Part shown: one piece after another, positions 1-64,000 of the stretch | Layout: each line of letters opens with the position of its first letter | Numbering within the stretch: the first letter of the stretch is position 1 | Source of the DNA: a virus | Taxonomy: Duplodnaviria; Caudoviricetes | Strand: one strand, 5' to 3' | Length of the DNA: 64,000 nt | IMG/VR virus record: IMGVR_UViG_3300030061_001386 | Location: 1-64,000 of that record | Position numbers and translations under genes: made by a program | Notes under the pieces: model-generated | What the model saw: the letters and a program-made list of their open reading frames with translations, nothing else | Told to the model about the DNA's origin: nothing | Databases searched by the model: none

Positions 1-1091
1 TAAGTGAAAGAAATCTTATACATTTGGTCTAAGTATAATGCTTCCTTTTTTTGATGAATATATATTTTAGATTGGGTACTAGTTTCTTTACTCATTTCTA
101 ATGCGCCAGTTGAATAATTAATTTGTTCTATTAATCCAAGAGAGTTTAGATTAGAATCAAAAAGTTCTGTTCCCTTTGCCAACCTGTAAACGTTCATTGG
201 AGTTCCTAAACCCAATGTATAATCAGTGCCTGATTGACCTCCTGTATCTGCCGCCCCTATGTTCGTGTAAGATGTAGTATTACCAACATAGTGACCATAA
301 GAATCATAATACCCTGTTAATTTATGTTCTGCTTTAATCACCGTATCTGTTTCTAATGTTTGAACAGTACCATTTGTTTTTTTGAACTTGGCTACAATCT
401 TATATTCAGCAGGTTGATTATAACTATTTTTAGTTGTATTTTCTAAATATAGTTGTACATTAGTATTATGAAAAATCATTAATTTAAGAGGGGAAGCAGT
501 ATGTAATGCACCATTAGATGTTCCTAATACACTAGTACTCTCATATGTAGTTGCTCTATTGTTATTGAAATCACTTGGGTATGGTGGTGTTTTAGTAGAA
601 TCTAATACTCCAAACTCAGTATTATTATTACTATCATCCTTATACTTAGCAGAACCGTTTACGTCATATGGCGTAATAATACATTCAATAGTAAATGCTC
701 CTGTATTATCCCAAGGAGTTCTGTCTCTAAGATTAGTTAATACATCAGTCTTAAGTTTCTTTAGGTTATTATTATCAGTTAATGCAACCTTATTCTTTTG
801 GTCTAATGTAATTTTACCGTTTATTACTGCAACAACATTTCCTATATGTTCATTACTGGAAGTATATACACTATCACTAATACTAAACTTTGTTGTTGTA
901 TTAGGGCTAGTGTCCACTATAATGTCAACACTTGAATTAATATTCATAGCCCCATTAACTAAAACACCAGTGGATTCTAAATTATCACTAGAAACATTAG
1001 TAAAAAAATCATCATAATTTAATTCTAAATAGCCACTTGACAGTAACGGAAAGACTAGTTTGTATGGACTACCTGCATATGCGTTAACCAT
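1..1091 (-). CDS. Tail/baseplate-associated protein, truncated by the window edge (possible LamG-like beta-sandwich)
   Basis: Not in the ORF track. ATG at 1091 (MVNAYAGSPYKLVFPLLSSGYLELNY...) reads toward the left edge; S/T/N-rich with a FTIECIITP motif; downstream of tape measure and distal tail genes. Confidence 0.55.
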   Translation of the reverse strand, partial: MVNAYAGSPYKLVFPLLSSGYLELNYDDFFTNVSSDNLESTGVLVNGAMNINSSVDIIVDTSPNTTTKFSISDSVYTSSNEHIGNVVAVINGKITLDQKNKVALTDNNNLKKLKTDVLTNLRDRTPWDNTGAFTIECIITPYDVNGSAKYKDDSNNNTEFGVLDSTKTPPYPSDFNNNRATTYESTSVLGTSNGALHTASPLKLMIFHNTNVQLYLENTTKNSYNQPAEYKIVAKFKKTNGTVQTLETDTVIKAEHKLTGYYDSYGHYVGNTTSYTNIGAADTGGQSGTDYTLGLGTPMNVYRLAKGTELFDSNLNSLGLIEQINYSTGALEMSKETSTQSKIYIHQKKEALYLDQMYKISFT

Positions 1092-1101
1092 TTCTAATCC
1101 C

Positions 1102-1794
1102 TCAATCTAAGAAGTTATCCGCTATCACCTTTGCTTCCTCAAACTCCAATTGGAATTGTACAGATGGAAACTCCTGTCCTGAAACTGTTGTTGAAAATGA
1201 ACGAATGAATCCTGTAATTCCTAGACTAGCAGAATCTATATCACTAGAACTGTATGGAGTAAAATATTCTTTTCCGCCACTAACAGCCGCAGTAAAATCA
1301 TTATCGTATTCTCTGTTCTTCCATGACCAAGGTATTAATTTACAATCATTCAAATCAGTGTTCTCATCAGTATCCTCATGATATTCAAACTCATGGTCAA
1401 CCCTACTTGGTATTAGAATAACAATCTTGTTTATATTTTGGTCATCTTGGAATGTACTAGAATCAACATAAGAATGAATCAACTGTGCTAATTCAAAAGA
1501 AGTGAATCTTCTTACTTTTTCGGTTTCTCCTGCTTCTTTTACTTTAGTAATAGTTTGGTCAACTAATATTCCTGTTACACTAACAGTTTTTTGAGCCATA
1601 CCAATATCCATAGCCAAGTTAAGAGACTCACCTCTTACTGCTCCTGAGAACGGTACTCCTAGATTCATTACTGTTTTACTTGTTGATACTGTTAAGTCAC
1701 TAGCAAGTAAAGCAATTCTATTCTGCTGTCCACTACCAAACTCATTTCTTCTTTGTAGTTCTAAGAAGACTCTGTAATTTGGGTCAGCCATCAC
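1102..1794 (-). CDS. Putative distal tail/baseplate hub-type protein
   Basis: Immediately downstream of the tape measure gene; beta-rich C-terminus (GFIRSFSTTVSG...VQFQLEFEE) resembles tail tube-fold proteins. Confidence 0.5.
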   Translation of the reverse strand: MMADPNYRVFLELQRRNEFGSGQQNRIALLASDLTVSTSKTVMNLGVPFSGAVRGESLNLAMDIGMAQKTVSVTGILVDQTITKVKEAGETEKVRRFTSFELAQLIHSYVDSSTFQDDQNINKIVILIPSRVDHEFEYHEDTDENTDLNDCKLIPWSWKNREYDNDFTAAVSGGKEYFTPYSSSDIDSASLGITGFIRSFSTTVSGQEFPSVQFQLEFEEAKVIADNFLD

Positions 1795-3260
1795 AATCTC
1801 CCCGTAGTATGTGCTGTTCTATTCATCTTTAGATTAATTTCTCTAGCAACCTTATTTGCTATATCTCGTATCTCCGCATCAGAAGCACCAACTCTACCGT
1901 TAACATGAACGTGTATGTTACTTCCTGCCATCATTCTACTTTCAGCATTAGAGTGTACTCTTGCTCCTGAAGGTAGTCTAACTAGTTCAGGCCCACGTTC
2001 TCCAACTAATGTTAATTCACCTGAACCGACTACTCCGCCATTTGCTCTACCAAAAATATAATTTTTAATTCCACCACCAATACCACTCAAGGCTCTTAGA
2101 AGTAGACCCGGCAACGCCTTTACTATTTCTAACATACCCCTTAGAACTATTTTTACAATAGTTTCTAATATTGATACTAATGTTTTAATTAAAGTTTTAA
2201 ACCCTTTCCATAGCCCTGCTCCATCTCCATCAAATGCCGCTTGAAACATACTAAACACCGCACCTAAAAGTGTTCTAATTTCACCAAATAGTTCTCCAAA
2301 GTAGCCGAACTTCTTCTCAAAGTTTTCCAATCTCTTTTTTATCTCTAATTTTTTAATAATAAATACTAACAGAGCAAGTCCTGTGACGAGTGCTACAAAG
2401 AATAACATTGCCTTACCTAAAACTGCTAACCCTATAACGAAAAATGACTTTACTTTAGATGCTATTGGACTAAGTTTTGTCATTATCTTAGCCCATGCTT
2501 CTTGCGCTCTTGGTGTCTGATATTGTTTACTATTTATCATTTCAAGACCAAACTTACCTTTATCCATTAATGAACGTCCTATTGCTGTAATAGTAGAACG
2601 ACCACCATAATTCCCAAACCTTCTTGTTCCTTCCACACCTTCAAAAAGTTGGTTTAATCCTTTATCATCCGAAACTCCGGGTAATAATGCTCTTTTTCCT
2701 GCCATGAATGCCTTTTTTCCTGCGGATAGTGTTTGACTTATTCCAAATGTTTCGCTCAAAAATTGACCTGTTCCCATTTTACCTTCTATATATTTAGATG
2801 CCCTACTAGGGCGTAAAGCCTTAGTTACAGACCTATCTGCCTTGTTTATTTCATCTCTAGCAGATTTCCACATGTTTTTATATTCTTTAATTCCATCTCT
2901 ACCTGCTTTGTCAAACATTGAAAACAAAGGAGTTTTTCTTATTTGTGCATCAGTTTTCATCAATGCTCTATCTATATCTTTCATTGATTCTGCTAATTTT
3001 TCATTAGCATCAACAGCCTCTAATGTTGATTTTCTTGCTTGTTCTTGCCTGTTATGATATACGTTAATAATATTACCAACCGCACGAATCTGATTCTGTA
3101 ATCTCCACATTCCTGTACCGGAAAGAATACGACTAATGATGTTCCATTCTTGACTACTTTTAGCAAGTTCTCCGAATGCTTGTCCTGTTCTAGTGATGGA
3201 AGTATTAGCCCTATCAAAAGCAGTGGATAACTCACCTAATTCTCTGGTGCTGTCTGTCAT
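1791..3260 (-). CDS. Tail tape measure protein
   Basis: Helical A/G/K-rich body with hydrophobic segments; C-terminal ANGGVV...LVGERGPELV motif typical of TMPs; follows the tail assembly chaperone. Confidence 0.8.
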   Translation of the reverse strand: MTDSTRELGELSTAFDRANTSITRTGQAFGELAKSSQEWNIISRILSGTGMWRLQNQIRAVGNIINVYHNRQEQARKSTLEAVDANEKLAESMKDIDRALMKTDAQIRKTPLFSMFDKAGRDGIKEYKNMWKSARDEINKADRSVTKALRPSRASKYIEGKMGTGQFLSETFGISQTLSAGKKAFMAGKRALLPGVSDDKGLNQLFEGVEGTRRFGNYGGRSTITAIGRSLMDKGKFGLEMINSKQYQTPRAQEAWAKIMTKLSPIASKVKSFFVIGLAVLGKAMLFFVALVTGLALLVFIIKKLEIKKRLENFEKKFGYFGELFGEIRTLLGAVFSMFQAAFDGDGAGLWKGFKTLIKTLVSILETIVKIVLRGMLEIVKALPGLLLRALSGIGGGIKNYIFGRANGGVVGSGELTLVGERGPELVRLPSGARVHSNAESRMMAGSNIHVHVNGRVGASDAEIRDIANKVAREINLKMNRTAHTTGRL

Positions 3261-3474
3261 GTTTTTTAACCTCCTTTTCCATTTCTTTGTGTTTCATTGT
3301 TTCTACTTCTGAATGAATATTTAACATGGTTAACATTAATTTCATAGGTGTGTTCTGTGCTTCAGCAGGACTTATACTGAAAGCCTTACAATATGAATAT
3401 AACATTATCTCAAAAGCAGTAGAAGTATCTACTTCTTGTCCGTGTAGTGCTTTACGGATTAATCTGCTTTTCCC
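3232..3474 (-). CDS. -1 frameshift extension of the tail chaperone (gpGT analogue)
   Basis: GGGAAAA at 3474-3468; the -1 frame is open (SRLIRKALHGQEVD...HQRIR) to TGA at 3232, filling the gap up to the TMP start. Confidence 0.75.
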   Translation of the reverse strand, partial: GKSRLIRKALHGQEVDTSTAFEIMLYSYCKAFSISPAEAQNTPMKLMLTMLNIHSEVETMKHKEMEKEVKKHDRQHQRIR

Positions 3475-3824
3475 TTATCCTCCTCCTGCAAATCAAAGAA
3501 TGGGTTTGGGAGGATTTCTTTCAACTGCGCCCCAACATAAGGGCTTAGTCTGAGTAATTCTAAACTAGTAAGTACGGGTTCTGTTTTCTCTACAAACTCT
3601 GTACACATGAACTTGTACATCTTATTCAAGTCAAGATTCATTTCTCCACCATCAGTCATTTGCATGACACTAGATAGTGCTTGCTCGACTTGTAGCCAAG
3701 TGGGTTCTTTAATCCACACTTTTAGCACTTCATCCGAATCAGGGCTTACCTTTATCGTATGGCATTCAGTTGCAATTGTTGCAAACAGGCTGTTCTTATC
3801 ACTTACTATTTTTTCTTCACTCAT
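3459..3824 (-). CDS. Tail assembly chaperone (lambda gpG analogue)
   Basis: Between tail tube and TMP genes; ends just after a G GGA AAA slippery heptamer. Confidence 0.75.
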   Translation of the reverse strand: MSEEKIVSDKNSLFATIATECHTIKVSPDSDEVLKVWIKEPTWLQVEQALSSVMQMTDGGEMNLDLNKMYKFMCTEFVEKTEPVLTSLELLRLSPYVGAQLKEILPNPFFDLQEEDKGKAD

Positions 3825-3913
3825 TGTATTTCCACCTAACTAAAACTAACAAACAAACGATGTTAGTGGAATGTAATGAATATAATAAAGGTTCTAACTT
3901 ACTTAGAATCCCC

Positions 3914-5494
3914 CTATATTCCTGATGCAGATTGAAGTATTTTCCAATCTCCTTGATACTTAGCATCTGCTAATTTCCTAGCAGAAAGAACTACATCTAC
4001 CTGTACTGGCCCTTTATCTTCAGGCAAAGGGATAGTTACGCTTTGTGTAATGTAGTCTTCAAACTTTAATTCAATGTAATCATCTACTGTACTATTATCC
4101 ATATCCTTAGCAAACCTTAGAGTTAGTTGTTGACCACTACCATTAGACTCACCATCCTTTCTTAGTTCATCCCAAATGGTTGTATCTGTTATAAGCAATG
4201 ATAAGTTAATGTCATATGTTCTCTGAGCAGGTATATGTGCTGACATTATTTGACGAGAAGATTGTCCTATGAATCTTTGAGGAGTTATGTTGTTATTGAT
4301 AGCAACACTACCTGACTTTACTCTAGCAACAGTCTGACCGTATAATTTAATCTGACCACCTGAAAACAAGTAAGGTCTGATATTAGTATCATCAGCATGA
4401 TAATTGAATAAACCAGTAGCCGAACTGTCATTTGTTCTTTGCCTTCTTCTAGGTGTATAACCCGCAGGAGCATCAAAAGCCCTTCTTGTAACTAAGTCTA
4501 GATTTGCTTTCAACTCTTGTCCTTCATCGAAGTTCATAGTTAAACTGTTTACTTGACATCCAGTAAATACTCTAGCATAGATGTCTTTGAATGGTCTTGT
4601 AGTGCTATCAGTTGTAGTACCTAATGAACCAACATAATAGTTAGCATCTGCTAATCCTGATTTTTCATATGTTACTTCTAATGCGAAAGAAGGTAATGCG
4701 TCTCCATTATTCTCAGTAAAATCATAGAGATAATAACCACCTGTATTTTCTGTTACTTGTTTTAATGCACTTATATCTGAACTTGGAGGATATTCCTTTC
4801 CTCCTATTGTTCTAACGAGTCTATGGTTAGTTGTATCTAACGCTACTCCTGTACCTGATAAACTACCTGCTGAACCTAATCCATGAGCCGCCCCACCACC
4901 TGCTCCTCCGTTAGCAACAGTATAGTCTCCTAGTGCATAGTATAACCAAGAACCATTACCCATTGAAATATCTAAAGAACCACCACTAACGGTTTCTCCT
5001 TTCTTGTATTGGTATCCTAGATTTCTAGAACCACCTAATGCTAAACTAACTTGTGCTACTTCTACTTCTACATTAGGAGGAGTTAGAGTATTAACAAGAC
5101 CTAGCCAATTATCTGCTAGTAGTGTTGGTTTTCCTGTTATTACATTAGGAGCAGGAGAAGGTGCGCCAAAAGACATGATAGTAATATCAATGTCATCATC
5201 AACTGCGTCTCCAATATTTTCTGCAAAGGTAATAGTGTTTCCAGTATTACTCTTAATCATATATGTTCCATTAAAACTAGCACTTGTAGCGTTTACTATC
5301 TTAGCCATACATCCTTGATATAAGTTAGTCACTAAGGTCATTGCAACACCTTCAACAGCATCAATCAAATCAACAGTAGTAAAATCTGCAAGAAGGTCGC
5401 ATCCTTCAAAATAGATGTCACTTTCAGGTATCATTGTAGCACTTACACCTGCTCCTGTAAACACCTCATCTGTCAAAATTGTTGTTGTCGTCAT
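3914..5494 (-). CDS. Major tail tube protein
   Basis: 526 aa; LPSFALEV...RVFTGCQVNSLTMNF pattern of siphovirus/archaeal-virus tail tubes; gene position. Confidence 0.75.
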   Translation of the reverse strand: MTTTTILTDEVFTGAGVSATMIPESDIYFEGCDLLADFTTVDLIDAVEGVAMTLVTNLYQGCMAKIVNATSASFNGTYMIKSNTGNTITFAENIGDAVDDDIDITIMSFGAPSPAPNVITGKPTLLADNWLGLVNTLTPPNVEVEVAQVSLALGGSRNLGYQYKKGETVSGGSLDISMGNGSWLYYALGDYTVANGGAGGGAAHGLGSAGSLSGTGVALDTTNHRLVRTIGGKEYPPSSDISALKQVTENTGGYYLYDFTENNGDALPSFALEVTYEKSGLADANYYVGSLGTTTDSTTRPFKDIYARVFTGCQVNSLTMNFDEGQELKANLDLVTRRAFDAPAGYTPRRRQRTNDSSATGLFNYHADDTNIRPYLFSGGQIKLYGQTVARVKSGSVAINNNITPQRFIGQSSRQIMSAHIPAQRTYDINLSLLITDTTIWDELRKDGESNGSGQQLTLRFAKDMDNSTVDDYIELKFEDYITQSVTIPLPEDKGPVQVDVVLSARKLADAKYQGDWKILQSASGI

Positions 5495-6027
5495 ACGCTT
5501 CTCCCCATTCTCTTCATCTCTACGCCTAGTTTATAGCCCAATAACCTTTTCTTTCTATCATTGGCTTCACTCCTACTTTGCAACTTTATTATTTCTGCAC
5601 TATCGGTGTAAACTGTTCCCCCCACTGTCGTAGATATAGTAGGGCTAAGTGAGTTTGTCTCAAGAACATGTCGCAAGATTCTGTATAATATTCTAAGTCT
5701 ATCTCTAGATGTTGTATTATCAGCAAAGTCTCTTCTATGTAATACTCTCATATGTATTGTAAAAGAGAATGTTTCATTTCTAACTGCGTAATCCATAGTA
5801 GGATATGTGGTAGAAGAACTATCTTCATAGACAACAATAACTGCTGAATCACTATCAGCGTCTACTCTTCTTCCTTCCTTTGGTTCAATTGAGCGAACAT
5901 CTATTACTTTAGGAACAGGTAAGTTAACGGATATTTTTCCACTATTGTATAATGATAATGCAGAGGAACTCCAATTATCAGTAATCAATCTCATTACAAA
6001 TGTAACTTCATCAAGGAGTTCTGCCAT
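5491..6027 (-). CDS. Putative tail terminator/completion protein
   Basis: Directly upstream of the tail tube gene; size and alpha/beta pattern fit. Confidence 0.5.
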   Translation of the reverse strand: MAELLDEVTFVMRLITDNWSSSALSLYNSGKISVNLPVPKVIDVRSIEPKEGRRVDADSDSAVIVVYEDSSSTTYPTMDYAVRNETFSFTIHMRVLHRRDFADNTTSRDRLRILYRILRHVLETNSLSPTISTTVGGTVYTDSAEIIKLQSRSEANDRKKRLLGYKLGVEMKRMGRSV

Positions 6028-6199
6028 TTACTGCCTCCATTGCTTTTTCTTGTACTTTACCTACAAAGACATCTAATGCATGTTTGAACACTTCATCATC
6101 ACTAAGAGAAAATCCCGCATAACCTAGTTCTGCAAGTGCTTCATTTCTTTCCATCTCTCTATCCAAGAGTTCACGAAATAAATTGTTTAAGTTTTGCAT
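6011..6199 (-). CDS. Small hypothetical protein (neck region)
   Basis: Overlapping gene packing within the neck/tail operon. Confidence 0.5.
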   Translation of the reverse strand: MQNLNNLFRELLDREMERNEALAELGYAGFSLSDDEVFKHALDVFVGKVQEKAMEAVNGRTP

Positions 6200-6203
6200 A
6201 GTA

Positions 6204-7283
6204 TCACGATATGAAATGTATTAGATTCTTTTTACCATCAACTATTTTATTTGCTTCTTCAAGCATAATGTCATGTTTGGTTTTCAAATCAATATTAGAA
6301 TCTGTCTCAGCAATTAAAATTGAGTTGTCATCATGCCTAATAATTTCTGCCGCAACAAACTTAGTCGCCGCTTCATGTATTGGTGCAGGAACTCTACCAT
6401 CACCCGCAACATATGCAACTCTAATTGAATGATTAGTGATGTGAGGATATTCTTGTAAAAAGAATATTTTCCCCTCACTTTTCATTTGCCAAAAGTCTCC
6501 TCTTCTTCTTTGGTCTTGATGGTCAGTAAACCCTTCTACTGTACCGAATGTAGAAGAAATTGTACAGTTAGACCCGTCATCACCTAGAAGTAATGAAGAT
6601 ATTACAATTGTATCTCCTTGTTCTGAATCAGTGGTAGCATAGAAGAAATCTGAAATATGTACGCTATCATTTCCGTTTGCCGTTACAGTTTTAGATGTAG
6701 TTTCTCCTGTAAACCTAGCCGTCTTCATAGGATATACTTCGTTGATAGCATCAACTATCTGACTTGCAGTAGTCTTAGGGCCGAAGTTATCAAAGAACTC
6801 AGTTGCTTCATCTAACTCAAATGTATATGTTCCTACCGTTAAAGATATCTTCCAAGCACTATTAGTTACAGTACTTGGTACTGTTAGTCTAGCAGTTGCT
6901 GATGCTAAGTCTTTCCAATTATTACCTTGATATATTTCTAACCTGACTAACTTCTGAACTTTAGGTTGAGATAGTTGTATGAACCCAACATAATCTTTGT
7001 ATGGTCTTACTGGGTATGCTCCCTGATTGAATGCTGTATCGAAAGAATGAAACTCTTCATGGTGCAATATTGGTCTATATGATTGTTTGATACTGTCATC
7101 TATTTTTTCTTCTACTCTTTTTATTATCTTACCTACTTCTGCTCTTGTAGGTGTTGTTGTATCAGAAAATGCTCCGATTTGTAATAAATTAGAAACATCT
7201 GTATGTGTAGTATAGTAGCCATTACCTAACGCATAACTAACATTAATATTTGTAAAATCACTTGGAGAACTTACTTTACCCAT
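6204..7283 (-). CDS. Putative head-tail adaptor/connector
   Basis: N-terminal YTTHTDVSNLL and C-terminal IRVAYVAG...VPAPIHEAA segments resemble gp6/gp15-type adaptors, with an internal insertion. Confidence 0.6.
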   Translation of the reverse strand: MGKVSSPSDFTNINVSYALGNGYYTTHTDVSNLLQIGAFSDTTTPTRAEVGKIIKRVEEKIDDSIKQSYRPILHHEEFHSFDTAFNQGAYPVRPYKDYVGFIQLSQPKVQKLVRLEIYQGNNWKDLASATARLTVPSTVTNSAWKISLTVGTYTFELDEATEFFDNFGPKTTASQIVDAINEVYPMKTARFTGETTSKTVTANGNDSVHISDFFYATTDSEQGDTIVISSLLLGDDGSNCTISSTFGTVEGFTDHQDQRRRGDFWQMKSEGKIFFLQEYPHITNHSIRVAYVAGDGRVPAPIHEAATKFVAAEIIRHDDNSILIAETDSNIDLKTKHDIMLEEANKIVDGKKNLIHFIS

Positions 7284-7287
7284 CTAA

Positions 7288-9354
7288 TCACCTTTCTATC
7301 ATTTCCTTTAATCCTTCATACTCAGTATAAACTAATCTTAATTCATCAGCATCATTAGAATCAGTAAGGGTAGTTCTATTTTCTATTTGTTTATCTGAAG
7401 CACCTATTCCTCTTTCAGAAAATCTACCTGTTTTGAATCTATCTTTACCACCACTAGTACGCCGACCAATATTAGTATCTACTTGACTAGTAACTTTTAT
7501 TTTTCTACTAAACGTTAAGATTGGTATTCCTTCAGTATCGGATACTTTGAACTCAACATCTCCTTCTCTTTTCCAATCTTGACTTTCTTCTAACTGTTCT
7601 TTTATTGTAGACATTAATCCATCAGTATCATCAGCCTCTGCTAATAGTGGAATAATGTTAACTGATTCTCTATAATCCCCACTCTTGATGTTCTTTAGTA
7701 TTGCTTCTATTTTTGTTATGAAAGTAGTATGATTTCCGAAAGCAGGATAGTATGGTTTATTTTCAATGACTTGTTTACCATCTTTATCTTTTTTAGGAAT
7801 AATTTTTTGTTCTGTTTTTTCAGTTTTAGGATTTATAAAATCAATATTTTCATATTGTATTTCTTCTATCTCATTATCTTCTTGTAGGTTAAGATTATCT
7901 TGTTTTATATTAATTATTAACATAGAGAAAAAAGCGAGTAATTCCTTTCTTTTTTTCTCAGACAACACTTGTATAAACCTATCAAAAGGTGCTTCGTTTT
8001 TATCATACACATAACTACCCCAATTAGATTCTAAATCATCAAACAGTGATTTTAACATAAGAGTTCTTTTTGTCATATTTTTAACAGCAGATGTAAGTTT
8101 CTTATCTTCATCCTTTCCTCCACCTTTAACAGCCCATAAAATAAATGCTTCTTCATCTTCCCACTCTCTCATTTTCAGAGTAATACTTACTTGGCCTAAA
8201 TCAATTTTATTTGATTGCGGAGTTAATGCTCCTAGTATTGCATCCTTTAATCCTGATTTTCTTTGTGACCTAACTATCTCAATAAGTTCCTTTTCATTTG
8301 GGAGAGATATATCTTGCAAACTTTCCCAAAGTTCCTCTAAGTTTTCACTTCTATTGTCCGTGTTAAATGCTTCTTTCTTACCAAATGAGTTTAATTCATA
8401 TCTACCATTACCTAAAATCTTCAGACTAACAAGTTTGTTAGACCCCTTTGTTTCGGCTTTTCTTAACATCTTCTGAGTAATACCTGCATCATCATCTTCT
8501 TCCTCTTCCATACCTTCAGCAACTTCTCTATCCATTTCTGCTTGGTATGCTTCTTCTTCCTCTGCCTCTTTTTCTTTCTGAGTTTTTTTCTGTTCTGCTA
8601 TTTCCTTAACACTTAGATTCTTTCCTTTAATAGAATTAAATTGAAATGAATCTTCACCTAGTGTTCCATATCCTTCTACCTTGAACAGTTTAGTAAAATA
8701 CCCTTCAGTATCAATAGTAATATCTGTACCTGTTGTTGATAAGAACTCTTGTAGTGTGGATGGATATAGTACAGGCTCACTTCTATCAAATGCGCCTAAC
8801 AGTCTACTGCTTCGAGAAATGTATTTGTCTTTTGCTTTTTCTTGAGCAGGTTTAGTCTTCCTATCAGTATCATCTAACCCCTTACCATATCTGTCTCCTA
8901 AGAGTTTACTTACTTTCAAATCATTACCTAAATCAATAAGACGAGTATTTTGGTCATCCATCACATCTCTCAGACCTTCAGAGAATGCACGATTTTTACC
9001 ATCAGGTTGAATATAACCCATTCCTTGTAGTTCAAGTACTAGTTTGGACAATGGGGCTTTTTCTATAACAGAAAGAAACGATTGTAGATATTCATCATAT
9101 TCTTCCTCATCGAAATACAAGTCAGTACCTTTGTAGTCACTATCATCTAAAGTAATTAGATTTCGTGTGACCCTTCTAACCTTTTGCATGTTAGGTGTAT
9201 CTGATACAGAATTGAATACATATGCGGCTAGGTTTCTGAATAAAGGTTGGTTATCTAACAAATCTTCCCATTTACCTTTTTTATCTTTAGGAGTTAAAAC
9301 AAAACCTGTTTTTAGCCTATCTACCACCTTATCATTTACTCTTATATCCGGCAT
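7288..9354 (-). CDS. Large hypothetical protein, highly charged with an acidic tract
   Basis: 688-aa ORF in the structural operon; no recognisable motif. Confidence 0.6.
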   Translation of the reverse strand: MPDIRVNDKVVDRLKTGFVLTPKDKKGKWEDLLDNQPLFRNLAAYVFNSVSDTPNMQKVRRVTRNLITLDDSDYKGTDLYFDEEEYDEYLQSFLSVIEKAPLSKLVLELQGMGYIQPDGKNRAFSEGLRDVMDDQNTRLIDLGNDLKVSKLLGDRYGKGLDDTDRKTKPAQEKAKDKYISRSSRLLGAFDRSEPVLYPSTLQEFLSTTGTDITIDTEGYFTKLFKVEGYGTLGEDSFQFNSIKGKNLSVKEIAEQKKTQKEKEAEEEEAYQAEMDREVAEGMEEEEDDDAGITQKMLRKAETKGSNKLVSLKILGNGRYELNSFGKKEAFNTDNRSENLEELWESLQDISLPNEKELIEIVRSQRKSGLKDAILGALTPQSNKIDLGQVSITLKMREWEDEEAFILWAVKGGGKDEDKKLTSAVKNMTKRTLMLKSLFDDLESNWGSYVYDKNEAPFDRFIQVLSEKKRKELLAFFSMLIINIKQDNLNLQEDNEIEEIQYENIDFINPKTEKTEQKIIPKKDKDGKQVIENKPYYPAFGNHTTFITKIEAILKNIKSGDYRESVNIIPLLAEADDTDGLMSTIKEQLEESQDWKREGDVEFKVSDTEGIPILTFSRKIKVTSQVDTNIGRRTSGGKDRFKTGRFSERGIGASDKQIENRTTLTDSNDADELRLVYTEYEGLKEMIER

Positions 9355-9369
9355 TCATCAGACCCCAAC

Positions 9370-10080
9370 CTATGCAAGCCATTTAGCCCATGCAACTGCT
9401 TTACCCAAACCTGACGCTAAACCTAATCCACTTTGAGGTGGAGTATATGTCGGCTGTCCTGTTTGCGGGTCTATCCAATACGGATTGTTCATGTTGTCAT
9501 AACCACTTGGAGGAATAGGATAGCCACTACCGTTGTTCATAGCCATTTGCTGTTGGTTTAAGGTATTGTTAAAATTAGTACTCATATTGCCCCCTTGTAT
9601 CTGACTTGGGCTTAAGCCTTGAGGGTTAGGTGCGCCCATACCCATTTGTGGAGTTGTAGTAGGTGTCTGTTGTTGTGGAGAAGAGAAACCTTGTGCTTCT
9701 AGGTATTGTTGTTTAGCCATCCTTCTTTGCATAACAACTTCACTATTGATTGCAGTAGCCAATAGATTCTGCAAATCTAAATCAATATTTTCTTGCGTAA
9801 TACTAGTAAAATCAGAAAGTGCTTCAGGTGACATTACTAAGTTTCCACTTGAACTTTGATTGAACTCTAACTTAACTAACATTTGACTAACTGTTCTTGT
9901 AACTGTATCTTCAATTAGTTTTTCTAATGCTCCTAAGAATGCTTCTCCATGATACTGAAAAAAGTCTTCTACATGATTTTCTTGTAGTGTCAAAAGGTTG
10001 TTCATTGCTTTAAATTGAGTCTGCTGTTGCGCCCCAATTTGTGTTGATAAGTTACTATTGCTTGTTCCGAATAATCCCAT
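9370..10080 (-). CDS. Q/N/P-rich low-complexity protein with amphipathic C-terminus
   Basis: ORF composition; abuts the upstream gene. Confidence 0.6.
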   Translation of the reverse strand: MGLFGTSNSNLSTQIGAQQQTQFKAMNNLLTLQENHVEDFFQYHGEAFLGALEKLIEDTVTRTVSQMLVKLEFNQSSSGNLVMSPEALSDFTSITQENIDLDLQNLLATAINSEVVMQRRMAKQQYLEAQGFSSPQQQTPTTTPQMGMGAPNPQGLSPSQIQGGNMSTNFNNTLNQQQMAMNNGSGYPIPPSGYDNMNNPYWIDPQTGQPTYTPPQSGLGLASGLGKAVAWAKWLA

Positions 10081-10754
10081 TACTCTACCTCCTCTTGCTC
10101 CGAACCTGATACTACCTTAGCACCTTCAGTTAATAGTGTTTTGATTCTTTCGTTAATTCCGTTGTTTTCTATTACTAGTCTAAACAACTCTTCTTCCTTA
10201 GTTTCAGAAACACTAGAAGGAGGATGTATTGACCATCCTAAAGATGAAAGAGACTGTATATCTTGTTGCTTTAACCCTGTTAATGGCCCACTTGCTAATG
10301 GGTTTAGAGTTTTAACTGAAGGAATATAAGCACTAAAAGAAAGCCCATGTTCTTCTGCTAATATTTGTTGTTCTAACATTTCATATTGCCTGTGTATCTG
10401 AGCATGTTTTTCACAATAAGTACCACGCATTGGATATCCCTTTCGCACCTTATGTAATGGAAGTGGTGGCCTCATTGCATCCCCTGCTTCCCAAACCTTT
10501 TGTGAACCACATACTACACATCTATCTTTTAAGTTGTATTTGAATCTGTATGGTATCTTCAAGAACTTTTTCTTTTCAGGCATTAATATCTTAGTTATCT
10601 CTTTCAATTGTTTCTTTGGCTTTGTGTTTTTAAACTCATAAAACATTACCGCACCTGCGGCTCTTGCGGCTGAAAACCTATCTAGAAATGGGTTCGCTCC
10701 TGTATTCGCTGACTGTGCGCCAATCAAACTTGGTGGTTGGAATTGCATTGACAT
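10080..10754 (-). CDS. Putative Zn-binding protein
   Basis: CVVC...YCEKH ligand pattern followed by a coiled segment. Confidence 0.55.
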   Translation of the reverse strand: MSMQFQPPSLIGAQSANTGANPFLDRFSAARAAGAVMFYEFKNTKPKKQLKEITKILMPEKKKFLKIPYRFKYNLKDRCVVCGSQKVWEAGDAMRPPLPLHKVRKGYPMRGTYCEKHAQIHRQYEMLEQQILAEEHGLSFSAYIPSVKTLNPLASGPLTGLKQQDIQSLSSLGWSIHPPSSVSETKEEELFRLVIENNGINERIKTLLTEGAKVVSGSEQEEVE

Positions 10755-10767
10755 CTATCTCTCTCCT

Positions 10768-11439
10768 CTAGTAGTCCCTTATCATTGTTAGGATTCCTCT
10801 ATATACCATCTCTGAATCAGATTTAGCACTTACAATATACTTATGACATGGGATTCCTTTATCATTTAACTTCTGCATCCCATTCCTAAATGACTCAAAT
10901 ATTGGGTGTTTTTCTATCTTACCTTCATAGTCATATTTGTCTTTCCATAAGTCGTATTTGTTAGCCCAAAGAGCAACAGCAATTGGGTAGTCGTGCATTT
11001 TCTTTTTCTTCTTTTTTCCTTTAACGTTCCAATAAGGAGAACAAATAGTATCCACTAAAAAAGTCCAACATAACTGTTGTTCTATATCGTAGTGTTTATC
11101 CATATGTCTATCATCTAACATGAATATAATATATTTAACATGTCGAGTACGCATATCTTCAACCCACTCAGTCCAAAATACAGTCTCTCCACCAACATCA
11201 GCAGTTTTGACAGTATGTGCATCACCATCTAATTTTACATACTTTCTAGATGCTCTCTTTAACCCAACCGTTCTATCTGTAATGGAAGGAACTTCACCTC
11301 TAGTTCTGAGTTGATGATGTAGTGTAGTTTTACCTGCTTTACTTGCTCCATATACCCCAAAAGGAATTGAGTGAAGTCTTTGATATACTTTGTTAAGTCC
11401 TTCAACAAGTAGTATAGCAAAACCTGCCATTACTGACAT
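10768..11439 (-). CDS. Small Ras-superfamily (Arf/Sar-like) GTPase
   Basis: All five G motifs: G1 GASKAGKT, G2 T (RTVG), G3 DVGG, G4 NKYD, G5 SAK; hydrophobic N-terminal helix. Confidence 0.85.
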   Translation of the reverse strand: MSVMAGFAILLVEGLNKVYQRLHSIPFGVYGASKAGKTTLHHQLRTRGEVPSITDRTVGLKRASRKYVKLDGDAHTVKTADVGGETVFWTEWVEDMRTRHVKYIIFMLDDRHMDKHYDIEQQLCWTFLVDTICSPYWNVKGKKKKKKMHDYPIAVALWANKYDLWKDKYDYEGKIEKHPIFESFRNGMQKLNDKGIPCHKYIVSAKSDSEMVYRGILTMIRDY

Positions 11440-11445
11440 TTTGCC

Positions 11446-11673
11446 TCAACCCCATAGATGATGCCAAAAACTAAACATTCCGTCTAATATCCATTGAAAT
11501 ACATTTATCCCAAAAAGAGGTAACATATGTCCAATAGAAAAACTAGCAACACAAGCAATACCACCCCAAAGAAAAAATCTTGCTCTTAAGAACCATATAT
11601 CAGCAGAATGCGCTCTTTGTAAATCATAGGCTAATGTGGATTCATCGAATCCCATTAGTATTTCTGAAACCAT
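11446..11673 (-). CDS. Small membrane protein
   Basis: Hydrophobic FFLWGGIACVASFSIGHMLPLFGI segment. Confidence 0.6.
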   Translation of the reverse strand: MVSEILMGFDESTLAYDLQRAHSADIWFLRARFFLWGGIACVASFSIGHMLPLFGINVFQWILDGMFSFWHHLWG

Positions 11674-11682
11674 TCTTTACCC

Positions 11683-12102
11683 TCATTCATTGAATTGGGT
11701 TAAAAATGTTGGACTCAATGCGTTTTCGTTTGGTGTAACTGTTTGCATAAATGGAGTCTGAATCTCCCCATAGTTTTGTTGTTGGAATGTTTGATTAAAC
11801 TGACGTAATGAATCTCTAACTCTCTTACGGTTTTCTTCTTCTCTAGCCTTTCTGTTCCAATACCCGTCAATGTTTCTCTTTAGCAAGAACTCTTCTATTA
11901 TGTCATTCAAGAACAAATCGAATACTGCCTTCATAATCATAATGAGTCCTACGGTAGAAATACCAAATAGAACTGCATGAGAGAATCCCCCATATGGAAA
12001 GTTAACTCCTACCATTTGGTAAAAGTAAATATTAACACCACTCATTGCTCCTACGAACAATATGGTCATAATTAATCTTGTATCTGTATCAATTGATGGC
12101 AA
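11683..12102 (-). CDS. Membrane protein, 2 TM helices plus charged coil
   Basis: Two hydrophobic spans; likely TTG start at 12102 after GGAG (track start 12144). Confidence 0.6.
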   Translation of the reverse strand: MPSIDTDTRLIMTILFVGAMSGVNIYFYQMVGVNFPYGGFSHAVLFGISTVGLIMIMKAVFDLFLNDIIEEFLLKRNIDGYWNRKAREEENRKRVRDSLRQFNQTFQQQNYGEIQTPFMQTVTPNENALSPTFLTQFNE

Positions 12103-12106
12103 AGTA

Positions 12107-12391
12107 TCAACTCCATGTACAGGAGTATGCCCCACCACTCCCACTTAGTATTGCGGTAATACCAGTACCCATTGCTCTACCATGAAGGTCAAACTCTGTT
12201 GTTGTATTAGCGGTTAGAATTAATCTAGCAACTTCATCAGATGAACCAACAGTAGTACTAGCACTATCGTAGATTTTTAGTGTTGCAGTACCAGTTGAAG
12301 TGAAATGAACACTATTTAGTTTACAAACACCAGTATTCAAAACTGCACTAGCGGTTCTAACGGGGCTACCTGCGACTCCCCCGACCATCAT
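12107..12391 (-). CDS. Putative minor capsid/decoration protein
   Basis: Small T/S/G-rich beta protein two genes downstream of the MCP. Confidence 0.4.
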   Translation of the reverse strand: MMVGGVAGSPVRTASAVLNTGVCKLNSVHFTSTGTATLKIYDSASTTVGSSDEVARLILTANTTTEFDLHGRAMGTGITAILSGSGGAYSCTWS

Positions 12392-12807
12392 TTCACATCC
12401 TTCTTAGTGGTCTTTTTAGCAGGTGTTTTCTTTGTGGTTGTTTTCTTAGCAGGTGTTTTCTTCACCTCTTCTTTAGCAGGAGCAATAGTTTCAACAACTG
12501 TTTCCACTACTTCTTCTACTTTCTTTTTGGTGGCTGACTTTTTCTTAGGGTATAGAACTGATAAAACATTATCTTCTTCTGCAACATTCAAATGTGCTTT
12601 CAGATGATTTAGTTTTCGACCTTCTAGTGTTGAAATGTGCTTCTTATCGTCTTGTGTAAAATCAATAAGAATTGATTCATCACCGCAATAATCTATTGCA
12701 ATGTTTGCAGGAACTTCGCACCATGTATGCGCTCCTATCGAATATTCGCCTTTTCCTATTACTATCTCGCCTTCAGGTCTATGTCTTACTAGTTTCATTA
12801 ATGCCAT
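12388..12807 (-). CDS. Hypothetical protein with K/T/P-rich tail (PAKKTT repeats)
   Basis: Follows the MCP; GGAGG upstream. Confidence 0.6.
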   Translation of the reverse strand: MALMKLVRHRPEGEIVIGKGEYSIGAHTWCEVPANIAIDYCGDESILIDFTQDDKKHISTLEGRKLNHLKAHLNVAEEDNVLSVLYPKKKSATKKKVEEVVETVVETIAPAKEEVKKTPAKKTTTKKTPAKKTTKKDVK

Positions 12808-12829
12808 AATTATGCCTCCATTATATTGG

Positions 12830-12871
12830 GTAGTATCCCCTACCCCGATAGTTCGGAGTAGAGGGTACTAC
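12830..12871 (-). terminator. Strong hairpin downstream of the MCP (terminator/attenuator or mRNA-stabilising stem)
   Basis: gtagtatcccctaccccga / tcggagtagagggtactac imperfect inverted repeat. Confidence 0.55.
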
Positions 12872-12900
12872 TTTACGTTTTCACTTTCTAATGAAGTACC

Positions 12901-14295
12901 TTAAGCACTCTTTAGGTTAGTAATCTTACCTTGTCCTTTGAAGAAGGAACAGCATGTCTCACCCATAGTGCGGTACATACCTTGGTTTCCAAGTTTACCA
13001 ACACCGAATGGGTTTCCACTAGTAATACCATCTTCGAAGTATTGTGTAGGTTTCATTACAGATAGCCATAGGTGGTCAGTATCTAGAATCAGTATATCAC
13101 TGATACGGTTAGATGTACTCAGACCAGTTGAAGGCATGTCCTTAGCAGGTATAATTGGTATGTCATAGTATGTTGCAACTCTGAAACCAACTTCTTGACC
13201 CTTAACACCACGAACACCATTATGGGTAGGAACAATCTCTTTCCTGTCCATGAATCTTTCTTGTGCTTGTAGCAAGTCAGAAAGTTTCTGTATGGTATCA
13301 TATCCAGTAAGGATAACTTTAGGGTTTCCACCGTTTTGGCGTATTTTCCTAATCATATCGTTAAGTAGGCTCAATGTTAGAACTCTACAATCACCGGATG
13401 CATAACCTGCACCGAAATCAACTTCAGCATCTAGGAAAGAAGCAACACCTGTGTATGTGAAGTTTCCACTACTACCTGTGTTTCCAACTGTTACAGTTCT
13501 TGTTGAACCATAGATAGTTGCCGCATCTGCAATGTTAGCAAAAGTACCATCGTTGTTCTTACTGTTGTGGAAGACGTTATCTTCCTGCATCATAGCCAAC
13601 TCAGCCGCAGATGAAACTATCTTCATTAGTGAAGTATAGTTCTTCTCAATACCTGTTGTACCGTTCTCGTTGTACTTCTCAAGAGGCATAACTAGCATCT
13701 TGCTTTGTACTTCAGCGTGTAGTTTACCCATGTCCTCACGAACAATTGCTCTGATGTCACCGACACCATCATCAATTGCGGCAAGTTCCATTCCAAGTTC
13801 TGAGAACTCAAACAGATGTGCAATAGTCTTAGGGCTAACGTATAGTTTTGTGTACTCAGGTGCTAATGCATGGAAGTCTGTACCAATTACAGCATTCTCT
13901 CCAACTCCACCAATAGTATCTGCTCTTGGTGTTGCCGCATCAGCAGAACTAATTGAGCCAGTTACAGCGTTAGAACCTGTTGCGAAATTAGAACCACTAC
14001 CACCAATAGGTCGGCTCTTTAGAACTCTCCAACCTGAAGATGTGTATGGCCTCTTTGCAATCATAGAAAGAGGGTTTACTTCTTGGTTCAGCATAGACCA
14101 AACTTTCTGTCCATAAAGAACGTTGTATAAGTCGCCTAGTCCAGCCGCCGCAGTAAAGGGGTTTGAAGAAGCATCGTGAGGAGTTCCGAATCCTCCAACA
14201 ACTCCACCCGCTTTGAGTAGAGCATTACCGGAGTTTCCACCGTATCCGTACGTAGCCGCTTCTAAGTCTTTCATTGTCTTAATATATCCTGACAT
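12901..14295 (-). CDS. Major capsid protein (HK97 fold)
   Basis: 464 aa directly downstream of the prohead protease; GGNPKVILTGYDT and YYDIPII segments resemble halovirus/magrovirus MCPs; highly expressed-type codon usage. Confidence 0.85.
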   Translation of the reverse strand: MSGYIKTMKDLEAATYGYGGNSGNALLKAGGVVGGFGTPHDASSNPFTAAAGLGDLYNVLYGQKVWSMLNQEVNPLSMIAKRPYTSSGWRVLKSRPIGGSGSNFATGSNAVTGSISSADAATPRADTIGGVGENAVIGTDFHALAPEYTKLYVSPKTIAHLFEFSELGMELAAIDDGVGDIRAIVREDMGKLHAEVQSKMLVMPLEKYNENGTTGIEKNYTSLMKIVSSAAELAMMQEDNVFHNSKNNDGTFANIADAATIYGSTRTVTVGNTGSSGNFTYTGVASFLDAEVDFGAGYASGDCRVLTLSLLNDMIRKIRQNGGNPKVILTGYDTIQKLSDLLQAQERFMDRKEIVPTHNGVRGVKGQEVGFRVATYYDIPIIPAKDMPSTGLSTSNRISDILILDTDHLWLSVMKPTQYFEDGITSGNPFGVGKLGNQGMYRTMGETCCSFFKGQGKITNLKSA

Positions 14296-14297
14296 AT

Positions 14298-15524
14298 TTA
14301 ATCACCTCTTGTTAATGCGTGTAGGTCGTCCCAAGACATATCAGCCGCCGCCTCAATGCTTGTTGGAAATCCTTCAGGAAGTGACATAGCCACTTCTTGT
14401 GCTTTCCTAATCTCAGAGTTTCTCTCTGTTAGAGATTTGCGTAGTTCAGCAAACTCTTCTTTCAGAGCCGCTACATCAGTACGAGCATCATATTCTGCTC
14501 TTTCTGCGTTAGCCTTTTTTACAGATAGTTCGTTAGTAAACCTTGCTTCGAACTCTTTGCTTAGAGAATCGTAAGCCATTGCTTCCATTCTCTCTGCTTT
14601 GAACTTAGCATAAGCCTTCTCAACATTTTCAGCACTCAAGTCAAGAGTAGAGAAATCAGTTCCCTCTAATCCTTTTGCTACGTTAAGTGCGGCAGGTGCG
14701 GCAGTAGGCTTTCCTCCACTTACTACTTCTTCTCCTGCTTCGAACTCTCTTGTTTCATCTTCATCAAGAGCCTTCTCTTCCATGTCTTCGTCTGCTTTTT
14801 CTTCCATGTCTTCGTCCATGTCGGCTTTTTCATGTCCATACATTTTCTCATCCATATCTGCATCAGTATCCATATACTCTGCGTTCTTCGTTACGGCGTC
14901 ATCAACTTCACTGTGAACGTTGTTAACTTGTTTCATCAAGTCATTCAACTCTTCCAGTGCTTTTTCCAATTTTTCACTCATTGTTTTATCCTCCATTTTT
15001 AAAATGTCGAACTTTGCTTCGGGATTAATCCCTTTCTCGCAGATTGTAACTTCATGCAGTTCCAACCTGTCTATCTCGTTGTACTCCCCATACTCATCAG
15101 AAGTCTTTTGCTTCTTTGAGATGGCTTGTCCACCTATACTAAAGGAACGAAGTGTTCCTTTTCTAATACCTCTTGATATTTCTTTTGCCTTTTCTATGTC
15201 ATCTCTTAGTTTGATAACTACATAGAACCCTACATCATCAACTGAAGTCTTGTGCAGTACACCGTGACTATCACGATATTGCTCAACAACTTCTCCAACT
15301 TGTACATTAGAATGATTAGACATTACATTTCTGTATTTCTCATCAGACATGTATTTCTTAACAGCATCATTTAATGCTTCTAGTGTGATTAAATCATTTT
15401 GTTTGTCAACTATTTCTATTGAAGCATAACCTCCAATGATTAGATTGTCTGACTTAAGAATGCTGAACTCATGAGAAGATTCTGCCTTCAGTAAAGGAGA
15501 TTCCATCATCAACATTGCAGTCAA
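14298..15524 (-). CDS. Prohead protease with C-terminal scaffold domain
   Basis: IIGGYAS...DKQND...H...GTLRSFSIGG...LHEVTICEKGINPEA (HK97/herpes-type serine protease), followed by an acidic coiled coil. Confidence 0.9.
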   Translation of the reverse strand: MTAMLMMESPLLKAESSHEFSILKSDNLIIGGYASIEIVDKQNDLITLEALNDAVKKYMSDEKYRNVMSNHSNVQVGEVVEQYRDSHGVLHKTSVDDVGFYVVIKLRDDIEKAKEISRGIRKGTLRSFSIGGQAISKKQKTSDEYGEYNEIDRLELHEVTICEKGINPEAKFDILKMEDKTMSEKLEKALEELNDLMKQVNNVHSEVDDAVTKNAEYMDTDADMDEKMYGHEKADMDEDMEEKADEDMEEKALDEDETREFEAGEEVVSGGKPTAAPAALNVAKGLEGTDFSTLDLSAENVEKAYAKFKAERMEAMAYDSLSKEFEARFTNELSVKKANAERAEYDARTDVAALKEEFAELRKSLTERNSEIRKAQEVAMSLPEGFPTSIEAAADMSWDDLHALTRGD

Positions 15525-15558
15525 GTTTCTACTCTTACTATATTAAATAAATGTAAAA

Positions 15559-18153
15559 TTAATCCTTTTTAGGTGTTGGGAAGTCTAATACAGCATATGT
15601 GTCTTCAGTAATATTCCATTTGTTAGGGTTCTCTTTATCCTCTAACATCTCTTGCTTCTTACCTGTCCATGCAATCCAACTCTTTTTCTCATCTAACGGG
15701 ACTACTCTGAAATGCATTCGAGTTTCAAACTTATCTCCATCAAGACGATATTCGTGATAACCATCTTTTTGTATTCCTAATTCAATCTCTCCTTTATCTA
15801 ACACTTTCTTTGACTCTCCTATTTTCTTAGAAACAATAGCAGGATACTTACCTGATTTACCGAATAGGTCATAGATATCTGTATTGCCTTCTATGTCTAT
15901 TGTCCAAGCCATACGTTCATCTTGGTAATCTATGATTAAATCTACATTATCGTCTTCTCTCAAAACGATTGTATATTTTCCCATGTTGTCTTTCTTCACT
16001 AGTTCTTCAATATCTTTTTCTAAAATATCTTCTCTAGCAGTAAACTTGTTCGGATGTAAATAGACTAAATCTTCTTGTTGTTTCATCCACGCCATTAGTT
16101 TACCATCATCTGAATCAAATAAATCTGCAAATGCTCCTTGATGTTTATCTACAACAAAGTCTAGTATTTTGCTAAATGGTAAGTTATCCCTACCACTTTC
16201 TAATATCTCATTCCTAATTGCTAACCTAAACATAGAACGTTTGCTTTTCATTATGTTAGCAACTTGTTCTTTCCACAAATCTATGTTATGTAAAGCATTT
16301 TTCTGCATTAGGCTATCTCCTTCAAACCCATAAATAGTAAATCCATTTAAGTCTTCTTTGAGTATTATTTCAGCAGTACCATGTGTATGGTCTGTAATGT
16401 AATATCCTTTCTTGACTTTCTTTTTCTGACCTCTTGGGTTTTGCAATCCACTAGTAACTTCAAACATCCCACCCACCTTATCTCCAAAGGTATATCCCAT
16501 TGCACTCAATGATTTTTTTGTCTTACTCGCAAGTTGTTCTAATGTCTCAACGGAATCAGAACGGGTGACTTCCGGTATCTCTATTACCTTAGCAGAAAAT
16601 AATTTGAACCCGTCTTTACCTTTTTTCACTTCATCAACTTTAACTCTAACAATACTACCAATCTTAACAGATTCTTTTGTATTCAAAGCCTTACCTACTT
16701 CAAGATAATCTTTATCTTCAAACTCAATTGTTTTGTAATTTCTTGCGGTTTCAGCATTTACTGGGCCAATACCCATAGTGTAAGAGTGTAAATTGCTTTT
16801 AGTTTTCTTAGCATCTAGCACTACTACATCCAAATCAACAAACTTCTTCCACTTAATCCACTTAGGATTTTTCTTAACTCCAATGTAATATGTTGATTCT
16901 ATGTCTTTAATTACAACTCCCTCAGAAGCAGGAAGTTGCATAATCTCTTTTGCATATTCTTCTACTTCCTTAATTGAATCTGCTATCCTTGTGTCTTTCT
17001 TGGATGGGAAGGCTAAGTCTTGTGATGAATGTTGAGAGTATTGATAGAGTAGAATATTATGTCTTTCTCTTAATGTTTCATCAGCAATGTTCTTTCCCTC
17101 ATGAACCATTATATCAAAAACATGCGCTCGTAGTTCCCCGCCCTTTTTATTTTTGAAAACGTGTGCAATTGTGTCTGCTCGGTGTAGTGGCTCATCTTTC
17201 ATAAACAACATTAGTTCACCATCTAATATACAGTCATTGAATGATTTCTTTTCAAGAGCCTTAACTTGCTCAGGACATTTACTAGTTATGTCTTTCTCGT
17301 TGTAAGAATAAATCGTTACCTTATTATTGAACTTATGAAGTTGTATTCTCATACCATCATATTTTTCTTGGACTATGTATTCTCCTGTCAACCCCTTAAC
17401 TTCTTTTAAATCATCAATCTCAAATATTCTATACATTGGTTTATTTGGAATTATGAAGTCAATAGATTGCTTTTCTTCATCACTTTTTGCAATATCTAAA
17501 TCTACTAAACTATCCCACTTATCTTCACTATATTCAGAACCGTAGACTTTTTGTAATAATTTGTATGCTCCCTTGAACTTGTTTTCTATTCTACGGGTAT
17601 CTTCATCTTCTTTACCATAGTGTTCTATAATGTAAAGTGGAATATCTTTAGGTTCTAAATCAAGTCCCATGTAGTCTCTTGTAATCTCATCAGGTTTCAA
17701 ATCAACTGCTAACCATGCTTTATCGGGAAGAGGATTAGCGTGAGAACGTAAAGCATAATGTATGAATGCGGCAAACGTAGACTCATCTTTGAGTAAAGTA
17801 GCAATTACCTTATCACCTAACTGTTTAGAAAATGGGTCACTTACTTCATCTGATTTGAATCTCATTTCCTTTATTGCTTCATACAATTCTTTAGCCTGTC
17901 TTGAACTAGGATTATATGTTTCATCAGAAAACGCTGTGTCTTCTTTTAGATATGTTTTGAGTTCTCTAGTAAAATCATCTATTGTATCGAACTGTTCTCT
18001 AACATCTTTTACTGTTTTTTTCCAAGCATCACCATATTCATCAGGGTTTTCTTTTGCAGAAAGATAAGAATACCTAACACGCTCAAAGAAGTCCAATACT
18101 TTCTTAGTCATTGTATTGGTTTCTTTCTCAAAAGATAACCCTGTCTGTGGCAT
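15559..18153 (-). CDS. Large ATP-dependent DNA ligase inside the head module, with N- and C-terminal extensions
   Basis: Motifs I QEKYDGMR, III LDGE, IIIa VFDIM, IV EGVVIK, V WIKWK, then an OB domain. Confidence 0.85.
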   Translation of the reverse strand: MPQTGLSFEKETNTMTKKVLDFFERVRYSYLSAKENPDEYGDAWKKTVKDVREQFDTIDDFTRELKTYLKEDTAFSDETYNPSSRQAKELYEAIKEMRFKSDEVSDPFSKQLGDKVIATLLKDESTFAAFIHYALRSHANPLPDKAWLAVDLKPDEITRDYMGLDLEPKDIPLYIIEHYGKEDEDTRRIENKFKGAYKLLQKVYGSEYSEDKWDSLVDLDIAKSDEEKQSIDFIIPNKPMYRIFEIDDLKEVKGLTGEYIVQEKYDGMRIQLHKFNNKVTIYSYNEKDITSKCPEQVKALEKKSFNDCILDGELMLFMKDEPLHRADTIAHVFKNKKGGELRAHVFDIMVHEGKNIADETLRERHNILLYQYSQHSSQDLAFPSKKDTRIADSIKEVEEYAKEIMQLPASEGVVIKDIESTYYIGVKKNPKWIKWKKFVDLDVVVLDAKKTKSNLHSYTMGIGPVNAETARNYKTIEFEDKDYLEVGKALNTKESVKIGSIVRVKVDEVKKGKDGFKLFSAKVIEIPEVTRSDSVETLEQLASKTKKSLSAMGYTFGDKVGGMFEVTSGLQNPRGQKKKVKKGYYITDHTHGTAEIILKEDLNGFTIYGFEGDSLMQKNALHNIDLWKEQVANIMKSKRSMFRLAIRNEILESGRDNLPFSKILDFVVDKHQGAFADLFDSDDGKLMAWMKQQEDLVYLHPNKFTAREDILEKDIEELVKKDNMGKYTIVLREDDNVDLIIDYQDERMAWTIDIEGNTDIYDLFGKSGKYPAIVSKKIGESKKVLDKGEIELGIQKDGYHEYRLDGDKFETRMHFRVVPLDEKKSWIAWTGKKQEMLEDKENPNKWNITEDTYAVLDFPTPKKD

Positions 18154-18162
18154 GTATCCCCC

Positions 18163-18684
18163 TCAAGCAGATGGTCTTGGAGGATTTATTGAACTTCTAG
18201 AACTAGCAGTTGACCCCATATCCATTTCCATTAGAACTCTAACGGCATTATGTGCTTTCTCCGCAGAACCCTTTCTTCCTTGTTTAAGTTCAGCAGTAGC
18301 CATCTCTAATTGTTTAACTGCATCTTTGTATGCCGCTTCTTCCATTAGGTTAGATTGGCTTTGTTCAAACGGGGAAGCATCACCACCTAAAGGAGAATAC
18401 TTTTCACCATATTGTTTAATTAAAGATTCTAACGCCTCAATCACACTAGCCTTAGTAACCTCATTGAGTTTATCCTCTTTACCTTCAACATTACTTGTCT
18501 TAGGCAGAGGTTCTTCTGATGGGTTTTTCTTAGGTCTTTTCACCTTGACTTCTTCACCTGTTAGTGGCTCATCTAGTTTTAGTGTACCTAGATGTTCTGC
18601 TTCTTGCAATACTTCTTTTGCTTTTAATATAGCCAATTCAACTATTTTTTCTTCCCATGTTACTCTCTCCGGCATTTTAATCAC
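18163..18684 (-). CDS. Hypothetical head-region protein
   Basis: ORF in the operon; TWEE...ILKA variant of the shared motif. Confidence 0.55.
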   Translation of the reverse strand: MIKMPERVTWEEKIVELAILKAKEVLQEAEHLGTLKLDEPLTGEEVKVKRPKKNPSEEPLPKTSNVEGKEDKLNEVTKASVIEALESLIKQYGEKYSPLGGDASPFEQSQSNLMEEAAYKDAVKQLEMATAELKQGRKGSAEKAHNAVRVLMEMDMGSTASSRSSINPPRPSA

Positions 18685-18911
18685 TCCATATCTTTTACTA
18701 GTTTGTGTATGTCTTCCCAGTCCATACTCTTTTTGATTGTACTTCCACCTACAATATTCCTACTATCCATAGTAGGAGAAGGAGATTCGTAAACAACGTA
18801 TCCCGATTTCATTAGTAGATTATCCTTATGATAAACTGCCTGTTCTAAAGCCTTTACTTTGTCAACTAATTCTTTCATTAACATAAGCATTTCATTATTT
18901 TCTTCACTCAT
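18681..18911 (-). CDS. Small coiled protein ending MDWEDIHKLVK
   Basis: Likely start at MSEEN; C-terminus resembles the protease C-terminus MSWDDLHAL. Confidence 0.55.
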   Translation of the reverse strand: MSEENNEMLMLMKELVDKVKALEQAVYHKDNLLMKSGYVVYESPSPTMDSRNIVGGSTIKKSMDWEDIHKLVKDME

Positions 18912-18912
18912 T

Positions 18913-18996
18913 TTATGCACCTTCCTGTATGTCTTTCATAGCAATTAACATGTCTTCTCGGATTCTTTGTCTTAGAACTATTTTCCAGTCTATCAT
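18913..18996 (-). CDS. 27-aa peptide MIDWKIVLRQRIREDMLIAMKDIQEGA
   Basis: Below the track cutoff; GGAG upstream; fills an operon gap; carries a W-x-x-V-L-R motif. Confidence 0.4.
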   Translation of the reverse strand: MIDWKIVLRQRIREDMLIAMKDIQEGA

Positions 18997-19039
18997 GTAA
19001 CTCCTGCTCCTTCGTGTAGTGGTCTAGTTCAATAAGGTT

Positions 19040-19387
19040 TCATTTACCATCCTTTTTCTTATTCTCAGGATAAACCATTTTCCTTAGTTGATTGTATAGT
19101 GTTTCATAGTCCTTTCTTAGTTCAGATGCTGATGCAAGTATTTCTAGATTTTTCTCATCAAAACCTTCTACTTGCTTACTTAGTTTCTTATCCGATTTTA
19201 CTATATCAATGTCTTTCAGTTCACCGATTAAGTCTGATAGTTGAGTCATCTCTTGACCCATTGTGTTAGTAGGTTGAGACTTCTGTAAAAGTTTCTTTAG
19301 TTTCTTTTTCTTCTTAGCGTCTATCTTCTCGATAAATACAGGAGAGAAGTAGAAGCCCTCTGCTTTAACAATATCAAACCACTTCAT
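19040..19387 (-). CDS. Hypothetical protein, WxxIVK leader
   Basis: Starts MKWFDIVKA. Confidence 0.6.
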   Translation of the reverse strand: MKWFDIVKAEGFYFSPVFIEKIDAKKKKKLKKLLQKSQPTNTMGQEMTQLSDLIGELKDIDIVKSDKKLSKQVEGFDEKNLEILASASELRKDYETLYNQLRKMVYPENKKKDGK

Positions 19388-21117
19388 TGAGACTCCCCCG
19401 TTGCTTCATCAGATGAGGGTTCATCTAATGATTGTTTTTGTTTAGGCAGATTTTCTAAAACTTTATCAATTACTTTGATTCTATCTTCTAATTCAGGTAA
19501 TTCTTGTTCATAGTAATCTATCCAATCTTCTAGTGATTCTTTCTGTTCCTCTATTTCATCTTCTGCAATATTGTTTGGATTACTACCATCAACTAATCCT
19601 TCTAGCCCTTCTTGATATGCTTCTGTTATTTTCTTATATTGTTCTATTGTTTCTAATAACTTATCTTTAGTTGATGTAAATAATCTAAATTGCTGAGATG
19701 GATTATCCGGTAAGTTTCCTGATTTAGCATCTTCTGCTACTTCCTTAACTTTACCACTGAACTCATTTATTTTGTCTTCAAGTGTTTTAGATTCTTCAAG
19801 TGTTTTAGAGCCAATATACCTATCAGGATATTTGAGAGAAGTCTTACTCCTAATACCAATCCTTTGTGGTGTTACTTTCTTAGGTGCTTTCTGTCTTCTT
19901 TTAGTTGCTTCAGGCGCATACTTCTCAGGGTCTTCTTCATAAAGTTCCCAAGCAGTTTCTAGATTCGGAAACTCTCTATTCATCTTAAGTGGTGAACGTC
20001 TATACTTGGTAGATATACCACGAACTCTTTTGAGCCTACTTTCTTTCAATCTACTAAAATCTCCTGTAAGAGTATTGATTCTAATTAGATATTCTAAAGC
20101 ATCAAATTGTTTTTCTAGTTCTGCTTTCATTTCACTTTCACTCATATCTTCATTAGTAGTATAAATTATGTCAGGAATCAACCTGTAAATCATCCTGAGA
20201 ATATTATCAGAATTAAAAAATAATCTATAATGTTCAGCAGGGTCTGCATTTTTAGTTTGAATTAATTTAGTTATCTCATCTACAAACTTGTCAATGTCTA
20301 AAGAATAATATTGTTCTACCCCTTTCATTCCTGCTTCTAGTTCCCCAACTTTTCTGACTGGGATTCTAGCAACTTGGTATATTTCCATTAGTATATCAAT
20401 GCTAGACTTACCATTGTATTCTCTAACTTCTGACCAACCATCTTCAAAAGTTGCATTTGGAGGAATAAATAATTTTGATACATCAGGCTTTAATCTACCT
20501 TTACCTTCTAGTAAATGTCTTTGAACTAACTTTGCACTAGAGGCTAAGTTTTCTCTCATATCTCTTATCAGATTTTTAGCCTTAGTGTTGTTACCATATT
20601 TAGACCAAGTATCTAATAGAGTTTTCATATTAACTGCAAACTTAATGCTTTGGTCAGTTCTAACACCTAAACCTATTTTTAATTTTTCAAGGGGTTGTTT
20701 ATCTCCTTCAAATAAAAACTCATATAATTCATTTTGTTCTTCTTGTAGCGTACTTAAATCAAGAGTACCTCCTTCTTTGAGTCTATCTAAACTACTTTTT
20801 TCAGGTTTAATTTGACTCTTTAAGTTGTCTATTCTGTTGATAAACTTCTGCTTATCTTTTTCCAAAGCAACAACATCTTTGTACTGTACTCCTCTTCTTG
20901 TTTGAGTTCTAATAGGAGAAGAACGGAAACCCATCCTAAGAATATTTCTTATTTTATTATCTTCTTCAGCCGCACGTTGCAATAACCTATCAGCCCGATA
21001 TAACGAACTTCTGTCAATTTTAGTTTCTTCTTTTTTATTTGCTGTATCAAACGCCCACCAAACATCAGCATGGATATCAGACCCATCTGTTCTTTTGAGG
21101 ACATCCATGAAAGTCAT
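19384..21117 (-). CDS. Large helical hypothetical protein
   Basis: 577 aa; starts MTFMDVLKR (motif variant). Confidence 0.6.
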   Translation of the reverse strand: MTFMDVLKRTDGSDIHADVWWAFDTANKKEETKIDRSSLYRADRLLQRAAEEDNKIRNILRMGFRSSPIRTQTRRGVQYKDVVALEKDKQKFINRIDNLKSQIKPEKSSLDRLKEGGTLDLSTLQEEQNELYEFLFEGDKQPLEKLKIGLGVRTDQSIKFAVNMKTLLDTWSKYGNNTKAKNLIRDMRENLASSAKLVQRHLLEGKGRLKPDVSKLFIPPNATFEDGWSEVREYNGKSSIDILMEIYQVARIPVRKVGELEAGMKGVEQYYSLDIDKFVDEITKLIQTKNADPAEHYRLFFNSDNILRMIYRLIPDIIYTTNEDMSESEMKAELEKQFDALEYLIRINTLTGDFSRLKESRLKRVRGISTKYRRSPLKMNREFPNLETAWELYEEDPEKYAPEATKRRQKAPKKVTPQRIGIRSKTSLKYPDRYIGSKTLEESKTLEDKINEFSGKVKEVAEDAKSGNLPDNPSQQFRLFTSTKDKLLETIEQYKKITEAYQEGLEGLVDGSNPNNIAEDEIEEQKESLEDWIDYYEQELPELEDRIKVIDKVLENLPKQKQSLDEPSSDEATGESQ

Positions 21118-21126
21118 TGTATCGCC

Positions 21127-21354
21127 TCAGAATGGAATATTTTCTTTTCTATTCTTTTGTTTCTTAGGAAGTAATATTGCATCAGGAATATCTGAAGCAT
21201 TTGGTATCTTCTTCTCAACAGTAGTATCTTTATCAATACCACCAATAGAATAATCTCTACTAGGAGTAATCCGGTTTCGTTGTTCTCTACCTTCTCTAAC
21301 TCTAGCCGCTTTTAGTTCTCTTTCTAACTGTCTTACACTTTTTTCTTCACTCAT
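21127..21354 (-). CDS. Small hypothetical protein
   Basis: ATGA-coupled ORF. Confidence 0.55.
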   Translation of the reverse strand: MSEEKSVRQLERELKAARVREGREQRNRITPSRDYSIGGIDKDTTVEKKIPNASDIPDAILLPKKQKNRKENIPF

Positions 21355-21644
21355 TGGTTTTTCCTCCTTTTTTCTTCATCGAGATTGTTTTTTGCTCTCC
21401 TCATCAATGCTCTATCTCCCGCATTGTAATCTCTTGGTTGTGGAATTGTTGGGACTCTTGGCATATTGGTTATGTATTGTGGTGATTGCATTCTTGTAGG
21501 TGTGTCCTTCTTGTATTGTGCAATTATCTCTCTGATTCTTTTTGCTTGAGAACTATGAGCCTTAACTGCTTTGTCCAATTCACCTGCTATCTCTTCTAAC
21601 GTCTTTACGTTCATTTCGTTTTTTAGTATATCTTGCCAACTCAT
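21351..21644 (-). CDS. Hypothetical protein, WxxILK leader
   Basis: Starts MSWQDILKN. Confidence 0.6.
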   Translation of the reverse strand: MSWQDILKNEMNVKTLEEIAGELDKAVKAHSSQAKRIREIIAQYKKDTPTRMQSPQYITNMPRVPTIPQPRDYNAGDRALMRRAKNNLDEEKRRKNQ

Positions 21645-21757
21645 TCTTTCTCCTCCCTTAATTCTTTGAAGTCATCTCCATCAATGTCTCCATCTTTATC
21701 GACATCTAGATTCTTTTGTTTACCTTTTAATTTTTTTATTACGTCAAACCAACTCAT
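21641..21757 (-). CDS. 38-aa peptide with WxxVIK leader and an EF-hand/dockerin-like loop
   Basis: Not in the track: MSWFDVIKKLKGKQKNLDVDKDGDIDGDDFKELREEKE; GGTGA upstream; ATGA overlap with the next gene. Confidence 0.7.
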   Translation of the reverse strand: MSWFDVIKKLKGKQKNLDVDKDGDIDGDDFKELREEKE

Positions 21758-21763
21758 TCTAAA

Positions 21764-21961
21764 TCACCTTTTTCCTGTTGCTATTTCAATAATTTCCATC
21801 ATTCTCTTTTCTATTTCATCTTCTGATAATCCTATTGCTTTATCTGTATCGCCTAGACCTTTAATGGTGCTGTCTGCTACTTGAACAATAGCATCAAGCC
21901 TACGCAATAACCTTGTTTGTGAATCCAACTCTCTAGATTTAATTATATCTTCCCAACTCAT
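21764..21961 (-). CDS. Hypothetical protein, WxxIIK leader
   Basis: Likely start MSWEDIIKS at 21961 (track start 21976). Confidence 0.6.
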   Translation of the reverse strand: MSWEDIIKSRELDSQTRLLRRLDAIVQVADSTIKGLGDTDKAIGLSEDEIEKRMMEIIEIATGKR

Positions 21962-22356
21962 TATAACTCTCTCCAATCTATTTTACTATAATCATGATTT
22001 TTTATGTCTTCTCTATGCAGTGCCATTGCTACACTATCTGCATTGGATATAAACCTTCTAAGTCGTATTGCGTTCTCTCCATTTAATTCAGGGTCATCTA
22101 AAACTTCATTTAGTAATGTAATATATTTTTGGTCGTCATCCTTGTATAAACCAGTGTTAAGTTCTGCATCTGAACTTTGACCTAAGAAAACAAGAGGTTG
22201 TTTTTTTCCTACTATGTGAATCAGTCCTTTTCTGTCTCCCATAGTTATAGAAATAATACCATTAGAATACATTTGTGGCGTACCTTTTATCTTTTGGTAT
22301 ATTTTTTCTGCTACATTTGTAACAGTGTCTTGTTTTAATATACCTCGCCAACTCAT
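21961..22356 (-). CDS. Hypothetical protein, WxxILK leader
   Basis: Starts MSWRGILKQ. Confidence 0.6.
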   Translation of the reverse strand: MSWRGILKQDTVTNVAEKIYQKIKGTPQMYSNGIISITMGDRKGLIHIVGKKQPLVFLGQSSDAELNTGLYKDDDQKYITLLNEVLDDPELNGENAIRLRRFISNADSVAMALHREDIKNHDYSKIDWREL

Positions 22357-22426
22357 TCATCATCACCTATTATTGGTAAACTCATTCCTACTTGCCACAC
22401 TATTATGTCAGATAGTAATCTAAGTT

Positions 22427-24082
22427 TCATCCTACTCTCCTCTCTGTTCTCTTGTCCACATTCTCATTTCCTGCTTCTCTTGGTAATCCTGTAAATCTTT
22501 TATCCGGCCCTGTGGACATTGACGGTTTGTTTCTCGTAGCGGGGGGGTTCTCTTGAGGTTTGCTCTCTCCTCCTTGATTACCCATCATCATCTGTTCTTG
22601 CATTTGTCCCATCTGACTAGCGTCAATATCTGTTCCTGCATACGGGTCTAAACTAATATCTTCTTCTCCTTCACCACCTTCTGCTTGTTCCGGTTTAGGT
22701 TCAGGTTTAGTGTAAATAAATCTACCTTCATCATCCATATCAACTTCAAATCCTAAGTTCTTAATTGCGGCGGCAACGTTAACTTCTATCTCTCTCTTAC
22801 GAAGAACAGCAATTTCATCTTCTTCTTCTGATGGTGGGAGTTTCAAACACCAATCAGTTATACCGAACTCTTCTGTCATAAACGGGAATACATAATTATT
22901 CCAAATAGTCTGTGCCATTTCCACTGCTCTATTAGTGACTAGTACTTGCATACCTTCGTTATTTAAACCACCACTAGCAGAATTATCTGCCATGAATATT
23001 TTACTCACACCATAGAATGCTGAAATCCTATCTCTCAAATCATCTTTAACTTGTATGTAGTCCATCTCCTTCAGACTATCCATAAACTTGACCCATTCAA
23101 CAGAACCTTTTCCTCCTTCAGATTCTATTCCCATTACAGGTATGAAGTGTGGGTCTTGTTCCATCTTTTCTTTGACACCACGCCAAAACGATTTCATTGA
23201 ATCCATGTTTCTAGTTTGAACAGCCAATAATCCCTTCGGCATTCTTGCCTTAGTATAGGAAGAATTAACATAATTCTCCATAGCAATTAATGTAGTAATG
23301 TTATTCCAAAGTGTTATGACGGGTGAAAGTCCATACAGTCTACTTGGTGAATATTTACTAAAGTGTAAAACTTCACCCTTCACAAAGTACTGTTCTTCTC
23401 CGTTTACTCTGTTAACATAATGAACAGGATGTAGTTCTGAATTACAAGTTTCGCAAAGGTCACTAGCATTTTCATGTACTCTATGTCTATGTCTCAAACA
23501 GGTATAACCATTTTTACCCCTCTCTCCAAGTTGATTAGAATAAATATGCATTGTTACTGGGTCGCCACGATATACTTCTTTGATTCTATGCATCCTAACA
23601 GAATTGTTATTATCAGCATAATATTCCTTAACCATGACCATATACGCATCATCCATGATATTCAAGTCATCTTCAAGTTCTTTCAATACATCAATAAACA
23701 TCTGTTCTGAACAGTTAACATACCCCTCTAAGAACTCTTTAGCATATTTCAGTTGGTCAGGATTTGGCTTTTCTAATTCTAAACTCCCACACTGTACACA
23801 TTCTTTAGTTGCGTTTTCGTGTTCTTTACCACAAGACCTACATTTTACTGCGAACTTAGCATCCCAATTGTAACCTCTTCTAAATATCTCCTGCTTAAGT
23901 TGCGTAATACAAGTTCTAACAATTGTTGATTGCGTAACTATGTGGTAAATGATAGGTGTTGTTAACAGATACGAATTATCCTTCTCCTGAATACCCGGAT
24001 TAAATACGGTTCTATCTGCGGGTTTAGGGGTTGTCTGCCTAAACAAATTGCTAATACTAAATCTTCTCTTTTCTTCTACCAT
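22427..24082 (-). CDS. Portal protein with Zn-ribbon insertions
   Basis: EVLHF...YGLSPV...ISAFYGVS HK97-like portal motifs; CxxC pairs; lies between terminase and protease. Confidence 0.85.
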   Translation of the reverse strand: MVEEKRRFSISNLFRQTTPKPADRTVFNPGIQEKDNSYLLTTPIIYHIVTQSTIVRTCITQLKQEIFRRGYNWDAKFAVKCRSCGKEHENATKECVQCGSLELEKPNPDQLKYAKEFLEGYVNCSEQMFIDVLKELEDDLNIMDDAYMVMVKEYYADNNNSVRMHRIKEVYRGDPVTMHIYSNQLGERGKNGYTCLRHRHRVHENASDLCETCNSELHPVHYVNRVNGEEQYFVKGEVLHFSKYSPSRLYGLSPVITLWNNITTLIAMENYVNSSYTKARMPKGLLAVQTRNMDSMKSFWRGVKEKMEQDPHFIPVMGIESEGGKGSVEWVKFMDSLKEMDYIQVKDDLRDRISAFYGVSKIFMADNSASGGLNNEGMQVLVTNRAVEMAQTIWNNYVFPFMTEEFGITDWCLKLPPSEEEDEIAVLRKREIEVNVAAAIKNLGFEVDMDDEGRFIYTKPEPKPEQAEGGEGEEDISLDPYAGTDIDASQMGQMQEQMMMGNQGGESKPQENPPATRNKPSMSTGPDKRFTGLPREAGNENVDKRTERRVG

Positions 24083-24083
24083 A

Positions 24084-24389
24084 TTACCACTTTACTTTGT
24101 TTGCCCAGTACGCCGCAGAGGTTTTTCCCCGCTTGATGTTCTTAGCATGACGAGCCTTGAATGATGCTTGTTTCTTTTTTCTCTTTCCTTTAGGGTCACT
24201 TTCAGTAACAGTCTTTGCACCTTGTTCCCCAAACCGAATAGTTTTGACTTTCTTCCCATCTTTAACAACCACAACATGTGATTTGGTTTTATGTTTAGGA
24301 GTTCTCTTAGGTTTACTAAAACCACTAACACCTGCTCTCTTCAAAGCAGGGTGCTTGCCCTTTTTCTTTAGAACTTCAAACCAATCCAT
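24084..24389 (-). CDS. Basic phage protein (...IRFG...FKARH...SAAYWA.KVKW type) with WxxVLK leader
   Basis: Recurrent marine-phage sequence pattern recalled from memory; very K-rich. Confidence 0.6.
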   Translation of the reverse strand: MDWFEVLKKKGKHPALKRAGVSGFSKPKRTPKHKTKSHVVVVKDGKKVKTIRFGEQGAKTVTESDPKGKRKKKQASFKARHAKNIKRGKTSAAYWANKVKW

Positions 24390-24393
24390 AATA

Positions 24394-24669
24394 TCACTTC
24401 TGAGAGAACTTCTTTCCTGTTGGGATGTGTTGCTTCCCTTTCTTACGTCCTTCTTTTTTCTTTTTATCTTGATACTTCAATCTAGATTTAGAAGTTCTTT
24501 TGTAAGTAGCCTTTGGCATGTACCTGCCCTTTGTTTTGGAAGGTGCTTTCTTTCCTTTCTCTTTGGCACTGTGTTGTTCTGAACTTCCCCACTCCTCATC
24601 AGTCCAAGTGGCTAGGTCTTGTTGTGTTTTCTTTTTGGCTTTCAAAGTTACAAACCAATCACTAATCAC
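24394..24669 (-). CDS. Basic protein, C-terminal half of a DUF5872-like family
   Basis: QQDLATWTDEEW...GRYMPK; probable GTG start at 24669 giving MISDWFVTLKA. Confidence 0.55.
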   Translation of the reverse strand: MISDWFVTLKAKKKTQQDLATWTDEEWGSSEQHSAKEKGKKAPSKTKGRYMPKATYKRTSKSRLKYQDKKKKEGRKKGKQHIPTGKKFSQK

Positions 24670-24865
24670 GATAACCACCACCTGCTCTTTTGTATGCGGC
24701 GGCGAGCATTTGTGCTTTTCTTGCAGACCATTGTCCTGCCGCCCCACCTTTACTACCTGCTTTAATTCTCTGAAATTGTTTTTTTCTCATTGATGGCTTA
24801 GTGTAGTTACCTGCTGAATTAACACTAGATTTCTTTTTCTTCTTAAGAACTTCAAACCAATTCAT
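24662..24865 (-). CDS. Basic protein, N-terminal half of a DUF5872-like family
   Basis: NYTKP...KGGAAGQWSARKAQMLAAAYKRAGGGY; starts MNWFEVLKK. Confidence 0.65.
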   Translation of the reverse strand: MNWFEVLKKKKKSSVNSAGNYTKPSMRKKQFQRIKAGSKGGAAGQWSARKAQMLAAAYKRAGGGYRD

Positions 24866-26187
24866 ATTACTCCCTCCAACTTATCCATTTCTGACATCAT
24901 ACAATTGTCATGTAATTTAGCAACTGTATCTATATCAATATCATATCTAGTAAAATCATAACCAACGTGGTCTTTATGATTTTCATACTTCATTAGTTTG
25001 AATAGTTCATGTCTTCTATCTGAGTACCAATCAGCCTTCTTGTGTGATTTCTTCATTCTAATTAATTCTAGAAGAATATCTGCATTTGGCCCTTTCATTC
25101 TGAAATGTGGCCTACATTTAGTTAACAACTCAGTAACATCATCAGCAGAATAGAAGTTTAGTCTGTTAACAGGTCTAGTGTCTTGTGGAGATTTTTGGTC
25201 TAAATGTAGTCTGCCACAACCTAGAGACTTATGCATCTCTATCATGAAAGCCTTACCTCTATCACCCGTTGCAACTAAACCAACTCTAGGGTTGTATTTT
25301 TTATCCATAGTAATATAGCCATCAGAATCTATGAAAGCCGCAGTATAGGCGTAAATGTCTTTTTTAATTTCATCACTGAACTTATAGAAAGAACCTTCAA
25401 CATTAGTTATGTTACTTTGTTTAGCCATTTTAGCAATTATGCTAGGAGTTGTTTTCTTGAATAAAGTCTTAGGTAATCTTTCGTGTATCTGTCTAGCAGA
25501 TATTCCTGAGTCTTCGCACACTATACTTGTTATGTGATATTTGATGATATCTTTTTGAGTTGTAGTTTTCATATGTTTCTTTAATATTCTCTTAAACTCT
25601 CTCTTAGAATTAGTCATGTTCTTAGTTAATTTTGAGTATTCAGAGTTGAATGGCATCCCATCCTTCTCAACTCTCGCCTCCCAATATTTACAAAGAACAT
25701 CAATCAATTCTCTTCTAGTAGCCTCATCATTAACATATGATAGTTTGATTAGGTTATCTTCAGTGCAAGTCATATCCTTTAGAACAGGTTTGTATTTTCT
25801 AATCCAATAAATAGAATCCATACTAGTATCTAGATGGTCAGAATATGCTTTGATTAGATTCTCTATTGAGTCAGTAATTCTAACCTTTTCTTCTCCTTTC
25901 AAAGTTCTTCTGTATTTTTTTAGTTCTCTGATAGTCTTAGGTATATCATTACCTTCAATCTCAAACTTCTTCAAATCATATTTTAATTGGGATTTAGCAT
26001 CAGATAATGTTAACCTAAAGTCTTCTGCAAACTTCTTTTCTAAAGTTGTATGGTCTTCTAACGCATTGTTGGATAACCACGCTCTCTTCATATCTTCAGT
26101 GATACGTTCAATCTCTTCTTCAGATGTTTCTTTTCGTCTTGCTTCTTCCGCAAGCATCTCAAACTTTTCACTATCTTTCTCCGCCAC
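24862..26187 (-). CDS. LAGLIDADG endonuclease-domain protein with a long N-terminal helical extension
   Basis: AYTAAFIDSDGYI motif followed by a typical LAGLIDADG beta-saddle region. Confidence 0.75.
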   Translation of the reverse strand: MAEKDSEKFEMLAEEARRKETSEEEIERITEDMKRAWLSNNALEDHTTLEKKFAEDFRLTLSDAKSQLKYDLKKFEIEGNDIPKTIRELKKYRRTLKGEEKVRITDSIENLIKAYSDHLDTSMDSIYWIRKYKPVLKDMTCTEDNLIKLSYVNDEATRRELIDVLCKYWEARVEKDGMPFNSEYSKLTKNMTNSKREFKRILKKHMKTTTQKDIIKYHITSIVCEDSGISARQIHERLPKTLFKKTTPSIIAKMAKQSNITNVEGSFYKFSDEIKKDIYAYTAAFIDSDGYITMDKKYNPRVGLVATGDRGKAFMIEMHKSLGCGRLHLDQKSPQDTRPVNRLNFYSADDVTELLTKCRPHFRMKGPNADILLELIRMKKSHKKADWYSDRRHELFKLMKYENHKDHVGYDFTRYDIDIDTVAKLHDNCMMSEMDKLEGVI

Positions 26188-26198
26188 GCATATACCCC

Positions 26199-27659
26199 CT
26201 AGAAGTTCAGCCCCATCATACCGCCTAAAGACCTGTTCATTGGCTTAGGGTTATCAAATATTCCCATATCATCCAATAACATGAACACATCTTGGGTTTT
26301 TGTAGCGCAAGCGACTGCCAATGCCAAACTCATAACTAAGTCGTCATGCGCCCCTACACCTTCAAACCTACCACTATGAGTAATAGAGAACATTGATAAT
26401 TCCTCAATCAAAGCATTAGTTAGATTTCTACTATTATTATCACCGTATGGGAAGTTTATCTTTCCGTTTTCTATATTCATTTGAAGACTTAGAATTATCT
26501 CCTGTTTCTTTTTTCTAGTAGTAGTAAAGTCTCTAACATTTAAATCTGAAATATTTCTGAGTTCCTGTGTGAATGCTTTAGCAAAAGTGTTAGTCTCGTA
26601 GAGTATTTCTTCCGGCTCAAATATTCGACCAATCAAACGTATCTTCTCAATGTTTTCTCTGAAGTCAACATTCTTTGCCCTATCAACGTGGACTATGGTT
26701 TTGTTTTTCTCATCATCAACTTCTATCACTGTGATAACATTGTAGTCTCCATCGGTTGAGATAGCAGGGTCAACACCAACGTAATACTTGTATCCCTTAT
26801 CCTTTCTATGTCCTAGTCTCAAAACATAGTCTTTATTTTTACATTTAGCGATAAACTCAGGATTGAACAATGCTGTTCCAGTAGAGATTGGAACACAAAG
26901 ATATTCTCTTGTAAACTTAAGAGAACCTATCTCAGCCTTTCTTTGCATGAGTGCATCAAAGTCCCAACGTTCAGGCCAAAGTGGTTCATTCATTGAATCT
27001 AGACATGGGTATTTCTTAACGGAATATGCGCTATTTTCTTCTAACTGTGCAAAGATATCAGTATAAGTAAATGGTGTACCAATCATTCTCAACTTAGAAG
27101 TGTGATGAAGTGTTGGTATCATATCTCCAAAGAACCAATCTGTAACTCGCTGAATACCTGCAAGGCTGAACTCTTTCAAAGGGTCGTCAATAATAATCTC
27201 TTGAGGGTGAAGTCCTCTAATCTGAGAACCAACAGAACGTTCCAAAATAGCATTACCATTTGTTAATTGTATATTACCAATAGCCCAACCCCTACTAGGC
27301 TTGTACTTCTTAAGAGCAGGATGATTGAAATATCTGTCAATTTCTCTCATGTGAACTAAAGTCTGTTTTTGGTTAGAAGAAATGTATAGCATTTGATATG
27401 GTGGTTCTTGAAACACAAGATTCCATACTACCCAACTGTGCATAAAGACAGATTTCCCGTGGTCTCTGCTACAAATAATAACAGTTCTATCGGTTGTTTC
27501 CATTGATTCTAACCACTCTTGCATGTAAGGAGGAAACATCATACCAAGAACATTCTGAAAAAAATAAGGAAAAGATGTTTTAGATATTTCCATATCCATA
27601 GAGGATATAAAATCTAACTCATCTATTTCCATTCTTATTTCCTCATAATGTAAAACCAA
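26199..27659 (-). CDS. terL: Terminase large subunit
   Basis: Walker A SRDHGKS, Walker B IIIDD, motif III IGTPF, RNase H-like nuclease VGVDPA...HDDLVMSLALA. Confidence 0.92.
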   Translation of the reverse strand: MVLHYEEIRMEIDELDFISSMDMEISKTSFPYFFQNVLGMMFPPYMQEWLESMETTDRTVIICSRDHGKSVFMHSWVVWNLVFQEPPYQMLYISSNQKQTLVHMREIDRYFNHPALKKYKPSRGWAIGNIQLTNGNAILERSVGSQIRGLHPQEIIIDDPLKEFSLAGIQRVTDWFFGDMIPTLHHTSKLRMIGTPFTYTDIFAQLEENSAYSVKKYPCLDSMNEPLWPERWDFDALMQRKAEIGSLKFTREYLCVPISTGTALFNPEFIAKCKNKDYVLRLGHRKDKGYKYYVGVDPAISTDGDYNVITVIEVDDEKNKTIVHVDRAKNVDFRENIEKIRLIGRIFEPEEILYETNTFAKAFTQELRNISDLNVRDFTTTRKKKQEIILSLQMNIENGKINFPYGDNNSRNLTNALIEELSMFSITHSGRFEGVGAHDDLVMSLALAVACATKTQDVFMLLDDMGIFDNPKPMNRSLGGMMGLNF

Positions 27660-28192
27660 TTAGAGACAGGTCTGTAATACAACTTTCTAATTGCAGTCGT
27701 TGGACTTTGTTCTCTCTCTAGTTTTTCTAAGACTTCTTTAACGTCTTCAGGAATATCATCTTGTCTAATTACTTTCATGTTACTATCAAACTCTACTCGT
27801 TGAAAGCCCTGTCTATCAACAAAAACAGAAACTCCTTGTGGCATAGCCGCACCTACTATTGGCCTATGACTATGTAAATCAACTACTTTCTTTGATATCC
27901 ATAGTCCTGCACCTCTAGTTTGTTCTCTAGATAATCCAGTTTCTTTCGCATGGCTAACTAATCCAGTTAACAAAAATATATTCTTGTAAGGAGCAATACC
28001 TTGAACTGCAACAGGCTTACCATCTTTTACAGTTGGATGATATGCAATGTAATATTTCGGTTTAACTTCTGCAAACATCGTACCGTTCAATCGTTGATAG
28101 CGTTGCGCTCTAGTCTTGTAAGTAATATCATGTTCAGCAAACGCACGTACTACTTCTTCCTCAGTCATAGGGTTAGATATTTGAAACTCCAT
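27635..28192 (-). CDS. Putative GNAT-fold acetyltransferase
   Basis: YYIAY...PVAVQG...RGAG (acetyl-CoA loop-like)...QGF pattern; ends NWFYIMRK. Confidence 0.45.
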   Translation of the reverse strand: MEFQISNPMTEEEVVRAFAEHDITYKTRAQRYQRLNGTMFAEVKPKYYIAYHPTVKDGKPVAVQGIAPYKNIFLLTGLVSHAKETGLSREQTRGAGLWISKKVVDLHSHRPIVGAAMPQGVSVFVDRQGFQRVEFDSNMKVIRQDDIPEDVKEVLEKLEREQSPTTAIRKLYYRPVSNWFYIMRK

Positions 28193-28196
28193 CTAA

Positions 28197-30938
28197 TCAC
28201 CTAAAGTTTGCCTTGAGAAAATACACACCTTCCTTCGGTACACCGTGTTTCTTACTCAACTCATCCATTGAGTTTGTTTCAGTAACAATGTTCTCAATTT
28301 CATATGCAGTTATATCAACATTATATTTTGATTTCATGATAAGCATAGCAGAATGAATATGTTCGTAATTGTCAACCTTACCTGTATTATAGTAAACAGG
28401 CTTACCTAACATCTTTCGAATATTATCATGTGCATCTAATAGTTTAGAATCTAAGTCACTCCTAAGAATCTTCATGTCGTCTACTGCAATAATAAATCTC
28501 TGAACGATTGTGTTAGAACCTTTACTTTTTCTATCACTACCACGAACCATAGTTCTCTTACTACCACTATAACCACCCACGTTTCTCTTAATGTGAGATT
28601 CTATTGCCTCAAATGGATACACCTTAGATTCATCATACATCTCATTCCATTCTGCCGGAGTCTTACCTCTTGCATTAGGAAACTTTTCCCCTTCAGGCCA
28701 ATCAATATTATTTGCTTCTAATACCTTATGTAAGTATGAACCAAACTCTATGTTAGTTTCTTGAGATAATATCGAGTTTCTTTTATTCATTAAAACAAAG
28801 TTCACTGCCTTTATTCCTTTAGTTAGTTCATTTACTAACCTACCTATATCTTTCTTGTCATCCACTGAACTCAAAAACTCTAACATTCTAGTCAAGTCTT
28901 CTAACTCAGTTGGTTTTACCATCATATATCCTGACCTGCCTTCTAGTGCTAACACCTTAAACAATGCAGTATCAGTTCTACCAGTTGCTAATGCTCTGAA
29001 TATTCTTTGGGTTTTACTTGTTTTAGTGTCGAACGGAAACTCATCATCGAATGGTTTGTTAGACCCACTAATTGCAACCACGAAATAATCTAAGACTTCT
29101 TGAATCAAATCATCAAACTCTTCCCTTGCTTCTTCTATATCTGCTAAGTGGTCTTTTCTGTTTACTGTTCCTAATTGTGGTCTTGACTGTGGAGGCACAC
29201 CATCACTAGAAGAACCGACTGTGGCTTTAGCAGGAGCAGACGCTCTATCTAAATCATCACCCGCATCTAGTATTTTACTCAGGTTATCTAAAAACTCTCC
29301 AATATTCCTTAACCTATTGTTAATTCCTCTTTCAGTATTCATGGCTTTATCGTCAGTATTCCAACTTTCTGTAACCATGAACCTATTCACTGTTTTTGTT
29401 AGTGGTAGATAATATGGGCCATTTCCTCCTCTAGCCATTGTCTTTTCTACTGCATCAACATATTCATTAATTTCGTCATCCATGTCAACACCCGTTGACA
29501 TTTCTCTAGCCGCCCCTGCACTCAGCATTGCTTCCCTTAATGTGTTAATGTCATTTCTAAAAGCAACAGTATCTTTGAATGCTCCACTATCCTTTGTAAA
29601 AGCATGGTAGAAAAGAGGGTCAACCTTTTGCGTAAGTCTTTCTAATTTAAGCCCAAACCTAGATAACTCTTCCATTTCTTTCTTGTTCTCTGCCGCCCTT
29701 ACATTTCTTTCTTGAGTAACAGCATCATCAGAATCAAACGTTTCCCCGCCATCTTCTACGGTAATAGTCTCCTTGTAATCTCCACTATCTTTATCATAGT
29801 AGCCTTCTCTTCTAGCACTTCTATCATCAGAAGTATCCTTTAGATTATCTAATCCTACATCAGCAATAAACTTCTCATACAAGGCAAGTCCCTTGTGTCT
29901 CTTAAAGTAGGGTTCTAGTTCTTTAGGATTAATTTTCACAACATAGTCTAACTCACCATTATTGATAATAGACTTGAAAGAAAGGAACTTATCTATTACT
30001 TCTGCAATCTCCTGTTTGTCTTTATCGTCTTTATTTTCTTCTGTGTTTAACATATCTCTAATAGGAAGAAAGGCTTCATTACATGCATTATATGCTTCTT
30101 TGAAATCATTATACTTACCCTTATGACCTTTCCAAAAATTGTAAATCCTATTACGTCTATCTAATCTTTTAAGGTCAAGTTCACCAATTATTAGGTCAGC
30201 GTCTAAATGAATTATTTGTTCTTCTACCTCATCTAATGGTCTTAAAACTGAAAGTAGTGGCTGAAGTCTTCTTTGAATAGCAGGAGTTTGATTCTGAATA
30301 ACATACTTCCATTTGTTAATCTCTCTCATGTTTACGTTTCTATTTCTAAGTGAAACTCTAGTTAGTCTCCTATCTCCTTCTATTGTATTCTCATACGTTA
30401 ACATTTTACCATTTTCATCTAAGAAGTTCTTCAGAGTTTTATTTAGTAGTGCTTTGTCTCTTTGAATTGTTTTACTATCATCAATCTCATCTGTGTCTAA
30501 GTCGGTACTCTTAACGCCGCCTTTAACCTCTGATAGTTTTAATAATGTTTTAACCATTATATCTCTAGTAGATTTTGGAATCTCACTAAACCCTTTGTAC
30601 TTATTGTTAATGTCTTCAACTAGAATATTAGTTAACTCACCCAGTTGTTTTCCTTTGAGTTGATATTTACTAGATAGAGTCTTCTTATCATTTCCAAAGA
30701 AGTCATTATCGTTGACTAAGAAAGTATGTAGAAACTCAGGTTTGAATCCATCATCATAATCATCAAGTCTATCGTCTGCTTCCATTTCTATTTTACTTTG
30801 TAAGTTTTTTAATTGTGTAGGTTTCAAATCCCTATATTCTTCAGACTCTTTAACTTTCTTTTCAGCAAAGTCTTCCATCGAATCAGGATTAACCATTAGT
30901 GTTTGGAATGCTTCGTATAGTTCAGTATCTTCTATCAT
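28197..30938 (-). CDS. Large acidic hypothetical protein (candidate virion internal protein)
   Basis: 913-aa ORF in the late operon; no motif recognised. Confidence 0.6.
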   Translation of the reverse strand: MIEDTELYEAFQTLMVNPDSMEDFAEKKVKESEEYRDLKPTQLKNLQSKIEMEADDRLDDYDDGFKPEFLHTFLVNDNDFFGNDKKTLSSKYQLKGKQLGELTNILVEDINNKYKGFSEIPKSTRDIMVKTLLKLSEVKGGVKSTDLDTDEIDDSKTIQRDKALLNKTLKNFLDENGKMLTYENTIEGDRRLTRVSLRNRNVNMREINKWKYVIQNQTPAIQRRLQPLLSVLRPLDEVEEQIIHLDADLIIGELDLKRLDRRNRIYNFWKGHKGKYNDFKEAYNACNEAFLPIRDMLNTEENKDDKDKQEIAEVIDKFLSFKSIINNGELDYVVKINPKELEPYFKRHKGLALYEKFIADVGLDNLKDTSDDRSARREGYYDKDSGDYKETITVEDGGETFDSDDAVTQERNVRAAENKKEMEELSRFGLKLERLTQKVDPLFYHAFTKDSGAFKDTVAFRNDINTLREAMLSAGAAREMSTGVDMDDEINEYVDAVEKTMARGGNGPYYLPLTKTVNRFMVTESWNTDDKAMNTERGINNRLRNIGEFLDNLSKILDAGDDLDRASAPAKATVGSSSDGVPPQSRPQLGTVNRKDHLADIEEAREEFDDLIQEVLDYFVVAISGSNKPFDDEFPFDTKTSKTQRIFRALATGRTDTALFKVLALEGRSGYMMVKPTELEDLTRMLEFLSSVDDKKDIGRLVNELTKGIKAVNFVLMNKRNSILSQETNIEFGSYLHKVLEANNIDWPEGEKFPNARGKTPAEWNEMYDESKVYPFEAIESHIKRNVGGYSGSKRTMVRGSDRKSKGSNTIVQRFIIAVDDMKILRSDLDSKLLDAHDNIRKMLGKPVYYNTGKVDNYEHIHSAMLIMKSKYNVDITAYEIENIVTETNSMDELSKKHGVPKEGVYFLKANFR

Positions 30939-32725
30939 GCTCTACCACCTTCACTAGCAATCCATTGGTACGGTTGAGTTGCTCCCTTTTTATTATGTAG
31001 TATAGGCTTCTCCATAACCTCAGACATTTTCTCTTTTATTCTAGTTAGTAATTCTTTATGAATATTAGAATAAGTTTCAACTAATTCTTGTTTGAACTTG
31101 TCTATTCCTTCAGAGGTTCTCTCCTTTTTTAGTTTTCTTAGAGAGATTTGTAGGTTTCTATCACCTAACATGTATCCTTCTAGTTGTACTAACATAGTAA
31201 GTAAATCTGAAAATTGCAATGATTGTTTAGATGACACCTTGAAGTCTTTCAACTTCTTTCGTGTGTCTCCTACTTGACCTAAATAATTACCAATTGGGTC
31301 ATTATCAATATCCTCGAATAAAAATTGTAATGTTGGAATACGTTGTGGGTCAGTTATAGAAACAGTTCCTTCTGCTTTCTCTTCCATTTCTTTTAATGCC
31401 GCTAATATCTGTTCAGGTTCTCCAAACTCAACATCACCAACTCTCATGGTTTTTACAGAGCGTCTAACTCTAGAACCAAAAATATGCCCTAGTTCTTTTC
31501 TAACTAATTCTTGTTGTGGCTTTGTCGAACTTCCTTCCATTATAGCAACAAGTGCATCTCGCAAATCTGTCTTTAGAGTATATCTCCTAACTTGTGTTTT
31601 AGAAACTAATTCTTCATACTCCTTTCCTAGTTCTGCATTATACACTGCTGTTTTGAATTGACCATATCCTTTTGTTTGAGTTGGTGTAATACCTTTTTCA
31701 CGTTGATATTTACTAGAAACCCCAGTCTTTACAAACTTATTATACAATGCAACAATCTCTGCGTTATCTACAAGACCATCTCTAATGTCCTGCATAAATT
31801 GCTTCTCTTGTAGGGACTGCTTAGTTTGAGTTTTAACAAATCCAACATCTAGATTCAAAGTATCATTATTCAAAATATAATCCAAAGCAGGATATATTCT
31901 ACTAGTTGAGGCTGAACTTTTTTCTGCCCCAAAGAACTCTCGCTGTATGACTTGCATTGCCCTATTTACACTTTTAACATTTTCAAAATCAGTTAGGTTT
32001 GGCATAAATGGTTCTCTTGCTTGTCCTCTTATTGAACTAATAACCATCTTTAGATACTCTACTGCGAATGAATCTGATATAGTTGAAACATCTAACTTCT
32101 GAGAAGATATAACATCGTCTTCCTTATACTCATCAAGACCAAACACTTTTCCTAATACAGTTCTAACAATTTCTTTATCCGGTTTTCCACCTTGTAATAG
32201 TTTGGCCTGTTCAGGACTCATAAACTCAGGAAGAGTGACCGTCAACTTGCTACCTGAAACAAATGAAAGACCTTCTAATTTATCAGTTTCAAATGTCAAA
32301 GGTAATTGTAGTTCTATACCATCTGTAATATAGCCATAAAGTTCCGGCTTATCCTTGATGTAATTGAATATCTTTTCACCATTTTCTTCATCCCACCTAA
32401 GTAGCCTACTAGTCTTAGCACCTGATTTAGCAGTTCCCTTTTCTAAGAAAGTAATTAGAGGTTTGTGATTACCTGCAAGAAAGTCCTCATATAATTTTAT
32501 TTCTTTAGGATTCTTATAATCATCATCTTTTTTTGAAGCACCTAACTTATCCAACAGAGGTTGAAACGCTTTCTCAGGCAAACCATCTTCTATCAAATTA
32601 TTGACTGCCCTTCTAATTTGAGACTTACCATGATTAGCAAGTATCTCATCAAAGTTACCTGACTTTCTAGAAGCAACAATCTTATCACTGAGAGTTTGCC
32701 TTTTCAGAATCTCTGTCCAATTCAT
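30935..32725 (-). CDS. Large hypothetical protein, WxxILK leader
   Basis: Starts MNWTEILKR. Confidence 0.6.
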   Translation of the reverse strand: MNWTEILKRQTLSDKIVASRKSGNFDEILANHGKSQIRRAVNNLIEDGLPEKAFQPLLDKLGASKKDDDYKNPKEIKLYEDFLAGNHKPLITFLEKGTAKSGAKTSRLLRWDEENGEKIFNYIKDKPELYGYITDGIELQLPLTFETDKLEGLSFVSGSKLTVTLPEFMSPEQAKLLQGGKPDKEIVRTVLGKVFGLDEYKEDDVISSQKLDVSTISDSFAVEYLKMVISSIRGQAREPFMPNLTDFENVKSVNRAMQVIQREFFGAEKSSASTSRIYPALDYILNNDTLNLDVGFVKTQTKQSLQEKQFMQDIRDGLVDNAEIVALYNKFVKTGVSSKYQREKGITPTQTKGYGQFKTAVYNAELGKEYEELVSKTQVRRYTLKTDLRDALVAIMEGSSTKPQQELVRKELGHIFGSRVRRSVKTMRVGDVEFGEPEQILAALKEMEEKAEGTVSITDPQRIPTLQFLFEDIDNDPIGNYLGQVGDTRKKLKDFKVSSKQSLQFSDLLTMLVQLEGYMLGDRNLQISLRKLKKERTSEGIDKFKQELVETYSNIHKELLTRIKEKMSEVMEKPILHNKKGATQPYQWIASEGGRA

Positions 32726-33936
32726 TCTTTCACCCCTATTAATTGACTAAACCATTCTAATGATTTCCTAAACTGGCTATTGTGTCGTTGTGCAGGAGTC
32801 ATCCGTTGCCATCTCTGAGGAGAAATCGAGCGAGGTCTTCTAATTTGACTCTCATTAAGTCGTGAATGTCTTTCTTGCTTTTCGCTTCGTTGTTTTATAG
32901 CATCTGCCATTCTATTCATTTCTTCAGCATCAACCCATGTTGGGTCTTTTTTGACTTGTGCTATTGCGTTGGCTAACTCATATTGTAAACTTTTACGAAC
33001 CCATTCATAATATCTTTTAACTAATCTATCCATAGTTTCTCCGCCTGAAAAATACACAATCAATGAATTAATAGTTGATTCACGGTTTAAGTGTTCTAGC
33101 ATTTTTTCATTATGCCTAGTTTGTAATGCCTCCAAAACTAACCTTTCATTTGATAGTATAGACTCTTTAAGATTTTCAGAATCCTTATATCTACCCTTGT
33201 ATGCTTCATGTTCTTCAGGTATATCAGGTGTAAACTGCTTTAGTGATTCTTCAAACCCTCTAACTCTATATGCAGATAAACTGTTATTTTTCATTACCTC
33301 TTGCGAAAACATTTCTTTTATTCTACCAGTAAAATATTTTTTGAACTTGTCCTGAACTACATTTTCATCAGCATCCAAAAGTGCAAGTTTTTTTCCTTCT
33401 TCTAAAAAACGTTGATACTGTTGCATAGTTCTTTGATGCTTACCATATTTTCTTGGCTTGTTTGGATATTTCATACGCCCACTTGCTATTGTTTCTTTTC
33501 TAGGTGAAAAGAAATATTCTACTGCATCAGGATATTCATTAGTAGTATCTTCCTGAATAGTTTTCCTAACTAAAGTAACGTGCCATTCAGGAAACTTTTC
33601 CCTTAGTTCACTTAATTTACCACTTCCCATAGGTCTTTCTGTTATTAGACGAAGCCCTCTCCAAAGATATTTGCTCGAACCTCTTGGCGACTCACTAAAC
33701 ACTTCTTTACTTTCTCCATGCTTATCAGCAATAGTACGTCTAATTGATGGGTCTATTTCGCCTGTTTGGATTTTAAGGGCGGTAACATCTAAATCATATT
33801 CATTTAATCTTCTATCAAGTTCTTTGAGTTTTAACTCATATTCAGCCTCACGTTCAATGTCTGAACTTCTCATTGGTTGTTTTTTACCATCAGCCCCTAC
33901 AACCATTGGCATTTTCAAAACGCTAAACCAACTCAT
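32722..33936 (-). CDS. Hypothetical protein, WxxVLK leader
   Basis: Starts MSWFSVLKM. Confidence 0.6.
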   Translation of the reverse strand: MSWFSVLKMPMVVGADGKKQPMRSSDIEREAEYELKLKELDRRLNEYDLDVTALKIQTGEIDPSIRRTIADKHGESKEVFSESPRGSSKYLWRGLRLITERPMGSGKLSELREKFPEWHVTLVRKTIQEDTTNEYPDAVEYFFSPRKETIASGRMKYPNKPRKYGKHQRTMQQYQRFLEEGKKLALLDADENVVQDKFKKYFTGRIKEMFSQEVMKNNSLSAYRVRGFEESLKQFTPDIPEEHEAYKGRYKDSENLKESILSNERLVLEALQTRHNEKMLEHLNRESTINSLIVYFSGGETMDRLVKRYYEWVRKSLQYELANAIAQVKKDPTWVDAEEMNRMADAIKQRSEKQERHSRLNESQIRRPRSISPQRWQRMTPAQRHNSQFRKSLEWFSQLIGVKE

Positions 33937-34526
33937 TGTAACTCCTCCAACTCAGGTTCTAAAATCTCCTTCTCATCTTCCTTCCTTCTTGAAGTTGAAT
34001 CTTTAGGAGACTTATATCCTCTACCTCGTAAACCAGTTCCTTTTGATTTACCAGTTCTTTTAATGATATCAACCCAACTTTTTATTATTCCCATTCTTTT
34101 CATCCATTGTTGCTCACGATAAACGTCTTCAGGGCGTTTTTTTGGACTAAAAGTTTTACGAGAGTCTCTCAACATTTTTTCCCTCTCTTCCTTAAAATCT
34201 CTCGCTGCTATATTGATGGATTGTTTGAAAGCACGATAGAGTTCTTCTTCTCCATCTCCTTGTTCTCCCATTTTTGAAGTGTACATCAAATGTGGCCCTT
34301 GAGCCATGTACAACTCCCCATCACGAAACTTGAACTCATACACTGAACGTCTATCTTCACCCGCAATTTTTGACCTTAGAGTTAACTCAAAATCATCTCC
34401 CATTTTTCTGTTTATTCTTATTATCATGGTTCTGTCGCCAAACTTTTCTATGCCTTCTCTTCTAGCAATATCCTTTAGCCTTGATTGCATAGGCGTTAAC
34501 TGTTTTATTATATTGAACCAACTCAT
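33933..34526 (-). CDS. Hypothetical protein with two motif copies
   Basis: MSWFNIIKQ and internal SWVDIIKR; flanked by an 18-bp direct repeat. Confidence 0.6.
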   Translation of the reverse strand: MSWFNIIKQLTPMQSRLKDIARREGIEKFGDRTMIIRINRKMGDDFELTLRSKIAGEDRRSVYEFKFRDGELYMAQGPHLMYTSKMGEQGDGEEELYRAFKQSINIAARDFKEEREKMLRDSRKTFSPKKRPEDVYREQQWMKRMGIIKSWVDIIKRTGKSKGTGLRGRGYKSPKDSTSRRKEDEKEILEPELEELQ

Positions 34527-35179
34527 TGTAACTTATCCTCCATTTGCTTTCTAACGTCTAACCAAACTTCAGGATGATTCTGTGCCAATACTTCTTTGAT
34601 GATTTGCATTTGGTGAATAATAACAGTGTCTTGTCTCTTGTGGACTAACTTACCCTTGAACTCCATTAGATACTTCAAAGATTCACGAACCTCTTTTGCT
34701 AACTTAGTTAGTGAATCTATGTACTTAGCATCCAAATCATCTGAATCCATGAGTTGGTCTAACTTACCTTCAAGCCTAGAGATGTTACCACTAAGAGTAT
34801 CAATCTCATTTACTTCCTTAACTGCTAGAATATGTGCGGCGGCTTTTTGGACTAGAGGTTGAGTGTGTTGTTTTATGTGTCTGACAACTTGCTCCTTAGA
34901 ACTACCAACAATCTTAGCCGCTAAATCAGGAGTCATATCTCCACTGTAAAGTTCTTGCTCAATTTCTGAACGGTTCTCATATGTACATAGTTTACATCTT
35001 GGATTTGAAGCATCTGCATATCCTTCCATGTGATTACGTTGATGTTTTGCACTTGTGCCACTAGGCCAATTCATTCTAATATCCAAATCATCAGGTGAAC
35101 AAATCATAGTCTCCAAATCAGATTCAAGGGATTCCCTGTCCTCATGATTACAAAGCCTACAACGTTTTCTTGTTACCAT
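34523..35179 (-). CDS. Tandem CxxC...HxxxH Zn/HTH protein, candidate terminase small subunit
   Basis: Two repeats (CRLC...HQRNH and CKLC...HIKQH) plus a C-terminal coiled oligomerisation-like region; upstream of terL in the same operon. Confidence 0.45.
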   Translation of the reverse strand: MVTRKRCRLCNHEDRESLESDLETMICSPDDLDIRMNWPSGTSAKHQRNHMEGYADASNPRCKLCTYENRSEIEQELYSGDMTPDLAAKIVGSSKEQVVRHIKQHTQPLVQKAAAHILAVKEVNEIDTLSGNISRLEGKLDQLMDSDDLDAKYIDSLTKLAKEVRESLKYLMEFKGKLVHKRQDTVIIHQMQIIKEVLAQNHPEVWLDVRKQMEDKLQ

Positions 35180-35260
35180 TCAATATTCACCACAATAAGG
35201 ACACATAGTTCCTGACCAGTTATCTTCATCAATTTTCTTTATTCCTCTACAACAACTCAT
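35180..35260 (-). CDS. 26-aa Cys-rich peptide (MSCCRG...CPYCGEY)
   Basis: Exactly fills the gap between neighbours with an ATGA overlap. Confidence 0.4.
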   Translation of the reverse strand: MSCCRGIKKIDEDNWSGTMCPYCGEY

Positions 35261-36381
35261 AATCTCACCAACATATCTTGCCAATTATCAAACGACTTCT
35301 TCTGTTCATCGGGTTCAGGTCTTTCACCAAACTTGAGTGGACTTCTTGCCACATCTCCACTTGTCTGTTTGAAGTGCATTGCCATTCCTTTTGACTTGGC
35401 ACGAATAACAGCCATCCTCTTAATCTGCCTTCTAGACAACTTGAACCAACATTCTTCAATTTCATTTGGGATATTCAGATTCTTCAATGTCTTAACAGCA
35501 TCTGATTCCTTTTCATTTCTAATATCAAAAGATTGATTTTTGAACATTCTATAAATGGTAGAATCAGGAAATGAACCTGTTGTACCCTTGCCTTTATCCA
35601 AAGCAGAATCAATTACCTGTCTGATAACTGATATTGTTAGAGCCGTAGTTGCAGCCTTCGCTCCTTCAATGGGTACGGGGTTATCTTTTCCAATAGTTAA
35701 CTTGGCGTCATCTAAACGCTTTAACGCATTCTTAACAATAGTATGTAAACTAGGGGAATTGAAAGGTGAAGTATTGCCATCACCGTAAAGCACTTGCCAC
35801 ATTGGAGGTTCAGCAGTATTAGGACTAGTATTATACCATTCAGAATCTTTAGCAGGAACATCTTCATCTTTCAGTTCTCTAACTATTTCATATTGGTCAG
35901 TTCTGTAATGTCCATAAATAGGCTTAGTAGATATAACTGTCCCATTATCATCATCCCAATTACTAGGATTTGAAAATATAATATTTCTAGGGTCTGCTTT
36001 TGTTCCTTGAATACCATCCATCACACTATCTAATGCTTTGAGTGCTGTCTCTTGTTCAGGACTCATAGAAGGAGAATTGAATATAGACTTTAGTGCTTTA
36101 AAAATCTGAACTCCGCCTTTACCTTTTATCTTAGTTCCAGTCTTTCCCTTAACTCTACCTGCTATACCTTGATTCTTTACTAAATCTAGTAAACTCATTC
36201 CACTTGCTTCAGGACTTATCATACCAATAGCATCACCAGTAAGACCTTCAGCCTTTCTTTCCCAAATCTCAAACTCTTGTCTAAATGACTTAGCCTGAAT
36301 ATCAGTAGTGGCCTTACTACCATCAGGTAGTTTTACTGCCATACCTTTCTTTTTTCTTACGGGCTTTTTTCTTGCTACCAC
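35257..36381 (-). CDS. Hypothetical protein
   Basis: 374 aa; basic N-terminus; ends NWQDMLVRL. Confidence 0.6.
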   Translation of the reverse strand: MVARKKPVRKKKGMAVKLPDGSKATTDIQAKSFRQEFEIWERKAEGLTGDAIGMISPEASGMSLLDLVKNQGIAGRVKGKTGTKIKGKGGVQIFKALKSIFNSPSMSPEQETALKALDSVMDGIQGTKADPRNIIFSNPSNWDDDNGTVISTKPIYGHYRTDQYEIVRELKDEDVPAKDSEWYNTSPNTAEPPMWQVLYGDGNTSPFNSPSLHTIVKNALKRLDDAKLTIGKDNPVPIEGAKAATTALTISVIRQVIDSALDKGKGTTGSFPDSTIYRMFKNQSFDIRNEKESDAVKTLKNLNIPNEIEECWFKLSRRQIKRMAVIRAKSKGMAMHFKQTSGDVARSPLKFGERPEPDEQKKSFDNWQDMLVRL

Positions 36382-37144
36382 GTTTTTTTCCCCCTCCTGT
36401 TTTATTGTTGAATAATGCCGATGTTCCTGTTGCGGTAGTAGTAACTGCCCCTCCCATTCTTAGTATGTTAAACCAAGAATCATCATCGGCGTTTACTGAA
36501 CCCTGCATAGTCGCACTATGATGAAGACTATCAAACTTGCTAATATTAACATTAGTACCTTTATTCGATGCTTCTACAAACTCCCACATTTTCAATCTAG
36601 GAGTAATACCATGTTCTCTAGCCCATGCCATTGTTTTCATATCATTTTCTTTAGCCTTTGTTCTTAACTCACTAACAACCTTAGAAGCCGCTTCACGAAT
36701 GTTTTCATCCACCGAATAGTGTTGAGACAAACCATCTAATGCTTGTATCTCTTTATCCATCATTCCATACGCAACTAGTTCCTGTGCATTTCCATCTTTT
36801 ATTCTAGCATCTAAAAAATTACTAGAATTAGCCTTTTTCCATTCTTGCCATTCTCTAGCGAATACAGGGTCTTCCATTGTTATTTTATGAAGATACTCAT
36901 GGGTAAGAGTATCACTAAGTAAATCTACTACCTTTTCTTCAGAAACTTCAGGGTTATCCATTAATTTCTTAAACGCATTTAGAAAGATAGTGGTTTCACC
37001 AGTCTTAGGTTTGTAAACTCCGGCCATAGTTATAGGTGGTTTATTGATTTGTTTTAGAAACCAATTAACTCCACGCAATACTTTACCTGCTTTTCCTCCT
37101 AATTTAAATTGGAAGTCTTTTCTAATTGGGTCAAAGTAACTCAT
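36323..37144 (-). CDS. Putative zincin-like metallopeptidase-domain protein
   Basis: AGVY...TIFL...TLTHEYLH (HExxH) with a downstream E; internal SWFNILR before a basic tail. Confidence 0.55.
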   Translation of the reverse strand: MSYFDPIRKDFQFKLGGKAGKVLRGVNWFLKQINKPPITMAGVYKPKTGETTIFLNAFKKLMDNPEVSEEKVVDLLSDTLTHEYLHKITMEDPVFAREWQEWKKANSSNFLDARIKDGNAQELVAYGMMDKEIQALDGLSQHYSVDENIREAASKVVSELRTKAKENDMKTMAWAREHGITPRLKMWEFVEASNKGTNVNISKFDSLHHSATMQGSVNADDDSWFNILRMGGAVTTTATGTSALFNNKTGGGKKRGSKKKARKKKERYGSKTT

Positions 37145-37400
37145 TTCTTTCTCCCCTTCTTAGGTGTAAGTATGTTCCTTGCAGTTTGCGAACAGTACCT
37201 TATTTTCTGAGTTGATTCTAGTGTCCAAAAAGAATCTCTTTCTAAACCAAACTTATCTTCAATATGACAACATAACTCGCAAAATCGTCATCTATCTCTA
37301 AACCAAGAACAGGGCCAGTAGGATGAACTAACTTCTTATCTAACCAAACATACACATTACCCATGAATGCAATCAACTTTCTAATTAGCCACTGCTTCAT
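37141..37400 (-). pseudogene. Small gene apparently split by a frameshift near 37275
   Basis: MKQWLIRK...DDDFAS frame stops at 37242; another frame (ELCCHIEDKFGLERDSFW...KGRKK) runs to TGA at 37141, overlapping the next ATG. Confidence 0.4.
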
Positions 37401-37500
37401 TCTACATACGCCCCACAATAAGAACAGAAACAACCCTGACTTGAAAACTCTATCATTCTAACCCACTCACAAGTAAAACAAATACCAACAAACGGTTGCA

Positions 37501-38142
37501 TCAGTTACCACCTAATCTAGTTTCCCTATCGGTTAGTTGTTCTCTAGCATTCCAAGTCCCACTCCAAATGTCTCTGAAATTAGAACTGCCTTCTCTTTCT
37601 TTCCATTCCTTATACCCATGAACACTATTAAGAATTAATACCTTTCTTAGAGGCGGATTCAGCCAACCATTAACGTCTTTAATTAATCCTTCAGTATTCA
37701 ACGAATTAAGTAATTTAGTAGGTGTCAAATTAACGTCTGTTGCAAACTCAAGCCTTCGCTTAATATCTTGCACTGTATAGGAAAAGGTTGAATCTACATT
37801 TCCTTTACCTTCAGAGTCTTTATCTCCTGCACTAACAAAAGCATCATACGTTCCGGCCATTAACCCTTTATTCTCAATAGCCACTATTGCATCTTTCAAA
37901 GGGTATTGTTTATGATTGCGTAATCTAGCATATTTTTTTGCTTGGCTATTAAAGTGCGGCCTGACGATAACCATCGTTCCACTTTTAGTTCTGAAGATAT
38001 GACATTTGTCAAAGTTAGGCTTTACTTTATCTTCTAAGAAAAGAGTAGGTACAGCGAGAAAATTAGCCATCGGACTAACAGACCCATCATCCCCTGAGAA
38101 CTTCAACACATCGAACCATGACGGACTTATATCAAAGGGCAA
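37501..38142 (-). CDS. Hypothetical protein with SWFDVLK near the N-terminus
   Basis: ORF plus shared motif. Confidence 0.55.
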   Translation of the reverse strand: MPFDISPSWFDVLKFSGDDGSVSPMANFLAVPTLFLEDKVKPNFDKCHIFRTKSGTMVIVRPHFNSQAKKYARLRNHKQYPLKDAIVAIENKGLMAGTYDAFVSAGDKDSEGKGNVDSTFSYTVQDIKRRLEFATDVNLTPTKLLNSLNTEGLIKDVNGWLNPPLRKVLILNSVHGYKEWKEREGSSNFRDIWSGTWNAREQLTDRETRLGGN

Positions 38143-38254
38143 AATGTTTTACCCCCTTCTTTTTCAAAAAATGGGCGGTAATTTTTTTACCACTAGCGAA
38201 TTTTTTTTCGTCCATTTTATCCTATTCCCAATATAAAAATCATAAGAGTGTTAT

Positions 38255-38467
38255 TTACTTAAAGTCTGTAAGTCTTGTTTGCCTAAACACCTTATCTAGT
38301 ATCACGTTTGCTAATTCTTTTGTAGCCGATTTTATTGCAACAAGTTTTCTATCTAAAGAAGGCTCTAATCGGCCATGTGCCTTAATATCGTTGATTTCTT
38401 CTCGTATGCTAGACAGTATTGCATTGGCTTTTTCTAGCAATTCACGATTTAATGCCTCATCTGCCAT
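38255..38467 (-). CDS. Small helical hypothetical protein
   Basis: Probable ATG start MADEALNRE. Confidence 0.45.
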   Translation of the reverse strand: MADEALNRELLEKANAILSSIREEINDIKAHGRLEPSLDRKLVAIKSATKELANVILDKVFRQTRLTDFK

Positions 38468-38535
38468 AGCCTTGGGTAAGGGGTTAAACAAATTAACTTT
38501 GTTAAGGCGTAGAGAAATAAAAAAATTGTAAAGCA

Positions 38536-38559
38536 AAGCATATGGTTGGAGTACTTTGT
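38536..38559. promoter_or_regulatory. Palindromic element copy 1 (core plus right arm)
   Basis: aagcatatggtt-ggagt-actttgt. Confidence 0.6.
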
Positions 38560-38600
38560 TACATAGACCACAAAGCCCTTTCGGGACAATGGGTTACGTC

Positions 38601-39332
38601 TCACTCTTCTTCTTGAGTGGCATTACGAGCATCAATAGAGGCTTGCTTTCTCATTGCAATGATGTCGGGAGTACATTCAGATGTTGATAATGTCTCACAT
38701 CTGAAATTGCAGTCAATGCCGATAGGCTCAGTTATACCAAGAGCATCTTCAACTATACTCTGAATTAAACCAAGGTCAGCCAATGGTGCTTGAACCATAG
38801 TAGATTCAATAACTGCTTTCCTAGCAACTTTCTCGGTTTCCCAACGAGTAGTAAATGTAAGAATAAGACCATCAGAAGAATTACTCAGAGTAGGGGTCAT
38901 AACAACCGAATCATCATAACATAGTTTCAAGTAATCGTATGTTTTGTTTGTCTCAATCCCTAATGATTCATGCATATACATGGAAGACCCTCTAGGTTTA
39001 GCCCACACTTCTTTAGTTGTCTCAACCCTTTCAGTGGTATAATCACAATCGAAACCGTTCTCTGTCAATTGAGTTTTCCATGCTCTAGCATCTGAGCCGT
39101 ATTTTGTAGTAATAGCATGTTTACCGTCTATTGAAACAAGAAAATTGGTTTTAGTATCCACTTCTTCAACTAAACCATATGTAACATTCGGAGGAGTACT
39201 GGTATAATGAGAAGAGGAGCAAAGAATCAAACCTTTCTCTGATAACTTTGAGGCTACCTTAGAGAAGGCTTTATCGCTCATCTTTTCTTCTGCATATATG
39301 TATTTGGCAACTTGCACGTAACTAACTGACAT
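38601..39332 (-). CDS. Hypothetical early protein
   Basis: Likely leaderless start MSVSYVQ at 39332, about 23 nt from a TATATA box. Confidence 0.6.
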   Translation of the reverse strand: MSVSYVQVAKYIYAEEKMSDKAFSKVASKLSEKGLILCSSSHYTSTPPNVTYGLVEEVDTKTNFLVSIDGKHAITTKYGSDARAWKTQLTENGFDCDYTTERVETTKEVWAKPRGSSMYMHESLGIETNKTYDYLKLCYDDSVVMTPTLSNSSDGLILTFTTRWETEKVARKAVIESTMVQAPLADLGLIQSIVEDALGITEPIGIDCNFRCETLSTSECTPDIIAMRKQASIDARNATQEEE

Positions 39333-39352
39333 GGTATATACTCTGAATAACT

Positions 39353-39411
39353 GGTATATAGGGTACTCGTTTAACAAAGTATCTCTTACCATATGGTTGT
39401 AATTACTTTGT
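39353..39411 (-). promoter_or_regulatory. Palindromic element copy 2 plus TATA box
   Basis: ggtatataggg...acaaagt-N7-accatatggt-N7-actttgt. Confidence 0.75.
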
Positions 39412-39475
39412 GATTATGGAAACCCCAAGGAGTAGAGGAGGCCATTTCTGACCCCCCCTACGGGGTTTTGCGTGT

Positions 39476-40012
39476 TTACTCGGTTGTTGAGGGTGCTTCG
39501 GGTGTTTCCACCACTTTTTGAACAATTAAGTTCTTCAAAGCCTTACCCTTAACGTATTGATAGTCTTTTGAACTACCACGTATTGCGCTGTGAACTCTAG
39601 CATCAAAAGAAGCAAGTTCGTAATCTGCAAAGGTTTCAGCATCGGCGAAAACTCCTCCTCCGCCTCTCTTACTCCTTACTGCAAATCTTTGAAAGAAATT
39701 AGTATTCCAAAGAGTAATTAGAGCAGTTCGTGCTTCTGCTCTGCCTGAATTATAGTCTTCAAGAAGTTTCGAATCCATTGTTGTAGCCTTACCTGTTTTG
39801 AAAGGGCTAGTTGCTATATCCATGAAGAGAGTTCGAACAGTAGACATAATTCTACTTCTTCGGTCTGCATTTTTCTTACCTTTCTTCATAAGAGTAGTCA
39901 GAGAATCCAAATCCTCTGAATAGTTGTCATGACCTTCGTCATTCCAACCCTTATTGGCTTTCTGCCACGTTTTCACTGTTGTTTCAAAATTATTCCACTT
40001 ATCATCTGTCAT
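39476..40012 (-). CDS. Hypothetical early protein, paralogue A
   Basis: Shares W..F..T...W and KG..N..R..RI.ST.R....D.A..P with 41415..41888. Confidence 0.65.
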   Translation of the reverse strand: MTDDKWNNFETTVKTWQKANKGWNDEGHDNYSEDLDSLTTLMKKGKKNADRRSRIMSTVRTLFMDIATSPFKTGKATTMDSKLLEDYNSGRAEARTALITLWNTNFFQRFAVRSKRGGGGVFADAETFADYELASFDARVHSAIRGSSKDYQYVKGKALKNLIVQKVVETPEAPSTTE

Positions 40013-40046
40013 AATGGGTGTCTCCTACTATATCTGACGTTTTGGG

Positions 40047-40104
40047 GGTATATAGGGTATTCAGATTCACAAAGTAGTTCATACCATATGGTAGGATACT
40101 TTGT
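40047..40104 (-). promoter_or_regulatory. Palindromic element copy 3 plus TATA box
   Basis: ggtatatagggt...acaaagt-N7-accatatggt-N5-actttgt. Confidence 0.75.
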
Positions 40105-40130
40105 CATCATACCTGATGGGAGGAAGAGGC

Positions 40131-40935
40131 TCACTCTTCTTCTCCGCAATCATCAGGGTCACAAACTGAAATATCATATTCACTGTAATCATGCCCTTCA
40201 TCAATAGTATTTCCACACTTAGAACATTCTTCAGTATAGAAAACCCAAGAGGGCAAACTATCCTCCGGTAATGCATTACTCCTATCACGCATAATTCCAC
40301 CTCTCAAAAATATACTCTTCTGTTTCTACTCTCAAAACTAATTTCATCATTCCTCTTCACCTTCTTGTTTTACAAGTATTACCTCGACACCATCAACGAA
40401 CCAAGTCATACGATGACCTCCCCTCAATAGTTGTTCAAAAATGTCGATATCATGTTCAGTAATTGTTAACGTTATTGTTTTATAACTCATTTAATCAGCC
40501 TCCAATTCAGCAAGATATTCATCAATCATTTGTGCTATATCATTGGGTATAGTTGCAATGCTTACTCTCTCGCCATTCTCTAATTCTGCATCAATACACC
40601 AACTCACTACTCTTAACAAGGTAAACACACTCCACATATTTCATTACTGCACACATACCAAATCATAGTCATAGGTTTTCTAGTAATCATATTGAAATCC
40701 CTACGCTCAAACATATTGTCCTCATCAATTATAGTATTACATTCACCACATCTCATTTTAATCACTCCTCCGTATAGGAATCAAACCACATTCCACGCTT
40801 TTTCATATCTGAACAAGTCTCACCACTTGTTTCAGGGTTTTGACAATGTTCTTGTGCTTCTTCAAGGGTTAACCCTTTCTTTATCGTTGTATGATTCCCA
40901 TTAAATCTCTGTCTTATTATCTTATATCTTACCAT
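40131..40935 (-). CDS. Cluster of very small tandem ORFs (about 45-57 aa, some CxxC-containing)
   Basis: Read manually: 40762-40935 (MVRYKII...GLTLEEAQEHCQNPETS...WFDSY), 40613-40756 (MRCGEC...), 40347-40490, 40131-40292 (...CSKC...); tightly packed with GGAG-type SD sites. Confidence 0.5.
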
Positions 40936-41247
40936 TTATATTCCTCCACTGTTTTTATTTGTATATAGAGTAAACTCTGTCCTAAACCTCTTAGGTTGAA
41001 ACTTAGGATTAGTACCAACTAACAACTCTGAAAGTTTTTGAACTTGAGTATGAGTCATATCCATTTCATGTGCCATTTGTACCATCCATTCATAATGTCT
41101 TCTAGTAAAAAGAGTCGAAGACGGTTTAGGATATGCTTTACCCTTAGTTCTTGCACCACATGAACACACGAACTCTATTAGACTATCAATATCGTCTATT
41201 TCTGTACTCTCTCCACACTTCCAACATTCGATTATACTTGTCTGCAT
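40936..41247 (-). CDS. Zn-ribbon early protein
   Basis: CWKC...CSC; leaderless start about 23 nt from a TATA box. Confidence 0.6.
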   Translation of the reverse strand: MQTSIIECWKCGESTEIDDIDSLIEFVCSCGARTKGKAYPKPSSTLFTRRHYEWMVQMAHEMDMTHTQVQKLSELLVGTNPKFQPKRFRTEFTLYTNKNSGGI

Positions 41248-41267
41248 ACTCTATACCCCTAATAGTA

Positions 41268-41343
41268 GGTATATATAGGGTTTTTACGACAAAGTGCCGA
41301 ACCATATGGTAAGATGTACTTTGTCACATCAACCCCATATACC
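41268..41343. promoter_or_regulatory. Palindromic element copy 4 with TATA-like boxes on both sides
   Basis: ggtatatataggg...acaaagt-N5-accatatggt-N7-actttgt...ccccatatacc. Confidence 0.75.
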
Positions 41344-41414
41344 CAAAGAGATAGAGGAGAATTAACTCCTCTACCTCTCAATAAGGTTGCTCAGAAGGGA
41401 TGAGAACACCCACC

Positions 41415-41888
41415 TTATTCTTGACCTCCGTTAGAAGGTAAAGTAGATACAAGACTGTCATGAGTACCGTCCCAAGTGCCTGACTTAGACATACCAACAG
41501 CAACGCTGTTAATATTCTTCAGTACACTTGAAGCCCACGCCTGACCATTAGCATAGTGCTTAACTTTGCTTCTTTGGTTAGGTAGCATCAATGCTCTGAT
41601 AGCATCTCCGCCATTATCGAAAGCCTCAGCCATTGCATTAACTGCTTCAGTTACTGAAGCAACAACTGCCTGACCCTCAGCAGGAAGAGAGTAACCTCTC
41701 TGTCCATAAGGAGCGTTTGCGTAGTCCCTTGCAATCTCTCTAATAGTAGAGGAAATGCGAACTTGCCTTGATTCGTTACTTGTTCCTTTTTCAATCATCT
41801 TGCGGATAGTTGCATTATCTGCTTTATCCACTGTCTTGTCTGCGTCTAGCCATGCTAGAGTAGTTCCTGTAAATTGCGTCCATTCCAT
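41415..41888 (-). CDS. Hypothetical early protein, paralogue B
   Basis: Similar to 39476..40012; GGTGA upstream. Confidence 0.65.
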   Translation of the reverse strand: MEWTQFTGTTLAWLDADKTVDKADNATIRKMIEKGTSNESRQVRISSTIREIARDYANAPYGQRGYSLPAEGQAVVASVTEAVNAMAEAFDNGGDAIRALMLPNQRSKVKHYANGQAWASSVLKNINSVAVGMSKSGTWDGTHDSLVSTLPSNGGQE

Positions 41889-41955
41889 TTATATCACCTG
41901 TTAAGATAGATAGGTTTTCTCAAACCCTTCTAAGCAATATTATGTTGGTTATATC

Positions 41956-41997
41956 GGTATATGGGGTCTCTGCTACAAAGTGCCACAACCATATGGT
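41956..41997 (-). promoter_or_regulatory. Palindromic element copy 5 plus TATA box
   Basis: ggtatatgggg...acaaagt-N6-accatatggt. Confidence 0.7.
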
Positions 41998-42070
41998 AAT
42001 AGAAATAAACGAAGGTTTGTGAAAAAACGACTGTCGGATGGCAAGAGGGAAAATGTGTAAATATTTACAC

Positions 42071-42096
42071 AAGCATATGGTTGGTACGTTACTTTG
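42071..42096. promoter_or_regulatory. Palindromic element copy 6 (core plus right arm)
   Basis: aagcatatggtt-N8-actttg. Confidence 0.55.
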
Positions 42097-42142
42097 GGAA
42101 GTTAAACCCCAATAAGATGACCCGAAGGCCAAATTATCGGAT

Positions 42143-42403
42143 TTAACTCCATCTGTCGTTAACGCTGAGTTCGGTAACTGAATAGGGTAGGTTAGTTAGT
42201 ATATTTTCAATTTCTATCCTTCGTGGTCTACCACTTCCTCGCATTGCTCCGTTCAATGTTGCTAATTCCTTAGTTAGTAAAAGTATGACTCTATCATTGA
42301 GACGCTTGCATTCTGCTAATGCAACTCTTTCTCTCTGATACAACCCTCTCGATATTTTACCATCTTCAGTATTCTTATTCACCTGATATATCACGCTTGA
42401 CAT
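42143..42403 (-). CDS. Small early protein
   Basis: Leaderless ATG about 23 nt from the TATA box of element 7. Confidence 0.55.
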   Translation of the reverse strand: MSSVIYQVNKNTEDGKISRGLYQRERVALAECKRLNDRVILLLTKELATLNGAMRGSGRPRRIEIENILTNLPYSVTELSVNDRWS

Positions 42404-42423
42404 GGTATATACTACAAAAAATA

Positions 42424-42498
42424 GGTATATGTAGGGTACTGTTCACAAAGTATTGTACCATATGGTGGGGCTACTTTGTCAGAATCACCCCATATATC
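42424..42498. promoter_or_regulatory. Palindromic element copy 7, divergent promoter
   Basis: ggtatatgtaggg...acaaagt-N5-accatatggt-N6-actttgt...ccccatatatc; genes start on both sides. Confidence 0.75.
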
Positions 42499-42518
42499 AG
42501 ATAAGTGCGATATATAAT

Positions 42519-42704
42519 ATGTCAAGACTTATTGAAGGCAAGGTTTACCCTTATGAGTTAGAGGTTGGTCACTCTAAATCAGGTTCACACCAAGTATTAG
42601 TAATCAAAAGCCTAAAGGTCAAAGGTGATGACTTAGCCAAGGCATTAGAAGAGTTGCATTCAGCAATCAATGTATTCAATGAAATACTAAACCAAAATAA
42701 TTAG
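42519..42704 (+). CDS. Small early protein (MSRLIEGKVY...)
   Basis: ATG about 22 nt downstream of the right-hand TATA box of element 7. Confidence 0.55.
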   Translation: MSRLIEGKVYPYELEVGHSKSGSHQVLVIKSLKVKGDDLAKALEELHSAINVFNEILNQNN

Positions 42705-42708
42705 ATTC

Positions 42709-43150
42709 CCATATGGGGCTGAAAGTGGATTGGATGAAATCACAGGATTTATCCCACTCTAGGATTTGTCAGAACGTTTGTTCTTGTATCCTCTCTAATC
42801 TCAACGACATATACTCACTATTCTAGAACAGTTGTGTATAATTACTCGGTTGAGCATGATTGAACAACAAACTTCCCACTGCTTAGAGAACGAAAAAATA
42901 TCACCGTTCACCGAAGCCCCATATATTTCACATTCTTGGTAGACCAATTCGCCCTATAAACGGCCAGAACTTGGGACTACTACTTTCTGTAAATAACGTA
43001 ATGAAAAAAGCGAAAACGCAGGTAATAGAGAGGTAGCCGAGTACACAATTTCGGTGTGTACCAAAACCGTAACCGAGGTTCTGAGTAAACGTAACTTGCT
43101 AGCGTAGACGTTTACAATAAGAACCGTCAAGTCGTGGGACTACTTTCTAT
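42709..43150 (-). ncRNA. Putative structured non-coding RNA(s)
   Basis: No ORF of 60 aa or more; promoter element 8 points into it; atatggggct/agccccatat closing stem; several hairpins. Confidence 0.4.
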
Positions 43151-43164
43151 TAACTGTATTTTTA

Positions 43165-43204
43165 GTATATATGGGGATGCCGACAAAGTGGCCTACCATA
43201 TGGT
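43165..43204 (-). promoter_or_regulatory. Palindromic element copy 8 plus TATA box
   Basis: gtatatatgggg...acaaagt-N5-accatatggt. Confidence 0.7.
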
Positions 43205-43309
43205 TGTAATTTTACAATAGAAATAAACTCGGCGGAGGTGTTCGCAGAGGTGGCAGGGATATATATACCGAATCGGGGATTTTAGTATTGTCAGCGAGTG
43301 TCATTCATT

Positions 43310-43790
43310 CGCATGTTTATCCTAATGATATATTTAATCAACACCTTATCTTAGATACACAACCTTTGACACCTACAAATCAATACAATTTATTGGGTAT
43401 AAACTACCCTTCCCATATAGTATAATATAATATACTAATATTAGTATGGTATAACATATAATTAATATCTATATTGTAACAGTCTCTGATTCTGCTTTCG
43501 TTTATCCTCGTTTATCTAGTCAAATGATAAATGGGAACGCTAGAAAAGTGGATTTCTGAGTCATATAGATAGATTTAGTATATTCATTTATCATTTATTA
43601 TTATTATACATATATTATATCTCATACATTCACACTCAATATCTACTATCACCTACTACTATTATTATTATAGGAGCATGGTGATAAACGTGATAAACGA
43701 TAGATGAATAGGAAAATCTGCGAATCCTAAATAATTTCGCAGAATAATGTTTATCATTGGCCTGTATAATTGGCCGATAAACGACATCAC
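43310..43790. other. Candidate replication origin
   Basis: About 9 GATAAA(C/T)(G/A) iteron-like repeats in both orientations, interleaved with very AT-rich tracts, at the coding-strand switch. Confidence 0.5.
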
Positions 43791-43809
43791 ACTCAACAAT
43801 TTATGGAAG

Positions 43810-44710
43810 ACGAGAAATGCGTTTGGCATACTTAGCGGTATGTCATCTGACAAGCGAAGTAGTGACTTTAGGAGGACTACCATATCCGAATAGAGGAATG
43901 ACGGAGTGACAGAGTATTGGCATAAGTTGAGAATTGTAGGTTACTTACAGTAATTGAACAGATAGATACAGGAGTTCGCCCTTCAAACAAGATGAGGACA
44001 AGCCCTACTTCGGTAGGTGAGTTTGACTTTTGTGAGATTGAATACCTAACCCTTGGGAGTTGTCCTTGGGTTGCTTTGCGCTATAAAAAAGAGCAGTCGG
44101 TATTGCGGTAAATATCATCAATGTGTTACTTCAGCATATTACATCACCTCCGAGTAAGACGGCATAGTACGTCTGTTCACCCTACACATCACACTCGCAA
44201 GAGTAAGGCGTTCAATTGCATAAGTCCTGACGAGGCAATAAGAACTTAATGAAGACAAAACCAGTTGCGGTGCAAAGTTTTCACCTTATTCTCAACAGTA
44301 GAGTTTACTGAAATAAAAAAGACAAATCGAGGTGGATTAGATTTCCATCCAAAGCAGTGATTAAATGACCTGCCCAATCTTGAATTAATTTTCGAGTATC
44401 AGTAATGTGGTTTTCGCCCATGTCTTTCTCTACTATTCACACTCAAAGTACAAGGTTTTTACTTCCTAAAACTATATTTGATTGGGGCTGATTACCCCAA
44501 CTTAACTGAGGCTCAACCCGACATCATGTGTCGGAAAATCCTATTCATAGGTCTTACTCAGAATAAGATAGTTTATCCTTGTGCGTACAAATGGTGTTGG
44601 GTAGCCCTCAGTTAGTTCTGCTAGGGTAACATCTAAGAGTTGGGTTTTGATTAGGTAATAAATTATGGTCGATTGAGCATCGTAGGTAATTTTCCCAACT
44701 AATCACATTC
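43810..44710 (+). ncRNA. Putative large (about 0.9 kb) structured ncRNA
   Basis: ORF-free; C(UUCG)G and GNRA tetraloop hairpins on the + strand; multiple long-range helices. Confidence 0.55.
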
Positions 44711-44731
44711 AAAGAAAGGAGAGAAATAAAA

Positions 44732-45013
44732 ATGAAAATAAGTAAAAACGGATTTGTAGAAAACAAGACATACATACACATGATAACTGATAGGTATCAT
44801 ACTCACATGAAAGTGTCAGTATTTGATTCGCCAAACTTAGGTGGAATGATTTTACATAAAGAACGGGATGTTACAACAAGTAACAAATCGAAGATATATA
44901 AATGGGCTAGAGAGAATGGATATCCTGTATATCATTGGAAACAGGAAGCATTCATGTCGCCCTATATTTATTCACCAAGTATCGCTGAACCAATTGACCC
45001 AAGGGGATATTGA
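44732..45013 (+). CDS. Hypothetical protein
   Basis: AGGAG upstream; first gene of the + arm. Confidence 0.6.
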   Translation: MKISKNGFVENKTYIHMITDRYHTHMKVSVFDSPNLGGMILHKERDVTTSNKSKIYKWARENGYPVYHWKQEAFMSPYIYSPSIAEPIDPRGY

Positions 45014-45015
45014 AA

Positions 45016-45546
45016 ATGAACATATTTGTATTAGACAACTGCCCTAGAGAAAGTGCTAGAATGATGGCAGACAAACACGTAGTAAAAATGCCAACTGAAA
45101 GTTTACAGATGATTTCAACAATACTAAACTTGTATGGATTGAAGAGTCCTTACAAACCTGTAATGTTAAATCATCCTTGTACCATTTGGTCAAGAGAGAC
45201 AAAACAGAATATGCAATTCTTACTAGACCATGCAGATGAGTTGTGTAAAGAGTACACACGTAGATATGGTAAAGTTCACAAAGTCGAACTCTCAATGAAA
45301 GAGTTTGCAGAAGAAATAGAGAAGGTTCTAACCTTGTTACCTGATGATGGTTTAACCCCATTTGCAGTAGCAATCAGTGAGAATCAAAAATGCAGAAGTG
45401 CAGTGGAAAACTTTGATAGTTTATCAACTGTTGAGAAGTATAGAGCATATTACATTCACGACAAGTATTGGTTTGCAACATGGAGGTGGCCGTTAAATCC
45501 ACCTTCTTGGTATGCCAAACATGTGAATCAGTATGCTAGGTTTTAG
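45016..45546 (+). CDS. Pyrimidine-dimer DNA glycosylase (T4 endonuclease V-like)
   Basis: MNIFVLD..P..SA...DKHVVKM..E..Q...YKP...NHPCTIW...EY..RYGK.H family pattern. Confidence 0.8.
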   Translation: MNIFVLDNCPRESARMMADKHVVKMPTESLQMISTILNLYGLKSPYKPVMLNHPCTIWSRETKQNMQFLLDHADELCKEYTRRYGKVHKVELSMKEFAEEIEKVLTLLPDDGLTPFAVAISENQKCRSAVENFDSLSTVEKYRAYYIHDKYWFATWRWPLNPPSWYAKHVNQYARF

Positions 45547-45557
45547 GAGAGATAGTA

Positions 45558-46112
45558 ATGACACGATTTAATAAACATATGAATAGAAATGTAAACACTA
45601 AATTGCATCGTAAATCAGAACGCTTTTGTTCGTATATCAAAGAAGATGGACATAGATGTAATACCCCTTTTGTGGGCTTTACACTTAAGCATATATTTTG
45701 TGATGAACACAAACCTGATGATGCTGTTGATGACAATTCAACCGAACCTAAAAATCTAAGAAATAGATATGCAAGAAACACAAACACAGAGGAGATGAGA
45801 CTTTTCATTGTTGATTTAATGAAAAGAGATTCAGAGGGTTTGTTGGGTAAAAGTAATGGTAGGTCTAAGGTCGAAAAGGAACTCAAGGAATTGAAGAAAG
45901 AGGTCAAGGAATTGAAGAATATAGTCAAAGCCGTCAATAAAGAAAACAAGAAATTGAGAGAAGACAAAGATAGTGTGTCTTCAATACTAGAGAATATTGA
46001 TGAGTTGAACAAGACAGTTGAAAAGTTTAGAAAAACAACCCTAGTTAATTCAGGGAGAATTAAGAACATTAGAGTTGATATTGACGCTCTTAAAGAAAAA
46101 TGGGGTCTTTGA
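45558..46112 (+). CDS. Zn-finger plus coiled-coil protein
   Basis: C..(G.RC)...FCDEH followed by heptad repeats. Confidence 0.6.
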   Translation: MTRFNKHMNRNVNTKLHRKSERFCSYIKEDGHRCNTPFVGFTLKHIFCDEHKPDDAVDDNSTEPKNLRNRYARNTNTEEMRLFIVDLMKRDSEGLLGKSNGRSKVEKELKELKKEVKELKNIVKAVNKENKKLREDKDSVSSILENIDELNKTVEKFRKTTLVNSGRIKNIRVDIDALKEKWGL

Positions 46113-46345
46113 CCCAAACACAATCAAGTCGGTTTCCACAGTAATTAGTGAGATTCTCAAAAATCGTGGTGTTGCTCTCTCCGCATAATCACTTTCCGAC
46201 ATTAAATGTAATAGAAATAAACTATTTTATGTAAAAAGCAGAAACAATGTGCTATTTTGTACAGTTTAAGTAGTCTCAGGATTTATTTTTCACAAGAATT
46301 AGTTTATTTCTATTATGAATGAGTTAAAGAGTAAGAGGAATTAAA

Positions 46346-46534
46346 ATGGTAATAAGTAACAATAAATTAAATAATAAAGAGTTTTACTGTAACATCTGTA
46401 ATGACACAGAGCAAGTTGCGGTACAAACAAAGTATGGTGAATATGAAGTTGAAGAATGTCTTTGTGTTATGCAGAAGTTCTATGAGAGACATGGTATAGA
46501 GGTTGAAGACGATGACCAAGAAGATAATAGGTAG
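46346..46534 (+). CDS. Small Zn-binding protein
   Basis: CNIC...ECLC. Confidence 0.55.
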   Translation: MVISNNKLNNKEFYCNICNDTEQVAVQTKYGEYEVEECLCVMQKFYERHGIEVEDDDQEDNR

Positions 46535-46588
46535 ATGTGAAATATGTCATGTCAGAAAGGCTATTTGGACTAATCAACCCAAAGATAC

Positions 46589-46888
46589 ATGTTACGACTG
46601 CTATCAGACCCTAACATGTTAGAGAGAGACAAGCAGTATATTAGATTTAAGAATGCACTTCTTTCGGTGAAAGAGATTCAAGCATTTACTTGGTCTAATC
46701 TGAAAGAAACAGATGAAATGAATAGGTTGTTCTATGGTGATAGATTAGGTGAACATGGAAGACCAAAGTACTACAAGGTAGTAGTCTTTCTTCGTGGAGG
46801 ACAAAACTTTGTATCTGCTTGCACAAAGAAGAACCTTGACCATTTGATTAGAAGATTCAAGAGACAATGGTCTGATGAAGAGGAATAA
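46589..46888 (+). CDS. Hypothetical protein
   Basis: ORF in operon. Confidence 0.5.
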   Translation: MLRLLSDPNMLERDKQYIRFKNALLSVKEIQAFTWSNLKETDEMNRLFYGDRLGEHGRPKYYKVVVFLRGGQNFVSACTKKNLDHLIRRFKRQWSDEEE

Positions 46889-46890
46889 TA

Positions 46891-47091
46891 ATGACAGATA
46901 ATATGAGAGATATAATAGCAGTCAATGTAGAGAAAATGAAGAATCATTACAATGGTATGGTTGAGGCATACGAGAAGTTGCCTGAACTTAAGCCTGTAAG
47001 AAAACAGATAATAGAAGATGCTATCTTAGTGATTGGGGTCACTATGGATGGTGTGATAAAAGAAATAATAGATGAAGGAGGAAGAATATAA
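46891..47091 (+). CDS. Hypothetical protein
   Basis: ORF with GAGG upstream. Confidence 0.5.
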   Translation: MTDNMRDIIAVNVEKMKNHYNGMVEAYEKLPELKPVRKQIIEDAILVIGVTMDGVIKEIIDEGGRI

Positions 47092-47290
47092 TGTTTGGAA
47101 TATTAAAAACGATGTATCAGATAGCAACACCTTGGAACTGGACTAGTGACGGTACAGGGAACGATGACGTCTGAGTGAATTAACAGCGAATGTAGAGTTT
47201 AAATACTCTCAGAAAGAATAAGAAATAAAGAGGAGAAAAAGATGAAAATAGGAAAGATATACTACAATCAAGGTAGTATTTATTGGAGGA

Positions 47291-47542
47291 ATGAAAATGA
47301 TAAAACAAGAAACTAATGTAGAGTTTAGGATGGTAAATGATGATGAAATGCCACCTATGGTAATAACGATGAATGATAATGATGAAGTTAAGGTAGTACT
47401 TAACCAACGCTTTTTAATTTGGCTATCGCTGAATAGAAAGACAATTGGTGGTTTACCTGAAGCACTGTATGGTAATATAGACATGCTTCTAGATGGATTC
47501 TTGAGAGAACAGAGAAACAACGAAAGGATGGATTTAGAATGA
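47291..47542 (+). CDS. Hypothetical protein
   Basis: GGAGG upstream; ATGA overlap with the next gene. Confidence 0.55.
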   Translation: MKMIKQETNVEFRMVNDDEMPPMVITMNDNDEVKVVLNQRFLIWLSLNRKTIGGLPEALYGNIDMLLDGFLREQRNNERMDLE

Positions 47543-47775
47543 GTGACGATATTAAAGATGATATTAAAGAGTTAACTGAGAAAATAACCACAGCAGTAGG
47601 TTTCCCTACACAAATAGCAACTGAATGTATGGAGCATCTTATCAAAATTGATGCTATGATTCAGAAAACTGCTAAAGACTCAAGACACCTAACATTAGTA
47701 ACTCTATCTAGAATACAAATGCTGATTACTGAGATGGGTGAAACTGTTCAAACCATTGGTGATTCAGATGAATGA
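47539..47775 (+). CDS. Hypothetical protein
   Basis: Coupled ORF. Confidence 0.55.
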   Translation: MSDDIKDDIKELTEKITTAVGFPTQIATECMEHLIKIDAMIQKTAKDSRHLTLVTLSRIQMLITEMGETVQTIGDSDE

Positions 47776-48946
47776 TATAGATAATGAAAGGAACTTAAAG
47801 AGAGGTAATAATTACCCTGCTTTAACTTCAAGATTGTTAGCATTGTCTGAGTCAGATGACTATGAGATAGCAAAGAAAGAATGGCGTATCACAGGTAATG
47901 TTTGGAAGAAGTCACCTATTGGAAGATATAGAGACATTATTCTAAATCATCCTAGTGGTCATCCACATAATTGTCTATGTGGTAAAGATATTGTTTATCA
48001 CTTTGAAATAGAGAACACTGTAAACAATGTTAAGGAGATTGTTGGTTCAACATGTATCAACAATTGGATGGTTCTAAGACATATGTCTGAGACACTTAAC
48101 ATTCCTATTAGTGCTATCACTGAAGAAAAGATAGAAGAATGGAAGAACGTTGCTGTTCAGACTTTGATTAGAGAAGCATGGTGGGACGATGAAGGAGAAG
48201 AGTTTACCAAACTGTTTGATGAAATCAAAGACCTAGACTTGAGGCTTAACGTTAAGAAGACAGATAAGAAGTACTATGACACTGAACTCAAAGAATACCG
48301 CCCTGTAACTTACATTAGAAAAACAGGTTCAGGTAAGTTCGGTAGGGAGGACTATCAAATGGCTTCTATTGTTTGGAGATGGAATCATCCTGATAACAAG
48401 AGAGCGCAGAGTAAGACTAGAGGTTATCCTAATGATAAGTTGTTAGGTGATATGGACTTATTTTCAATATACATTGATGACTATCTAGAACAACTAGGTG
48501 TTGAGGACAAGTATGTAGAAGACAGAAAAGCATTCCTAGAAAACTTAGACTTAGACATTAAGGATAAGATGAGTAAACTCAGAGAACATGATGTAACAGA
48601 ACGTAGGTTCATGGAAGCATGTCTATACTTTGGTTTCCCTGTTTTTGATGCGTTTGAAGATGGTATTAATTCTTGGGAACGTGGTTTTCTGAGAGATATG
48701 AAGCGATTATTCACTAGAGGAGGCGAGCCAACAGTAAAGCAAGCCGAAAGGTTAAAGGAGATTTTACTAACACGTAAGACTACCAAGGCAACAGAGCCAC
48801 AACTTAACTTTCTAAAAGGATTAGGATACAAAGGGGATATGACATTACTCACTAAACAGCAAGCATCTAAGGAGATAGAAATATTAAAAAAAACTGATGC
48901 ATGGCCGGTAGTGAGAAAAGGTACATGGAGGGAAGTTCATGAGTAA
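47768..48946 (+). CDS. Hypothetical protein with an N-terminal Zn-binding domain
   Basis: CLCG...I...F.I.N...IVGSTCI; C-terminal ATEPQLNFL...ASKEI helical repeat. Confidence 0.6.
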   Translation: MNDIDNERNLKRGNNYPALTSRLLALSESDDYEIAKKEWRITGNVWKKSPIGRYRDIILNHPSGHPHNCLCGKDIVYHFEIENTVNNVKEIVGSTCINNWMVLRHMSETLNIPISAITEEKIEEWKNVAVQTLIREAWWDDEGEEFTKLFDEIKDLDLRLNVKKTDKKYYDTELKEYRPVTYIRKTGSGKFGREDYQMASIVWRWNHPDNKRAQSKTRGYPNDKLLGDMDLFSIYIDDYLEQLGVEDKYVEDRKAFLENLDLDIKDKMSKLREHDVTERRFMEACLYFGFPVFDAFEDGINSWERGFLRDMKRLFTRGGEPTVKQAERLKEILLTRKTTKATEPQLNFLKGLGYKGDMTLLTKQQASKEIEILKKTDAWPVVRKGTWREVHE

Positions 48947-49211
48947 GAAGAATAAAGAAACAAAAGAAGAAACTGAAGTAACAGAAGAAGTAGTGGTGGA
49001 GCAAACACCCGTAAACACATTGCAAGAAGATTTCAATCGTCTTCTAGAGTATGCTAAAGGTTTAGAAGGAACTATTCAAGCATTCAGACAGAAGGTTGAA
49101 GTTTACGAGTCAATGCAGATACAACTCCTTGGTGATAAGAAGGAATTAAAATCCTACATTTCATCATTAGAGAACACGCTTAACCAAGCAAGACAGTCAA
49201 CAGAGTCTTAA
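48939..49211 (+). CDS. Coiled-coil protein
   Basis: Heptad pattern. Confidence 0.55.
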   Translation: MSKKNKETKEETEVTEEVVVEQTPVNTLQEDFNRLLEYAKGLEGTIQAFRQKVEVYESMQIQLLGDKKELKSYISSLENTLNQARQSTES

Positions 49212-49244
49212 AAATAGTTGAATAAAAAAAAAGAGGTAATGAAA

Positions 49245-49445
49245 ATGAAATTGCGAATAATGAATGAAACAGGCCACACTGAACTAGAAGTATCTAGTGC
49301 AGAGATGATTGAGCAGATAGCAGAACACCCAACTCATTGGGTTTATGTTAACGGTGATATGGTAAGCAGACAGAACATAACCAACATAGATTGGTCAACT
49401 GTTGATAATGTGAACCTAGTCCCTGCTATTGTCGGCGGCTATTAA
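49245..49445 (+). CDS. Ubiquitin-like (beta-grasp, ThiS/MoaD/SAMP-like) protein ending GG-Y
   Basis: 66 aa; WVYVNG...VDNVNLVPAIVGG closely follows the ThiS/MoaD C-terminal pattern; one residue masks the di-Gly. Confidence 0.75.
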   Translation: MKLRIMNETGHTELEVSSAEMIEQIAEHPTHWVYVNGDMVSRQNITNIDWSTVDNVNLVPAIVGGY

Positions 49446-49611
49446 TTCGATAAATAAAACAAGTCGGATTTTCAAGAAACCCCTTGTGGTATATACACTT
49501 GGGAGATAACTACTATATGCTGTATCACGCACGTTTGTAGTCCTAGCATCGGGGCAGATGTCAAGTAGGTGAAATGCCTACTAAAAACACTTATTAAAGG
49601 AGAGAAGGAAA

Positions 49612-51513
49612 ATGAAATTAGGAAATGAAGTACTAGCAGAAACCGTAGAGAATATGAAGTATGCTAAGTGGCTAGAAACAGAACAACGAAAAGAAACATG
49701 GGATGAGATTTGCGATAGAAATCGGGATATGCATCTTAAACATATTAAACAAAAATTAGACTTAGATACAGATAATTCTGTTGTTGTTGCAACTAAATTA
49801 TATGAAGTGTATGAAGACTTTGTTAAGACTCGAAAGATACTTCCATCAATGCGTTCAATGCAGTTTGGCGGAAAGCCAATAGAAGTATCTCCAAATAGAA
49901 TATACAATTGTGCATTCTTACCAGTAGATAGTACGCTATCTTTTAGTGAAGCAATGTTCTTACTATTAGGTGGAACAGGAGTTGGCTTCTCGGTACAGAA
50001 ACATCACATTGACAAACTACCTGTTGTTAGAAAGCCTAGTACTGAAAGAACTTACAGATACAAAGTAGCAGACACAATAGAAGGTTGGGCTGAAGCGATT
50101 AGAGTACTCTTTGATAGTTACACAGGTAAGAGAACAACCATGCCTAGATTCGACTATTCTGATGTTAGACCTAAAGGTGCTAGACTCAAAACAACAGGTG
50201 GAAATGCACCCGGCCCTGAACCACTAAAGAAATGTATTGTTATCATTCAAGGAATGTTCAACGAGATGGAAGAAGGTCATAAGATTAAACCAATCGAAGC
50301 ACATGATATGATGTGCTATATTGCTGATACTGTTTTATCAGGCGGTATTCGCCGTTCTGCTTTAATCAGTTTATTCAGTGCTGATGATAGAGAGATGATT
50401 AATGCTAAAGCAGGTAACTTTGCAGAAGAAGGTAATGCTCAAAGATATAGAGCAAACAATTCAGCAGTTGTATTAAGGCATAGAGTTACTGAAGATTTCT
50501 TCAAAGAACTAATGTCTAATGTTGCTAATAGTTTCTCAGGCGAACCCGGAGTTTATCTAACCAATGACAAAGATTGGGGTACAAATCCTTGTGTAGAAAT
50601 TGGACTACGCCCGTATCAGTTCTGCAATCTTTGCGAGGTTAATGTATCCAATATTGAAAATGAAAATGATTTACTACAACGTGTAGAAGCGGCTACATTC
50701 TTAGGAACAGTACAAGCAACATATACTGACTTTCATTATCTTAGAGAAGTTTGGAGAAGAAACACCGAGAAAGACGCTCTTATTGGTATTGGTATGACAG
50801 GTATTGCTAGTAACAAAGTAGAAGGTTCTTGGTATAATAAAGCGGCAATGTTAGTTAAGACAACTAATGCTACTTACGCTAAGATGCTTGGTATTAACGA
50901 AGCCGCTAGAACTACATGCGTTAAACCCGCAGGAACAACTAGTTGTGTTTTAGGTACTTCTAGTGGTATTCATGCATGGTATGGTAAGTACTACATTAGG
51001 TCAGTTCGTGTAGGTAAGAGTGAAGCAATTTATCCTTACTTGTTAGACAAACTTCCTGATTTGGTTGAAGATGAAATAGGTAAAGAGGATGAGAGTGCAG
51101 TACTGTCTATACCACAAACTATTCCATACGACTATGTGACTACAAGAGCAGATGAAACTGCTTTGGAGATGTTAGAACGAGTAAAGTTTGTTTCTGAGAA
51201 TTGGGTTAAAACAGGTCATCGTAGAGGAAACAATGGTCACAATGTTTCAGCAACTGTTTTTGTTAAACCAACAGAATGGAAAGAAGTAACTCAATGGTTA
51301 TGGGATAATAGACATTCATACAATGGTATGTCTTTCCTACCTTATGATGGAGGAGAATACCCACAAGCCCCATTCGAAGAAATAGATGAAGAAAGATATA
51401 ACGAAATGGTCAAAAAACTACATCCAATAGATTTGACTGAAGTAGTAGAATTGGAGGATACCACCAACCTTCAGGGCGAAATAGCCTGTGCAGGTGGAGC
51501 ATGTGAAGTATAG
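49612..51513 (+). CDS. nrdJ: Class II (B12-dependent) ribonucleotide reductase
   Basis: YNCAF, TNPCVEI (NPCxE), FCNL, TCVKPAGT, C-terminal CAGGAC; no class I beta subunit nearby. Confidence 0.9.
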   Translation: MKLGNEVLAETVENMKYAKWLETEQRKETWDEICDRNRDMHLKHIKQKLDLDTDNSVVVATKLYEVYEDFVKTRKILPSMRSMQFGGKPIEVSPNRIYNCAFLPVDSTLSFSEAMFLLLGGTGVGFSVQKHHIDKLPVVRKPSTERTYRYKVADTIEGWAEAIRVLFDSYTGKRTTMPRFDYSDVRPKGARLKTTGGNAPGPEPLKKCIVIIQGMFNEMEEGHKIKPIEAHDMMCYIADTVLSGGIRRSALISLFSADDREMINAKAGNFAEEGNAQRYRANNSAVVLRHRVTEDFFKELMSNVANSFSGEPGVYLTNDKDWGTNPCVEIGLRPYQFCNLCEVNVSNIENENDLLQRVEAATFLGTVQATYTDFHYLREVWRRNTEKDALIGIGMTGIASNKVEGSWYNKAAMLVKTTNATYAKMLGINEAARTTCVKPAGTTSCVLGTSSGIHAWYGKYYIRSVRVGKSEAIYPYLLDKLPDLVEDEIGKEDESAVLSIPQTIPYDYVTTRADETALEMLERVKFVSENWVKTGHRRGNNGHNVSATVFVKPTEWKEVTQWLWDNRHSYNGMSFLPYDGGEYPQAPFEEIDEERYNEMVKKLHPIDLTEVVELEDTTNLQGEIACAGGACEV

Positions 51514-51837
51514 ATGTTAATTAAAGAAAAAGATTTCCTTAACTTTGAGTATGTTATTAGGACTAGTGTAACTATCCCTCAAAGGGTTTGGTTAGATAAG
51601 AGTTTCAAACTATACAAGAGTGGTAATCTCAGATACAGTAAGTTGTATTATTCTATGGAACGTGCTGTTGTAGGAGGGCATAGTTCTTTCAAATCAATGG
51701 AAGAACTTGCCTCTCACATAGAAAGAGACGCATGGTATTTACACAATTATGGTGATGCCAAACATTGGGAAAAAGAAAATAAAAAGGTGAATAAAAATGG
51801 TAAAAATAAAAGTAATAATTCCCTCAGTGGGAGATGA
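51514..51837 (+). CDS. Hypothetical protein
   Basis: ORF abutting nrdJ. Confidence 0.5.
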   Translation: MLIKEKDFLNFEYVIRTSVTIPQRVWLDKSFKLYKSGNLRYSKLYYSMERAVVGGHSSFKSMEELASHIERDAWYLHNYGDAKHWEKENKKVNKNGKNKSNNSLSGR

Positions 51838-53113
51838 CACAAGAAATTACACAACTAGTAGTTTTTTATTGAGGTCTTCAAAGAAACAATTGTTTCGTAG
51901 TATTTGGACTCCAAATCCCCCAACACATACAAATAAGTTTAGAACTCATAGAAATAGTGTAAATCAATTTGGGGAATTACAGTGGCAAGTAACTAGGCCA
52001 AGTCTATCAAATGTTAGAGGTGAACAAGACCCTATACTAACAAAAACTTCTACACTAATATCTAACACATTGTTAACTAAAGTACAGAATGAAAACTTCT
52101 TGAACACTATGACTTTCAAATACCATAACGGTGAAAGCATTATTGTTTATGGTCGAAAAGGTAGTGGACACCATATTGATGGAGTTAGGGTAAGTAAGAA
52201 AGACCTCGCAGTTGTTCTATCCAAGATAATAATACGTGGTGCGTTTGTAAGAGACGTACTTGTAATGGATGATTATATTGAAAAGGTTGTTCACTATCCA
52301 CCTAATGTTCTTCATGCTATTGAGAATAGAAGTAATTACAACTTTTATCATGTAGGTGAAAAGCATGAGGTGTTGATTAACACTAAAGTTATCAGTGAGA
52401 CTGAATGTGCATTAGAGATTTCAGAAGGTGTTTGGGGTGCTATTACTCTTAAGGATTTGAATGTCTTCATTAATACATTTAGATTTGGTCAATCAAAGTC
52501 CAAAACTTGGTACAGAGCAGACCCCTCAAAACTATGGCGATTACTAATGGGTAATATGCCTAGTCCAACAGAACTAAAGTTATGTGTAGCATGGTTAATG
52601 CAAAACAGAAAGCAGAATATGGTTGAAGACAGAGCAACAAAACTACTACATGATATGGATGCTGAATACCCAAACATTAGATTGGTTCAATTCAGAAACC
52701 CAATGAACAAGGCTCTATTCGTTAGAGGTAAAGTTGCTGATTGGGTTGTTGTTGATGAGAGGAAAGGTATGAAACTTGGTCATCAGAATGTTAACACATA
52801 CTTGATTAATGGTAAAGATTCAGACAATTCTAAAACTTGGAAAGGTCATTCACTCACTGGGCCAATATGTATTGATAATATCCATAGGAACTCAAGCATT
52901 GGCGACCAACTAACTGCTAGAGCATTAGCACTAATGAATGATGAAACATCTGCCAAGAGTATCTATACTATTGTTGATTACGTGAAGAAAGCATCTGAAA
53001 GAAACTTAGTAAACCCTGATAATTACCGTATGGATATGTCCAAACTAAACTCTTGGTCTAAACAGAAAGAACAGGACTATGCGGCAAAGAAAGCATTGGA
53101 GGCTAAAGCGTGA
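51797..53113 (+). CDS. Hypothetical protein with a candidate E2/UBC-like C-terminal domain
   Basis: HQNV (H329)...GPICIDNI (C358) echoes the E2 HPN...G.ICL signature but with longer spacing; context next to E1, JAB and Ubl genes. Confidence 0.4.
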   Translation: MVKIKVIIPSVGDDTRNYTTSSFLLRSSKKQLFRSIWTPNPPTHTNKFRTHRNSVNQFGELQWQVTRPSLSNVRGEQDPILTKTSTLISNTLLTKVQNENFLNTMTFKYHNGESIIVYGRKGSGHHIDGVRVSKKDLAVVLSKIIIRGAFVRDVLVMDDYIEKVVHYPPNVLHAIENRSNYNFYHVGEKHEVLINTKVISETECALEISEGVWGAITLKDLNVFINTFRFGQSKSKTWYRADPSKLWRLLMGNMPSPTELKLCVAWLMQNRKQNMVEDRATKLLHDMDAEYPNIRLVQFRNPMNKALFVRGKVADWVVVDERKGMKLGHQNVNTYLINGKDSDNSKTWKGHSLTGPICIDNIHRNSSIGDQLTARALALMNDETSAKSIYTIVDYVKKASERNLVNPDNYRMDMSKLNSWSKQKEQDYAAKKALEAKA

Positions 53114-53988
53114 AGTGTATGGAGTGTGGCTCAACTGAATCATCGTTTGATGATAGGTTGGGCTACCACATATGTTCTGATTGTGGTCTTGTGCTTAATG
53201 TCGAGATATTCGAGGAAACATCTAGTGCAATGGAATCAGATTCTAAATATGCTATGGGCAGTACAATACAATTCGGTAATAGAAGTAAAACGTCTGTAAA
53301 ACATAGTCTAAGACTCAACCATATTAAGACTGAGGCAAAGAGTAAGTTTTGGTCAGAAGGAGATATAGCAACTCACAATACATGTATGATGTATCTATCT
53401 CCTTACAAACCGTATAAACTCTCATTAAGAAGAGAGGTAGAACACTACTATCAAGAGTTACAACGAAATAGAGTATTAGTTGGTCTACCAATAGAAGTTA
53501 GAGCGGCAGGTTTAGCATACTTCATTCTAAAGGATGAAAGTATTTTCGTATCGCTCAAGTCTTTACAGAAAACAACAGGAGTTCATAGAAGTAAGATAAT
53601 GAGGGCTTCTAAAAAGATAGCCAAGTTCTATCGTAAGTCTCATATCTTTGGTGTTAGAAACGTTCATGATGTAGTGACTGTATGTTTAGATAAGTCAGGG
53701 GCAGATATCAAAGACAGAAAACCTGTTTATACATTCGTTGACTATGTATCTAACTATTATGAAACTGTTAACGTTAGAGTGGGTAATGGTGAAATCGCAG
53801 GAGCAGTATATATTGCATGTAAAATGTTAGATTACCCTGTATTACAGAGAGAACTAGCATCAACAGTCAATATTAGTGAAGTAACATTAAGAATACACAT
53901 AAAAAAAATATGTGAACTAATACAGATAGAAAGAACTATCTTGAATAAATATAATGTAAATAAAATAATTGGAGGAATAAGAGAATGA
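53110..53988 (+). CDS. tfb: Transcription initiation factor B (TFIIB/TFB) homologue
   Basis: N-terminal Zn ribbon CMEC...ICSDCGLV; two cyclin repeats (AAGLAYF; IAGAVYIAC...QRELA...ISEVTLR). Confidence 0.85.
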   Translation: MKCMECGSTESSFDDRLGYHICSDCGLVLNVEIFEETSSAMESDSKYAMGSTIQFGNRSKTSVKHSLRLNHIKTEAKSKFWSEGDIATHNTCMMYLSPYKPYKLSLRREVEHYYQELQRNRVLVGLPIEVRAAGLAYFILKDESIFVSLKSLQKTTGVHRSKIMRASKKIAKFYRKSHIFGVRNVHDVVTVCLDKSGADIKDRKPVYTFVDYVSNYYETVNVRVGNGEIAGAVYIACKMLDYPVLQRELASTVNISEVTLRIHIKKICELIQIERTILNKYNVNKIIGGIRE

Positions 53989-54575
53989 GAAAAGTAATGA
54001 TAATAGGAACAGGTGGAATTGGAAGTTATTTAGTTGACTTCCTATCGAGAATTGGTATTTATGACATAACAGTATTTGATGACGATAAGTTAGAAGAGAA
54101 GAATCTAACATATCAAAACTTCATGGCGGATATGGTAGGGCAGACAAAGGTTAATGCTCTCAATAATAGATTGAAGGTAAATGGGTTAAAACCTGTAAAG
54201 CCTCAACCGTATCAAGTATTAGTAGAGAAGCAATTGAAAGGGTATGACCTAGTAGTTTGTTGTGCTGATAACCTAGCAGTAAGGCGATTATTATATCGTC
54301 AAGGTTATGGTGATGATGCTAAAACTAAGTGGTTAGACTTGAGAGCGCAAGGCCGTAATGCGGCATTAATCTCTTACAAGGTTAACGCTAATCTCGTTGA
54401 TGATTTGTTAGCAGGTGCAGAAGGTTCATTCAGTTGTCAAGGCGGAGATTGGGATGGTAGTCCTGAACAAGTAAACTGTATGCAAGTTGCAATTGCAGGT
54501 ATTGCAGTACAGTGGATTCAAAGATGGTGGCAAGACAATGAGAACGTTGCTGATAAAATGGTGGTGAATGTTTGA
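53985..54575 (+). CDS. E1-like ThiF/MoeB-family adenylating enzyme
   Basis: IIGTGGIGS, FDDD, NLTYQ, TKV, VVCCADN...R; candidate catalytic Cys in FSCQ. Confidence 0.88.
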   Translation: MRKVMIIGTGGIGSYLVDFLSRIGIYDITVFDDDKLEEKNLTYQNFMADMVGQTKVNALNNRLKVNGLKPVKPQPYQVLVEKQLKGYDLVVCCADNLAVRRLLYRQGYGDDAKTKWLDLRAQGRNAALISYKVNANLVDDLLAGAEGSFSCQGGDWDGSPEQVNCMQVAIAGIAVQWIQRWWQDNENVADKMVVNV

Positions 54576-54802
54576 GAGCCGCTTCTAAGATACATGTCGA
54601 GTATGAAGTACTGAAGCATCTTATGGATAGAATAGACTTAACAGAATTAGAAGAGAAGATGTGTCCTTCAGGTGACAAGACAGCAGAGAAAAGATTCTTG
54701 GATGGGGCTGACTCTGTTTCTTCTCTTATCAATAATATGATGAGTAGAAGATTACATAGATTACCAAAGACACATTCTGCATACAAGGAGAAAGGAGAAT
54801 GA
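54572..54802 (+). CDS. Hypothetical protein
   Basis: Coupled to the E1 gene (TTGA overlap). Confidence 0.5.
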   Translation: MRAASKIHVEYEVLKHLMDRIDLTELEEKMCPSGDKTAEKRFLDGADSVSSLINNMMSRRLHRLPKTHSAYKEKGE

Positions 54803-55071
54803 AATACATCTGCTTTTCAATATTAGGAAAGACTCTTTGTGGTAAAGAGGATGAGCCTGTTCCCGAACACTTGGCAGATAGCAGAAGGTTCTGCAATGAC
54901 TGTGTTCAAGTAATGTGGAGAGAACAGTACAGGCGAAGAATAAAGAGTGGTGTAAGTGCTTTTAGTAAAACTACAACAGTAGTAGAATCTAAAACAGAAA
55001 CCAAGGTCGAGAGTAAACAAATACTCAGGCCAATAAAAACATTAAGACATTATATGAAGGTGAAAATATGA
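54799..55071 (+). CDS. Small Cys-containing (Zn-binding?) protein
   Basis: C...LCG...FCNDC. Confidence 0.5.
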   Translation: MKYICFSILGKTLCGKEDEPVPEHLADSRRFCNDCVQVMWREQYRRRIKSGVSAFSKTTTVVESKTETKVESKQILRPIKTLRHYMKVKI

Positions 55072-55307
55072 GTGATGAAGAGAATATAGAAGACATAGAT
55101 GAACAAATGATTGACGAAGTTATGAATGTAATTTCAACAGACGGATATTACCAACAAGCAGAGATAGTAAAGGTTACTTGTCCTGTTTGTGGTGAGGAGT
55201 TCTTAGGAACTAAAAGACATGCAGGTGGATTCATTGCGGGTCATCGAGCCTATCATGAGTTTGTTAACAGTCAAGATATAATTATAGATAATATGGGGGG
55301 AATATAA
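55068..55307 (+). CDS. Small C2H2-like Zn-finger protein
   Basis: CPVC...GHRAYH. Confidence 0.55.
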   Translation: MSDEENIEDIDEQMIDEVMNVISTDGYYQQAEIVKVTCPVCGEEFLGTKRHAGGFIAGHRAYHEFVNSQDIIIDNMGGI

Positions 55308-55452
55308 TGGGAAAGATGGGAAGAAAGTTTCAAGAGATGCGTGATGATTATGAGCAAGCATTACTTGATGGAAAAATAAATGAAAGTCTAACGTTTTCTA
55401 ATTGGATTCAATTAGAGAGAGCGTCAGCAAAGAAAAATGAGGAGGAATAAAA

Positions 55453-55962
55453 ATGGAAAAAGAAGTAACAGAAAATGAAAAGGCAATGAAGGAGTTTGAT
55501 TGGAAACAGCACATAAGAGATGTGCATAATGATATGGCAGATGATATAGAATATCTCTTCCCTAACAATTCCACTGAAGCCTTCTTGACAGCAATATGGA
55601 AAATGTCAATAGATACATTAGAAGGAATGGAAGTACAAGTAATTGTTGATGATAAAGATGATTTATACATCAGTAGTGGCGACCCATCCTATGTATCATT
55701 CGAAGGACATGAAGATGAACTAGTAAACGGCGCACCGATGAGAATACCAATTAAGTGTTGGATTCACACTCATCCTTTTGGTCAGGCTTATTTCAGTTCA
55801 ACTGATTGGTCAACAATTAACACTTGGAAACCTATACTAAAGTCTGCTATTGTTCTTGGTGATAACCAATATCTAGCATTCAATCCTGAAACTATTGTAG
55901 CAAAGAAAGTTTTCTATGGGCTATTAGAACAACAGAGTTCATACAGTGGGGAAGAAGAATGA
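55453..55962 (+). CDS. JAB/MPN+ (JAMM) metalloprotease
   Basis: Upstream E (MEVQV) and WIHTHP...FSSTD, matching HxHx7Sx2D. Confidence 0.85.
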   Translation: MEKEVTENEKAMKEFDWKQHIRDVHNDMADDIEYLFPNNSTEAFLTAIWKMSIDTLEGMEVQVIVDDKDDLYISSGDPSYVSFEGHEDELVNGAPMRIPIKCWIHTHPFGQAYFSSTDWSTINTWKPILKSAIVLGDNQYLAFNPETIVAKKVFYGLLEQQSSYSGEEE

Positions 55963-56189
55963 GATTGATTAGTCTAGTAACTAATTCAGGTGTCACTACT
56001 CTAAAGGTAGATGATATTAGTGGGTATTGTGTTAATGAAGAAGCACAAGGTATGTTGAAGAAAAACACATATCTCACTGATATTCATATGATTAGTGGTA
56101 CTATATTTACTAGTCATATGACTGAAGCACAACTTCATGCGTTTGAAGATGTGATGCACGAAAGAAGGAAGGCGAAAGAAGATGAGTGA
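55959..56189 (+). CDS. Hypothetical protein
   Basis: Coupled ORF. Confidence 0.5.
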   Translation: MRLISLVTNSGVTTLKVDDISGYCVNEEAQGMLKKNTYLTDIHMISGTIFTSHMTEAQLHAFEDVMHERRKAKEDE

Positions 56190-56367
56190 AATAGAAGAGA
56201 TAGTAATAGGAAAGTTAAGGCAACGAGCCGAAATAGGTAAGAGGAAGTATAATACTACTATGGAAAGAAAAGACTTGACTCGAAAAGCATGGTTAATCCA
56301 TGCTCAGGAAGAGGCTTTGGATTTAGCAGTATATCTACAAAAATGTATAATATTGGAGGAAGAATAA
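56182..56367 (+). CDS. Small phage protein, possible all-alpha NTP pyrophosphatase-like
   Basis: G..KY..TMER.DL...WL.HAQEEALD..VYL pattern. Confidence 0.45.
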   Translation: MSEIEEIVIGKLRQRAEIGKRKYNTTMERKDLTRKAWLIHAQEEALDLAVYLQKCIILEEE

Positions 56368-56727
56368 ATGAATAGAAGAACGGGATTGATAGATAAAAAA
56401 TTGATAGAAGATGCGAATGATGTAGCGAAGAATGTTAAAACACTAGTAAAACATAACACGGAACTGTTAGACCTTGTTTGTTTTATGAGGAAAATGTTGG
56501 ATGACTGTATGATTACCAAGAATGGTATGACTGAACAGATTGATTTCTCTAACAAGAAATTAGATAGGGCATTTACTATTATGATGGAAGTACAACACGA
56601 AAAAGACATACTTAAGGAATTAAAACGCCAAGAAAAGACTGATAACCTACATGTTGAAGGGGTAATTGCATTTGATGGTGGCTCAGAGCCTACCATTGAT
56701 GCTTTTTATGACGAGGAAGAAATATGA
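56368..56727 (+). CDS. Hypothetical protein
   Basis: ORF in operon. Confidence 0.5.
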   Translation: MNRRTGLIDKKLIEDANDVAKNVKTLVKHNTELLDLVCFMRKMLDDCMITKNGMTEQIDFSNKKLDRAFTIMMEVQHEKDILKELKRQEKTDNLHVEGVIAFDGGSEPTIDAFYDEEEI

Positions 56728-57215
56728 GTGATGAAAGATTAACTATGGAAAACAGCAGACAAACAACTCTTAAGGAGTTTGGATTTGTATTCTTAATTCT
56801 TACAACTTTGTTAGCAGGATGTACAATCCCTACACCTGATGAAGTGTTTGATGAAGAAGCAGAAGCACCCAAAGAATGGACAACCATTAATGGTACGTTC
56901 ACATTTTTAATTAACGACAGTAATAACTCAACACAGCAAACTGTTTGGTTGGATGTTAATACTACTTATGGGTTGATTGAGTTAGATTATTTTCATTATA
57001 ATGTAACCCATCTTAGTTTTGATATTGTGAATAACTCTGTTATATTTAACAACTATTCATTTAACATTGAAGGTCATTTACTACAAGATAGTCTACTATG
57101 GAATACAGGATACGCACCACAATTTGGGAATGCAACACTTATGTTTGCTACTTTCCCATTCGATGTAACAGTTGAATATGAAGTAAAATATCGTGTATGG
57201 AATGGTAGAGAATGA
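56724..57215 (+). CDS. Putative lipoprotein / surface protein
   Basis: Hydrophobic stretch ending in an LLAGC lipobox; many N-x-S/T sequons. Confidence 0.6.
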   Translation: MSDERLTMENSRQTTLKEFGFVFLILTTLLAGCTIPTPDEVFDEEAEAPKEWTTINGTFTFLINDSNNSTQQTVWLDVNTTYGLIELDYFHYNVTHLSFDIVNNSVIFNNYSFNIEGHLLQDSLLWNTGYAPQFGNATLMFATFPFDVTVEYEVKYRVWNGRE

Positions 57216-57613
57216 AAAAGAAAGCAGTAACTGTTCAGTTCCCTGCTCCGCTTCCTGCGGAGATAGAGTGTCCTATTTGTTTAGGCAACAAATGTATTGT
57301 TTGTGAAATGAGTGGTAAAATAAAACTAGTAGTTGATGCTAAAGTCCCAATACAAAAGGCATTGATAATAAAGTATGTTGCTAACAACATTAACTCAATA
57401 AGTTCAGAACTATCTAAGAACTATGGTTTAGTTCCTGAGATAGAAACTATGGAAGTTTTTGAACATCCTGAGAATAGAACATATGAGATAATTAAGATTA
57501 GTAGTTTAGGGGGCGTGGTGTATATCGCCACAAGAGTAGATGACGTTGAAGGAATTAGAACGTTCACCTCTCTAAAAGATTTGAATAGATTTAAGGAAGG
57601 TTGGTACGAATGA
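57212..57613 (+). CDS. Zn-ribbon hypothetical protein
   Basis: CPIC.G..CIVC...G. Confidence 0.55.
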   Translation: MKKKAVTVQFPAPLPAEIECPICLGNKCIVCEMSGKIKLVVDAKVPIQKALIIKYVANNINSISSELSKNYGLVPEIETMEVFEHPENRTYEIIKISSLGGVVYIATRVDDVEGIRTFTSLKDLNRFKEGWYE

Positions 57614-57840
57614 GTAAAGAATTAGAAACGGTATTAAGAATACCAAGAAATGCGACAATGGAAATGATAGTAAAGAAAGGACAATACTACAAAATAGATG
57701 TAGTAGATGTTAGGTGGTACACTAATGGTAAACCGTCTAGAAAAGGAATCCGAATGAACATGGATGAACTAGATGTTTTACTGAAAGGTTTGACTAAGAT
57801 TAATGATAATTATAAGGTGAACTCCGATGAGTCTAATTAG
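57610..57840 (+). CDS. PC4-like ssDNA-binding protein
   Basis: Y...VVDVRWY...PSRKGIRM..DEL pattern of the PC4/YdbC family. Confidence 0.7.
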   Translation: MSKELETVLRIPRNATMEMIVKKGQYYKIDVVDVRWYTNGKPSRKGIRMNMDELDVLLKGLTKINDNYKVNSDESN

Positions 57841-59377
57841 ATTTGCAAGAATGTGCGAAGCAATAGAACAACAGAATAGAACAACAGACAAGATTAGAAT
57901 ACTAGATGAGTCACTTAGTTCATTTAGTAACCCTAATGTTGTATTAGATATTCTATCACTGAATCTTGAGACTAATAACATTGGTAACAAGAGAGCAGTT
58001 ACATGGATTGCTAACTCATTACAGATGTTTGAAGACGAGGTTAAATCACAAGCAGGTATGTGGAGTGATTTAGGTGAAGGAATATACAAGTTTCTAGATG
58101 GTGAGTGGAACAAAGATTCTAACTATACAATTAGAAATATGTATTCGCTCCTAACATTAGATTGTTCTTCTATCAATAGTAATTCATACACTATGATTAA
58201 TGAAGCATTGAATGAAATGTCAGCATTAGAAGTTAAGTGGTTTATTCGCTATTGGCTTAGACACCCTAGAAACGGTATCGGAGAAAAGGCTCTCGCTTCT
58301 CTATTGAAGCGTAGGTTCAACACTCAATTTCGTGAAGAATATCTCAAACTACATTCACCTTCTGAAGTGTTTAGGTATCTATCTAGTGGTAATACACCAC
58401 CAACACATTCAGGAGTTGGTAAGTATATTCAGTGTTCACTAGCGAAGAAGTTTAAGACCCCGTATGTAACACCTGATAATTATCTAATTGATTACAAGTA
58501 TGATGGTAATAGGTATCAGATTCATCGAGACAGGGATAACGTAATTATATTCAACAGGAAAGGTAAGGTAGTCACTAGACAATATCCTGACATAGTTGAG
58601 TTGGCTAAAACGTTTAATGCTAGTACCTTTATTTTAGATACTGAGATTTACCCCGTAGAAAGAGTAGGTAGTACAGCACCTGCTGACCATAAGAAACTAG
58701 CAACAAGAGTTCATTCTAAAGACATTGAAACTGCGGTGGAAACATGTCCTGTACACTTAGTTATCTTTGACATATTATATTACATGGGTCATAGTTTGAT
58801 AGAACAAAAATACAAAGAACGTTTAATTCATATGCCTGACTTTCCTTCTATTAATAGAGCAATATCCTTTACAGATAAAGACATTGAAAGAGCCTATAAC
58901 ATGGCTATCAACGAAGGTTTTGAAGGTATTATGATAAAAGATTTAGACGCTACTTATCAGGCAGGAAGAAGAACTAGTGCTATGGTAAAACACAAACCAC
59001 CTAGAATTGATTTAGATGTAGTGATTACTTCTGCTAAGTATGGTGATGGTAAAAGAAGTAATGTCTTTGGTACGTTTGGTATTTCAGTTAAAGATGACTC
59101 TTCTCCTACTGGTTATCTATCAGTGGGTTCAGTAGGAACAGGATTGTCTGATGGTGATTTAATGTTCTTAACAACTGAACTAAAGAAGATTATTGAGAAG
59201 TTCAATGCTGAAGTTTTCCATGTACTACCTAGAGTTGTATTAGAAGTTACTTGTGACTTAATATCAAGGGATGCAGAAGGTAATTATGGACTGCGTTTTC
59301 CTAGAGTTCTAAGGATTAGAAACGATAAGTTCGCTAAGGAATGTAACTCTATTTTAGACTTGCAGATGATGGCTTAG
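57827..59377 (+). CDS. lig: ATP-dependent DNA ligase (replicative type)
   Basis: N-terminal DNA-binding domain; KYDGNR, LDTE, IFDIL, EGIMIK, OB domain with LRFPR. Confidence 0.92.
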   Translation: MSLIRFARMCEAIEQQNRTTDKIRILDESLSSFSNPNVVLDILSLNLETNNIGNKRAVTWIANSLQMFEDEVKSQAGMWSDLGEGIYKFLDGEWNKDSNYTIRNMYSLLTLDCSSINSNSYTMINEALNEMSALEVKWFIRYWLRHPRNGIGEKALASLLKRRFNTQFREEYLKLHSPSEVFRYLSSGNTPPTHSGVGKYIQCSLAKKFKTPYVTPDNYLIDYKYDGNRYQIHRDRDNVIIFNRKGKVVTRQYPDIVELAKTFNASTFILDTEIYPVERVGSTAPADHKKLATRVHSKDIETAVETCPVHLVIFDILYYMGHSLIEQKYKERLIHMPDFPSINRAISFTDKDIERAYNMAINEGFEGIMIKDLDATYQAGRRTSAMVKHKPPRIDLDVVITSAKYGDGKRSNVFGTFGISVKDDSSPTGYLSVGSVGTGLSDGDLMFLTTELKKIIEKFNAEVFHVLPRVVLEVTCDLISRDAEGNYGLRFPRVLRIRNDKFAKECNSILDLQMMA

Positions 59378-59414
59378 GGTAAATGGTTATGTACCTATTC
59401 GCATAGGGCTAATC

Positions 59415-59870
59415 GTGTGGAATACAGCGTCAGTTGTTGGATTGAACAAAGATGTTATTTCAGGTGTATGTGCAATATTAGCAAAGCCTGTGGTTGTTAT
59501 CAATAGAGATAGTAATCATGATTTGGGGTATAAGGTTAAACTCTCAATTGTAATGAGAGGAGATATGCACTTACTAACTAAAGTACAACGGGTATTTATG
59601 CAGAATGGTATCTACTGTAATATCAAAGAAGTAGAGTCTAAAGTAAGACCTAGACCAATATTGAGGATAGGAAGATTGGAACATATTAGAAACTTTCAAT
59701 CAACCTATCTTCAAAATGCTTTAGATGAAGATAATGCTCTTTACATTGGGGATGAAGGTAGTAGAGATGTATGGCTAAAGTTTCTATTGATACTTGCTAA
59801 TGTTGAAGGAAAGAAACATCTTACATCAGAAGGTCTTGATGAGATATTGAAACTCAAAGGGGTACTCTGA
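59415..59870 (+). CDS. Degenerate LAGLIDADG homing-endonuclease-like protein
   Basis: Beta-saddle-like core and C-terminal HLTSEGLDEILKLK typical of LAGLIDADG proteins; acidic LAGLIDADG helix not evident. Confidence 0.5.
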   Translation: MWNTASVVGLNKDVISGVCAILAKPVVVINRDSNHDLGYKVKLSIVMRGDMHLLTKVQRVFMQNGIYCNIKEVESKVRPRPILRIGRLEHIRNFQSTYLQNALDEDNALYIGDEGSRDVWLKFLLILANVEGKKHLTSEGLDEILKLKGVL

Positions 59871-60208
59871 TGTTATGCTCTAGATGTAATCATAGAGAAT
59901 CTGAACATAACAGAGATGTATGTTCCGTTTGTTCTATTAATTTAGTAGGTCAAAAAATAGAATCCTTTGGTGTTGGTGAAACAAAAGAAGATATGTCTGA
60001 TTTTGAGATAGTAAGACACCACACTGTTAGGATGTTAATGGATGGATGTAGAGAATGCGGAAACAAAGACTTCGGTTTTGAGGTCGGAGTTAAAGAAGAA
60101 AGCGAATTAAAATGGTATGTAGCGCACATACACTGTGGAAATTGCCACACACAATATAAAGAAATAATGGAAGTGAGAATAAATGAGTCTGATAAAGACA
60201 GCAAATGA
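59870..60208 (+). CDS. Multi-CxxC Zn-binding protein
   Basis: Four CxxC pairs. Confidence 0.6.
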   Translation: MLCSRCNHRESEHNRDVCSVCSINLVGQKIESFGVGETKEDMSDFEIVRHHTVRMLMDGCRECGNKDFGFEVGVKEESELKWYVAHIHCGNCHTQYKEIMEVRINESDKDSK

Positions 60209-61034
60209 ACATATGAATAACAAACCAATGATAATAGTAGGTAACACTAAACTAGACAAGATGGACAAAGCGTTGTCTTTCGTGTCTAACAATCCTATTG
60301 TGATGTATGCTAACGAATATACTATTGATGATAATTATAGCATCCCTAGTGATAGAGGTATTATTATTGACGAAGTACACTACAAACCTAATACTGCCTT
60401 AATCAAAAAGACGATGTTAGAGTATAGAGGACAAGTTATATTAGTTTCTGATAATCAAAAATCAGTACCTAAAGAATTGTTTTCATTATGTAAATTGAAG
60501 AGAGCAGGTAAGAAAATAGAACATGAAGTAGAATCACCTAGAGCAGATGATGCTAAAGAGTATGATATTGACATGTATCCTATGATAAGAGAGTATTTGA
60601 AAAACCCTAATCGAGATGAGATAGCATCAATGTTGAAGTTATCTAAACCTAGTGATATTCATTTCTTATCGTGGTTAGTTCCTAACCTACATCCTAACAA
60701 GTTGTCATTTGTAGATTTCTCAGTTAAGAGGCGTTGGCCTAGTTCATATTTTTATGAAATGCTTGCATATACACATGATGGCAGATTAAACCGTAAGATG
60801 CAAATGCCTAAACGTGGTAGTTATTCTAAACTACCCAATTTAGCATCAAGGTTAGGATTAAAACGTCATGAGTGTTATCTACTCACTGACTTACTTAAGG
60901 ATGATAAGTTTGCAGAATATGCTAAAACTAAACTAAACAATGGCGAATGTAGACTATTGGGTTTAGGAGAAAAGAAAAGAAGAAAGAAAACAGATAGAAT
61001 AGTACCACAACAAGGATTGGGAGAGTGGTTTTAA
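60183..61034 (+). CDS. Degenerate AAA+ protein, possible clamp-loader large subunit
   Basis: Eroded Walker A (IIVGNTKLDK), IIIDE; ends QQGLGEWF, a PIP-box-like peptide; near rfcS. Confidence 0.5.
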   Translation: MSLIKTANEHMNNKPMIIVGNTKLDKMDKALSFVSNNPIVMYANEYTIDDNYSIPSDRGIIIDEVHYKPNTALIKKTMLEYRGQVILVSDNQKSVPKELFSLCKLKRAGKKIEHEVESPRADDAKEYDIDMYPMIREYLKNPNRDEIASMLKLSKPSDIHFLSWLVPNLHPNKLSFVDFSVKRRWPSSYFYEMLAYTHDGRLNRKMQMPKRGSYSKLPNLASRLGLKRHECYLLTDLLKDDKFAEYAKTKLNNGECRLLGLGEKKRRKKTDRIVPQQGLGEWF

Positions 61035-61141
61035 TGGATAAGATATGCTTATCCTGTTTACACGTTTTACCTCACGTTAGAACAAGAAGAGGTAACTTAG
61101 TCTGCAAAAGATGTGGACACCGTACAAAGGAGTAAAAATAA

Positions 61142-61936
61142 ATGTATAATAATAAGAAAAATAGAAATGTAAAAAATAAGAAAAGTAAAAAACTTTACAC
61201 TAATAGAATGTGGCTTGAAGAACAGTATGTATTAAAAGATAAGTCTGCTAAAGAAATAAGTGATATGTTTAATGTTCCTGTTGGGACTATAATCAAATAT
61301 ATTGAAATGTTTAATTTAGAACTTGAACATAATAGAGAAGAACAACAAGTTAAGGAATACTTCGAAACTGTAAGCAAACCTAAGAAGGTTGAGAAGAAAA
61401 AAGTTTGGGGGTCAAAGCCTAAGAAAAAACCTAAAACACAGAAATACAAATCTAAGACTGTTCTTAAGAGATTGTTCTATGATGAAAATATGCCTATTTA
61501 TCAGATGGCAAAACAATTCGGTGTATCTGAAGCAGTAGTAAGATATTGGTTAAAAAAATATGGATTAACAAAATCAGGTAAAGCCGCATATAGAACACGA
61601 AAAGAGGATAGGTTTCTGTTAGCACAACAACAAACTATTGCCCCTAGAACTGTTCAAGTAAACCCCTATTCTAAACCTACACCTAGTAATATTACAAAGA
61701 ATAGAAAGGCATATAGTACTATTAGAAACTATGAAACAGGGTTGTATGATGTTGTTGGTGTTATAGAACATGAACATGGCTATCATCATCTTGAACATGG
61801 TATGTTCTTAGAGTTAACAAAAGAAGTTGCTTCTGAATTAGCAGTTAATATGAATAGAACAATGGGTCTTAAGGACTCTGAAGCAAATATGATTATTCTA
61901 TCTTCATTAGGTTGGGATAAAAAGGTGAGACAATGA
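61142..61936 (+). CDS. Tandem HTH DNA-binding protein
   Basis: Two WL..QY...EI...F.V...TI / MA..FGVS...VRYWLKKYG HTH repeats. Confidence 0.65.
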   Translation: MYNNKKNRNVKNKKSKKLYTNRMWLEEQYVLKDKSAKEISDMFNVPVGTIIKYIEMFNLELEHNREEQQVKEYFETVSKPKKVEKKKVWGSKPKKKPKTQKYKSKTVLKRLFYDENMPIYQMAKQFGVSEAVVRYWLKKYGLTKSGKAAYRTRKEDRFLLAQQQTIAPRTVQVNPYSKPTPSNITKNRKAYSTIRNYETGLYDVVGVIEHEHGYHHLEHGMFLELTKEVASELAVNMNRTMGLKDSEANMIILSSLGWDKKVRQ

Positions 61937-62850
61937 GCGAATTATGGACAGAGAAATATAGACCAAATAGATTGAGTGAGATAGTAGGACAACTAAGTTT
62001 TGTATTAGATGCAGAACATTGGGTTACATCAGGTAATATGCCTAATGTATTGTTTTACGGTGTAGCAGGTACAGGTAAAACTGCGGCTTCTGTTGCGTTA
62101 GTCAATGAATTACTAGGTGATAATAAACAAGGTAACTTCTTTGAGATTAATGCGTCTGATGATAGGAAACTAGAAACTGTCAGAACCAAGATTAAGGAAA
62201 TTGCATCTACCAAAGTTATCGGTGATGCTCCTTTCAAGATTATACTTCTTGATGAGATGGATGGTATGACTAAAGATGCTCAGAATGCATTGAAGAGAGT
62301 CATGGAAAGGTATGCTGATAATTGTAGGTTCATTATTACATGTAATGAGAGACACAAGATTATTCATCCTCTACAATCTAGATGTGCCAACTACCAATTT
62401 AAGAGAGTCAACCCCACAAGTATGTTAGATATTTTCACAAAAATCTTGGCTGAAGAAGGTGTGAATCAGTATTCTGACGAAGAGTTGCAAAGGTTTATTA
62501 CCTATTTGCAGGGTGATTTGAGACGAGGGATTAACGAATTACAGGCATCCTCATCGAGTAATCGAAGCCTACAAAACCAAATAGACAGAAGTTTAGAACC
62601 GTACTCTGAAATAATGAAAATGATAAATGAAAATGACTATAATAATGCTTTAGAGAAGGTGCATAAATTGATTTACGATTCTACTGATATGAAGACTATA
62701 TGCATTAATTTGCACGATATTATATTAAAGATGGATTCTTCGCACCAATCCAAGTTCAAGATGCTCCGTGTAGTAGGAGAGGCTGAGTGGAGAAGTAGTA
62801 ATATGACTCCAAAAGTATTAGCATCTTGGATGATAGGACAGATGGTGTAA
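61933..62850 (+). CDS. rfcS: Replication factor C small subunit (clamp loader)
   Basis: LWTEKYRP, GVAGTGKT, EINASD, ILLDEMD, AQNALKR, LQSRC. Confidence 0.93.
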   Translation: MSELWTEKYRPNRLSEIVGQLSFVLDAEHWVTSGNMPNVLFYGVAGTGKTAASVALVNELLGDNKQGNFFEINASDDRKLETVRTKIKEIASTKVIGDAPFKIILLDEMDGMTKDAQNALKRVMERYADNCRFIITCNERHKIIHPLQSRCANYQFKRVNPTSMLDIFTKILAEEGVNQYSDEELQRFITYLQGDLRRGINELQASSSSNRSLQNQIDRSLEPYSEIMKMINENDYNNALEKVHKLIYDSTDMKTICINLHDIILKMDSSHQSKFKMLRVVGEAEWRSSNMTPKVLASWMIGQMV

Positions 62851-62926
62851 TGGAAGGAGTAGCAGTTTTACTTGGGTTTATTGTATTGAGATTTTTAATG
62901 AGAATGGATAAACGAGGTAGGAGGAG

Positions 62927-63196
62927 ATGGTAATGAGTAAATTAGATATTAATGAAGACGGCGTAGTGGATATTGAAGATGTTAAACATCTACTACTACG
63001 CTATGAGATAATAGCGTTAGGCGGTGCGTTGCTGATAGTACTGCCTGTACTAAACACGCTAAATTATATCAGCGTAGATTCTAATTTCTTTTGGATATTG
63101 TGTGGCGTAGTCATGCTGACAGAAGGATTAGTGGAAATAAGACACGAAAGAAAAAGAATGAAAACCCCAAAAGGAGGAAAAATAAATGAAAAATGA
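62927..63196 (+). CDS. Small 2-TM membrane protein with a dockerin/EF-hand-like N-terminus
   Basis: LDINEDGVVDIEDV then two hydrophobic spans. Confidence 0.55.
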   Translation: MVMSKLDINEDGVVDIEDVKHLLLRYEIIALGGALLIVLPVLNTLNYISVDSNFFWILCGVVMLTEGLVEIRHERKRMKTPKGGKINEK

Positions 63197-64000
63197 AAAT
63201 GAAATAAAGGAAATGATAGCGAAAACAGCGTCTGCAATCGGTCTAACCGAAGCAGAAGCACTAGCGAAGTTCGATGACATATGTCAGAAGAACAACGTTA
63301 GTGTCCAAGATGAAGGCATGTTATGTCTCAACTTGTGGAAAGAGTTCTACAACAGTGCGTTAAGAGCGCAAAAGAACAGTATGAACACCAATGCAACAAC
63401 AAGTGGTGGCGGATTTTACAAGCAAGCATTTGGTTTCTTTGCATCACTAGATGAAGCAAGAGATATGTTAGCAAGAAAGAATGAAGCAGTTATTACTGAT
63501 TATAGAAGAGATAAAGATACGTCTTTCTCTACTGGTCAAGTAGCAGTGTTCACTGAAGTTGATGGTAAGTACGAAGGTAGAATGATGAGAGATGGTGAAG
63601 AGTTAGTTAAGACTATGGATAAACTACCTGCTAACCATACTGACATGGATGACGGTACATACGTTACTCCTCTTGACACAAACGATGCTGATTGGAATAA
63701 AGCAAGATATGGTAAACCACTTGCTGTTTCAGAATGGAGACGCTCAGGTGTTTTTATCGGAGAAGTTGATGGTAAGTTCGGTAAGTTCTTCTTTAACTAC
63801 AAAGGAGAGTCTACAAAAGACTTCACCCCTAAGACCTTTGAGTTTGTACACTTTGATTGTATCTTAAACTCGAATGATGGTACTAAGATACATGGTGGAA
63901 AAGCAAGAACTCTAGAGTCTCTTGTTGTAAACAGTTCTCTTGCTGATGATGACCCTCGTAAAGAGAATACATCTGACATAAACATGCAAGACGCTTTAAT
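63186..64000 (+). CDS. Large protein truncated by the window edge (possibly replication-associated)
   Basis: Not in the track. ATG at 63186 (MKNENEIKEMIAKTASAIG...) after GGAGG; frame appears open to the end. Confidence 0.55.
   Translation, partial: MKNENEIKEMIAKTASAIGLTEAEALAKFDDICQKNNVSVQDEGMLCLNLWKEFYNSALRAQKNSMNTNATTSGGGFYKQAFGFFASLDEARDMLARKNEAVITDYRRDKDTSFSTGQVAVFTEVDGKYEGRMMRDGEELVKTMDKLPANHTDMDDGTYVTPLDTNDADWNKARYGKPLAVSEWRRSGVFIGEVDGKFGKFFFNYKGESTKDFTPKTFEFVHFDCILNSNDGTKIHGGKARTLESLVVNSSLADDDPRKENTSDINMQDAL

Follow-up and report, generated by a model that had tools for sequence, protein, structure and literature searches.

What does a small GTPase of the Arf type do among the structural genes of an archaeal tailed virus, and could it have a part in the release of the progeny? 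The question is raised by a stretch of DNA of 64,000 nucleotides (the window; positions 1 to 64,000 of the IMG/VR record IMGVR_UViG_3300030061_001386), whose source record is a magrovirus-like genome of 92.7 kb. Magroviruses are tailed viruses of marine group II archaea and, in a passage of PMC5434244, they are reported as third in abundance among the marine virus groups. With respect to egress, a passage of a 2024 review (PMC10791045) describes the main players in archaeal tailed viruses as completely uncharacterised.

Five co-directional ORFs, g1 to g5, fill positions 9370-12102 on the minus strand (Table 1). They are tightly packed, with spacings of 9 nt (g1-g2), 6 nt (g2-g3) and 13 nt (g3-g4) and an overlap of 1 nt between g4 and g5; the five-gene block of the preliminary description is real. 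The start of g1 is a TTG at 12102, where its relatives have an ATG, and the conserved PSIDTDTRLIM follows. That description had also placed the block inside a virion operon; this is true of the virus at hand, with a capsid gene upstream and a tail-tube gene downstream, but not of all its relatives, where the cassette can lie upstream of the terminase gene. The best explanation of the block is a self-contained accessory cassette of magroviruses with the Arf-like small GTPase as its core, and we found no printed description of it in the literature.

Table 1. The cassette genes and their neighbours, in window coordinates.
Feature	Position	Strand	Basis
g1, 139-aa membrane protein	11683..12102	-	ORF and hydropathy
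g2, 75-aa protein, one TM-like segment	11446..11673	-	ORF and hydropathy
g3, 223-aa Arf-like small GTPase	10768..11439	-	motifs, family profile, AF2 model
g4, 224-aa soluble Cys/His protein	10080..10754	-	alignment
g5, 236-aa Q/N/P-rich protein	9370..10080	-	alignment, 24 sequences
upstream context, three genes	12107..14295	-	Pfam/PHROG
major capsid protein	12901-14295	-	SU10_MCP E 5.8e-10; phrog_24667 major head protein E 3.2e-24
Lys-rich protein, 139 aa	12388-12807	-	ORF upstream of g1
94-aa protein	12107-12391	-	ORF upstream of g1
downstream context	3914..9354	-	Pfam/PHROG
acidic 688-aa protein, variable	7288-9354	-	ORF downstream of g5
359-aa protein (phrog_17057) and 178-aa protein	within 3914..9354	-	PHROG (359-aa protein)
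tail-tube-like protein	3914-5494	-	Pfam/PHROG scan

The order g1-g2-g3-g4-g5 is kept across 80 close IMG/VR loci, in which g2, g3 and g4 were all detected 80 times, g1 78 times and g5 73 times, the misses falling at contig ends; the acidic 688-aa protein (45 of 80) is the least conserved neighbour. Moreover, the architecture is shared with distant loci whose GTPase is about 30% identical. Among the 66 distant loci where the ORF finder located the GTPase, it is followed in 63 by a g4-like ORF (190-360 aa, CxxH-bearing), and the g5 position is likewise occupied in 63 by a g5-like ORF (185-280 aa, Q/N/G/M/P-rich); a g1-like ORF stands ahead of the GTPase in 53, and a g2-like ORF (55-95 aa, with a hydrophobic segment) directly upstream of it in 50. 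Both g4 and g5 can be aligned across groups. The cassettes of other lineages also have a third small protein with two transmembrane (TM) segments, so that each cassette carries two or three small TM proteins. Conservation of the block, on which the original proposal was staked, is found in the 80 close loci and in distant relatives alike.

The position of the cassette varies. Here it comes after the capsid gene; three other near-complete genomes have it on the same strand as the terminase gene, 6-11 kb upstream, and the gene next after the cassette in those genomes has a homologue at window positions 34541-35176 (E 1e-36). Since the architecture is kept in distant relatives at a different position, the cassette moves as a unit. 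Its place is without exception in the morphogenetic half of the genome. On an unrelated contig (L168) a trio consisting of a 1-TM protein, an Arf/SRbeta-like GTPase and a Q/G/M-rich protein stands directly upstream of HK97-gp10-like, protease-like and capsid genes; here, too, the ORF directly ahead of the GTPase is a g2-like small one with a hydrophobic segment. Both the location in the morphogenetic half and this trio ahead of head genes fit virion assembly or content equally well, which counts against the egress proposal made below.

Purifying selection acts on every gene of the cassette and is strongest on the GTPase, with a median dN/dS of 0.06 for g3 as against 0.13-0.18 for the other four (0.17 for g1, 0.18 for g2). 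Across the close loci the GTPase is 76-99% identical, as compared to 64-97% for the capsid protein. Lysis genes usually evolve fast; a GTPase more conserved than the capsid protein is unusual for such genes and counts against a lysis role.

By sequence profile and predicted fold, the GTPase is Arf-like, as had been proposed. The G1 (GASKAGKTT), G3 (DVGGE), G4 (NKYD) and G5 (SAK) motifs can be read out in g3, in agreement with the G1-G5 set originally reported, and a family alignment of 16 sequences has no variation at G31, G36, K37, D81, G84, N160 and K161. GKTT and NKxD are each present in 235 of 238 unique family members, and DxGG in nearly all of them, while W92, kept in at least 90% of the family alignment, aligns with the Trp of GerdArfR1, which in the Arf switch II signature comes seven residues after the Gln of DxGGQ. 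The Glu reported at the catalytic Gln position is indeed found in the window protein (E85), but it is not a family trait, since Gln is nearly as common (E 124, Q 102, D 6, H 4, A 1 and one unmatched among 238).

The window protein itself stays below the Pfam cut-offs, with 17.0 bits against PF00025 (Arf; cut-off 22.3), 20.4 bits against PF09439 (SRPRB; cut-off 25) and a Roc match that is also below threshold. PF00025 is matched by seven of the 16 family members at E<=0.01, and the only proteins above the Arf cut-off are the distant relatives P0160, P0168, P0169, P0174 and P0181, the last of which reaches 27.9 bits against SRPRB. When the family profile is compared with the PDB, the top match is the Asgard ArfR protein GerdArfR1 (8OUN, E 1.9e-10), and Arl8, Arl3, Arf and G-alpha come next. 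The VIA structure comparison gives a similar picture: the first 36 entries are all Arf, Arl or ArfR (Z 19.2-17.7, rmsd 2.2-2.5 A over about 160 residues; the chain in three of them was inferred from the entry title), and the first entries of other families are LokiRagO (17.7, rank 37), G-alpha-i3 (17.3, rank 44) and mimivirus Rab (17.1, rank 49), a margin of only about 2 Z. The best superpositions of the g3 model, starting at residue 19-25, are with Arf structures in the GTP form.

An exhaustive phmmer search with the GTPase gave 59 matches at E<=1e-3 among 1.84 billion representative proteins, and a search of 185,579 species genomes gave a single locus, on a 28.9-kb contig in a bacterial MAG. 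With so few matching representatives, the gene is not a recent capture from a host, and its product is neither an ordinary host GTPase nor a close relation of a large cellular family; this result and the conservation of the block both leave the original proposal unrefuted. A small tree, quickly built, puts the viral clade (SH-aLRT 91) neither inside nor next to the Asgard (Heimdall) or eukaryotic Arf-like sequences. The relevance to the origin of Arf GTPases claimed in the preliminary description amounts to a resemblance.

Membrane association of g3 is predicted from several of its features. As had been claimed, the AF2 model (pLDDT 89.2) has a hydrophobic N-terminal helix (residues 2-22) before beta1; its first 12 residues are hydrophobic, and the hydrophobic moment calculated for residues 5-22 is 1.35 (KD scale). 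By hydropathy the N-terminal run is too short for a TM helix; the sister proteins P0180, P0181 and P0160 have longer, TM-like N-termini. In addition, g3 has a conserved polybasic beta-hairpin insert at about residues 136-150; averaged over the family, the net charge of the 24-aa insert before beta5 is +3.8. An N-terminal amphipathic helix before beta1 is named as the defining feature of the Arf family in a passage of 10.1101/2024.02.28.582541. Apart from these features, g3 has an extra segment that follows NKxD.

No Pfam or PHROG family matched g1, g2, g4 or g5. The g1 protein has two predicted TM helices, a charged (K/R/E) helix and a Q/N-rich tail, and g2 a single hydrophobic segment in its C-terminal half. 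By the definition in a passage of PMC10791045, a holin is a small membrane protein that has one or more TM domains and ends in a hydrophilic, highly charged C-terminus; g1, with two hydrophobic segments and a K/R/E-rich tail, fits this definition in architecture only and may be called holin-like, g2 having one segment. The g4 protein has the pattern C79-x2-C82 ... C114-x2-H117, and then a long helix. An alignment of 14 diverse homologues shows C79 and C114 in every one and H117 in nearly all, with no conservation of C82, and for this reason the zinc binding originally assigned to g4, perhaps by a zinc knuckle, can be called only plausible. The AF2 model of g4 has a mean pLDDT of 62.7, with a better core at about residues 40-140; a structure search found no recognisable fold (best Z 4.0), no likeness to ArvC or ArfGAP was detectable, and the OapC/ArvC (DUF2072) model did not match it in the Pfam scan. 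In g5 (24 sequences aligned) the N-terminus reads MGLFG, about 110 aa in the centre form a conserved domain, the low-complexity linkers are rich in Q/N/P/G, and the C-terminus is basic and amphipathic; the nearest named clusters in an ESM Atlas feature search were P22_gp7 and T7_gp14 at 0.76, which is within the tool's stated noise range.

The Pfam scan of 50 window ORFs matched no holin or endolysin family, as the preliminary description had noted for the window (small holins could escape such a scan), and it matched no cell-wall hydrolase family either in the cassette or among these 50 ORFs. Contigs from RNA libraries cover the cassette at a word depth about one tenth of that of the contigs over the capsid and protease genes, a type of data that can neither rank genes nor prove transcription or timing; late expression is what we infer from the gene context.

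From all of this, it seems probable that the GTPase cassette works on the membrane of the host cell at a late stage of infection; a part in egress or in the remodelling of membranes is plausible. In the mechanism that we propose, the cassette would be transcribed together with the morphogenetic genes, and g1 and g2, plus the third small 2-TM protein in other lineages, would insert into the host cytoplasmic membrane. The GTPase in its GTP form would dock there by means of its N-terminal hydrophobic helix and polybasic hairpin, and could then recruit or activate the soluble Cys/His protein g4, a possible regulator, and g5, with its low-complexity sequence and putatively membrane-active ends. We infer a partnership among the five proteins in which, once assembled, they would deform or breach the membrane and most likely time and execute the release of the progeny from a host without peptidoglycan. 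As a whole, this GTP-switched release cassette is the reading that we favour, tentatively and as something short of probable. Its stricter form, that magroviruses release their progeny by a GTP-timed membrane-disruption machine in which an Arf-type switch and small membrane proteins replace holins and endolysins, is rather doubtful.

Much of the same evidence can be read otherwise. The same membrane features would serve a cassette that acts on the host membrane without lysis, be it by mimicry or takeover of ArvA-type vesicle formation, by providing a membrane-bound site for assembly or packaging, or by blocking superinfection. There is a precedent: as described in a passage of PMC10927574, ArvA of Haloferax, a small GTPase whose N-terminus forms an amphipathic helix, is encoded in an operon with a Zn-ribbon protein and drives membrane vesiculation, not lysis. 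The strong conservation of the GTPase also fits contact with a conserved host component. On the other hand, tailed viruses lack a lipid envelope for which budding would be needed, and we see no sequence link to ArvB or ArvC: a search of the 92.7-kb genome for OapB/ArvB (PF09846, DUF2073) gave nothing at E<=0.1, although the positive control matched in Haloferax volcanii. PF09845 (OapC) does match residues 254-322 of the adjacent 688-aa protein (18.2 bits by hmmscan, 23.3 bits in the genome search), but in a Glu/Lys-rich low-complexity stretch that covers profile positions 39-103 and not the Zn ribbon. A non-lytic action on the membrane appears rather improbable, but it is a live rival.

Alternatively, the five products could be virion-associated proteins – internal head, ejection or head-assembly accessories – that are packaged with the DNA and at entry form or regulate a channel through the host envelope, the GTPase being an injected switch or an assembly checkpoint. 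The constant location in the morphogenetic half, here between head and tail genes, and the L168 trio agree with this, and phage ejection proteins typically have hydrophobic segments and low-complexity G/Q-rich regions. The Atlas clusters nearest to g5 would point the same way, were their scores not at chance level. Structural genes, however, usually keep their order, whereas the position of the cassette relative to the head and tail genes is not fixed; no PHROG structural family was matched, and no tailed virus known to us packages a small GTPase. Such a role is rather unlikely, though it, too, is a live rival. Finally, the five genes might be mere neighbours, with a stand-alone accessory GTPase (for example, a captured host regulator) among unrelated ORFs. 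A single co-fold neither supports nor contradicts contacts among the five proteins, and four of them belong to no known family. Nevertheless, the order and architecture persist across lineages whose GTPases share as little as about 30% identity, the cassette changes place as a block, each of the five genes shows purifying selection and the GTPase has no close cellular homologue, making a chance neighbourhood highly improbable.

The strongly conserved association of membrane proteins with an Arf-like GTPase gives a concrete candidate for egress, open to test by expressing it in another host. If GTP-timed release is true, it would give archaeal tailed viruses their first known egress system, and Arf-style membrane switches would circulate in the non-Asgard archaeal virosphere, outside the Asgard-eukaryote line. 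If the cassette does act on membranes, it would add a viral branch to the few prokaryotic Arf-like switches (Asgard ArfR and euryarchaeal ArvA), a branch that would bear on the spread of GTP-switched membrane binding before eukaryotes. Should the proteins instead be internal to the virion, a packaged GTPase would be new for tailed viruses.

Considering the known systems, the cassette resembles phage lysis cassettes (holin, endolysin, spanin) in its small membrane proteins with charged C-terminal tails, its compactness in the late region and its shifts of position between related viruses. The lysis genes of lambda lie upstream of the packaging genes, as the cassette does in several relatives. 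The magrovirus cassette differs in having no cell-wall hydrolase, a host without murein and a GTPase at its centre, and it is conserved far more than is usual for holins. Among virus-encoded GTPases, the Rab, Ras and Ran proteins of giant viruses were the sole viral matches among the best 50 BFVD entries; those closely copy host families and belong to viruses of eukaryotes, whereas here the host is archaeal and no close cellular relative exists. The nearest solved folds are those of eukaryotic Arf/Arl/Sar1/SR-beta, with ARF6 at Z 19.2 (rmsd 2.2 A, 161 residues) and Arl1, Arl3, Arl6 and Arl8 within 1 Z; in contrast to these, the window GTPase lacks the Gly2 context for myristoylation and has insertions, and no GEF, GAP or coat partner is known for it.

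The Asgard ArfR proteins GerdArfR1 and HodArfR1, as a passage of 10.1101/2024.02.28.582541 describes them, are small GTPases with an N-terminal amphipathic helix, no myristoylation signal and a DxGGQ followed by a conserved Trp. Their structures are close to the g3 model (8OUM, Z 17.8; 8OUK, Z 17.7), but the sequence identity is only about 19-20%, and the viral family adds the polybasic hairpin insert and the segment after NKxD, has Glu or Gln at the catalytic position and a SAK-type G5, and is encoded by viruses of Thermoplasmatota-type hosts and not by Asgard cells. The ArvA-ArvB-ArvC system of Haloferax and other Euryarchaeota, as a passage of PMC10927574 describes it, is comparable in that a small GTPase with an N-terminal amphipathic helix is encoded beside a Zn-ribbon protein, its proposed regulator, and acts in membrane deformation; the viral cassette differs in its two to three integral membrane proteins and its low-complexity protein.

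The window covers the first 64 kb of an IMG/VR record that comprises 92,721 bases and is rated 94% complete. Its size, gene set and two opposed modules agree with what has been published on magroviruses and Magrovirales (PMC5434244; PMC10768690). Transcription runs leftward across the left two thirds of the window, where the morphogenesis genes lie, and in the opposite direction in the right third, which carries replication genes including a class II ribonucleotide reductase, a TFIIB-like protein, a second DNA ligase and a clamp-loader subunit; the GC skew flips sign near 42-44 kb. At 49612-54575 and 61933-62850 this replication/early module also has a ThiF/E1-like gene; its reductase is class II ribonucleotide reductase-like, its TFIIB-like protein combines a Zn ribbon with a cyclin repeat, and its clamp-loader subunit is RFC-like. 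The two ATP-dependent DNA ligase genes differ in kind, the one in the replication module being a standard three-domain enzyme and the other a domain within a larger morphogenetic-module protein.

Coordinates of the features discussed (window positions, except for the last row)
Feature	Position	Location or remark
Large terminase	26199-27659	leftward module
Portal	22427-24082	leftward module
864-aa protein with ATP-dependent ligase domain	15559-18153	leftward module; between portal and prohead protease
Prohead protease	14298-15524	leftward module
Major capsid protein	12901-14295	leftward module
g1, two hydrophobic segments	11683-12102	cassette, minus strand
g2, one hydrophobic segment	11446-11673	cassette, minus strand
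g3, Arf-like GTPase	10768-11439	cassette, minus strand
g4, Cys/His protein	10080-10754	cassette, minus strand
g5, Q/N/P-rich protein	9370-10080	cassette, minus strand
688-aa acidic protein	7288-9354	cassette neighbour
Tail-tube-like protein	3914-5494	leftward module
Homologue of Cys-rich follower protein	34541-35176	
Three-domain ATP-dependent DNA ligase	57827-59377	replication module
L168 trio	336-2027	4705-base metagenome contig; different tailed-virus lineage

The preliminary description of a five-gene block at 9370-12102, including its coordinates, was correct: this cassette consists of five minus-strand ORFs, with 9, 6 and 13 nt between successive members of the first four and a 1-nt overlap between the last two. 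The first, g1, starts at a TTG (12102) that is an ATG in relatives, with the same peptide after it, and its two hydrophobic segments precede a charged tail; g2 is a 75-aa protein with a single such segment. Purifying selection acts on each of the five genes in 12 close genomes (median dN/dS 0.17, 0.18, 0.06, 0.13 and 0.15 for g1 to g5, values that are rough with dS near saturation).

Relatives of the GTPase come from marine metagenomes: among 553 candidates from a collection of 5.8 billion proteins, 362 qualify at E<=1e-3, on contigs of at most 104 kb. A scan of IMG/VR with the window GTPase confirmed 183 of 189 candidate stretches, and the 80 close loci kept from it (GTPase 76-99% identical) were searched with the window proteins. 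Their gene order is constant, with g2, g3 and g4 present in all 80, g1 in 78 and g5 in 73, the misses lying at contig ends; the capsid gene lies upstream of the cassette in 75. Within the region, conservation in these loci is highest for the GTPase and lower for the capsid protein (64-97% identity). Two relatives only about 30% identical to the window GTPase yielded a further 84 distant loci (80 kept of 81 confirmed for P0136, four for P0135), in which BLAST with the window proteins finds the GTPase 82 times, g4 twice, g5 once and the capsid protein never. Architecture was counted only in the 66 of these where the ORF finder placed the GTPase. There, a CxxH protein of 190-360 aa follows the GTPase in 63 loci and a Q/N/G/M/P-rich protein of 185-280 aa comes next, again in 63; ahead of the GTPase stand a TM protein of 120-240 aa (53/66) and a protein of 55-95 aa that contains a hydrophobic segment (50/66). 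Both g4 and g5 can be aligned over all groups and have conserved cores. The block is thus conserved in magroviruses, in order among the close loci and in architecture among the distant ones. A tblastn search of 50,697 GenBank phage and archaeal virus records with the window GTPase, P0136 and P0160 gave no match, and hence no cultured halovirus homologue at that sensitivity; IMG/VR scans with the relatives P0160, P0134, P0143 and P0166 likewise returned no loci.

Other magrovirus lineages have a sixth gene, g6, after g5 (55/66 distant loci; e.g. L125:9184-9417), which encodes 70-95 aa with two TM segments. The window lineage is without it and has instead a variable protein of 560-1300 aa, here the 688-aa acidic protein, which is the most variable cassette neighbour and was found in 45 of the 80 close loci. 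In G001, G002 and G004, three further near-complete genomes, the cassette lies 6-11 kb upstream of the terminase, with the terminase and capsid genes downstream on the same strand, and is followed by a gene for a Cys-rich protein of 228-282 aa whose window homologue (E 1e-36) is some 23 kb from the window cassette. From this difference in placement we conclude that the five genes move as a block and can occupy different places within the late module.

A similar arrangement exists outside these viruses. The contig L168, from a different tailed-virus lineage, carries a three-gene counterpart of the cassette: a 74-aa protein with one TM segment, a GTPase (P0181) that exceeds the Pfam cut-offs for both SRPRB (27.9 bits) and Arf (24.7 bits), and a 251-aa Q/G/M-rich protein starting MWPL. 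The trio is directly upstream of HK97-gp10-like (21.3 bits against a cut-off of 21.4), protease-like and Phage_capsid genes. Homology of its 251-aa protein to the g5 family was not detectable (hhalign probability 0.9%), the likeness being positional and compositional only.

The GTPase itself (223 aa; motifs GASKAGKTT, DVGGE, NKYD and SAK) gives only sub-threshold Pfam scores when searched alone (SRPRB 20.4, Roc 18.2 and Arf 17.0 bits), a generic small_GTP domain under its cut-off in PHROGs and NCBIfam, and a single PDB match at E 0.23. A profile built from 16 diverse members of the family, compared with the PDB, matched 8OUN best (E 1.9e-10, aligned from the N-terminal helix to beta4), which is the GDP form of the Asgard Arf-family GTPase GerdArfR1 according to 10.1101/2024.02.28.582541; mini-Gq, Arl8A, Arl3, Arl8B and Arf come next, with Rab33B and KRas about 9 bits lower, and a RecA hexamer fusion also scores via its six P-loop copies. 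When the 16 members were scanned singly, Arf had the best E-value (1.9e-15) and was joint top in members matched (7/16), those above its cut-off being the distant P0160, P0168, P0169 and P0174; the last of these proved a singleton in its own search. The AF2 model (pLDDT 89.2, pTM 0.86) has a helix at residues 2-22 before a standard G domain, a beta-hairpin insert with a Lys run at about 136-145 and an extra segment after NKxD. With this model Foldseek finds small GTPases of all kinds, and VIA re-alignment of its best 1000 places Arf, Arl and ArfR proteins in rows 1-36 (ARF6 at the top, Z 19.2, rmsd 2.2 A over 161 residues), with a mimivirus Rab at row 49 (Z 17.1). Profile and predicted fold thus uphold the original description of the protein as Arf-like; because the VIA margin is about 2 Z, we use that term for it and do not call it a member of the Arf family. 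In BFVD, giant viruses supply all of the best 50 rows, and viruses of prokaryotes none. The glutamate reported at the Arf catalytic Gln position is indeed present in the window GTPase, but it is no family trait, 238 unique full-length relatives having E in 124, Q in 102, D in 6, H in 4 and A in 1, with 1 unmatched. In P0143, a 264-aa metagenomic relative, a Cys-rich insert with at least 4 Cys within about 15 residues lies between NKxD and a conserved HPIF segment, resembling a zinc knuckle within the GTPase itself.

With regard to kinship, a search with profile A2 retrieved Arf-like proteins of Heimdallarchaea (E 1e-11 to 1e-8), although it sees only proteins sharing words with the query, which leaves nearest kinship unproven. 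A quick tree of 34 rows joins the magrovirus proteins and four metagenomic ones in a clade (SH-aLRT 91), separate from the Arf-like rows of Heimdallarchaea and ciliates supplied by this search. The tree is unrooted and has few reference families, and since its sole Ras/Rab-like row does not fall outside the Arf-like rows it neither decides between Arf and non-Arf nor gives a root. Among Arf-like switches the GTPase represents a new and divergent branch. When 1.84 billion representatives were searched exhaustively with phmmer, 59 matched at E<=1e-3, namely the family, its fragments and a few distant metagenomic proteins. The only GTPase locus in 185,579 species genomes (L167; contig NZMJ01000101.1, 28.9 kb, 74% identity, in a MAG labelled Maricaulis sp.) is most likely a magrovirus-type contig mis-binned into a bacterial MAG. 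On these results the protein is not an ordinary host GTPase of recent capture. We found no mention of a magrovirus GTPase in the literature: 'GTP' is absent from the main texts of PMC5434244, PMC10160649, PMC10768690 and PMC8651126, as are 'GTPase' and 'GTP-binding' from that of PMC11706807; supplementary gene tables may list the gene, and the automatic JGI label 'GTPase SAR1 family protein' is attached to 3 of the 120 relatives among the matches listed. Among the matches found here, it is the first Arf-like switch in a virus of archaea or bacteria, and the main texts describe no counterpart of the cassette around it that we could find.

The other cassette proteins, g1, g2, g4 and g5, have no match in PHROGs or NCBIfam. 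In g4, the proposed Zn-binding residues form the motif C79-x2-C82 and C114-x2-H117; across 14 diverse homologues C79 and C114 never vary and H117 almost never does, but the other proposed ligand is not conserved. It has no Pfam match, and its AF2 model (mean pLDDT 62.7) leaves the fold unassigned, the best VIA Z against 48,161 PDB representatives being 4.0, with none of 5 or more. Co-folding of the GTPase (A1) with g4 (A3), GTP and Mg gave an ipSAE of 0.00 in both runs, without controls, and bears neither way on binding. The best ESM Atlas values for g4 and g5 (0.80-0.81) point to no family and are within the tool's stated noise range; the named clusters, P22_gp7 and T7_gp14 for g5, come at 0.76 and fall in this range too. 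Protein g5 has stretches rich in Q/N/P/G and a basic, amphipathic C-terminal peptide. A short aromatic motif directly after the start Met recurs in g5 (MGLFG in the window, 10066-10080; MVWPF, MAWW and MSWW elsewhere) and in g2 of other lineages (MGWLF, MWPF) among distant loci L082-L165; its pattern, M-(G/V/A)-W/L-(L/P/F)-F, could serve membrane insertion, recognition or processing.

In four seawater metatranscriptome runs from two studies, all of them contigs, which cannot rank genes and may include DNA, X1 covers most of the cassette in pieces within 9109-11189 (word depth 4.5-7), X3 is patchy, and X5 and X6 have almost no contig cover over 7602-11514, uncovered parts being no finding. Capsid and protease contigs have depths of 50-85, about ten times those over the cassette, a ratio that from contigs does not rank the genes. 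The contigs over the cassette show that its sequence is present in RNA libraries, nothing more. At window positions 12100-15000, high-depth contigs of all four libraries span the protease and capsid genes as well as the pair of small genes that follow the latter, and end between 11866 and 12351, just before the cassette, a weak hint, from contigs only, of a transcript boundary or attenuation.

What might such a cassette do? Judged by sequence, its proteins have membrane features: residues 1-12 of the GTPase are hydrophobic and 5-22 form a predicted amphipathic helix, the N-termini of sister proteins are longer and TM-like, a mean net charge of +3.8 over the family is found in the 24 residues preceding beta5, g1, g2 and the extra g6 are probably small integral membrane proteins, g1 with the layout of TM segments plus a charged tail that a review regards as a holin hallmark (PMC10791045), and g5 has its basic amphipathic end. 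In kind, the cassette would be a small-GTPase membrane switch. These features, in a mobile accessory cassette within the late region, lead us to propose tentatively, as the best-supported reading, a GTP-switched module that would act late in infection on the membrane of the host, most likely to release progeny. Three further points suggest this: as previously remarked, no lysis gene (holin or endolysin) is recognizable in the 50 window ORFs scanned; lysis by archaeal tailed viruses is stated to be unexplained in that review (PMC10791045); and there is a precedent in the euryarchaeal small GTPase ArvA, which has an amphipathic helix at its N-terminus and, according to PMC10927574, drives vesicle formation with a Zn-ribbon protein.

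Against egress, the conservation of the GTPase is unusually strong for a gene of lysis, and the association with head genes is constant, L168 included. That association also sits comfortably with a non-lytic membrane role, be it vesiculation, an assembly site or exclusion, which is conceivable if rather doubtful, and with virion-internal or assembly proteins, which we consider unlikely. That the five genes are mere neighbours seems highly improbable. If the proposed role in egress is true, the cassette would supply the egress system that has been missing for the tailed viruses of archaea, and that would be its novelty.

Nor is the cassette a copy of the Haloferax vesiculation system ArvABC: OapB (ArvB) is absent, g4 has no match, and the resemblance of the 688-aa neighbour to OapC (ArvC; 18.2-23.3 bits) is probably compositional, as it covers residues 254-322, in a Glu/Lys-rich low-complexity stretch outside the Zn ribbon.

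What the first reader, a model, noticed from the sequence alone, without database searches (positions are those of the whole stretch)
14298..38142. About 20 unrelated late proteins share a W-x-x-[ILV]-[LIV]-K peptide: a candidate capsid-targeting 'zip code'
Seen at N-termini: MKWFDIVK (19387), MTFMDVLK (21117), MSWQDILK (21644), MSWFDVIK (21757), MSWEDIIK (21961), MSWRGILK (22356), MDWFEVLK (24389), SDWFVTLK (24669), MNWFEVLK (24865), MNWTEILK (32725), MSWFSVLK (33936), MSWFNIIK (34526), MSYFDPIRK (37144), SWFDVLK (37501 ORF), IDWKIVLR (18996). Seen internally or at C-termini: SWVDIIK, SWFNILR, NWFYIMRK, NWQDML, MDWEDIHK, and the protease/scaffold end MSWDDLHAL. The protein bodies (38-596 aa) are otherwise unrelated. 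I saw no such leader on tail genes or on the + arm. Established analogy: T4 internal proteins carry a short N-terminal capsid-targeting sequence that the prohead protease removes. Inference: a modular amphipathic tag that mimics the scaffold's coat-binding tail and loads diverse cargo into the head for delivery to the host.
Basis: partly seen in the sequence, partly recalled or inferred. Interest (0 to 1): 0.87.

Follow-up and report, generated by a model that had tools for sequence, protein, structure and literature searches.

The report
Shared 8-residue leader on head-module proteins
In a group of marine archaeal tailed viruses, about a quarter of the genes beside the capsid genes start with the same eight amino acids, which copy the tail of the virus's own capsid-assembly protease, so this is probably an address label that puts many unrelated proteins inside the virus head.

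Summary
The window is part of a 92.7-kb archaeal head-tailed virus record. Ten minus-strand ORFs start with M-x-W-x-x-[ILVM]-[ILVM]-[KR]; shuffling predicts 0.005. About ten looser N-terminal, internal or C-terminal copies also exist.

In 73 related loci plus 8 whole genomes I found 362 tagged ORFs. Their bodies fall into 133 unrelated clusters. N-tags sit on 80 of 276 late-strand genes upstream of the capsid gene, against 3 of 695 elsewhere. Synonymous codons vary freely at positions 5-8, and conservation stops at residue 8, so selection acts on the peptide.

The protease-scaffold and two small families end in a related tail, M-S-W-x-D-I-H-x-L. Six of 10 distant relatives without N-tags keep such a tail on the protein upstream of their capsid gene.

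Best reading (0.55): a prohead-targeting peptide that mimics the scaffold's coat-binding tail, possibly cleaved after Lys8. Packaging, cleavage and delivery are all inferred. I found no report of it in the literature I searched. It is a new variant of a known kind.

The parts
12901..14295 (-). Major capsid protein (464 aa), the presumed receptor of the tail and tag. It has a conserved N-terminal ...GNALLK|AGGVVG at residues 23-34.
   Evidence: Pfam SU10_MCP 5.8e-10 and PHROG major head protein 3.2e-24. The Lys column is conserved in 114 homologues down to about 28% identity.
14298..15515 (-). S78 prohead protease fused to a helical, scaffold-like C-terminal half (405 aa). The C-terminal tail MSWDDLHALTRGD lies at 14301-14339. 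FSILK (residues 17-21) and FDILK (residues 169-173) are invariant.
   Evidence: Pfam Peptidase_S78 5.2e-9 over residues 26-175. Alignment A4 of 31 sequences. The tail motif is present in 66 of 69 family members. A low-confidence AF2 model shows long helices and a short C-terminal helix at 395-403.
18681..18911 (-). 76-aa helical protein ending in the protease-type tail ...SMDWEDIHKLVKDME. Candidate small scaffold or core protein.
   Evidence: The family has 64 members, 60 with the tail in the last 22 residues. Alignment A5 has M63 and W65 invariant.
18913..18996 (-). 27-aa mini-ORF MIDWKIVLR..., an off-register tag-like start. It is uncertain whether this is a gene.
19040..19387 (-). 115-aa protein with the N-tag MKWFDIVK.
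   Evidence: The family has 68 members, 41 scored as tagged and others with degraded variants.
19384..21117 (-). 577-aa protein with the relaxed N-tag MTFMDVLK (Phe in place of Trp).
   Evidence: In its 12-member family, 2 members have MTWTSILK. No Pfam match, and one sub-threshold PHROG match (phrog_20635, unknown function, E 0.0046). No Atlas hit.
21351..21644 (-). 97-aa protein with the N-tag MSWQDILK.
21641..21757 (-). 38-aa protein with the N-tag MSWFDVIK, followed by a Lys-rich stretch and an Asp-rich loop.
21764..21961 (-). 65-aa protein with the N-tag MSWEDIIK.
21961..22356 (-). 131-aa protein with the N-tag MSWRGILK.
24084..24389 (-). 101-aa basic protein with the N-tag MDWFEVLK.
   Evidence: In its family, 5 of 12 members are tagged.
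24394..24669 (-). 91-aa basic protein with a GTG start, (M)ISDWFVTLK. The tag is shifted by one residue.
24662..24865 (-). 67-aa basic protein with the N-tag MNWFEVLK.
27635..28192 (-). 185-aa protein directly upstream of TerL, with a tag-like C-terminus ...NWFYIMRK. Ambiguous: its position suggests a small terminase.
   Evidence: In its family, 6 of 26 members scored as C-tagged.
30935..32725 (-). 596-aa protein with the N-tag MNWTEILK.
   Evidence: Only 21 homologues in 5.8 billion proteins. In the AF2 model (pLDDT 70) residues 1-8 are a detached, low-confidence helix. No fold match.
32722..33936 (-). 404-aa protein with the N-tag MSWFSVLK.
   Evidence: No homologue in 7 related genomes.
33933..34526 (-). 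197-aa protein with the N-tag MSWFNIIK and a second, internal copy SWVDIIK (34059-34079).
34523..35179 (-). 218-aa zinc-ribbon-like protein with a protease-type tail near its C-terminus, ...VWLDVRKQMEDKLQ.
   Evidence: In its family, 23 of 30 members have the tail motif.
35257..36342 (-). 361-aa protein with the tag at its C-terminus, ...NWQDMLVRL. Orthologues end ...DWR[TS]IMKVxx or ...SWEEILKC.
   Evidence: In its family, 13 of 16 members are C-tagged.
36323..37144 (-). 273-aa protein with a weak N-terminal variant MSYFDPIRK and a strong internal copy SWFNILR|MGGA (36458-36478).
37501..38142 (-). 213-aa protein with a TTG start. The tag is at residues 8-14, ...SPSWFDVLK|FSGDDG.

Best explanation
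The 8-residue block M-[STN]-W-x-[DENS]-[IV]-[LIV]-K is a portable prohead-targeting (cargo-loading) peptide of one clade of marine archaeal head-tailed viruses (magrovirus-like).

Proposed mechanism:
1. The S78 protease-scaffold fusion and a 76-aa helical protein end in a short amphipathic tail, M-S-W-x-D-I-H-x-L. By analogy with other scaffolds, this tail docks them to the inner face of the HK97-fold capsid protein during procapsid assembly.
2. The N-terminal (sometimes C-terminal or internal) tag copies the first six residues of that tail. Any protein carrying it is therefore co-assembled into the procapsid.
3. The tag ends in [IV]-L-K. This could be a hydrophobic 'hook' like the RIIK hook of the phage 80alpha scaffold. 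Alternatively, or as well, it could be a site cut after Lys by the S78 protease, which would free the cargo inside the head as T4 does with its internal proteins.
4. The cargo is many small, fast-evolving proteins plus a few of 400-870 aa. It would travel in the virion and probably enter the host with the DNA.

What is shown: the motif, its protein-level conservation, its modular placement, its restriction to the head-proximal module, its likeness to the protease tail, and the wider distribution of that tail. What is inferred: binding to the capsid protein, packaging, cleavage and delivery.
For: Motif and chance:
- 10 strict N-terminal copies in the record against 0.005 expected.
- 255 of 1640 called genes in 80 related loci carry it. 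All 254 clean N-terminal copies in the 73 loci kept after de-duplication lie on the portal strand.

Modularity:
- 347 unique tagged proteins fall into 133 body clusters.
- An alignment of one representative per cluster has only M1 and W3 invariant and K8 at 90% or more.
- Information content falls from 2.4-6.4 bits at positions 3 and 6-8 to 0.55 bit or less from position 9 on.

Protein-level selection:
- Leu7 uses all six codons (6-25% each). Lys8 is AAA/AAG 65/35. Asp5 is GAT/GAC 74/26, the same as the genome background.
- The motif also occurs at C-termini and internally: 8 C-terminal, 23 internal and 13 near-N hits among 112 PSSM hits. In the p361 family 13 of 16 members are C-tagged.

Module restriction:
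- 80 of 276 late-strand genes upstream of the capsid gene are N-tagged, against 3 of 695 others (Fisher p = 7e-44). C-tags are 8 against 0.
- Core genes are never N-tagged: portal 0/81, TerL 0/70, ligase 0/75, protease 0/69, MCP 0/63, p913 0/55.

Link to the scaffold:
- W.[DE][IVL][HRNE] occurs 152 times in the last 22 residues against 40 times at other positions. The 152 are in the protease (66/69), the 76-aa family (60/64), p218 (23/30) and three single proteins.
- In the protease alignment, W395 and H399 are invariant and M393, S394 and D397 are 90% or more conserved.
- In 10 loci of distant capsid-protein relatives there are no convincing N-tags. A loosened scan (Trp or Phe at position 3) gave two stray matches.
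- In 6 of those 10 loci the protein immediately upstream of the capsid gene still ends in the same kind of tail...KMSFEELNHLEVA...KMNFADVHKMARKF...KMTWREVEDYVAKMRGE.

Precedents (what I read is stated):
- 80alpha scaffold and SaPI1 CpmB share a C-terminal helix-and-hook with an RIIK motif. It inserts into a cleft of the capsid protein, and the two compete for it (PMC5644958, abstract and section 7).
- The T4 capsid-targeting sequence is a 10-20-residue N-terminal propeptide on otherwise diverse internal proteins and is removed by gp21 (passages of PMC7411985 and PMC3012670).
- Encapsulin cargo-loading peptides occur at the N- or C-terminus (passages of PMC11190991).

Cleavage idea:
- The capsid protein has a conserved ...ALLK|AGG, and the Lys column is conserved in distant homologues.
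- HK97 gp5 has K103|S104 at the end of its 102-residue scaffold domain (that this is the exact cut site is recalled).
- Internal tags are followed by small residues, ILR|MGGA and VLK|FSGD.

Cargo turnover: p577, p596 and p404 have no homologue in 7 related genomes.
Against: - There is no direct evidence that any tagged protein is in a particle, that the peptide binds the capsid protein, or that it is cut.
- Cargo proteins carry no recognisable virion or ejection-protein domains. Among 133 representatives there were 9 sporadic Pfam families, each in one member. None of 10 large tagged proteins matched anything.
- Roughly 6-16 different tagged proteins per genome is a lot of cargo.
- There are exceptions: one tagged gene on a replication arm (G007), one just downstream of the capsid gene (G002), and one on the opposite strand (G005).
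- The 185-aa protein in the small-terminase position has a tag-like C-terminus, and a terminase subunit is not expected inside heads.
- FSILK and FDILK in the protease lie inside the S78 domain. They may simply be strands of the fold, and FSILK sits just before the conserved GGYAS, where HK97 gp4 has its GYAS (my own reading of the gp4 N-terminus printed; no alignment was run).
- Position in a head operon does not prove packaging. From memory, anti-CRISPR genes of Mu-like phages sit in head operons without being packaged.
- The nearest named relatives (Druskaviridae, HVTV-1) have no such tag, so the virion proteome published for them, as I recall it, cannot be borrowed.
- My gene calls are crude (first ATG, greedy longest ORF), and the related loci are not independent samples.
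Confidence: 0.55

Rival explanations
1. The peptide is a short linear motif for a different shared partner, not the capsid interior. Candidates are a viral or host chaperone, the portal or terminase, or a host hub protein. In this reading the tagged proteins are accessory or take-over proteins that work in the cytoplasm.
For: - The motif behaves like a classic docking motif: 8 residues, amphipathic, at either terminus, on unrelated bodies.
- The cargo is mostly small ORFans (median 102 aa) with no structural-protein signatures.
- A tag-like end on the protein in the small-terminase position fits a partner outside the shell.
Against: - The same core (M-S-W-x-D-I) ends the protease-scaffold and a small helical protein.
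- A similar tail ends the protein upstream of the capsid gene in 6 of 10 distant relatives that lack N-tags. That is the place of coat-binding tails in known scaffolds.
- The motif is almost absent from replication-arm and tail genes.
- The DNA pattern is at chance level in 596 Gb of prokaryote genomes: 36 scattered single hits, against about 26 expected by my own estimate, and none in a record whose title names Poseidoniales or another marine group II archaeon. So there is no sign that it copies a host motif.
Confidence: 0.2
2. The leader is mainly a protease recognition and cleavage propeptide. It would be an activation or timing switch cut after Lys8 by the S78 protease, with no targeting role of its own.
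For: - Lys8 is 96% conserved (334 of 347).
- [IV]-L-K resembles the conserved ALLK of the capsid-protein N-terminus and FDILK at the end of the protease domain.
- HK97's S78 protease system has Lys at the capsid-protein maturation junction (the cut site itself is recalled).
Against: - Trp3 is the only invariant residue besides Met1, and it is missing from the capsid-protein and protease sites, so the tag holds more than a cleavage site.
- C-terminal copies leave only 1-5 residues after the Lys, where cutting would achieve little.
- The protease tail lacks the L-K yet keeps M-S-W-x-D-I.
- From general knowledge, a prohead protease is active inside the procapsid, so being its substrate already implies being inside.
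Confidence: 0.1
3. The conservation is at the nucleic-acid level: a start-codon context, translational coupling or mRNA-structure effect in a tightly packed operon.
For: - Position 2 is under DNA-level constraint. Ser2 is AGT in 97% of Ser-bearing tags, and 6 of the 10 window tags overlap the upstream stop as ATGA.
- AGT is also the commonest second codon of untagged genes: 68 of the 112 Ser second codons among 779 genes.
Against: - Positions 5-8 use synonymous codons freely.
- The same peptide occurs at C-termini and internally.
- The protease tail keeps M-S-W although it is not a start.
- Highly expressed late genes such as capsid, portal and tail genes lack it.
Confidence: 0.02
4. The tagged genes are diverged paralogues of one ancestral gene. 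The leader would be the last recognisable remnant, with no common function.
For: - Tagged genes are clustered and often tandem.
- Some small Lys-rich ones look alike just after the tag.
Against: - There are 133 clusters, with lengths from 33 to 869 aa.
- There is no detectable similarity among the window bodies.
- A neutral remnant would not stay invariant at Trp3 and 96% Lys at position 8 while everything from residue 9 on is random.
- The tag changes ends between families.
Confidence: 0.03

Closest known systems
Capsid targeting sequence (CTS) of phage T4 internal proteins (IPI-III, Alt)
   Same: It is a short N-terminal leader shared by otherwise diverse, fast-evolving proteins encoded with head genes. 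In T4 it directs them into the prohead core and is removed by the prohead protease, and the cargo is injected (passages read in PMC7411985 and PMC3012670). The hypervariable cargo behind a conserved leader is mirrored here.
   Different: - The protease family differs: S78/HK97-type here, not T4 gp21.
- The motif differs: W-x-x-[IV]-L-K against T4's 10-20-residue leader. That the T4 leader ends at an L/I-x-E cut site is recalled.
- The tag also works from C-termini here.
- It copies the protease-scaffold's own tail.
- There are far more tagged families.
- The host is archaeal.
- Packaging and cleavage are untested here.
Coat-binding C-terminal tails of scaffolding proteins and their mimics (80alpha scaffold and SaPI1 CpmB 'helix-and-hook' with RIIK; HK97 gp4 protease C-terminal tail)
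   Same: It is a short amphipathic C-terminal helix, followed by a hydrophobic-hydrophobic-Lys hook, on the scaffold or protease encoded beside the capsid gene. A second protein (CpmB) carries the same tail and competes for the same cleft of an HK97-fold capsid protein (PMC5644958, abstract and section 7). Here the protease, p76 and p218 carry the tail, and N-tags end in I-L-K.
   Different: - The sequences are unrelated (RIIK against W-x-D-I-[LH]).
- Mimicry here is by dozens of families and mostly from the N-terminus.
- The HK97 gp4 result (Duda, Oh and Hendrix 2013) is recalled. I saw it only as a reference-list entry, and the paper is not held.
- Binding was not shown here.
Encapsulin cargo-loading peptides
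   Same: A conserved short peptide at the N- or C-terminus of unrelated cargo proteins loads them into an HK97-fold shell (passages of PMC11190991). The capsid protein here is HK97-fold class (SU10_MCP).
   Different: Encapsulins are DNA-free cell compartments with one or a few cargo types and different peptides (for example LTVGSLRR). Here the shell is an infectious capsid with portal, terminase and protease, and there are many cargo families.
Protease-scaffold fusion proteins of tailed phages and herpesviruses
   Same: An N-terminal serine protease domain is followed by a helical scaffold region and a terminal capsid-binding tail. The architecture is seen and, at low confidence. The comparison itself is recalled.
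   Different: The herpesvirus release and maturation sites are V/L-x-A|S (recalled). No cleavage site has been mapped here.

Membership tests
T4-type capsid targeting sequence system | A short N-terminal leader common to otherwise unrelated proteins encoded with head genes | tested here: met
   10 strict copies in the window. 133 body clusters. 80/276 against 3/695 genes by module.
T4-type capsid targeting sequence system | The leader is removed by the prohead protease at that protease's consensus site | not testable with these tools
   Only indirect hints: the tag ends in [IV]-L-K, the capsid protein has a conserved ALLK|AGG, and HK97 has K103|S104.
T4-type capsid targeting sequence system | The tagged proteins are in the virion and are ejected into the host | not testable with these tools
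   There are no particle proteomes for this uncultured group. No paper read mentions the motif.
T4-type capsid targeting sequence system | Homology to the T4 components (gp21-type protease, T4 leader sequence) | tested here: not met
   The protease is Pfam Peptidase_S78. The motif W-x-x-[IV]-L-K is unlike the T4 leader (the T4 motif is recalled). So this is an analogue, not a member.
Scaffold/protease coat-binding C-terminal tail | A conserved short motif at the extreme C-terminus of the scaffold or protease encoded next to the capsid gene | tested here: met
   66 of 69 protease homologues and 60 of 64 members of the 76-aa family carry it. It is also present in 6 of 10 distant relatives.
Scaffold/protease coat-binding C-terminal tail | The tail physically binds the capsid protein | not testable with these tools
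   No tool here measures binding. It needs a pull-down or a procapsid loading assay.
Scaffold/protease coat-binding C-terminal tail | Other proteins carry a copy of the tail (mimicry, as with CpmB) | tested here: met
   At sequence level only. N-tags share M-S-W-x-D-I with the tail. p218 carries the tail type and the p361 family carries the tag type at the C-terminus.
Encapsulin cargo-loading peptide | A terminal peptide on cargo loaded into an HK97-fold shell | tested here: inconclusive
   The terminal peptide and an HK97-class capsid protein are present. Loading is untested.
Encapsulin cargo-loading peptide | An encapsulin shell protein (no portal, terminase or DNA) and an encapsulin-type peptide consensus | tested here: not met
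   Portal, TerL, protease and tail genes are present. The peptide differs from the encapsulin peptides quoted.
Peptidase S78 (HK97-type prohead protease), for the tail-bearing protein | A match to the family profile above the curated cut-off | tested here: met
   36.9 bits against a cut-off of 21, covering residues 26-175. PHROG head maturation protease 3.2e-14.

The most novel reading that the evidence does not exclude
This abundant clade of marine archaeal viruses runs an encapsulin-like cargo-loading system inside an infectious capsid. Any gene that acquires the 8-residue copy of the scaffold's coat-binding tail gets its product loaded into the procapsid. The S78 protease then cuts after Lys8 and frees it, and the virion delivers a large, rapidly changing arsenal (more than 130 protein families across the clade, about 6-16 per genome) into the host with the DNA. 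On this reading the tag would predict packaged proteins from sequence alone, in viruses that cannot be cultured.
Probability: 0.35. Interest if true: 0.9.

Novelty: new variant of a known kind. Interest (0 to 1): 0.8.

Why it matters
- Marine group II archaea and their viruses are very abundant in surface oceans but uncultured (abstract of PMC5434244). Nearly all of these head-module genes are annotated as hypothetical.
- If the leader is a loading tag, it sorts dozens of ORFans per genome into 'carried in the particle'. It would point to a large injected arsenal, probably host take-over or anti-defence. It would also show how a scaffold's docking peptide can be co-opted as a general address label.
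- It makes a concrete, cheap experiment possible without the host: procapsid assembly with tag-GFP.
- It could give an 8-residue loading tag for HK97-fold nanocontainers.
- Even if packaging is wrong, one peptide conserved on more than 130 unrelated families marks a hub interaction worth finding.

Tried and rejected
- **Complex prediction.** I submitted the capsid protein (alignment A2, 114 rows) with the first 40 residues of a tagged protein (alignment A3, 131 rows of non-homologous tag-bearing N-termini). The result was 'no answer', score 0.00, and controls were not run. It counts neither for nor against binding.
- **AF2 of the protease-scaffold (A4).** Mean pLDDT 48.9. I used it only for rough helix positions.
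- **AF2 of p596 (A6, 13 rows).** pLDDT 70. Foldseek against PDB gave no match at E <= 0.001, so cargo function remains unknown.
- **ESM Atlas on p596 and p577.** No usable hit.
- **Pfam and PHROGs on cargo.** The 133 cluster representatives gave only sporadic families: PAP2, DnaJ CXXCXGXG, zinc ribbons, DUF6321, DUF5754 and unnamed PHROGs. Ten large tagged proteins gave nothing. Window proteins gave nothing informative.
- **PDB sequence search with the protease profile.** Only chance-level hits.
- **Translation-context explanation.** Rejected on codon usage and on the C-terminal copies.
- **Paralogy.** Rejected.
- **Host-motif mimicry.** A scan of 596 Gb of prokaryote genomes with one DNA version of the tag gave 36 scattered single hits. 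I estimated about 26 by chance myself. That scan covers only the AGT-Ser, GAY-Asp codon version.
- **Haloarchaeal relatives.** HVTV-1 (portal 27% identical) has no tag.
- **Literature.** The motif is not mentioned in three magrovirus papers searched by 'find'. Six peptide strings gave no hit in the full-text library. Supplements are closed and were not seen; they may hold gene tables but are unlikely to describe the motif.
- **Closed or missing sources.** Duda et al. 2013 is not held, so what it shows is recalled.
- **Not tried.** Sequencing-run and read tools were not used, so expression timing is untested.

Full report
**Context.** The window is bases 1-64000 of a 92,721-base IMG/VR virus record, estimated 94% complete. 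GC skew and the ORF map show two divergent arms.
- The minus arm runs from about 42.4 kb down to base 1 and continues at 92.7-76.1 kb. It encodes TerL (26199-27632), portal (22427-24082), a DNA ligase (15559-18153), an S78 prohead protease (14298-15515), an SU10-type HK97-class major capsid protein (12901-14295), and then tail genes.
- The plus arm (42.4-75.6 kb) has the position and strand of a replication arm. I did not annotate its genes.
- The closest named relatives in GenBank phage records are haloarchaeal Druskaviridae (HVTV-1, portal 27% identical). This matches what has been described for viruses of marine group II archaea (abstract of PMC5434244). I did not prove the family assignment.

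- A six-frame scan of the whole record for M.W..[ILVM][ILVM][KR] finds 10 matches. All are on the minus strand between 19387 and 34526. All open ORFs of 38-596 aa, have an in-frame stop 0-29 codons upstream, and have a Shine-Dalgarno-like stretch before the ATG.
- Residue shuffling of the called proteins predicts 0.005 such N-termini per genome.
They are a Phe variant on the 577-aa protein, a GTG-started and a TTG-started copy shifted by one and seven residues, two internal copies, and C-terminal copies on the 361-aa and 185-aa proteins, the protease and a 76-aa ORF.
- The bodies of 17 such window proteins share no detectable similarity (best E-value 0.019).

**It is a clade-wide feature.**
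- The portal has 371 relatives in IMG/VR, and I examined the best 80 loci (portal 72% identical or more). In these, 255 of 1640 called genes start with the strict motif, all on the portal strand.
- I removed seven loci that duplicate whole genomes I fetched and added 8 whole genomes. That set has 377 six-frame matches. Of these, 321 are clean N-termini of ORFs of 30 aa or more, and 304 of the 321 have an SD-like site.
- The 362 tagged ORFs (347 unique proteins) fall into 133 single-linkage clusters when residues 11 to the end are compared.
- An alignment of one representative per cluster has only M1 and W3 invariant and K8 at 90% or more. Information content is high at positions 1-8 and collapses to 0.55 bit or less from position 9. 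The unit is therefore exactly eight residues.
Every locus that also held a marker gene belonged to the same clade (TerL 68-87% and capsid protein 59-79% identical).
- The same pattern in 596 Gb of prokaryote genomes gave 36 scattered single hits, about what I estimate by chance.

**Selection is on the peptide, not the DNA.**
- At Leu7 all six codons are used (6-25% each). Lys8 is AAA/AAG 65/35. Asp5 is GAT/GAC 74/26, exactly as in the genome at large.
- Only position 2 looks nucleotide-constrained: Ser is AGT in 97% of Ser-bearing tags. AGT is also the commonest second codon of untagged genes, and 6 of the 10 window tags overlap the upstream stop as ATGA (coordinates). So that part is start context.
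- A position-weight scan finds the motif at C-termini as well. In the 361-aa family, 13 of 16 members end ...[SD]W[RK]xI[MV]KVxx or the like. That cannot be a translation-start effect.

**It is confined to the head-proximal module.**
- In 8 whole genomes, 80 of 276 late-strand genes upstream of the capsid gene are N-tagged, against 3 of 695 other genes (p = 7e-44). C-tags are 8 against 0.
- The conserved core genes (portal, TerL, an HNH-like protein, ligase, protease, capsid protein, a 913-aa protein) are never N-tagged.
- The cargo turns over fast. The window's 577-, 596- and 404-aa tagged proteins have no homologue in the seven other genomes. The 596-aa protein has only 21 homologues among 5.8 billion proteins.
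- Within families, tags are present in some members and degraded or absent in others.

**The link to the scaffold.**
- The protease is a fusion. It has an S78 domain (residues 26-175), a variable acidic linker, long predicted helices, and a short terminal helix (low-confidence model).
- Its last 13 residues...MSWDDLHALTRGD, are conserved as [ML]-S-W-x-D-[IL]-H-x-[LIF]. W395 and H399 are invariant in 31 sequences.
- The pattern W.[DE][IVL][HRNE] occurs 152 times in the last 22 residues of proteins, against 40 times everywhere else. The 152 lie in the protease (66/69), a 76-aa helical protein just downstream of the tagged cluster (60/64; window copy at 18681-18911), a 218-aa zinc-ribbon-like protein (23/30; window 34523-35179), and three single proteins.
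- The N-tag consensus M-S-W-x-D-I-L-K shares its first six positions with this tail, including the Met and Ser, which in the tail are not a start.
- I examined 10 loci of distant capsid-protein homologues (queries about 40-44% identical to the window's capsid protein). They contain no convincing N-tags; a loosened scan gave two stray matches.
- In 6 of those 10 loci the protein directly upstream of the capsid gene still ends in the same kind of tail. It is either a roughly 385-aa protein I take to be the protease or a 147-177-aa protein, ending ...KMSFEELNHLEVA...KMNFADVHKMARKF or ...KMTWREVEDYVAKMRGE. The other 4 have no such tail.
- So the tail is the older element and belongs to the scaffold or protease. 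The N-tag is a clade-specific copy of it.

**Mechanism.**
- In known tailed phages the scaffold's C-terminal end is what binds the coat protein. In 80alpha it is an amphipathic helix plus an R-I-I-K hook lodged in a cleft of the HK97-fold protein, and the satellite protein CpmB carries the same end and competes for the site (PMC5644958, abstract and section 7).
- HK97's protease is, from memory, targeted by its C-terminal tail (Duda et al. 2013; seen only as a reference).
- T4 internal proteins share an N-terminal targeting leader that the prohead protease removes. Encapsulin cargo carries terminal loading peptides.
- The simplest reading is therefore that tail and tag dock to the same site of the procapsid, most likely on the capsid protein, and that tagged proteins are co-assembled into the head.
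- The ending [IV]-L-K could be a hook like RIIK. The C-terminal copies end ...ILK plus 1-5 residues, much like RIIK(N).
- It could also be a cleavage site. The capsid protein has a conserved ...ALLK|AGG whose Lys is conserved in homologues down to about 28% identity. HK97, whose protease is the S78 type, has K103|S104 at its maturation junction (the cut site is recalled). Internal tags are followed by small residues.
- I put cleavage at roughly 40%. In the AF2 model of the 596-aa protein the tag is a detached, low-confidence helix ahead of the fold, as expected for a flexible tag.

**What is missing.**
- Nothing here shows binding, packaging, cleavage or delivery.
- The single complex prediction returned no verdict.
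- Cargo function is unknown.
- There are exceptions: one tagged gene on a replication arm and a tag-like end on the protein in the small-terminase position.
- Gene calls were crude and the related loci are phylogenetically dependent. The 133 body clusters are the fairest count of independent cases.

**Novelty.**
- I found no mention of the motif in three magrovirus papers ('find' on main text) or by peptide strings in the full-text library. Supplements could not be read.
- The kind of system, a short targeting peptide for an HK97-fold shell, is known. New here are the peptide, its origin as a copy of the protease-scaffold tail, its use from either end, the number of cargo families, and its occurrence in archaeal viruses.

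**Verdict.** It is a new variant of a known kind. Interest 0.8.

Noticed in passing
window 15559-18153 (-): An 864-aa ATP-dependent DNA ligase (Pfam DNA_ligase_A_M 3.6e-29) sits inside the head module, between the tagged genes and the protease. Its position is conserved in the 7 related whole genomes, and the family has 75 members in my set. It has about 200 N-terminal and 340 C-terminal residues of unknown function. This is an odd place for a replication or repair enzyme.
   Followed up: partly
window 21127-21354 (-): A 75-aa protein family (66 members) has its own conserved C-terminal motif: a Lys/Arg-rich stretch followed by ...ENIPF...ENKW or ...NNPWG at the very end. This may be a second terminal docking motif in the same module.
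   Followed up: no
window 21641-21757 (-) and 62927-63196 (+): Asp-rich loops that look like EF-hand or calcium-binding loops...DVDKDGDIDGDDF... in the 38-aa tagged protein and ...DINEDGVVDIEDV... in an 89-aa plus-arm protein. The resemblance is recalled, not tested.
   Followed up: no
window 24862-26187 (-): A conserved protein of about 440 aa lies between TerL and portal, with a weak HNH endonuclease match (PHROG 1.7e-5). HVTV-1 also has an HNH gene between TerL and portal.
   Followed up: no
G000 78725-88969 (-), outside the window: A 3414-aa ORF in the tail-fibre region of the same record. It has only patchy similarity in related genomes.
   Followed up: no
window 36458-36478 and 38098-38121 (-); G002, G003, G007 loci: A sub-type of the tag is followed by small residues (W-F-x-[IV]-L-[KR]-x-[GS]-G-[AD]). 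It lies internally, about 50 residues before the end of the protein that precedes the C-tagged 361-aa family. It could mark an internal processing site or a gene fusion.
   Followed up: partly
window 14298-15515 (-), residues 205-290: The linker between the protease and the scaffold helices is a highly variable Asp/Glu/Met-rich low-complexity stretch. Its length differs among close relatives.
   Followed up: no
L148 and L163 (IMG/VR loci): Some relatives carry 16 and 14 strict tags within about 14 kb, far more than the window. Cargo number varies widely within the clade.
   Followed up: no

Follow-up and report, generated by a model that had tools for sequence, protein, structure and literature searches.

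A modular, conserved family of structured RNAs ahead of the replication genes of magroviruses

Gene context and coding content of the divergent stretch

The window analyzed here spans 64,000 nucleotides from the start of a 92,721-base IMG/VR record whose completeness is estimated at 94%. Leftward genes, among them those encoding the portal, the tail tube, the terminase and an ATP-dependent ligase, end at position 41888. Rightward genes start at 44732 and include those for a pyrimidine-dimer glycosylase homologue, a class II ribonucleotide reductase and a TFIIB-like factor, as well as ThiF and JAB-like proteins, a second ATP ligase and an RFC-like clamp loader. The strand of the genes switches between 41888 and 44732, and the structured region that we describe is part of this 2.8-kb divergent, ORF-poor stretch (41889-44731). 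Its RNA modules lie on the plus strand, at the head of the rightward replication-gene block. With one of its two ATP ligases inside the structural block and a replication set of archaeal type, the gene content fits magrovirus groups A and B as described by Philosof et al. (2017, PMC5434244). Because the two-ligase layout and the archaeal-type replication genes, including those for the TFIIB-like factor and the clamp loader, fit these groups, the archaeal tailed virus label of the first-pass annotation is right, and the source of the window fits the magroviruses, which are tailed viruses infecting Marine Group II archaea.

The DNA around the structured region has features of its own. A segment of 27% G+C (43300-43760) adjoins it and the minimum of the cumulative GC skew falls at it. 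The heptamer GATAAAC occurs 26 times in the window, against 12.5 +/- 3.2 expected (0 of 100 shuffles reach 26), and seven copies, in both orientations, form a cluster at 43315-43782 that lies upstream of the core RNA defined below rather than inside it.

The first-pass annotation had described roughly 0.9 kb as ORF-free, which proved correct and too narrow, since no ORF longer than 86 aa exists anywhere in 41889-44731. Between 43400 and 44760 all six frames are filled with stops of all three kinds (26-37 per frame), and consequently no recoded stop conceals a gene. The longest ORFs internal to the region encode 38-48 aa, and four small ORFs of the region gave zero Pfam matches. A 38-aa ORF on the minus strand (44305-44421), inside the optional cassette described below, is disrupted by a 20-nt deletion in one relative (L009), and the indels that distinguish the relatives in this region have lengths that are not multiples of three. 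A hidden gene or recoded stop was ruled out by the number of stops and by the small ORFs without a Pfam match.

Comparison with known RNA families gave no assignment. Rfam 15 covariance models run at gathering score on the whole window, including those for GOLLD, ROOL, group I and II introns, RNase P, SRP, riboswitches and hammerheads, returned 0 matches, in agreement with the earlier statement that no family could be assigned. With E values up to 10, the segment 43100-44900 matched just MIR2119 (E 1.8) and snR69 (E 5.7), both far under the cut-off, and six distant homologue loci (see below) gave 2 sub-threshold miRNA matches and nothing else. The RF01745 (manA) model, run on the entire 92,721-base record at E up to 10, gave 0 matches, and the family is also absent from the Rfam results for 43100-44900 and the six distant loci. 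ARAGORN detected 0 tRNA or tmRNA genes in 41800-44800. A sequence of the cassette, CUGACGAG, resembled a hammerhead by eye and was dropped as a candidate after Rfam at E up to 10 gave no such match. In the literature we found no described ncRNA of magroviruses or of other Poseidoniales viruses.

Motif-bounded modules and their covarying helices

To compare the region between viruses we used six close relatives (L002, L004, L005, L009, L013 and L014), obtained via flanking proteins and one metagenome pattern scan. Four exact or degenerate pattern scans of viral contigs returned the same three viral records of this set and no more, and a distant blastn search of a phage collection gave zero matches. 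In window and relatives, every unit of the region is bounded by a short junction motif with the consensus (A/T)TCACAYTC(AA), also written (A/T)TCACACTC(AA), which separates the plus-strand modules. Pattern search placed TCACACTC on the plus strand at 43630-43637 and, as copy 2, at 43787..43794. Copy 3 (44189..44196) is a deletion breakpoint in relatives, copy 4 (44437..44444) is followed by a conserved T5-T7 run (44456-60), and copy 5 (44702..44710), which has one mismatch (ATCACATTC), stands immediately before the ribosome-binding site (RBS) GGAGAG (44718-23) and the ATG at 44732; all three are on the plus strand. The arrangement of motif and RBS seen at copy 5 recurs in L002, L004, L009, L013, L014, L018, L020 and L022. 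That the motif might be a genome-wide promoter signal was rejected, as the 92.7-kb record has 9 copies of CACACTC, of which only the four at 43631-44438 form a cluster.

The plus-strand units set off by these motifs are a core RNA (module B, 43795..44188, about 394 nt), which is defined by covariation, homologues and RNA-library contigs, an optional cassette (module C, 44197..44436), defined by its presence or absence in relatives, and a leader module (module D, 44445..44700), defined by covariation and abutting the RBS of the first rightward gene. The cassette is found in the window, L005 and L009 and is lacking in the other four close relatives (L002, L004, L013 and L014), where blastn and alignment show that the loss falls exactly between two TCACACTC copies. 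In L005 and L009 the cassette is 95-97% identical, compared with only about 82% for their flanks. These two viruses also have two extra small modules, L014 differs in the middle part of the last module, and the spacing between the RBS and the first junction motif ranges from about 640 to 1100 nt among relatives. Because the cassette comes and goes exactly between motif copies, we read the region as a row of motif-bounded units and not as one RNA.

About 25 nt upstream of the core lies a plus-strand palindrome, GGCC-TGTATAATT-GGCC (43759..43775), with a TATA-like box at 43765-70. Its arms co-vary, reading TGCC...GGCA in L002 and L004 and TGCC...GGTA in L013. A TATA-like box stands at the right distance in the close clade only; a palindrome of the more distant L022 (GGCAC-TATAAT-GTGCC) is situated farther upstream of its core. 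Judged by its sequence, the element is a candidate archaeal promoter or operator.

The core is built of three parts on the plus strand. Its 5' domain (43795-43934) is closed by pairing of CTCAAC (43792-97), within the 5' junction motif, with GTTGAG (43926-31), and includes a hairpin (43825-44) with the invariant loop UUAGCG and a variable hairpin (around 43866-43905) that is extended in the window and L014 but short in L002, and that reads CUC-UUCG-GAG in L009. Centrally, a UUCG hairpin (44004-17) has its stem cut to CCUC/GAGG in L002 and L009, and alifold together with pair counts gave two long-range helices, 43935-40/44181-86 and 43955-63/44171-79. The long-range helices thus supported, TGTAGG/CCTACA and TGAACAGAT/GTCTGTTCA, are pairs that had previously been listed as alternatives. 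The highly conserved 3' domain (44045-44188) includes GGCATAG (44161-67). RNAalifold on six core sequences predicted 114 pairs with 96.6% of cells paired. Twelve pairs had changed on both sides, a number compared with 3.5 +/- 1.5 in column shuffles (0 of 500 get there) and 0-3 in slid controls and counted on the same few close sequences from which the structure was derived. When these helices are read on the minus strand, only 83.5% of cells are paired, and G-U cells number 95 against 6 A-C cells, which bears out the plus-strand preference previously drawn from UUCG loops and G-U pairs. Identity between the window and L009 (A3 columns) amounts to 101/145 in the 5' domain, 85/114 in the centre and 113/119 in the 3' domain; the neighbouring protein gene of the two viruses is just 78% identical at the DNA level. 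The core is a conserved, covarying, plus-strand non-coding RNA in which the two long-range helices close a multi-branched central domain.

Module D, which has several hairpins, behaves similarly. Out of 56 predicted pairs, 12 had changed on both sides, compared with 4.2 +/- 1.5 in shuffles (0/500) and 0-3 in slid controls, the count again being made on the few close sequences that had yielded the structure. Covariation is seen in helix 44482-87/44495-500, in helix 44518-23/44529-34 and where CTGAG pairs with CTCAG. TTGGGG/CCCCAA of the window becomes TTAGGG/CCCTAA in L009 and TTAAGG/CCTTAA in L014, and CCGACA/TGTCGG becomes CCAACA/TGTTGG and CCAATAC/GTATTGG in relatives. The terminal hairpin AGTTGGG/CCCAACT (44638-44/44694-700) is invariant within the close clade; L020 has AGTCGGG/CCCGACT instead, and L022 has AGTTAGG/CCTAACT. 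Every version is followed by an ATCACA(T/A)TC tail and then by the RBS. Core and leader alike covary beyond shuffles and slid controls. The model of the core 3' domain introduced below (R1) weakly matches 44600-44715 (E 0.037 and 0.005), and from this likeness in sequence the ends of core and module D may be diverged copies of one another.

Module D stops about 20 nt before the RBS in 9/9 lineages examined. No alternative pairing that would mask the RBS was found, prediction giving just a 3-bp CUC/GAG pair. The first rightward gene itself varies. In the window (44732-45013) it encodes a 93-aa protein of unknown kind that is missing from L004, L009, L013 and L014, where the first gene is the pyrimidine-dimer glycosylase homologue, and in L022 the first gene encodes a protein with a GAGTGKT nucleotide-binding motif.

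The complementary pairs that had been listed from the sequence were all found where they had been placed. They include, on the plus strand, tggcatac/gtatgtca (43824-31/43838-45), gttgagaat/attctcaac (43926-34/44288-96), gtaattgaac/gttcaattgc (43950-59/44210-19), the hairpins cctac-TTCG-gtagg (44004-17) and actc-GCAA-gagt (44193-204), ttgggg/ccccaa (44482-87/44495-500), taactgagg/cctcagtta (44503-11/44606-14), ccgaca/tgtcgg (44518-34) and agttggg/cccaact (44638-44/44694-700). In relatives, gaacagat/gtctgttc, tgtagg/cctaca and the local hairpins are retained with compensatory changes, and the candidate pseudoknot aggacaa/ttgtcct keeps 5-7 of its 7 pairs, one of which covaries. The three long-range helices of 9-10 nt (43926/44288, 43950/44210 and 44503/44606) are not conserved in relatives and are at chance level, our own arithmetic giving an expectation of about 1.5 perfect 9-nt complementary pairs in 900 nt of random sequence. 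The 3' arms at 44210 and 44288 sit in the 240-nt cassette that is missing from L002, L004, L013 and L014, the attctcaac arm has another sequence in L009, and the cctcagtta arm has another sequence in L002, L004 and L013. A single "giant" RNA of 0.9 kb could not be upheld, because two of the helices that would span it (43926/44288 and 43950/44210) have their 3' arms in this optional cassette. The variant of two adjacent RNAs split near 44320-44480 came close, yet the region consists of several motif-bounded modules.

Folding energy by itself does not set the region apart from chance. The z-score for 43810-44710 is -1.63 on the plus and -1.15 on the minus strand (20 shuffles), that for the core (43795-44200) is -0.53 and -0.42 (100 shuffles), and that for 44440-44715 is -2.27 and -2.80 (200 shuffles). 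The core, with -0.53, does not go beyond dinucleotide shuffles, an outcome that the first-pass annotation had itself named as refuting. Elsewhere in the divergent stretch, 42816-43140 has a folding z-score of -1.6 on both strands.

Distant homologues and RNA-library contigs

More distant viruses were reached through 80 viral loci gathered by alignment of homologues of the neighbouring glycosylase-like protein. In these 80 loci, nhmmer with the core alignment identified L022 (E 4e-6) and L018 (E 2e-4), and nhmmer with the module D alignment identified L020 (E 6e-4). In the homologue-bearing viruses the neighbouring protein is only about 56-61% identical. A degenerate pattern made from the block shared by the window and L022 led to the identification of 11 viral stretches, 8 of them new, and model R1 confirmed 6 of the 8 with E values of 5e-11 to 1e-6 (L100, L099, which is on the same contig as L022, L102, L101, L095 and L098). 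With R1 at E up to 1, L096, L097, L018 and L020 were unconfirmed. The same pattern run on genome contigs hit 16 bacterial stretches. Roughly this many are expected by chance when 18 bases are specified and 596 Gb is searched, and none was confirmed by R1 at E up to 1, so that these hits give no evidence of a cellular copy. Model R2, built on the 5' domain, gave 6 matches in 23 sources, all within the close clade, and reached no distant homologue.

The R1-based alignment (A9), itself a fit to the model, has 93% of its cells paired, compared with 36-53% in slid controls. Out of 27 pairs, 16 changed on both sides, and the covariation score is 0.42 against 0.145 in shuffles (0/500). Two hairpins of the 3' domain have a different order in the distant group; part of the covariation in R1 helices 1-2 may consequently not be orthologous, and orthology is safe only for the hairpin preceding ACAUCACCU and for the GUCG/CGGC helix. 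Aligning the 3' domain with the distant sequences by MAFFT and alifold gave no proper alignment, and 5 pairs were predicted. As a model-independent check we examined the loop C-UUAGCG-G, which is present in 10/10 lineages with differing stem sequences; at least six ungapped flanking pairs surround it in 8/10 lineages. A loop-loop contact between UUAGCG and CGCUA was considered and is unsupported, CGCTA being found in 6/10 cores only. The long-range helices GUAGG/CCUAC and GAACAG/CUGUUC read AGGGG/CCCCU and AAGAAC/GUUUUU in L099, L100, L101 and L095. Both can form in 8/8 members that have the ACAGUAAU anchor, in the changed version in 4 of the 8; L018 and L020 are without this anchor.

The distant magrovirus cores are longer (about 555-605 nt) and keep the UUAGCG loop, the GGCAUAG block and covarying long-range closing helices. 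In L099, L100, L101 and L095 about 200-400 nt separate the core from the first long plus-strand ORF downstream of it, and in L018, L020 and L022 extra motif-bounded modules continue up to the RBS. In all, these comparisons define a conserved, covarying, plus-strand, non-coding RNA family of magroviruses that is modular, motif-bounded and located ahead of the replication block.

Part of the window occurs in 20 public runs, of which 6 are RNA libraries. We aligned to the window the Logan contigs of four RNA runs from three studies, two of the runs (X6 and X16) representing one sample. Contigs of all four runs, which are from seawater, cover both the core (43806-44188) and module D (44442-44712). 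Those of X17 match 43806-43996 in the core and 44304-44454 and 44455-44679 elsewhere, those of X6 match 43824-44164 and 44442-44665, and those of X16 match 43871-44151 and 44517-44672. X19 has one contig of 674 nt in which 43818-44188 is joined directly to 44437-44712 and then to 45013-45031. This junction is collinear with a cassette-less genome of the L004/L013 type and is therefore interpreted as a strain variant rather than as splicing. X6 and X16 contain further contigs that match 44068-44113 only, with flanks unlike the window; one such flank keeps CCTAACCC at equal distance, a likeness in sequence that points to a further diverged homologue. The contigs carry no strand, no ends and no reliable abundance, and RNA libraries may contain DNA, so that the observation is one of presence in RNA libraries and does not prove that a discrete transcript exists. 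In 3 of the 4 runs the core contig has greater depth than that of module D, although contig depth cannot rank parts, and the gaps in contig cover over 43148-43756 and most of 44714-45400 prove nothing.

Interpretation and comparison with known systems

The reading that we favour, and consider moderately probable, is that the region is a tandem array of plus-strand structured ncRNA modules heading the replication block, the precursor of which is cut to release a stable core. A single rightward precursor transcript would carry the modules, with the TATA-like box at 43765-70 as one candidate for its start. The junction motif would mark putative cut sites of this precursor, and cutting would free the core as an abundant, stable, trans-acting RNA while the last module would remain as an mRNA leader. 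The invariant loops UUAGCG, GCGCUAUAAAAA and GGCAUAG are likely contact sites for a host or viral partner.

The array might instead be an uncut, cis-acting 5' leader whose folds control read-through, mRNA stability or translation of the first gene, which we regard as possible but rather unlikely. The modules are always on the same strand and directly upstream of the first rightward gene, the last of them keeps its constant spacing from the RBS, and one RNA-library contig, that of X19, runs unbroken from the core into the first gene, a link equally compatible with an uncut leader. Oligo-T has a role in archaeal transcription termination, and the conserved T5-T7 run at 44456-60 could be a regulated archaeal stop signal. 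Against such a leader, the first gene differs among relatives; given that it may encode the 93-aa protein, the glycosylase homologue or the GAGTGKT protein, a gene-specific sensor is unlikely. Modules also come and go as whole units, pairing that could hide the RBS does not extend beyond the predicted 3 bp, and in 3 of the 4 runs core and module D are covered by separate short contigs of differing depth, bearing in mind that depth cannot rank parts.

Two further explanations do without a functional RNA. The conserved stretch could be a DNA-level element of the divergent control region, such as a replication origin, a packaging site or a protein-binding array, and the G+C-poor segment next door, the excess of GATAAAC with its seven nearby copies and the GC skew minimum would all suit one. 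We consider this very improbable since the helices depend on G-U pairs: compensatory changes maintain G-U-rich helices that are possible only as plus-strand RNA. Moreover, the UUCG hairpins vary in stem length with the loop constant, the stretch occurs in RNA-library contigs, and the heptamers cluster upstream of the core, not within it. It could also be neutral spacer or decayed coding sequence with chance helices, in keeping with the weak folding z-scores and with three long pairings of 9-10 nt that are unconserved and at chance level. Such an origin is hardly credible for a sequence whose 3' domain is much better conserved than the neighbouring gene, whose covariation lies above controls and which has homologues in viruses as divergent in the neighbouring protein as those described above.

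Extending the favoured reading of a cut precursor, we speculate, with little confidence, that magroviruses, which rank with the most abundant archaeal viruses of the surface ocean, possess an "RNA operon", a structured RNA array punctuated by the cutting signal (A/U)UCACAYUC, in which a highly abundant core of 400-600 nt acts in trans on the host. Its invariant loops would make the contact, and the core might serve, for instance, to decoy or scaffold an RNA-binding factor of the host. If this were true, no large functional class of ncRNA would have been known before from a virus of archaea, and the punctuated processing of RNA would be of a kind new to archaea.

Lambda nut and HK022 put, leader RNAs that act on the transcribing polymerase in early operons of phages, are likewise structured and stand on the operon's own strand where an early or replication operon begins, but they are short (tens of nt) and bacterial. 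In contrast to these short bacterial elements, to which it has no sequence likeness, the magrovirus RNA belongs to an archaeal system, and we know of no RNA-based antitermination in archaea. Like manA (RF01745) it is an orphan structured RNA of marine viruses, with the difference that no RF01745 match is found here. Tan1, which Hou et al. (2016, PMC5069720) assigned to Marine Group II archaea, is also a structured ncRNA; it is abundant in marine metatranscriptomes, tied to MG-II-type contigs and outside any Rfam family. Tan1 differs in its length of 229 nt and in being assigned to the host and not to a virus.

GOLLD and ROOL, large ornate RNAs that are often found in phages and prophages, form Rfam families and have been studied by cryo-EM (10.1101/2024.12.08.627333). 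They resemble the magrovirus RNA in being large multi-helix ncRNAs that viruses of prokaryotes carry, in their conserved loops and junctions, and in that neither a function nor a protein partner is known for them. Ornate RNAs of such a size have been found to form defined multimers. The magrovirus RNA differs in having no covariance-model match to them even at E up to 10, in being smaller (about 400 nt here and 555-605 nt in the distant relatives), and in belonging to an archaeal virus, at an operon head and in a tandem array bounded by a short motif. Large structured RNAs are known from bacteriophages, and we found none described for archaeal tailed viruses. Since magroviruses and their hosts are uncultured and very abundant, a conserved and strongly represented viral RNA is a rare handle on host takeover, and this one can be made and studied in vitro without culture. 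The module layout and the junction motif predict RNA ends at the motif, and the invariant loops are defined targets for structure and binding work.

Probable cassette exchange and a diverged core homologue

The optional cassette that follows the core of the structured RNA lies at 44197-44436 in the window and at about 14-313 and 3527-3870 in the close relatives L005 and L009, respectively. Among these three genomes the cassette is 95-97% identical, as against about 82% for the surrounding sequence, and this difference suggests that the module was recently swapped among strains. Contigs of 180 and 243 nt assembled from two public RNA-library runs of one sample (X6 and X16) match the window only at 44068-44113, with 3 mismatches in 46 bases, and their flanks differ from it. 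This short match between unlike flanks indicates that a core homologue of greater divergence is present in that sample. Further along the core, at 44141-44153, stands AUCACCUCC, which is identical to the conserved 3' end of 16S rRNA. Because this stretch is not conserved in the more distant magrovirus loci L018 and L022, the likeness is probably a coincidence.

Repeated motifs upstream of the core

The AT-rich stretch 43300-43790 (27% G+C) contains seven GATAAAC heptamers, namely single copies at 43315, 43749 and 43776 and tandem pairs at 43500/43510 on the minus strand and 43683/43692 on the plus strand. The heptamer occurs 26 times in the whole window against 12.5 expected, and the cumulative GC skew reaches its minimum at this stretch, which may serve as an origin of replication or as an array of operators. 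The palindrome CCATATGG is found eight times in the window, where 0.66 copies are expected and none of 100 shuffles reached eight. Four copies fall within 41989-43203, in the divergent control region, and the others are at 11990, 39389, 40084 and 41302. Two copies flank a site (41997-42068) at which relatives show an indel of some 70 nt. The palindrome may be the binding site of a regulator.

Small ORFs, the first rightward gene and a possible further RNA

Two divergent small ORFs lie in the control region, one of 86 aa (42143-42403, minus strand) and one of 61 aa (42519-42704, plus strand). Their DNA is 71-94% conserved in relatives and neither has a Pfam match; the products may be small regulators. 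The non-coding stretch 42816-43140, which may be an additional RNA, is covered by X6 and X16 contigs of 325-326 nt with identical ends and no mismatches, and partially by a contig of a third run, X19. It carries a 23-nt direct repeat (at 42959 and 43122) and has a folding z of -1.6, both strands being alike; in L002 and L004 other sequence stands in place of part of it. The first rightward gene (44732-45013) encodes a 93-aa product without a Pfam family and is present in L002 at 91% identity; it is missing in L004, L009, L013 and L014, where the homologue of pyrimidine-dimer glycosylase directly follows the leader.
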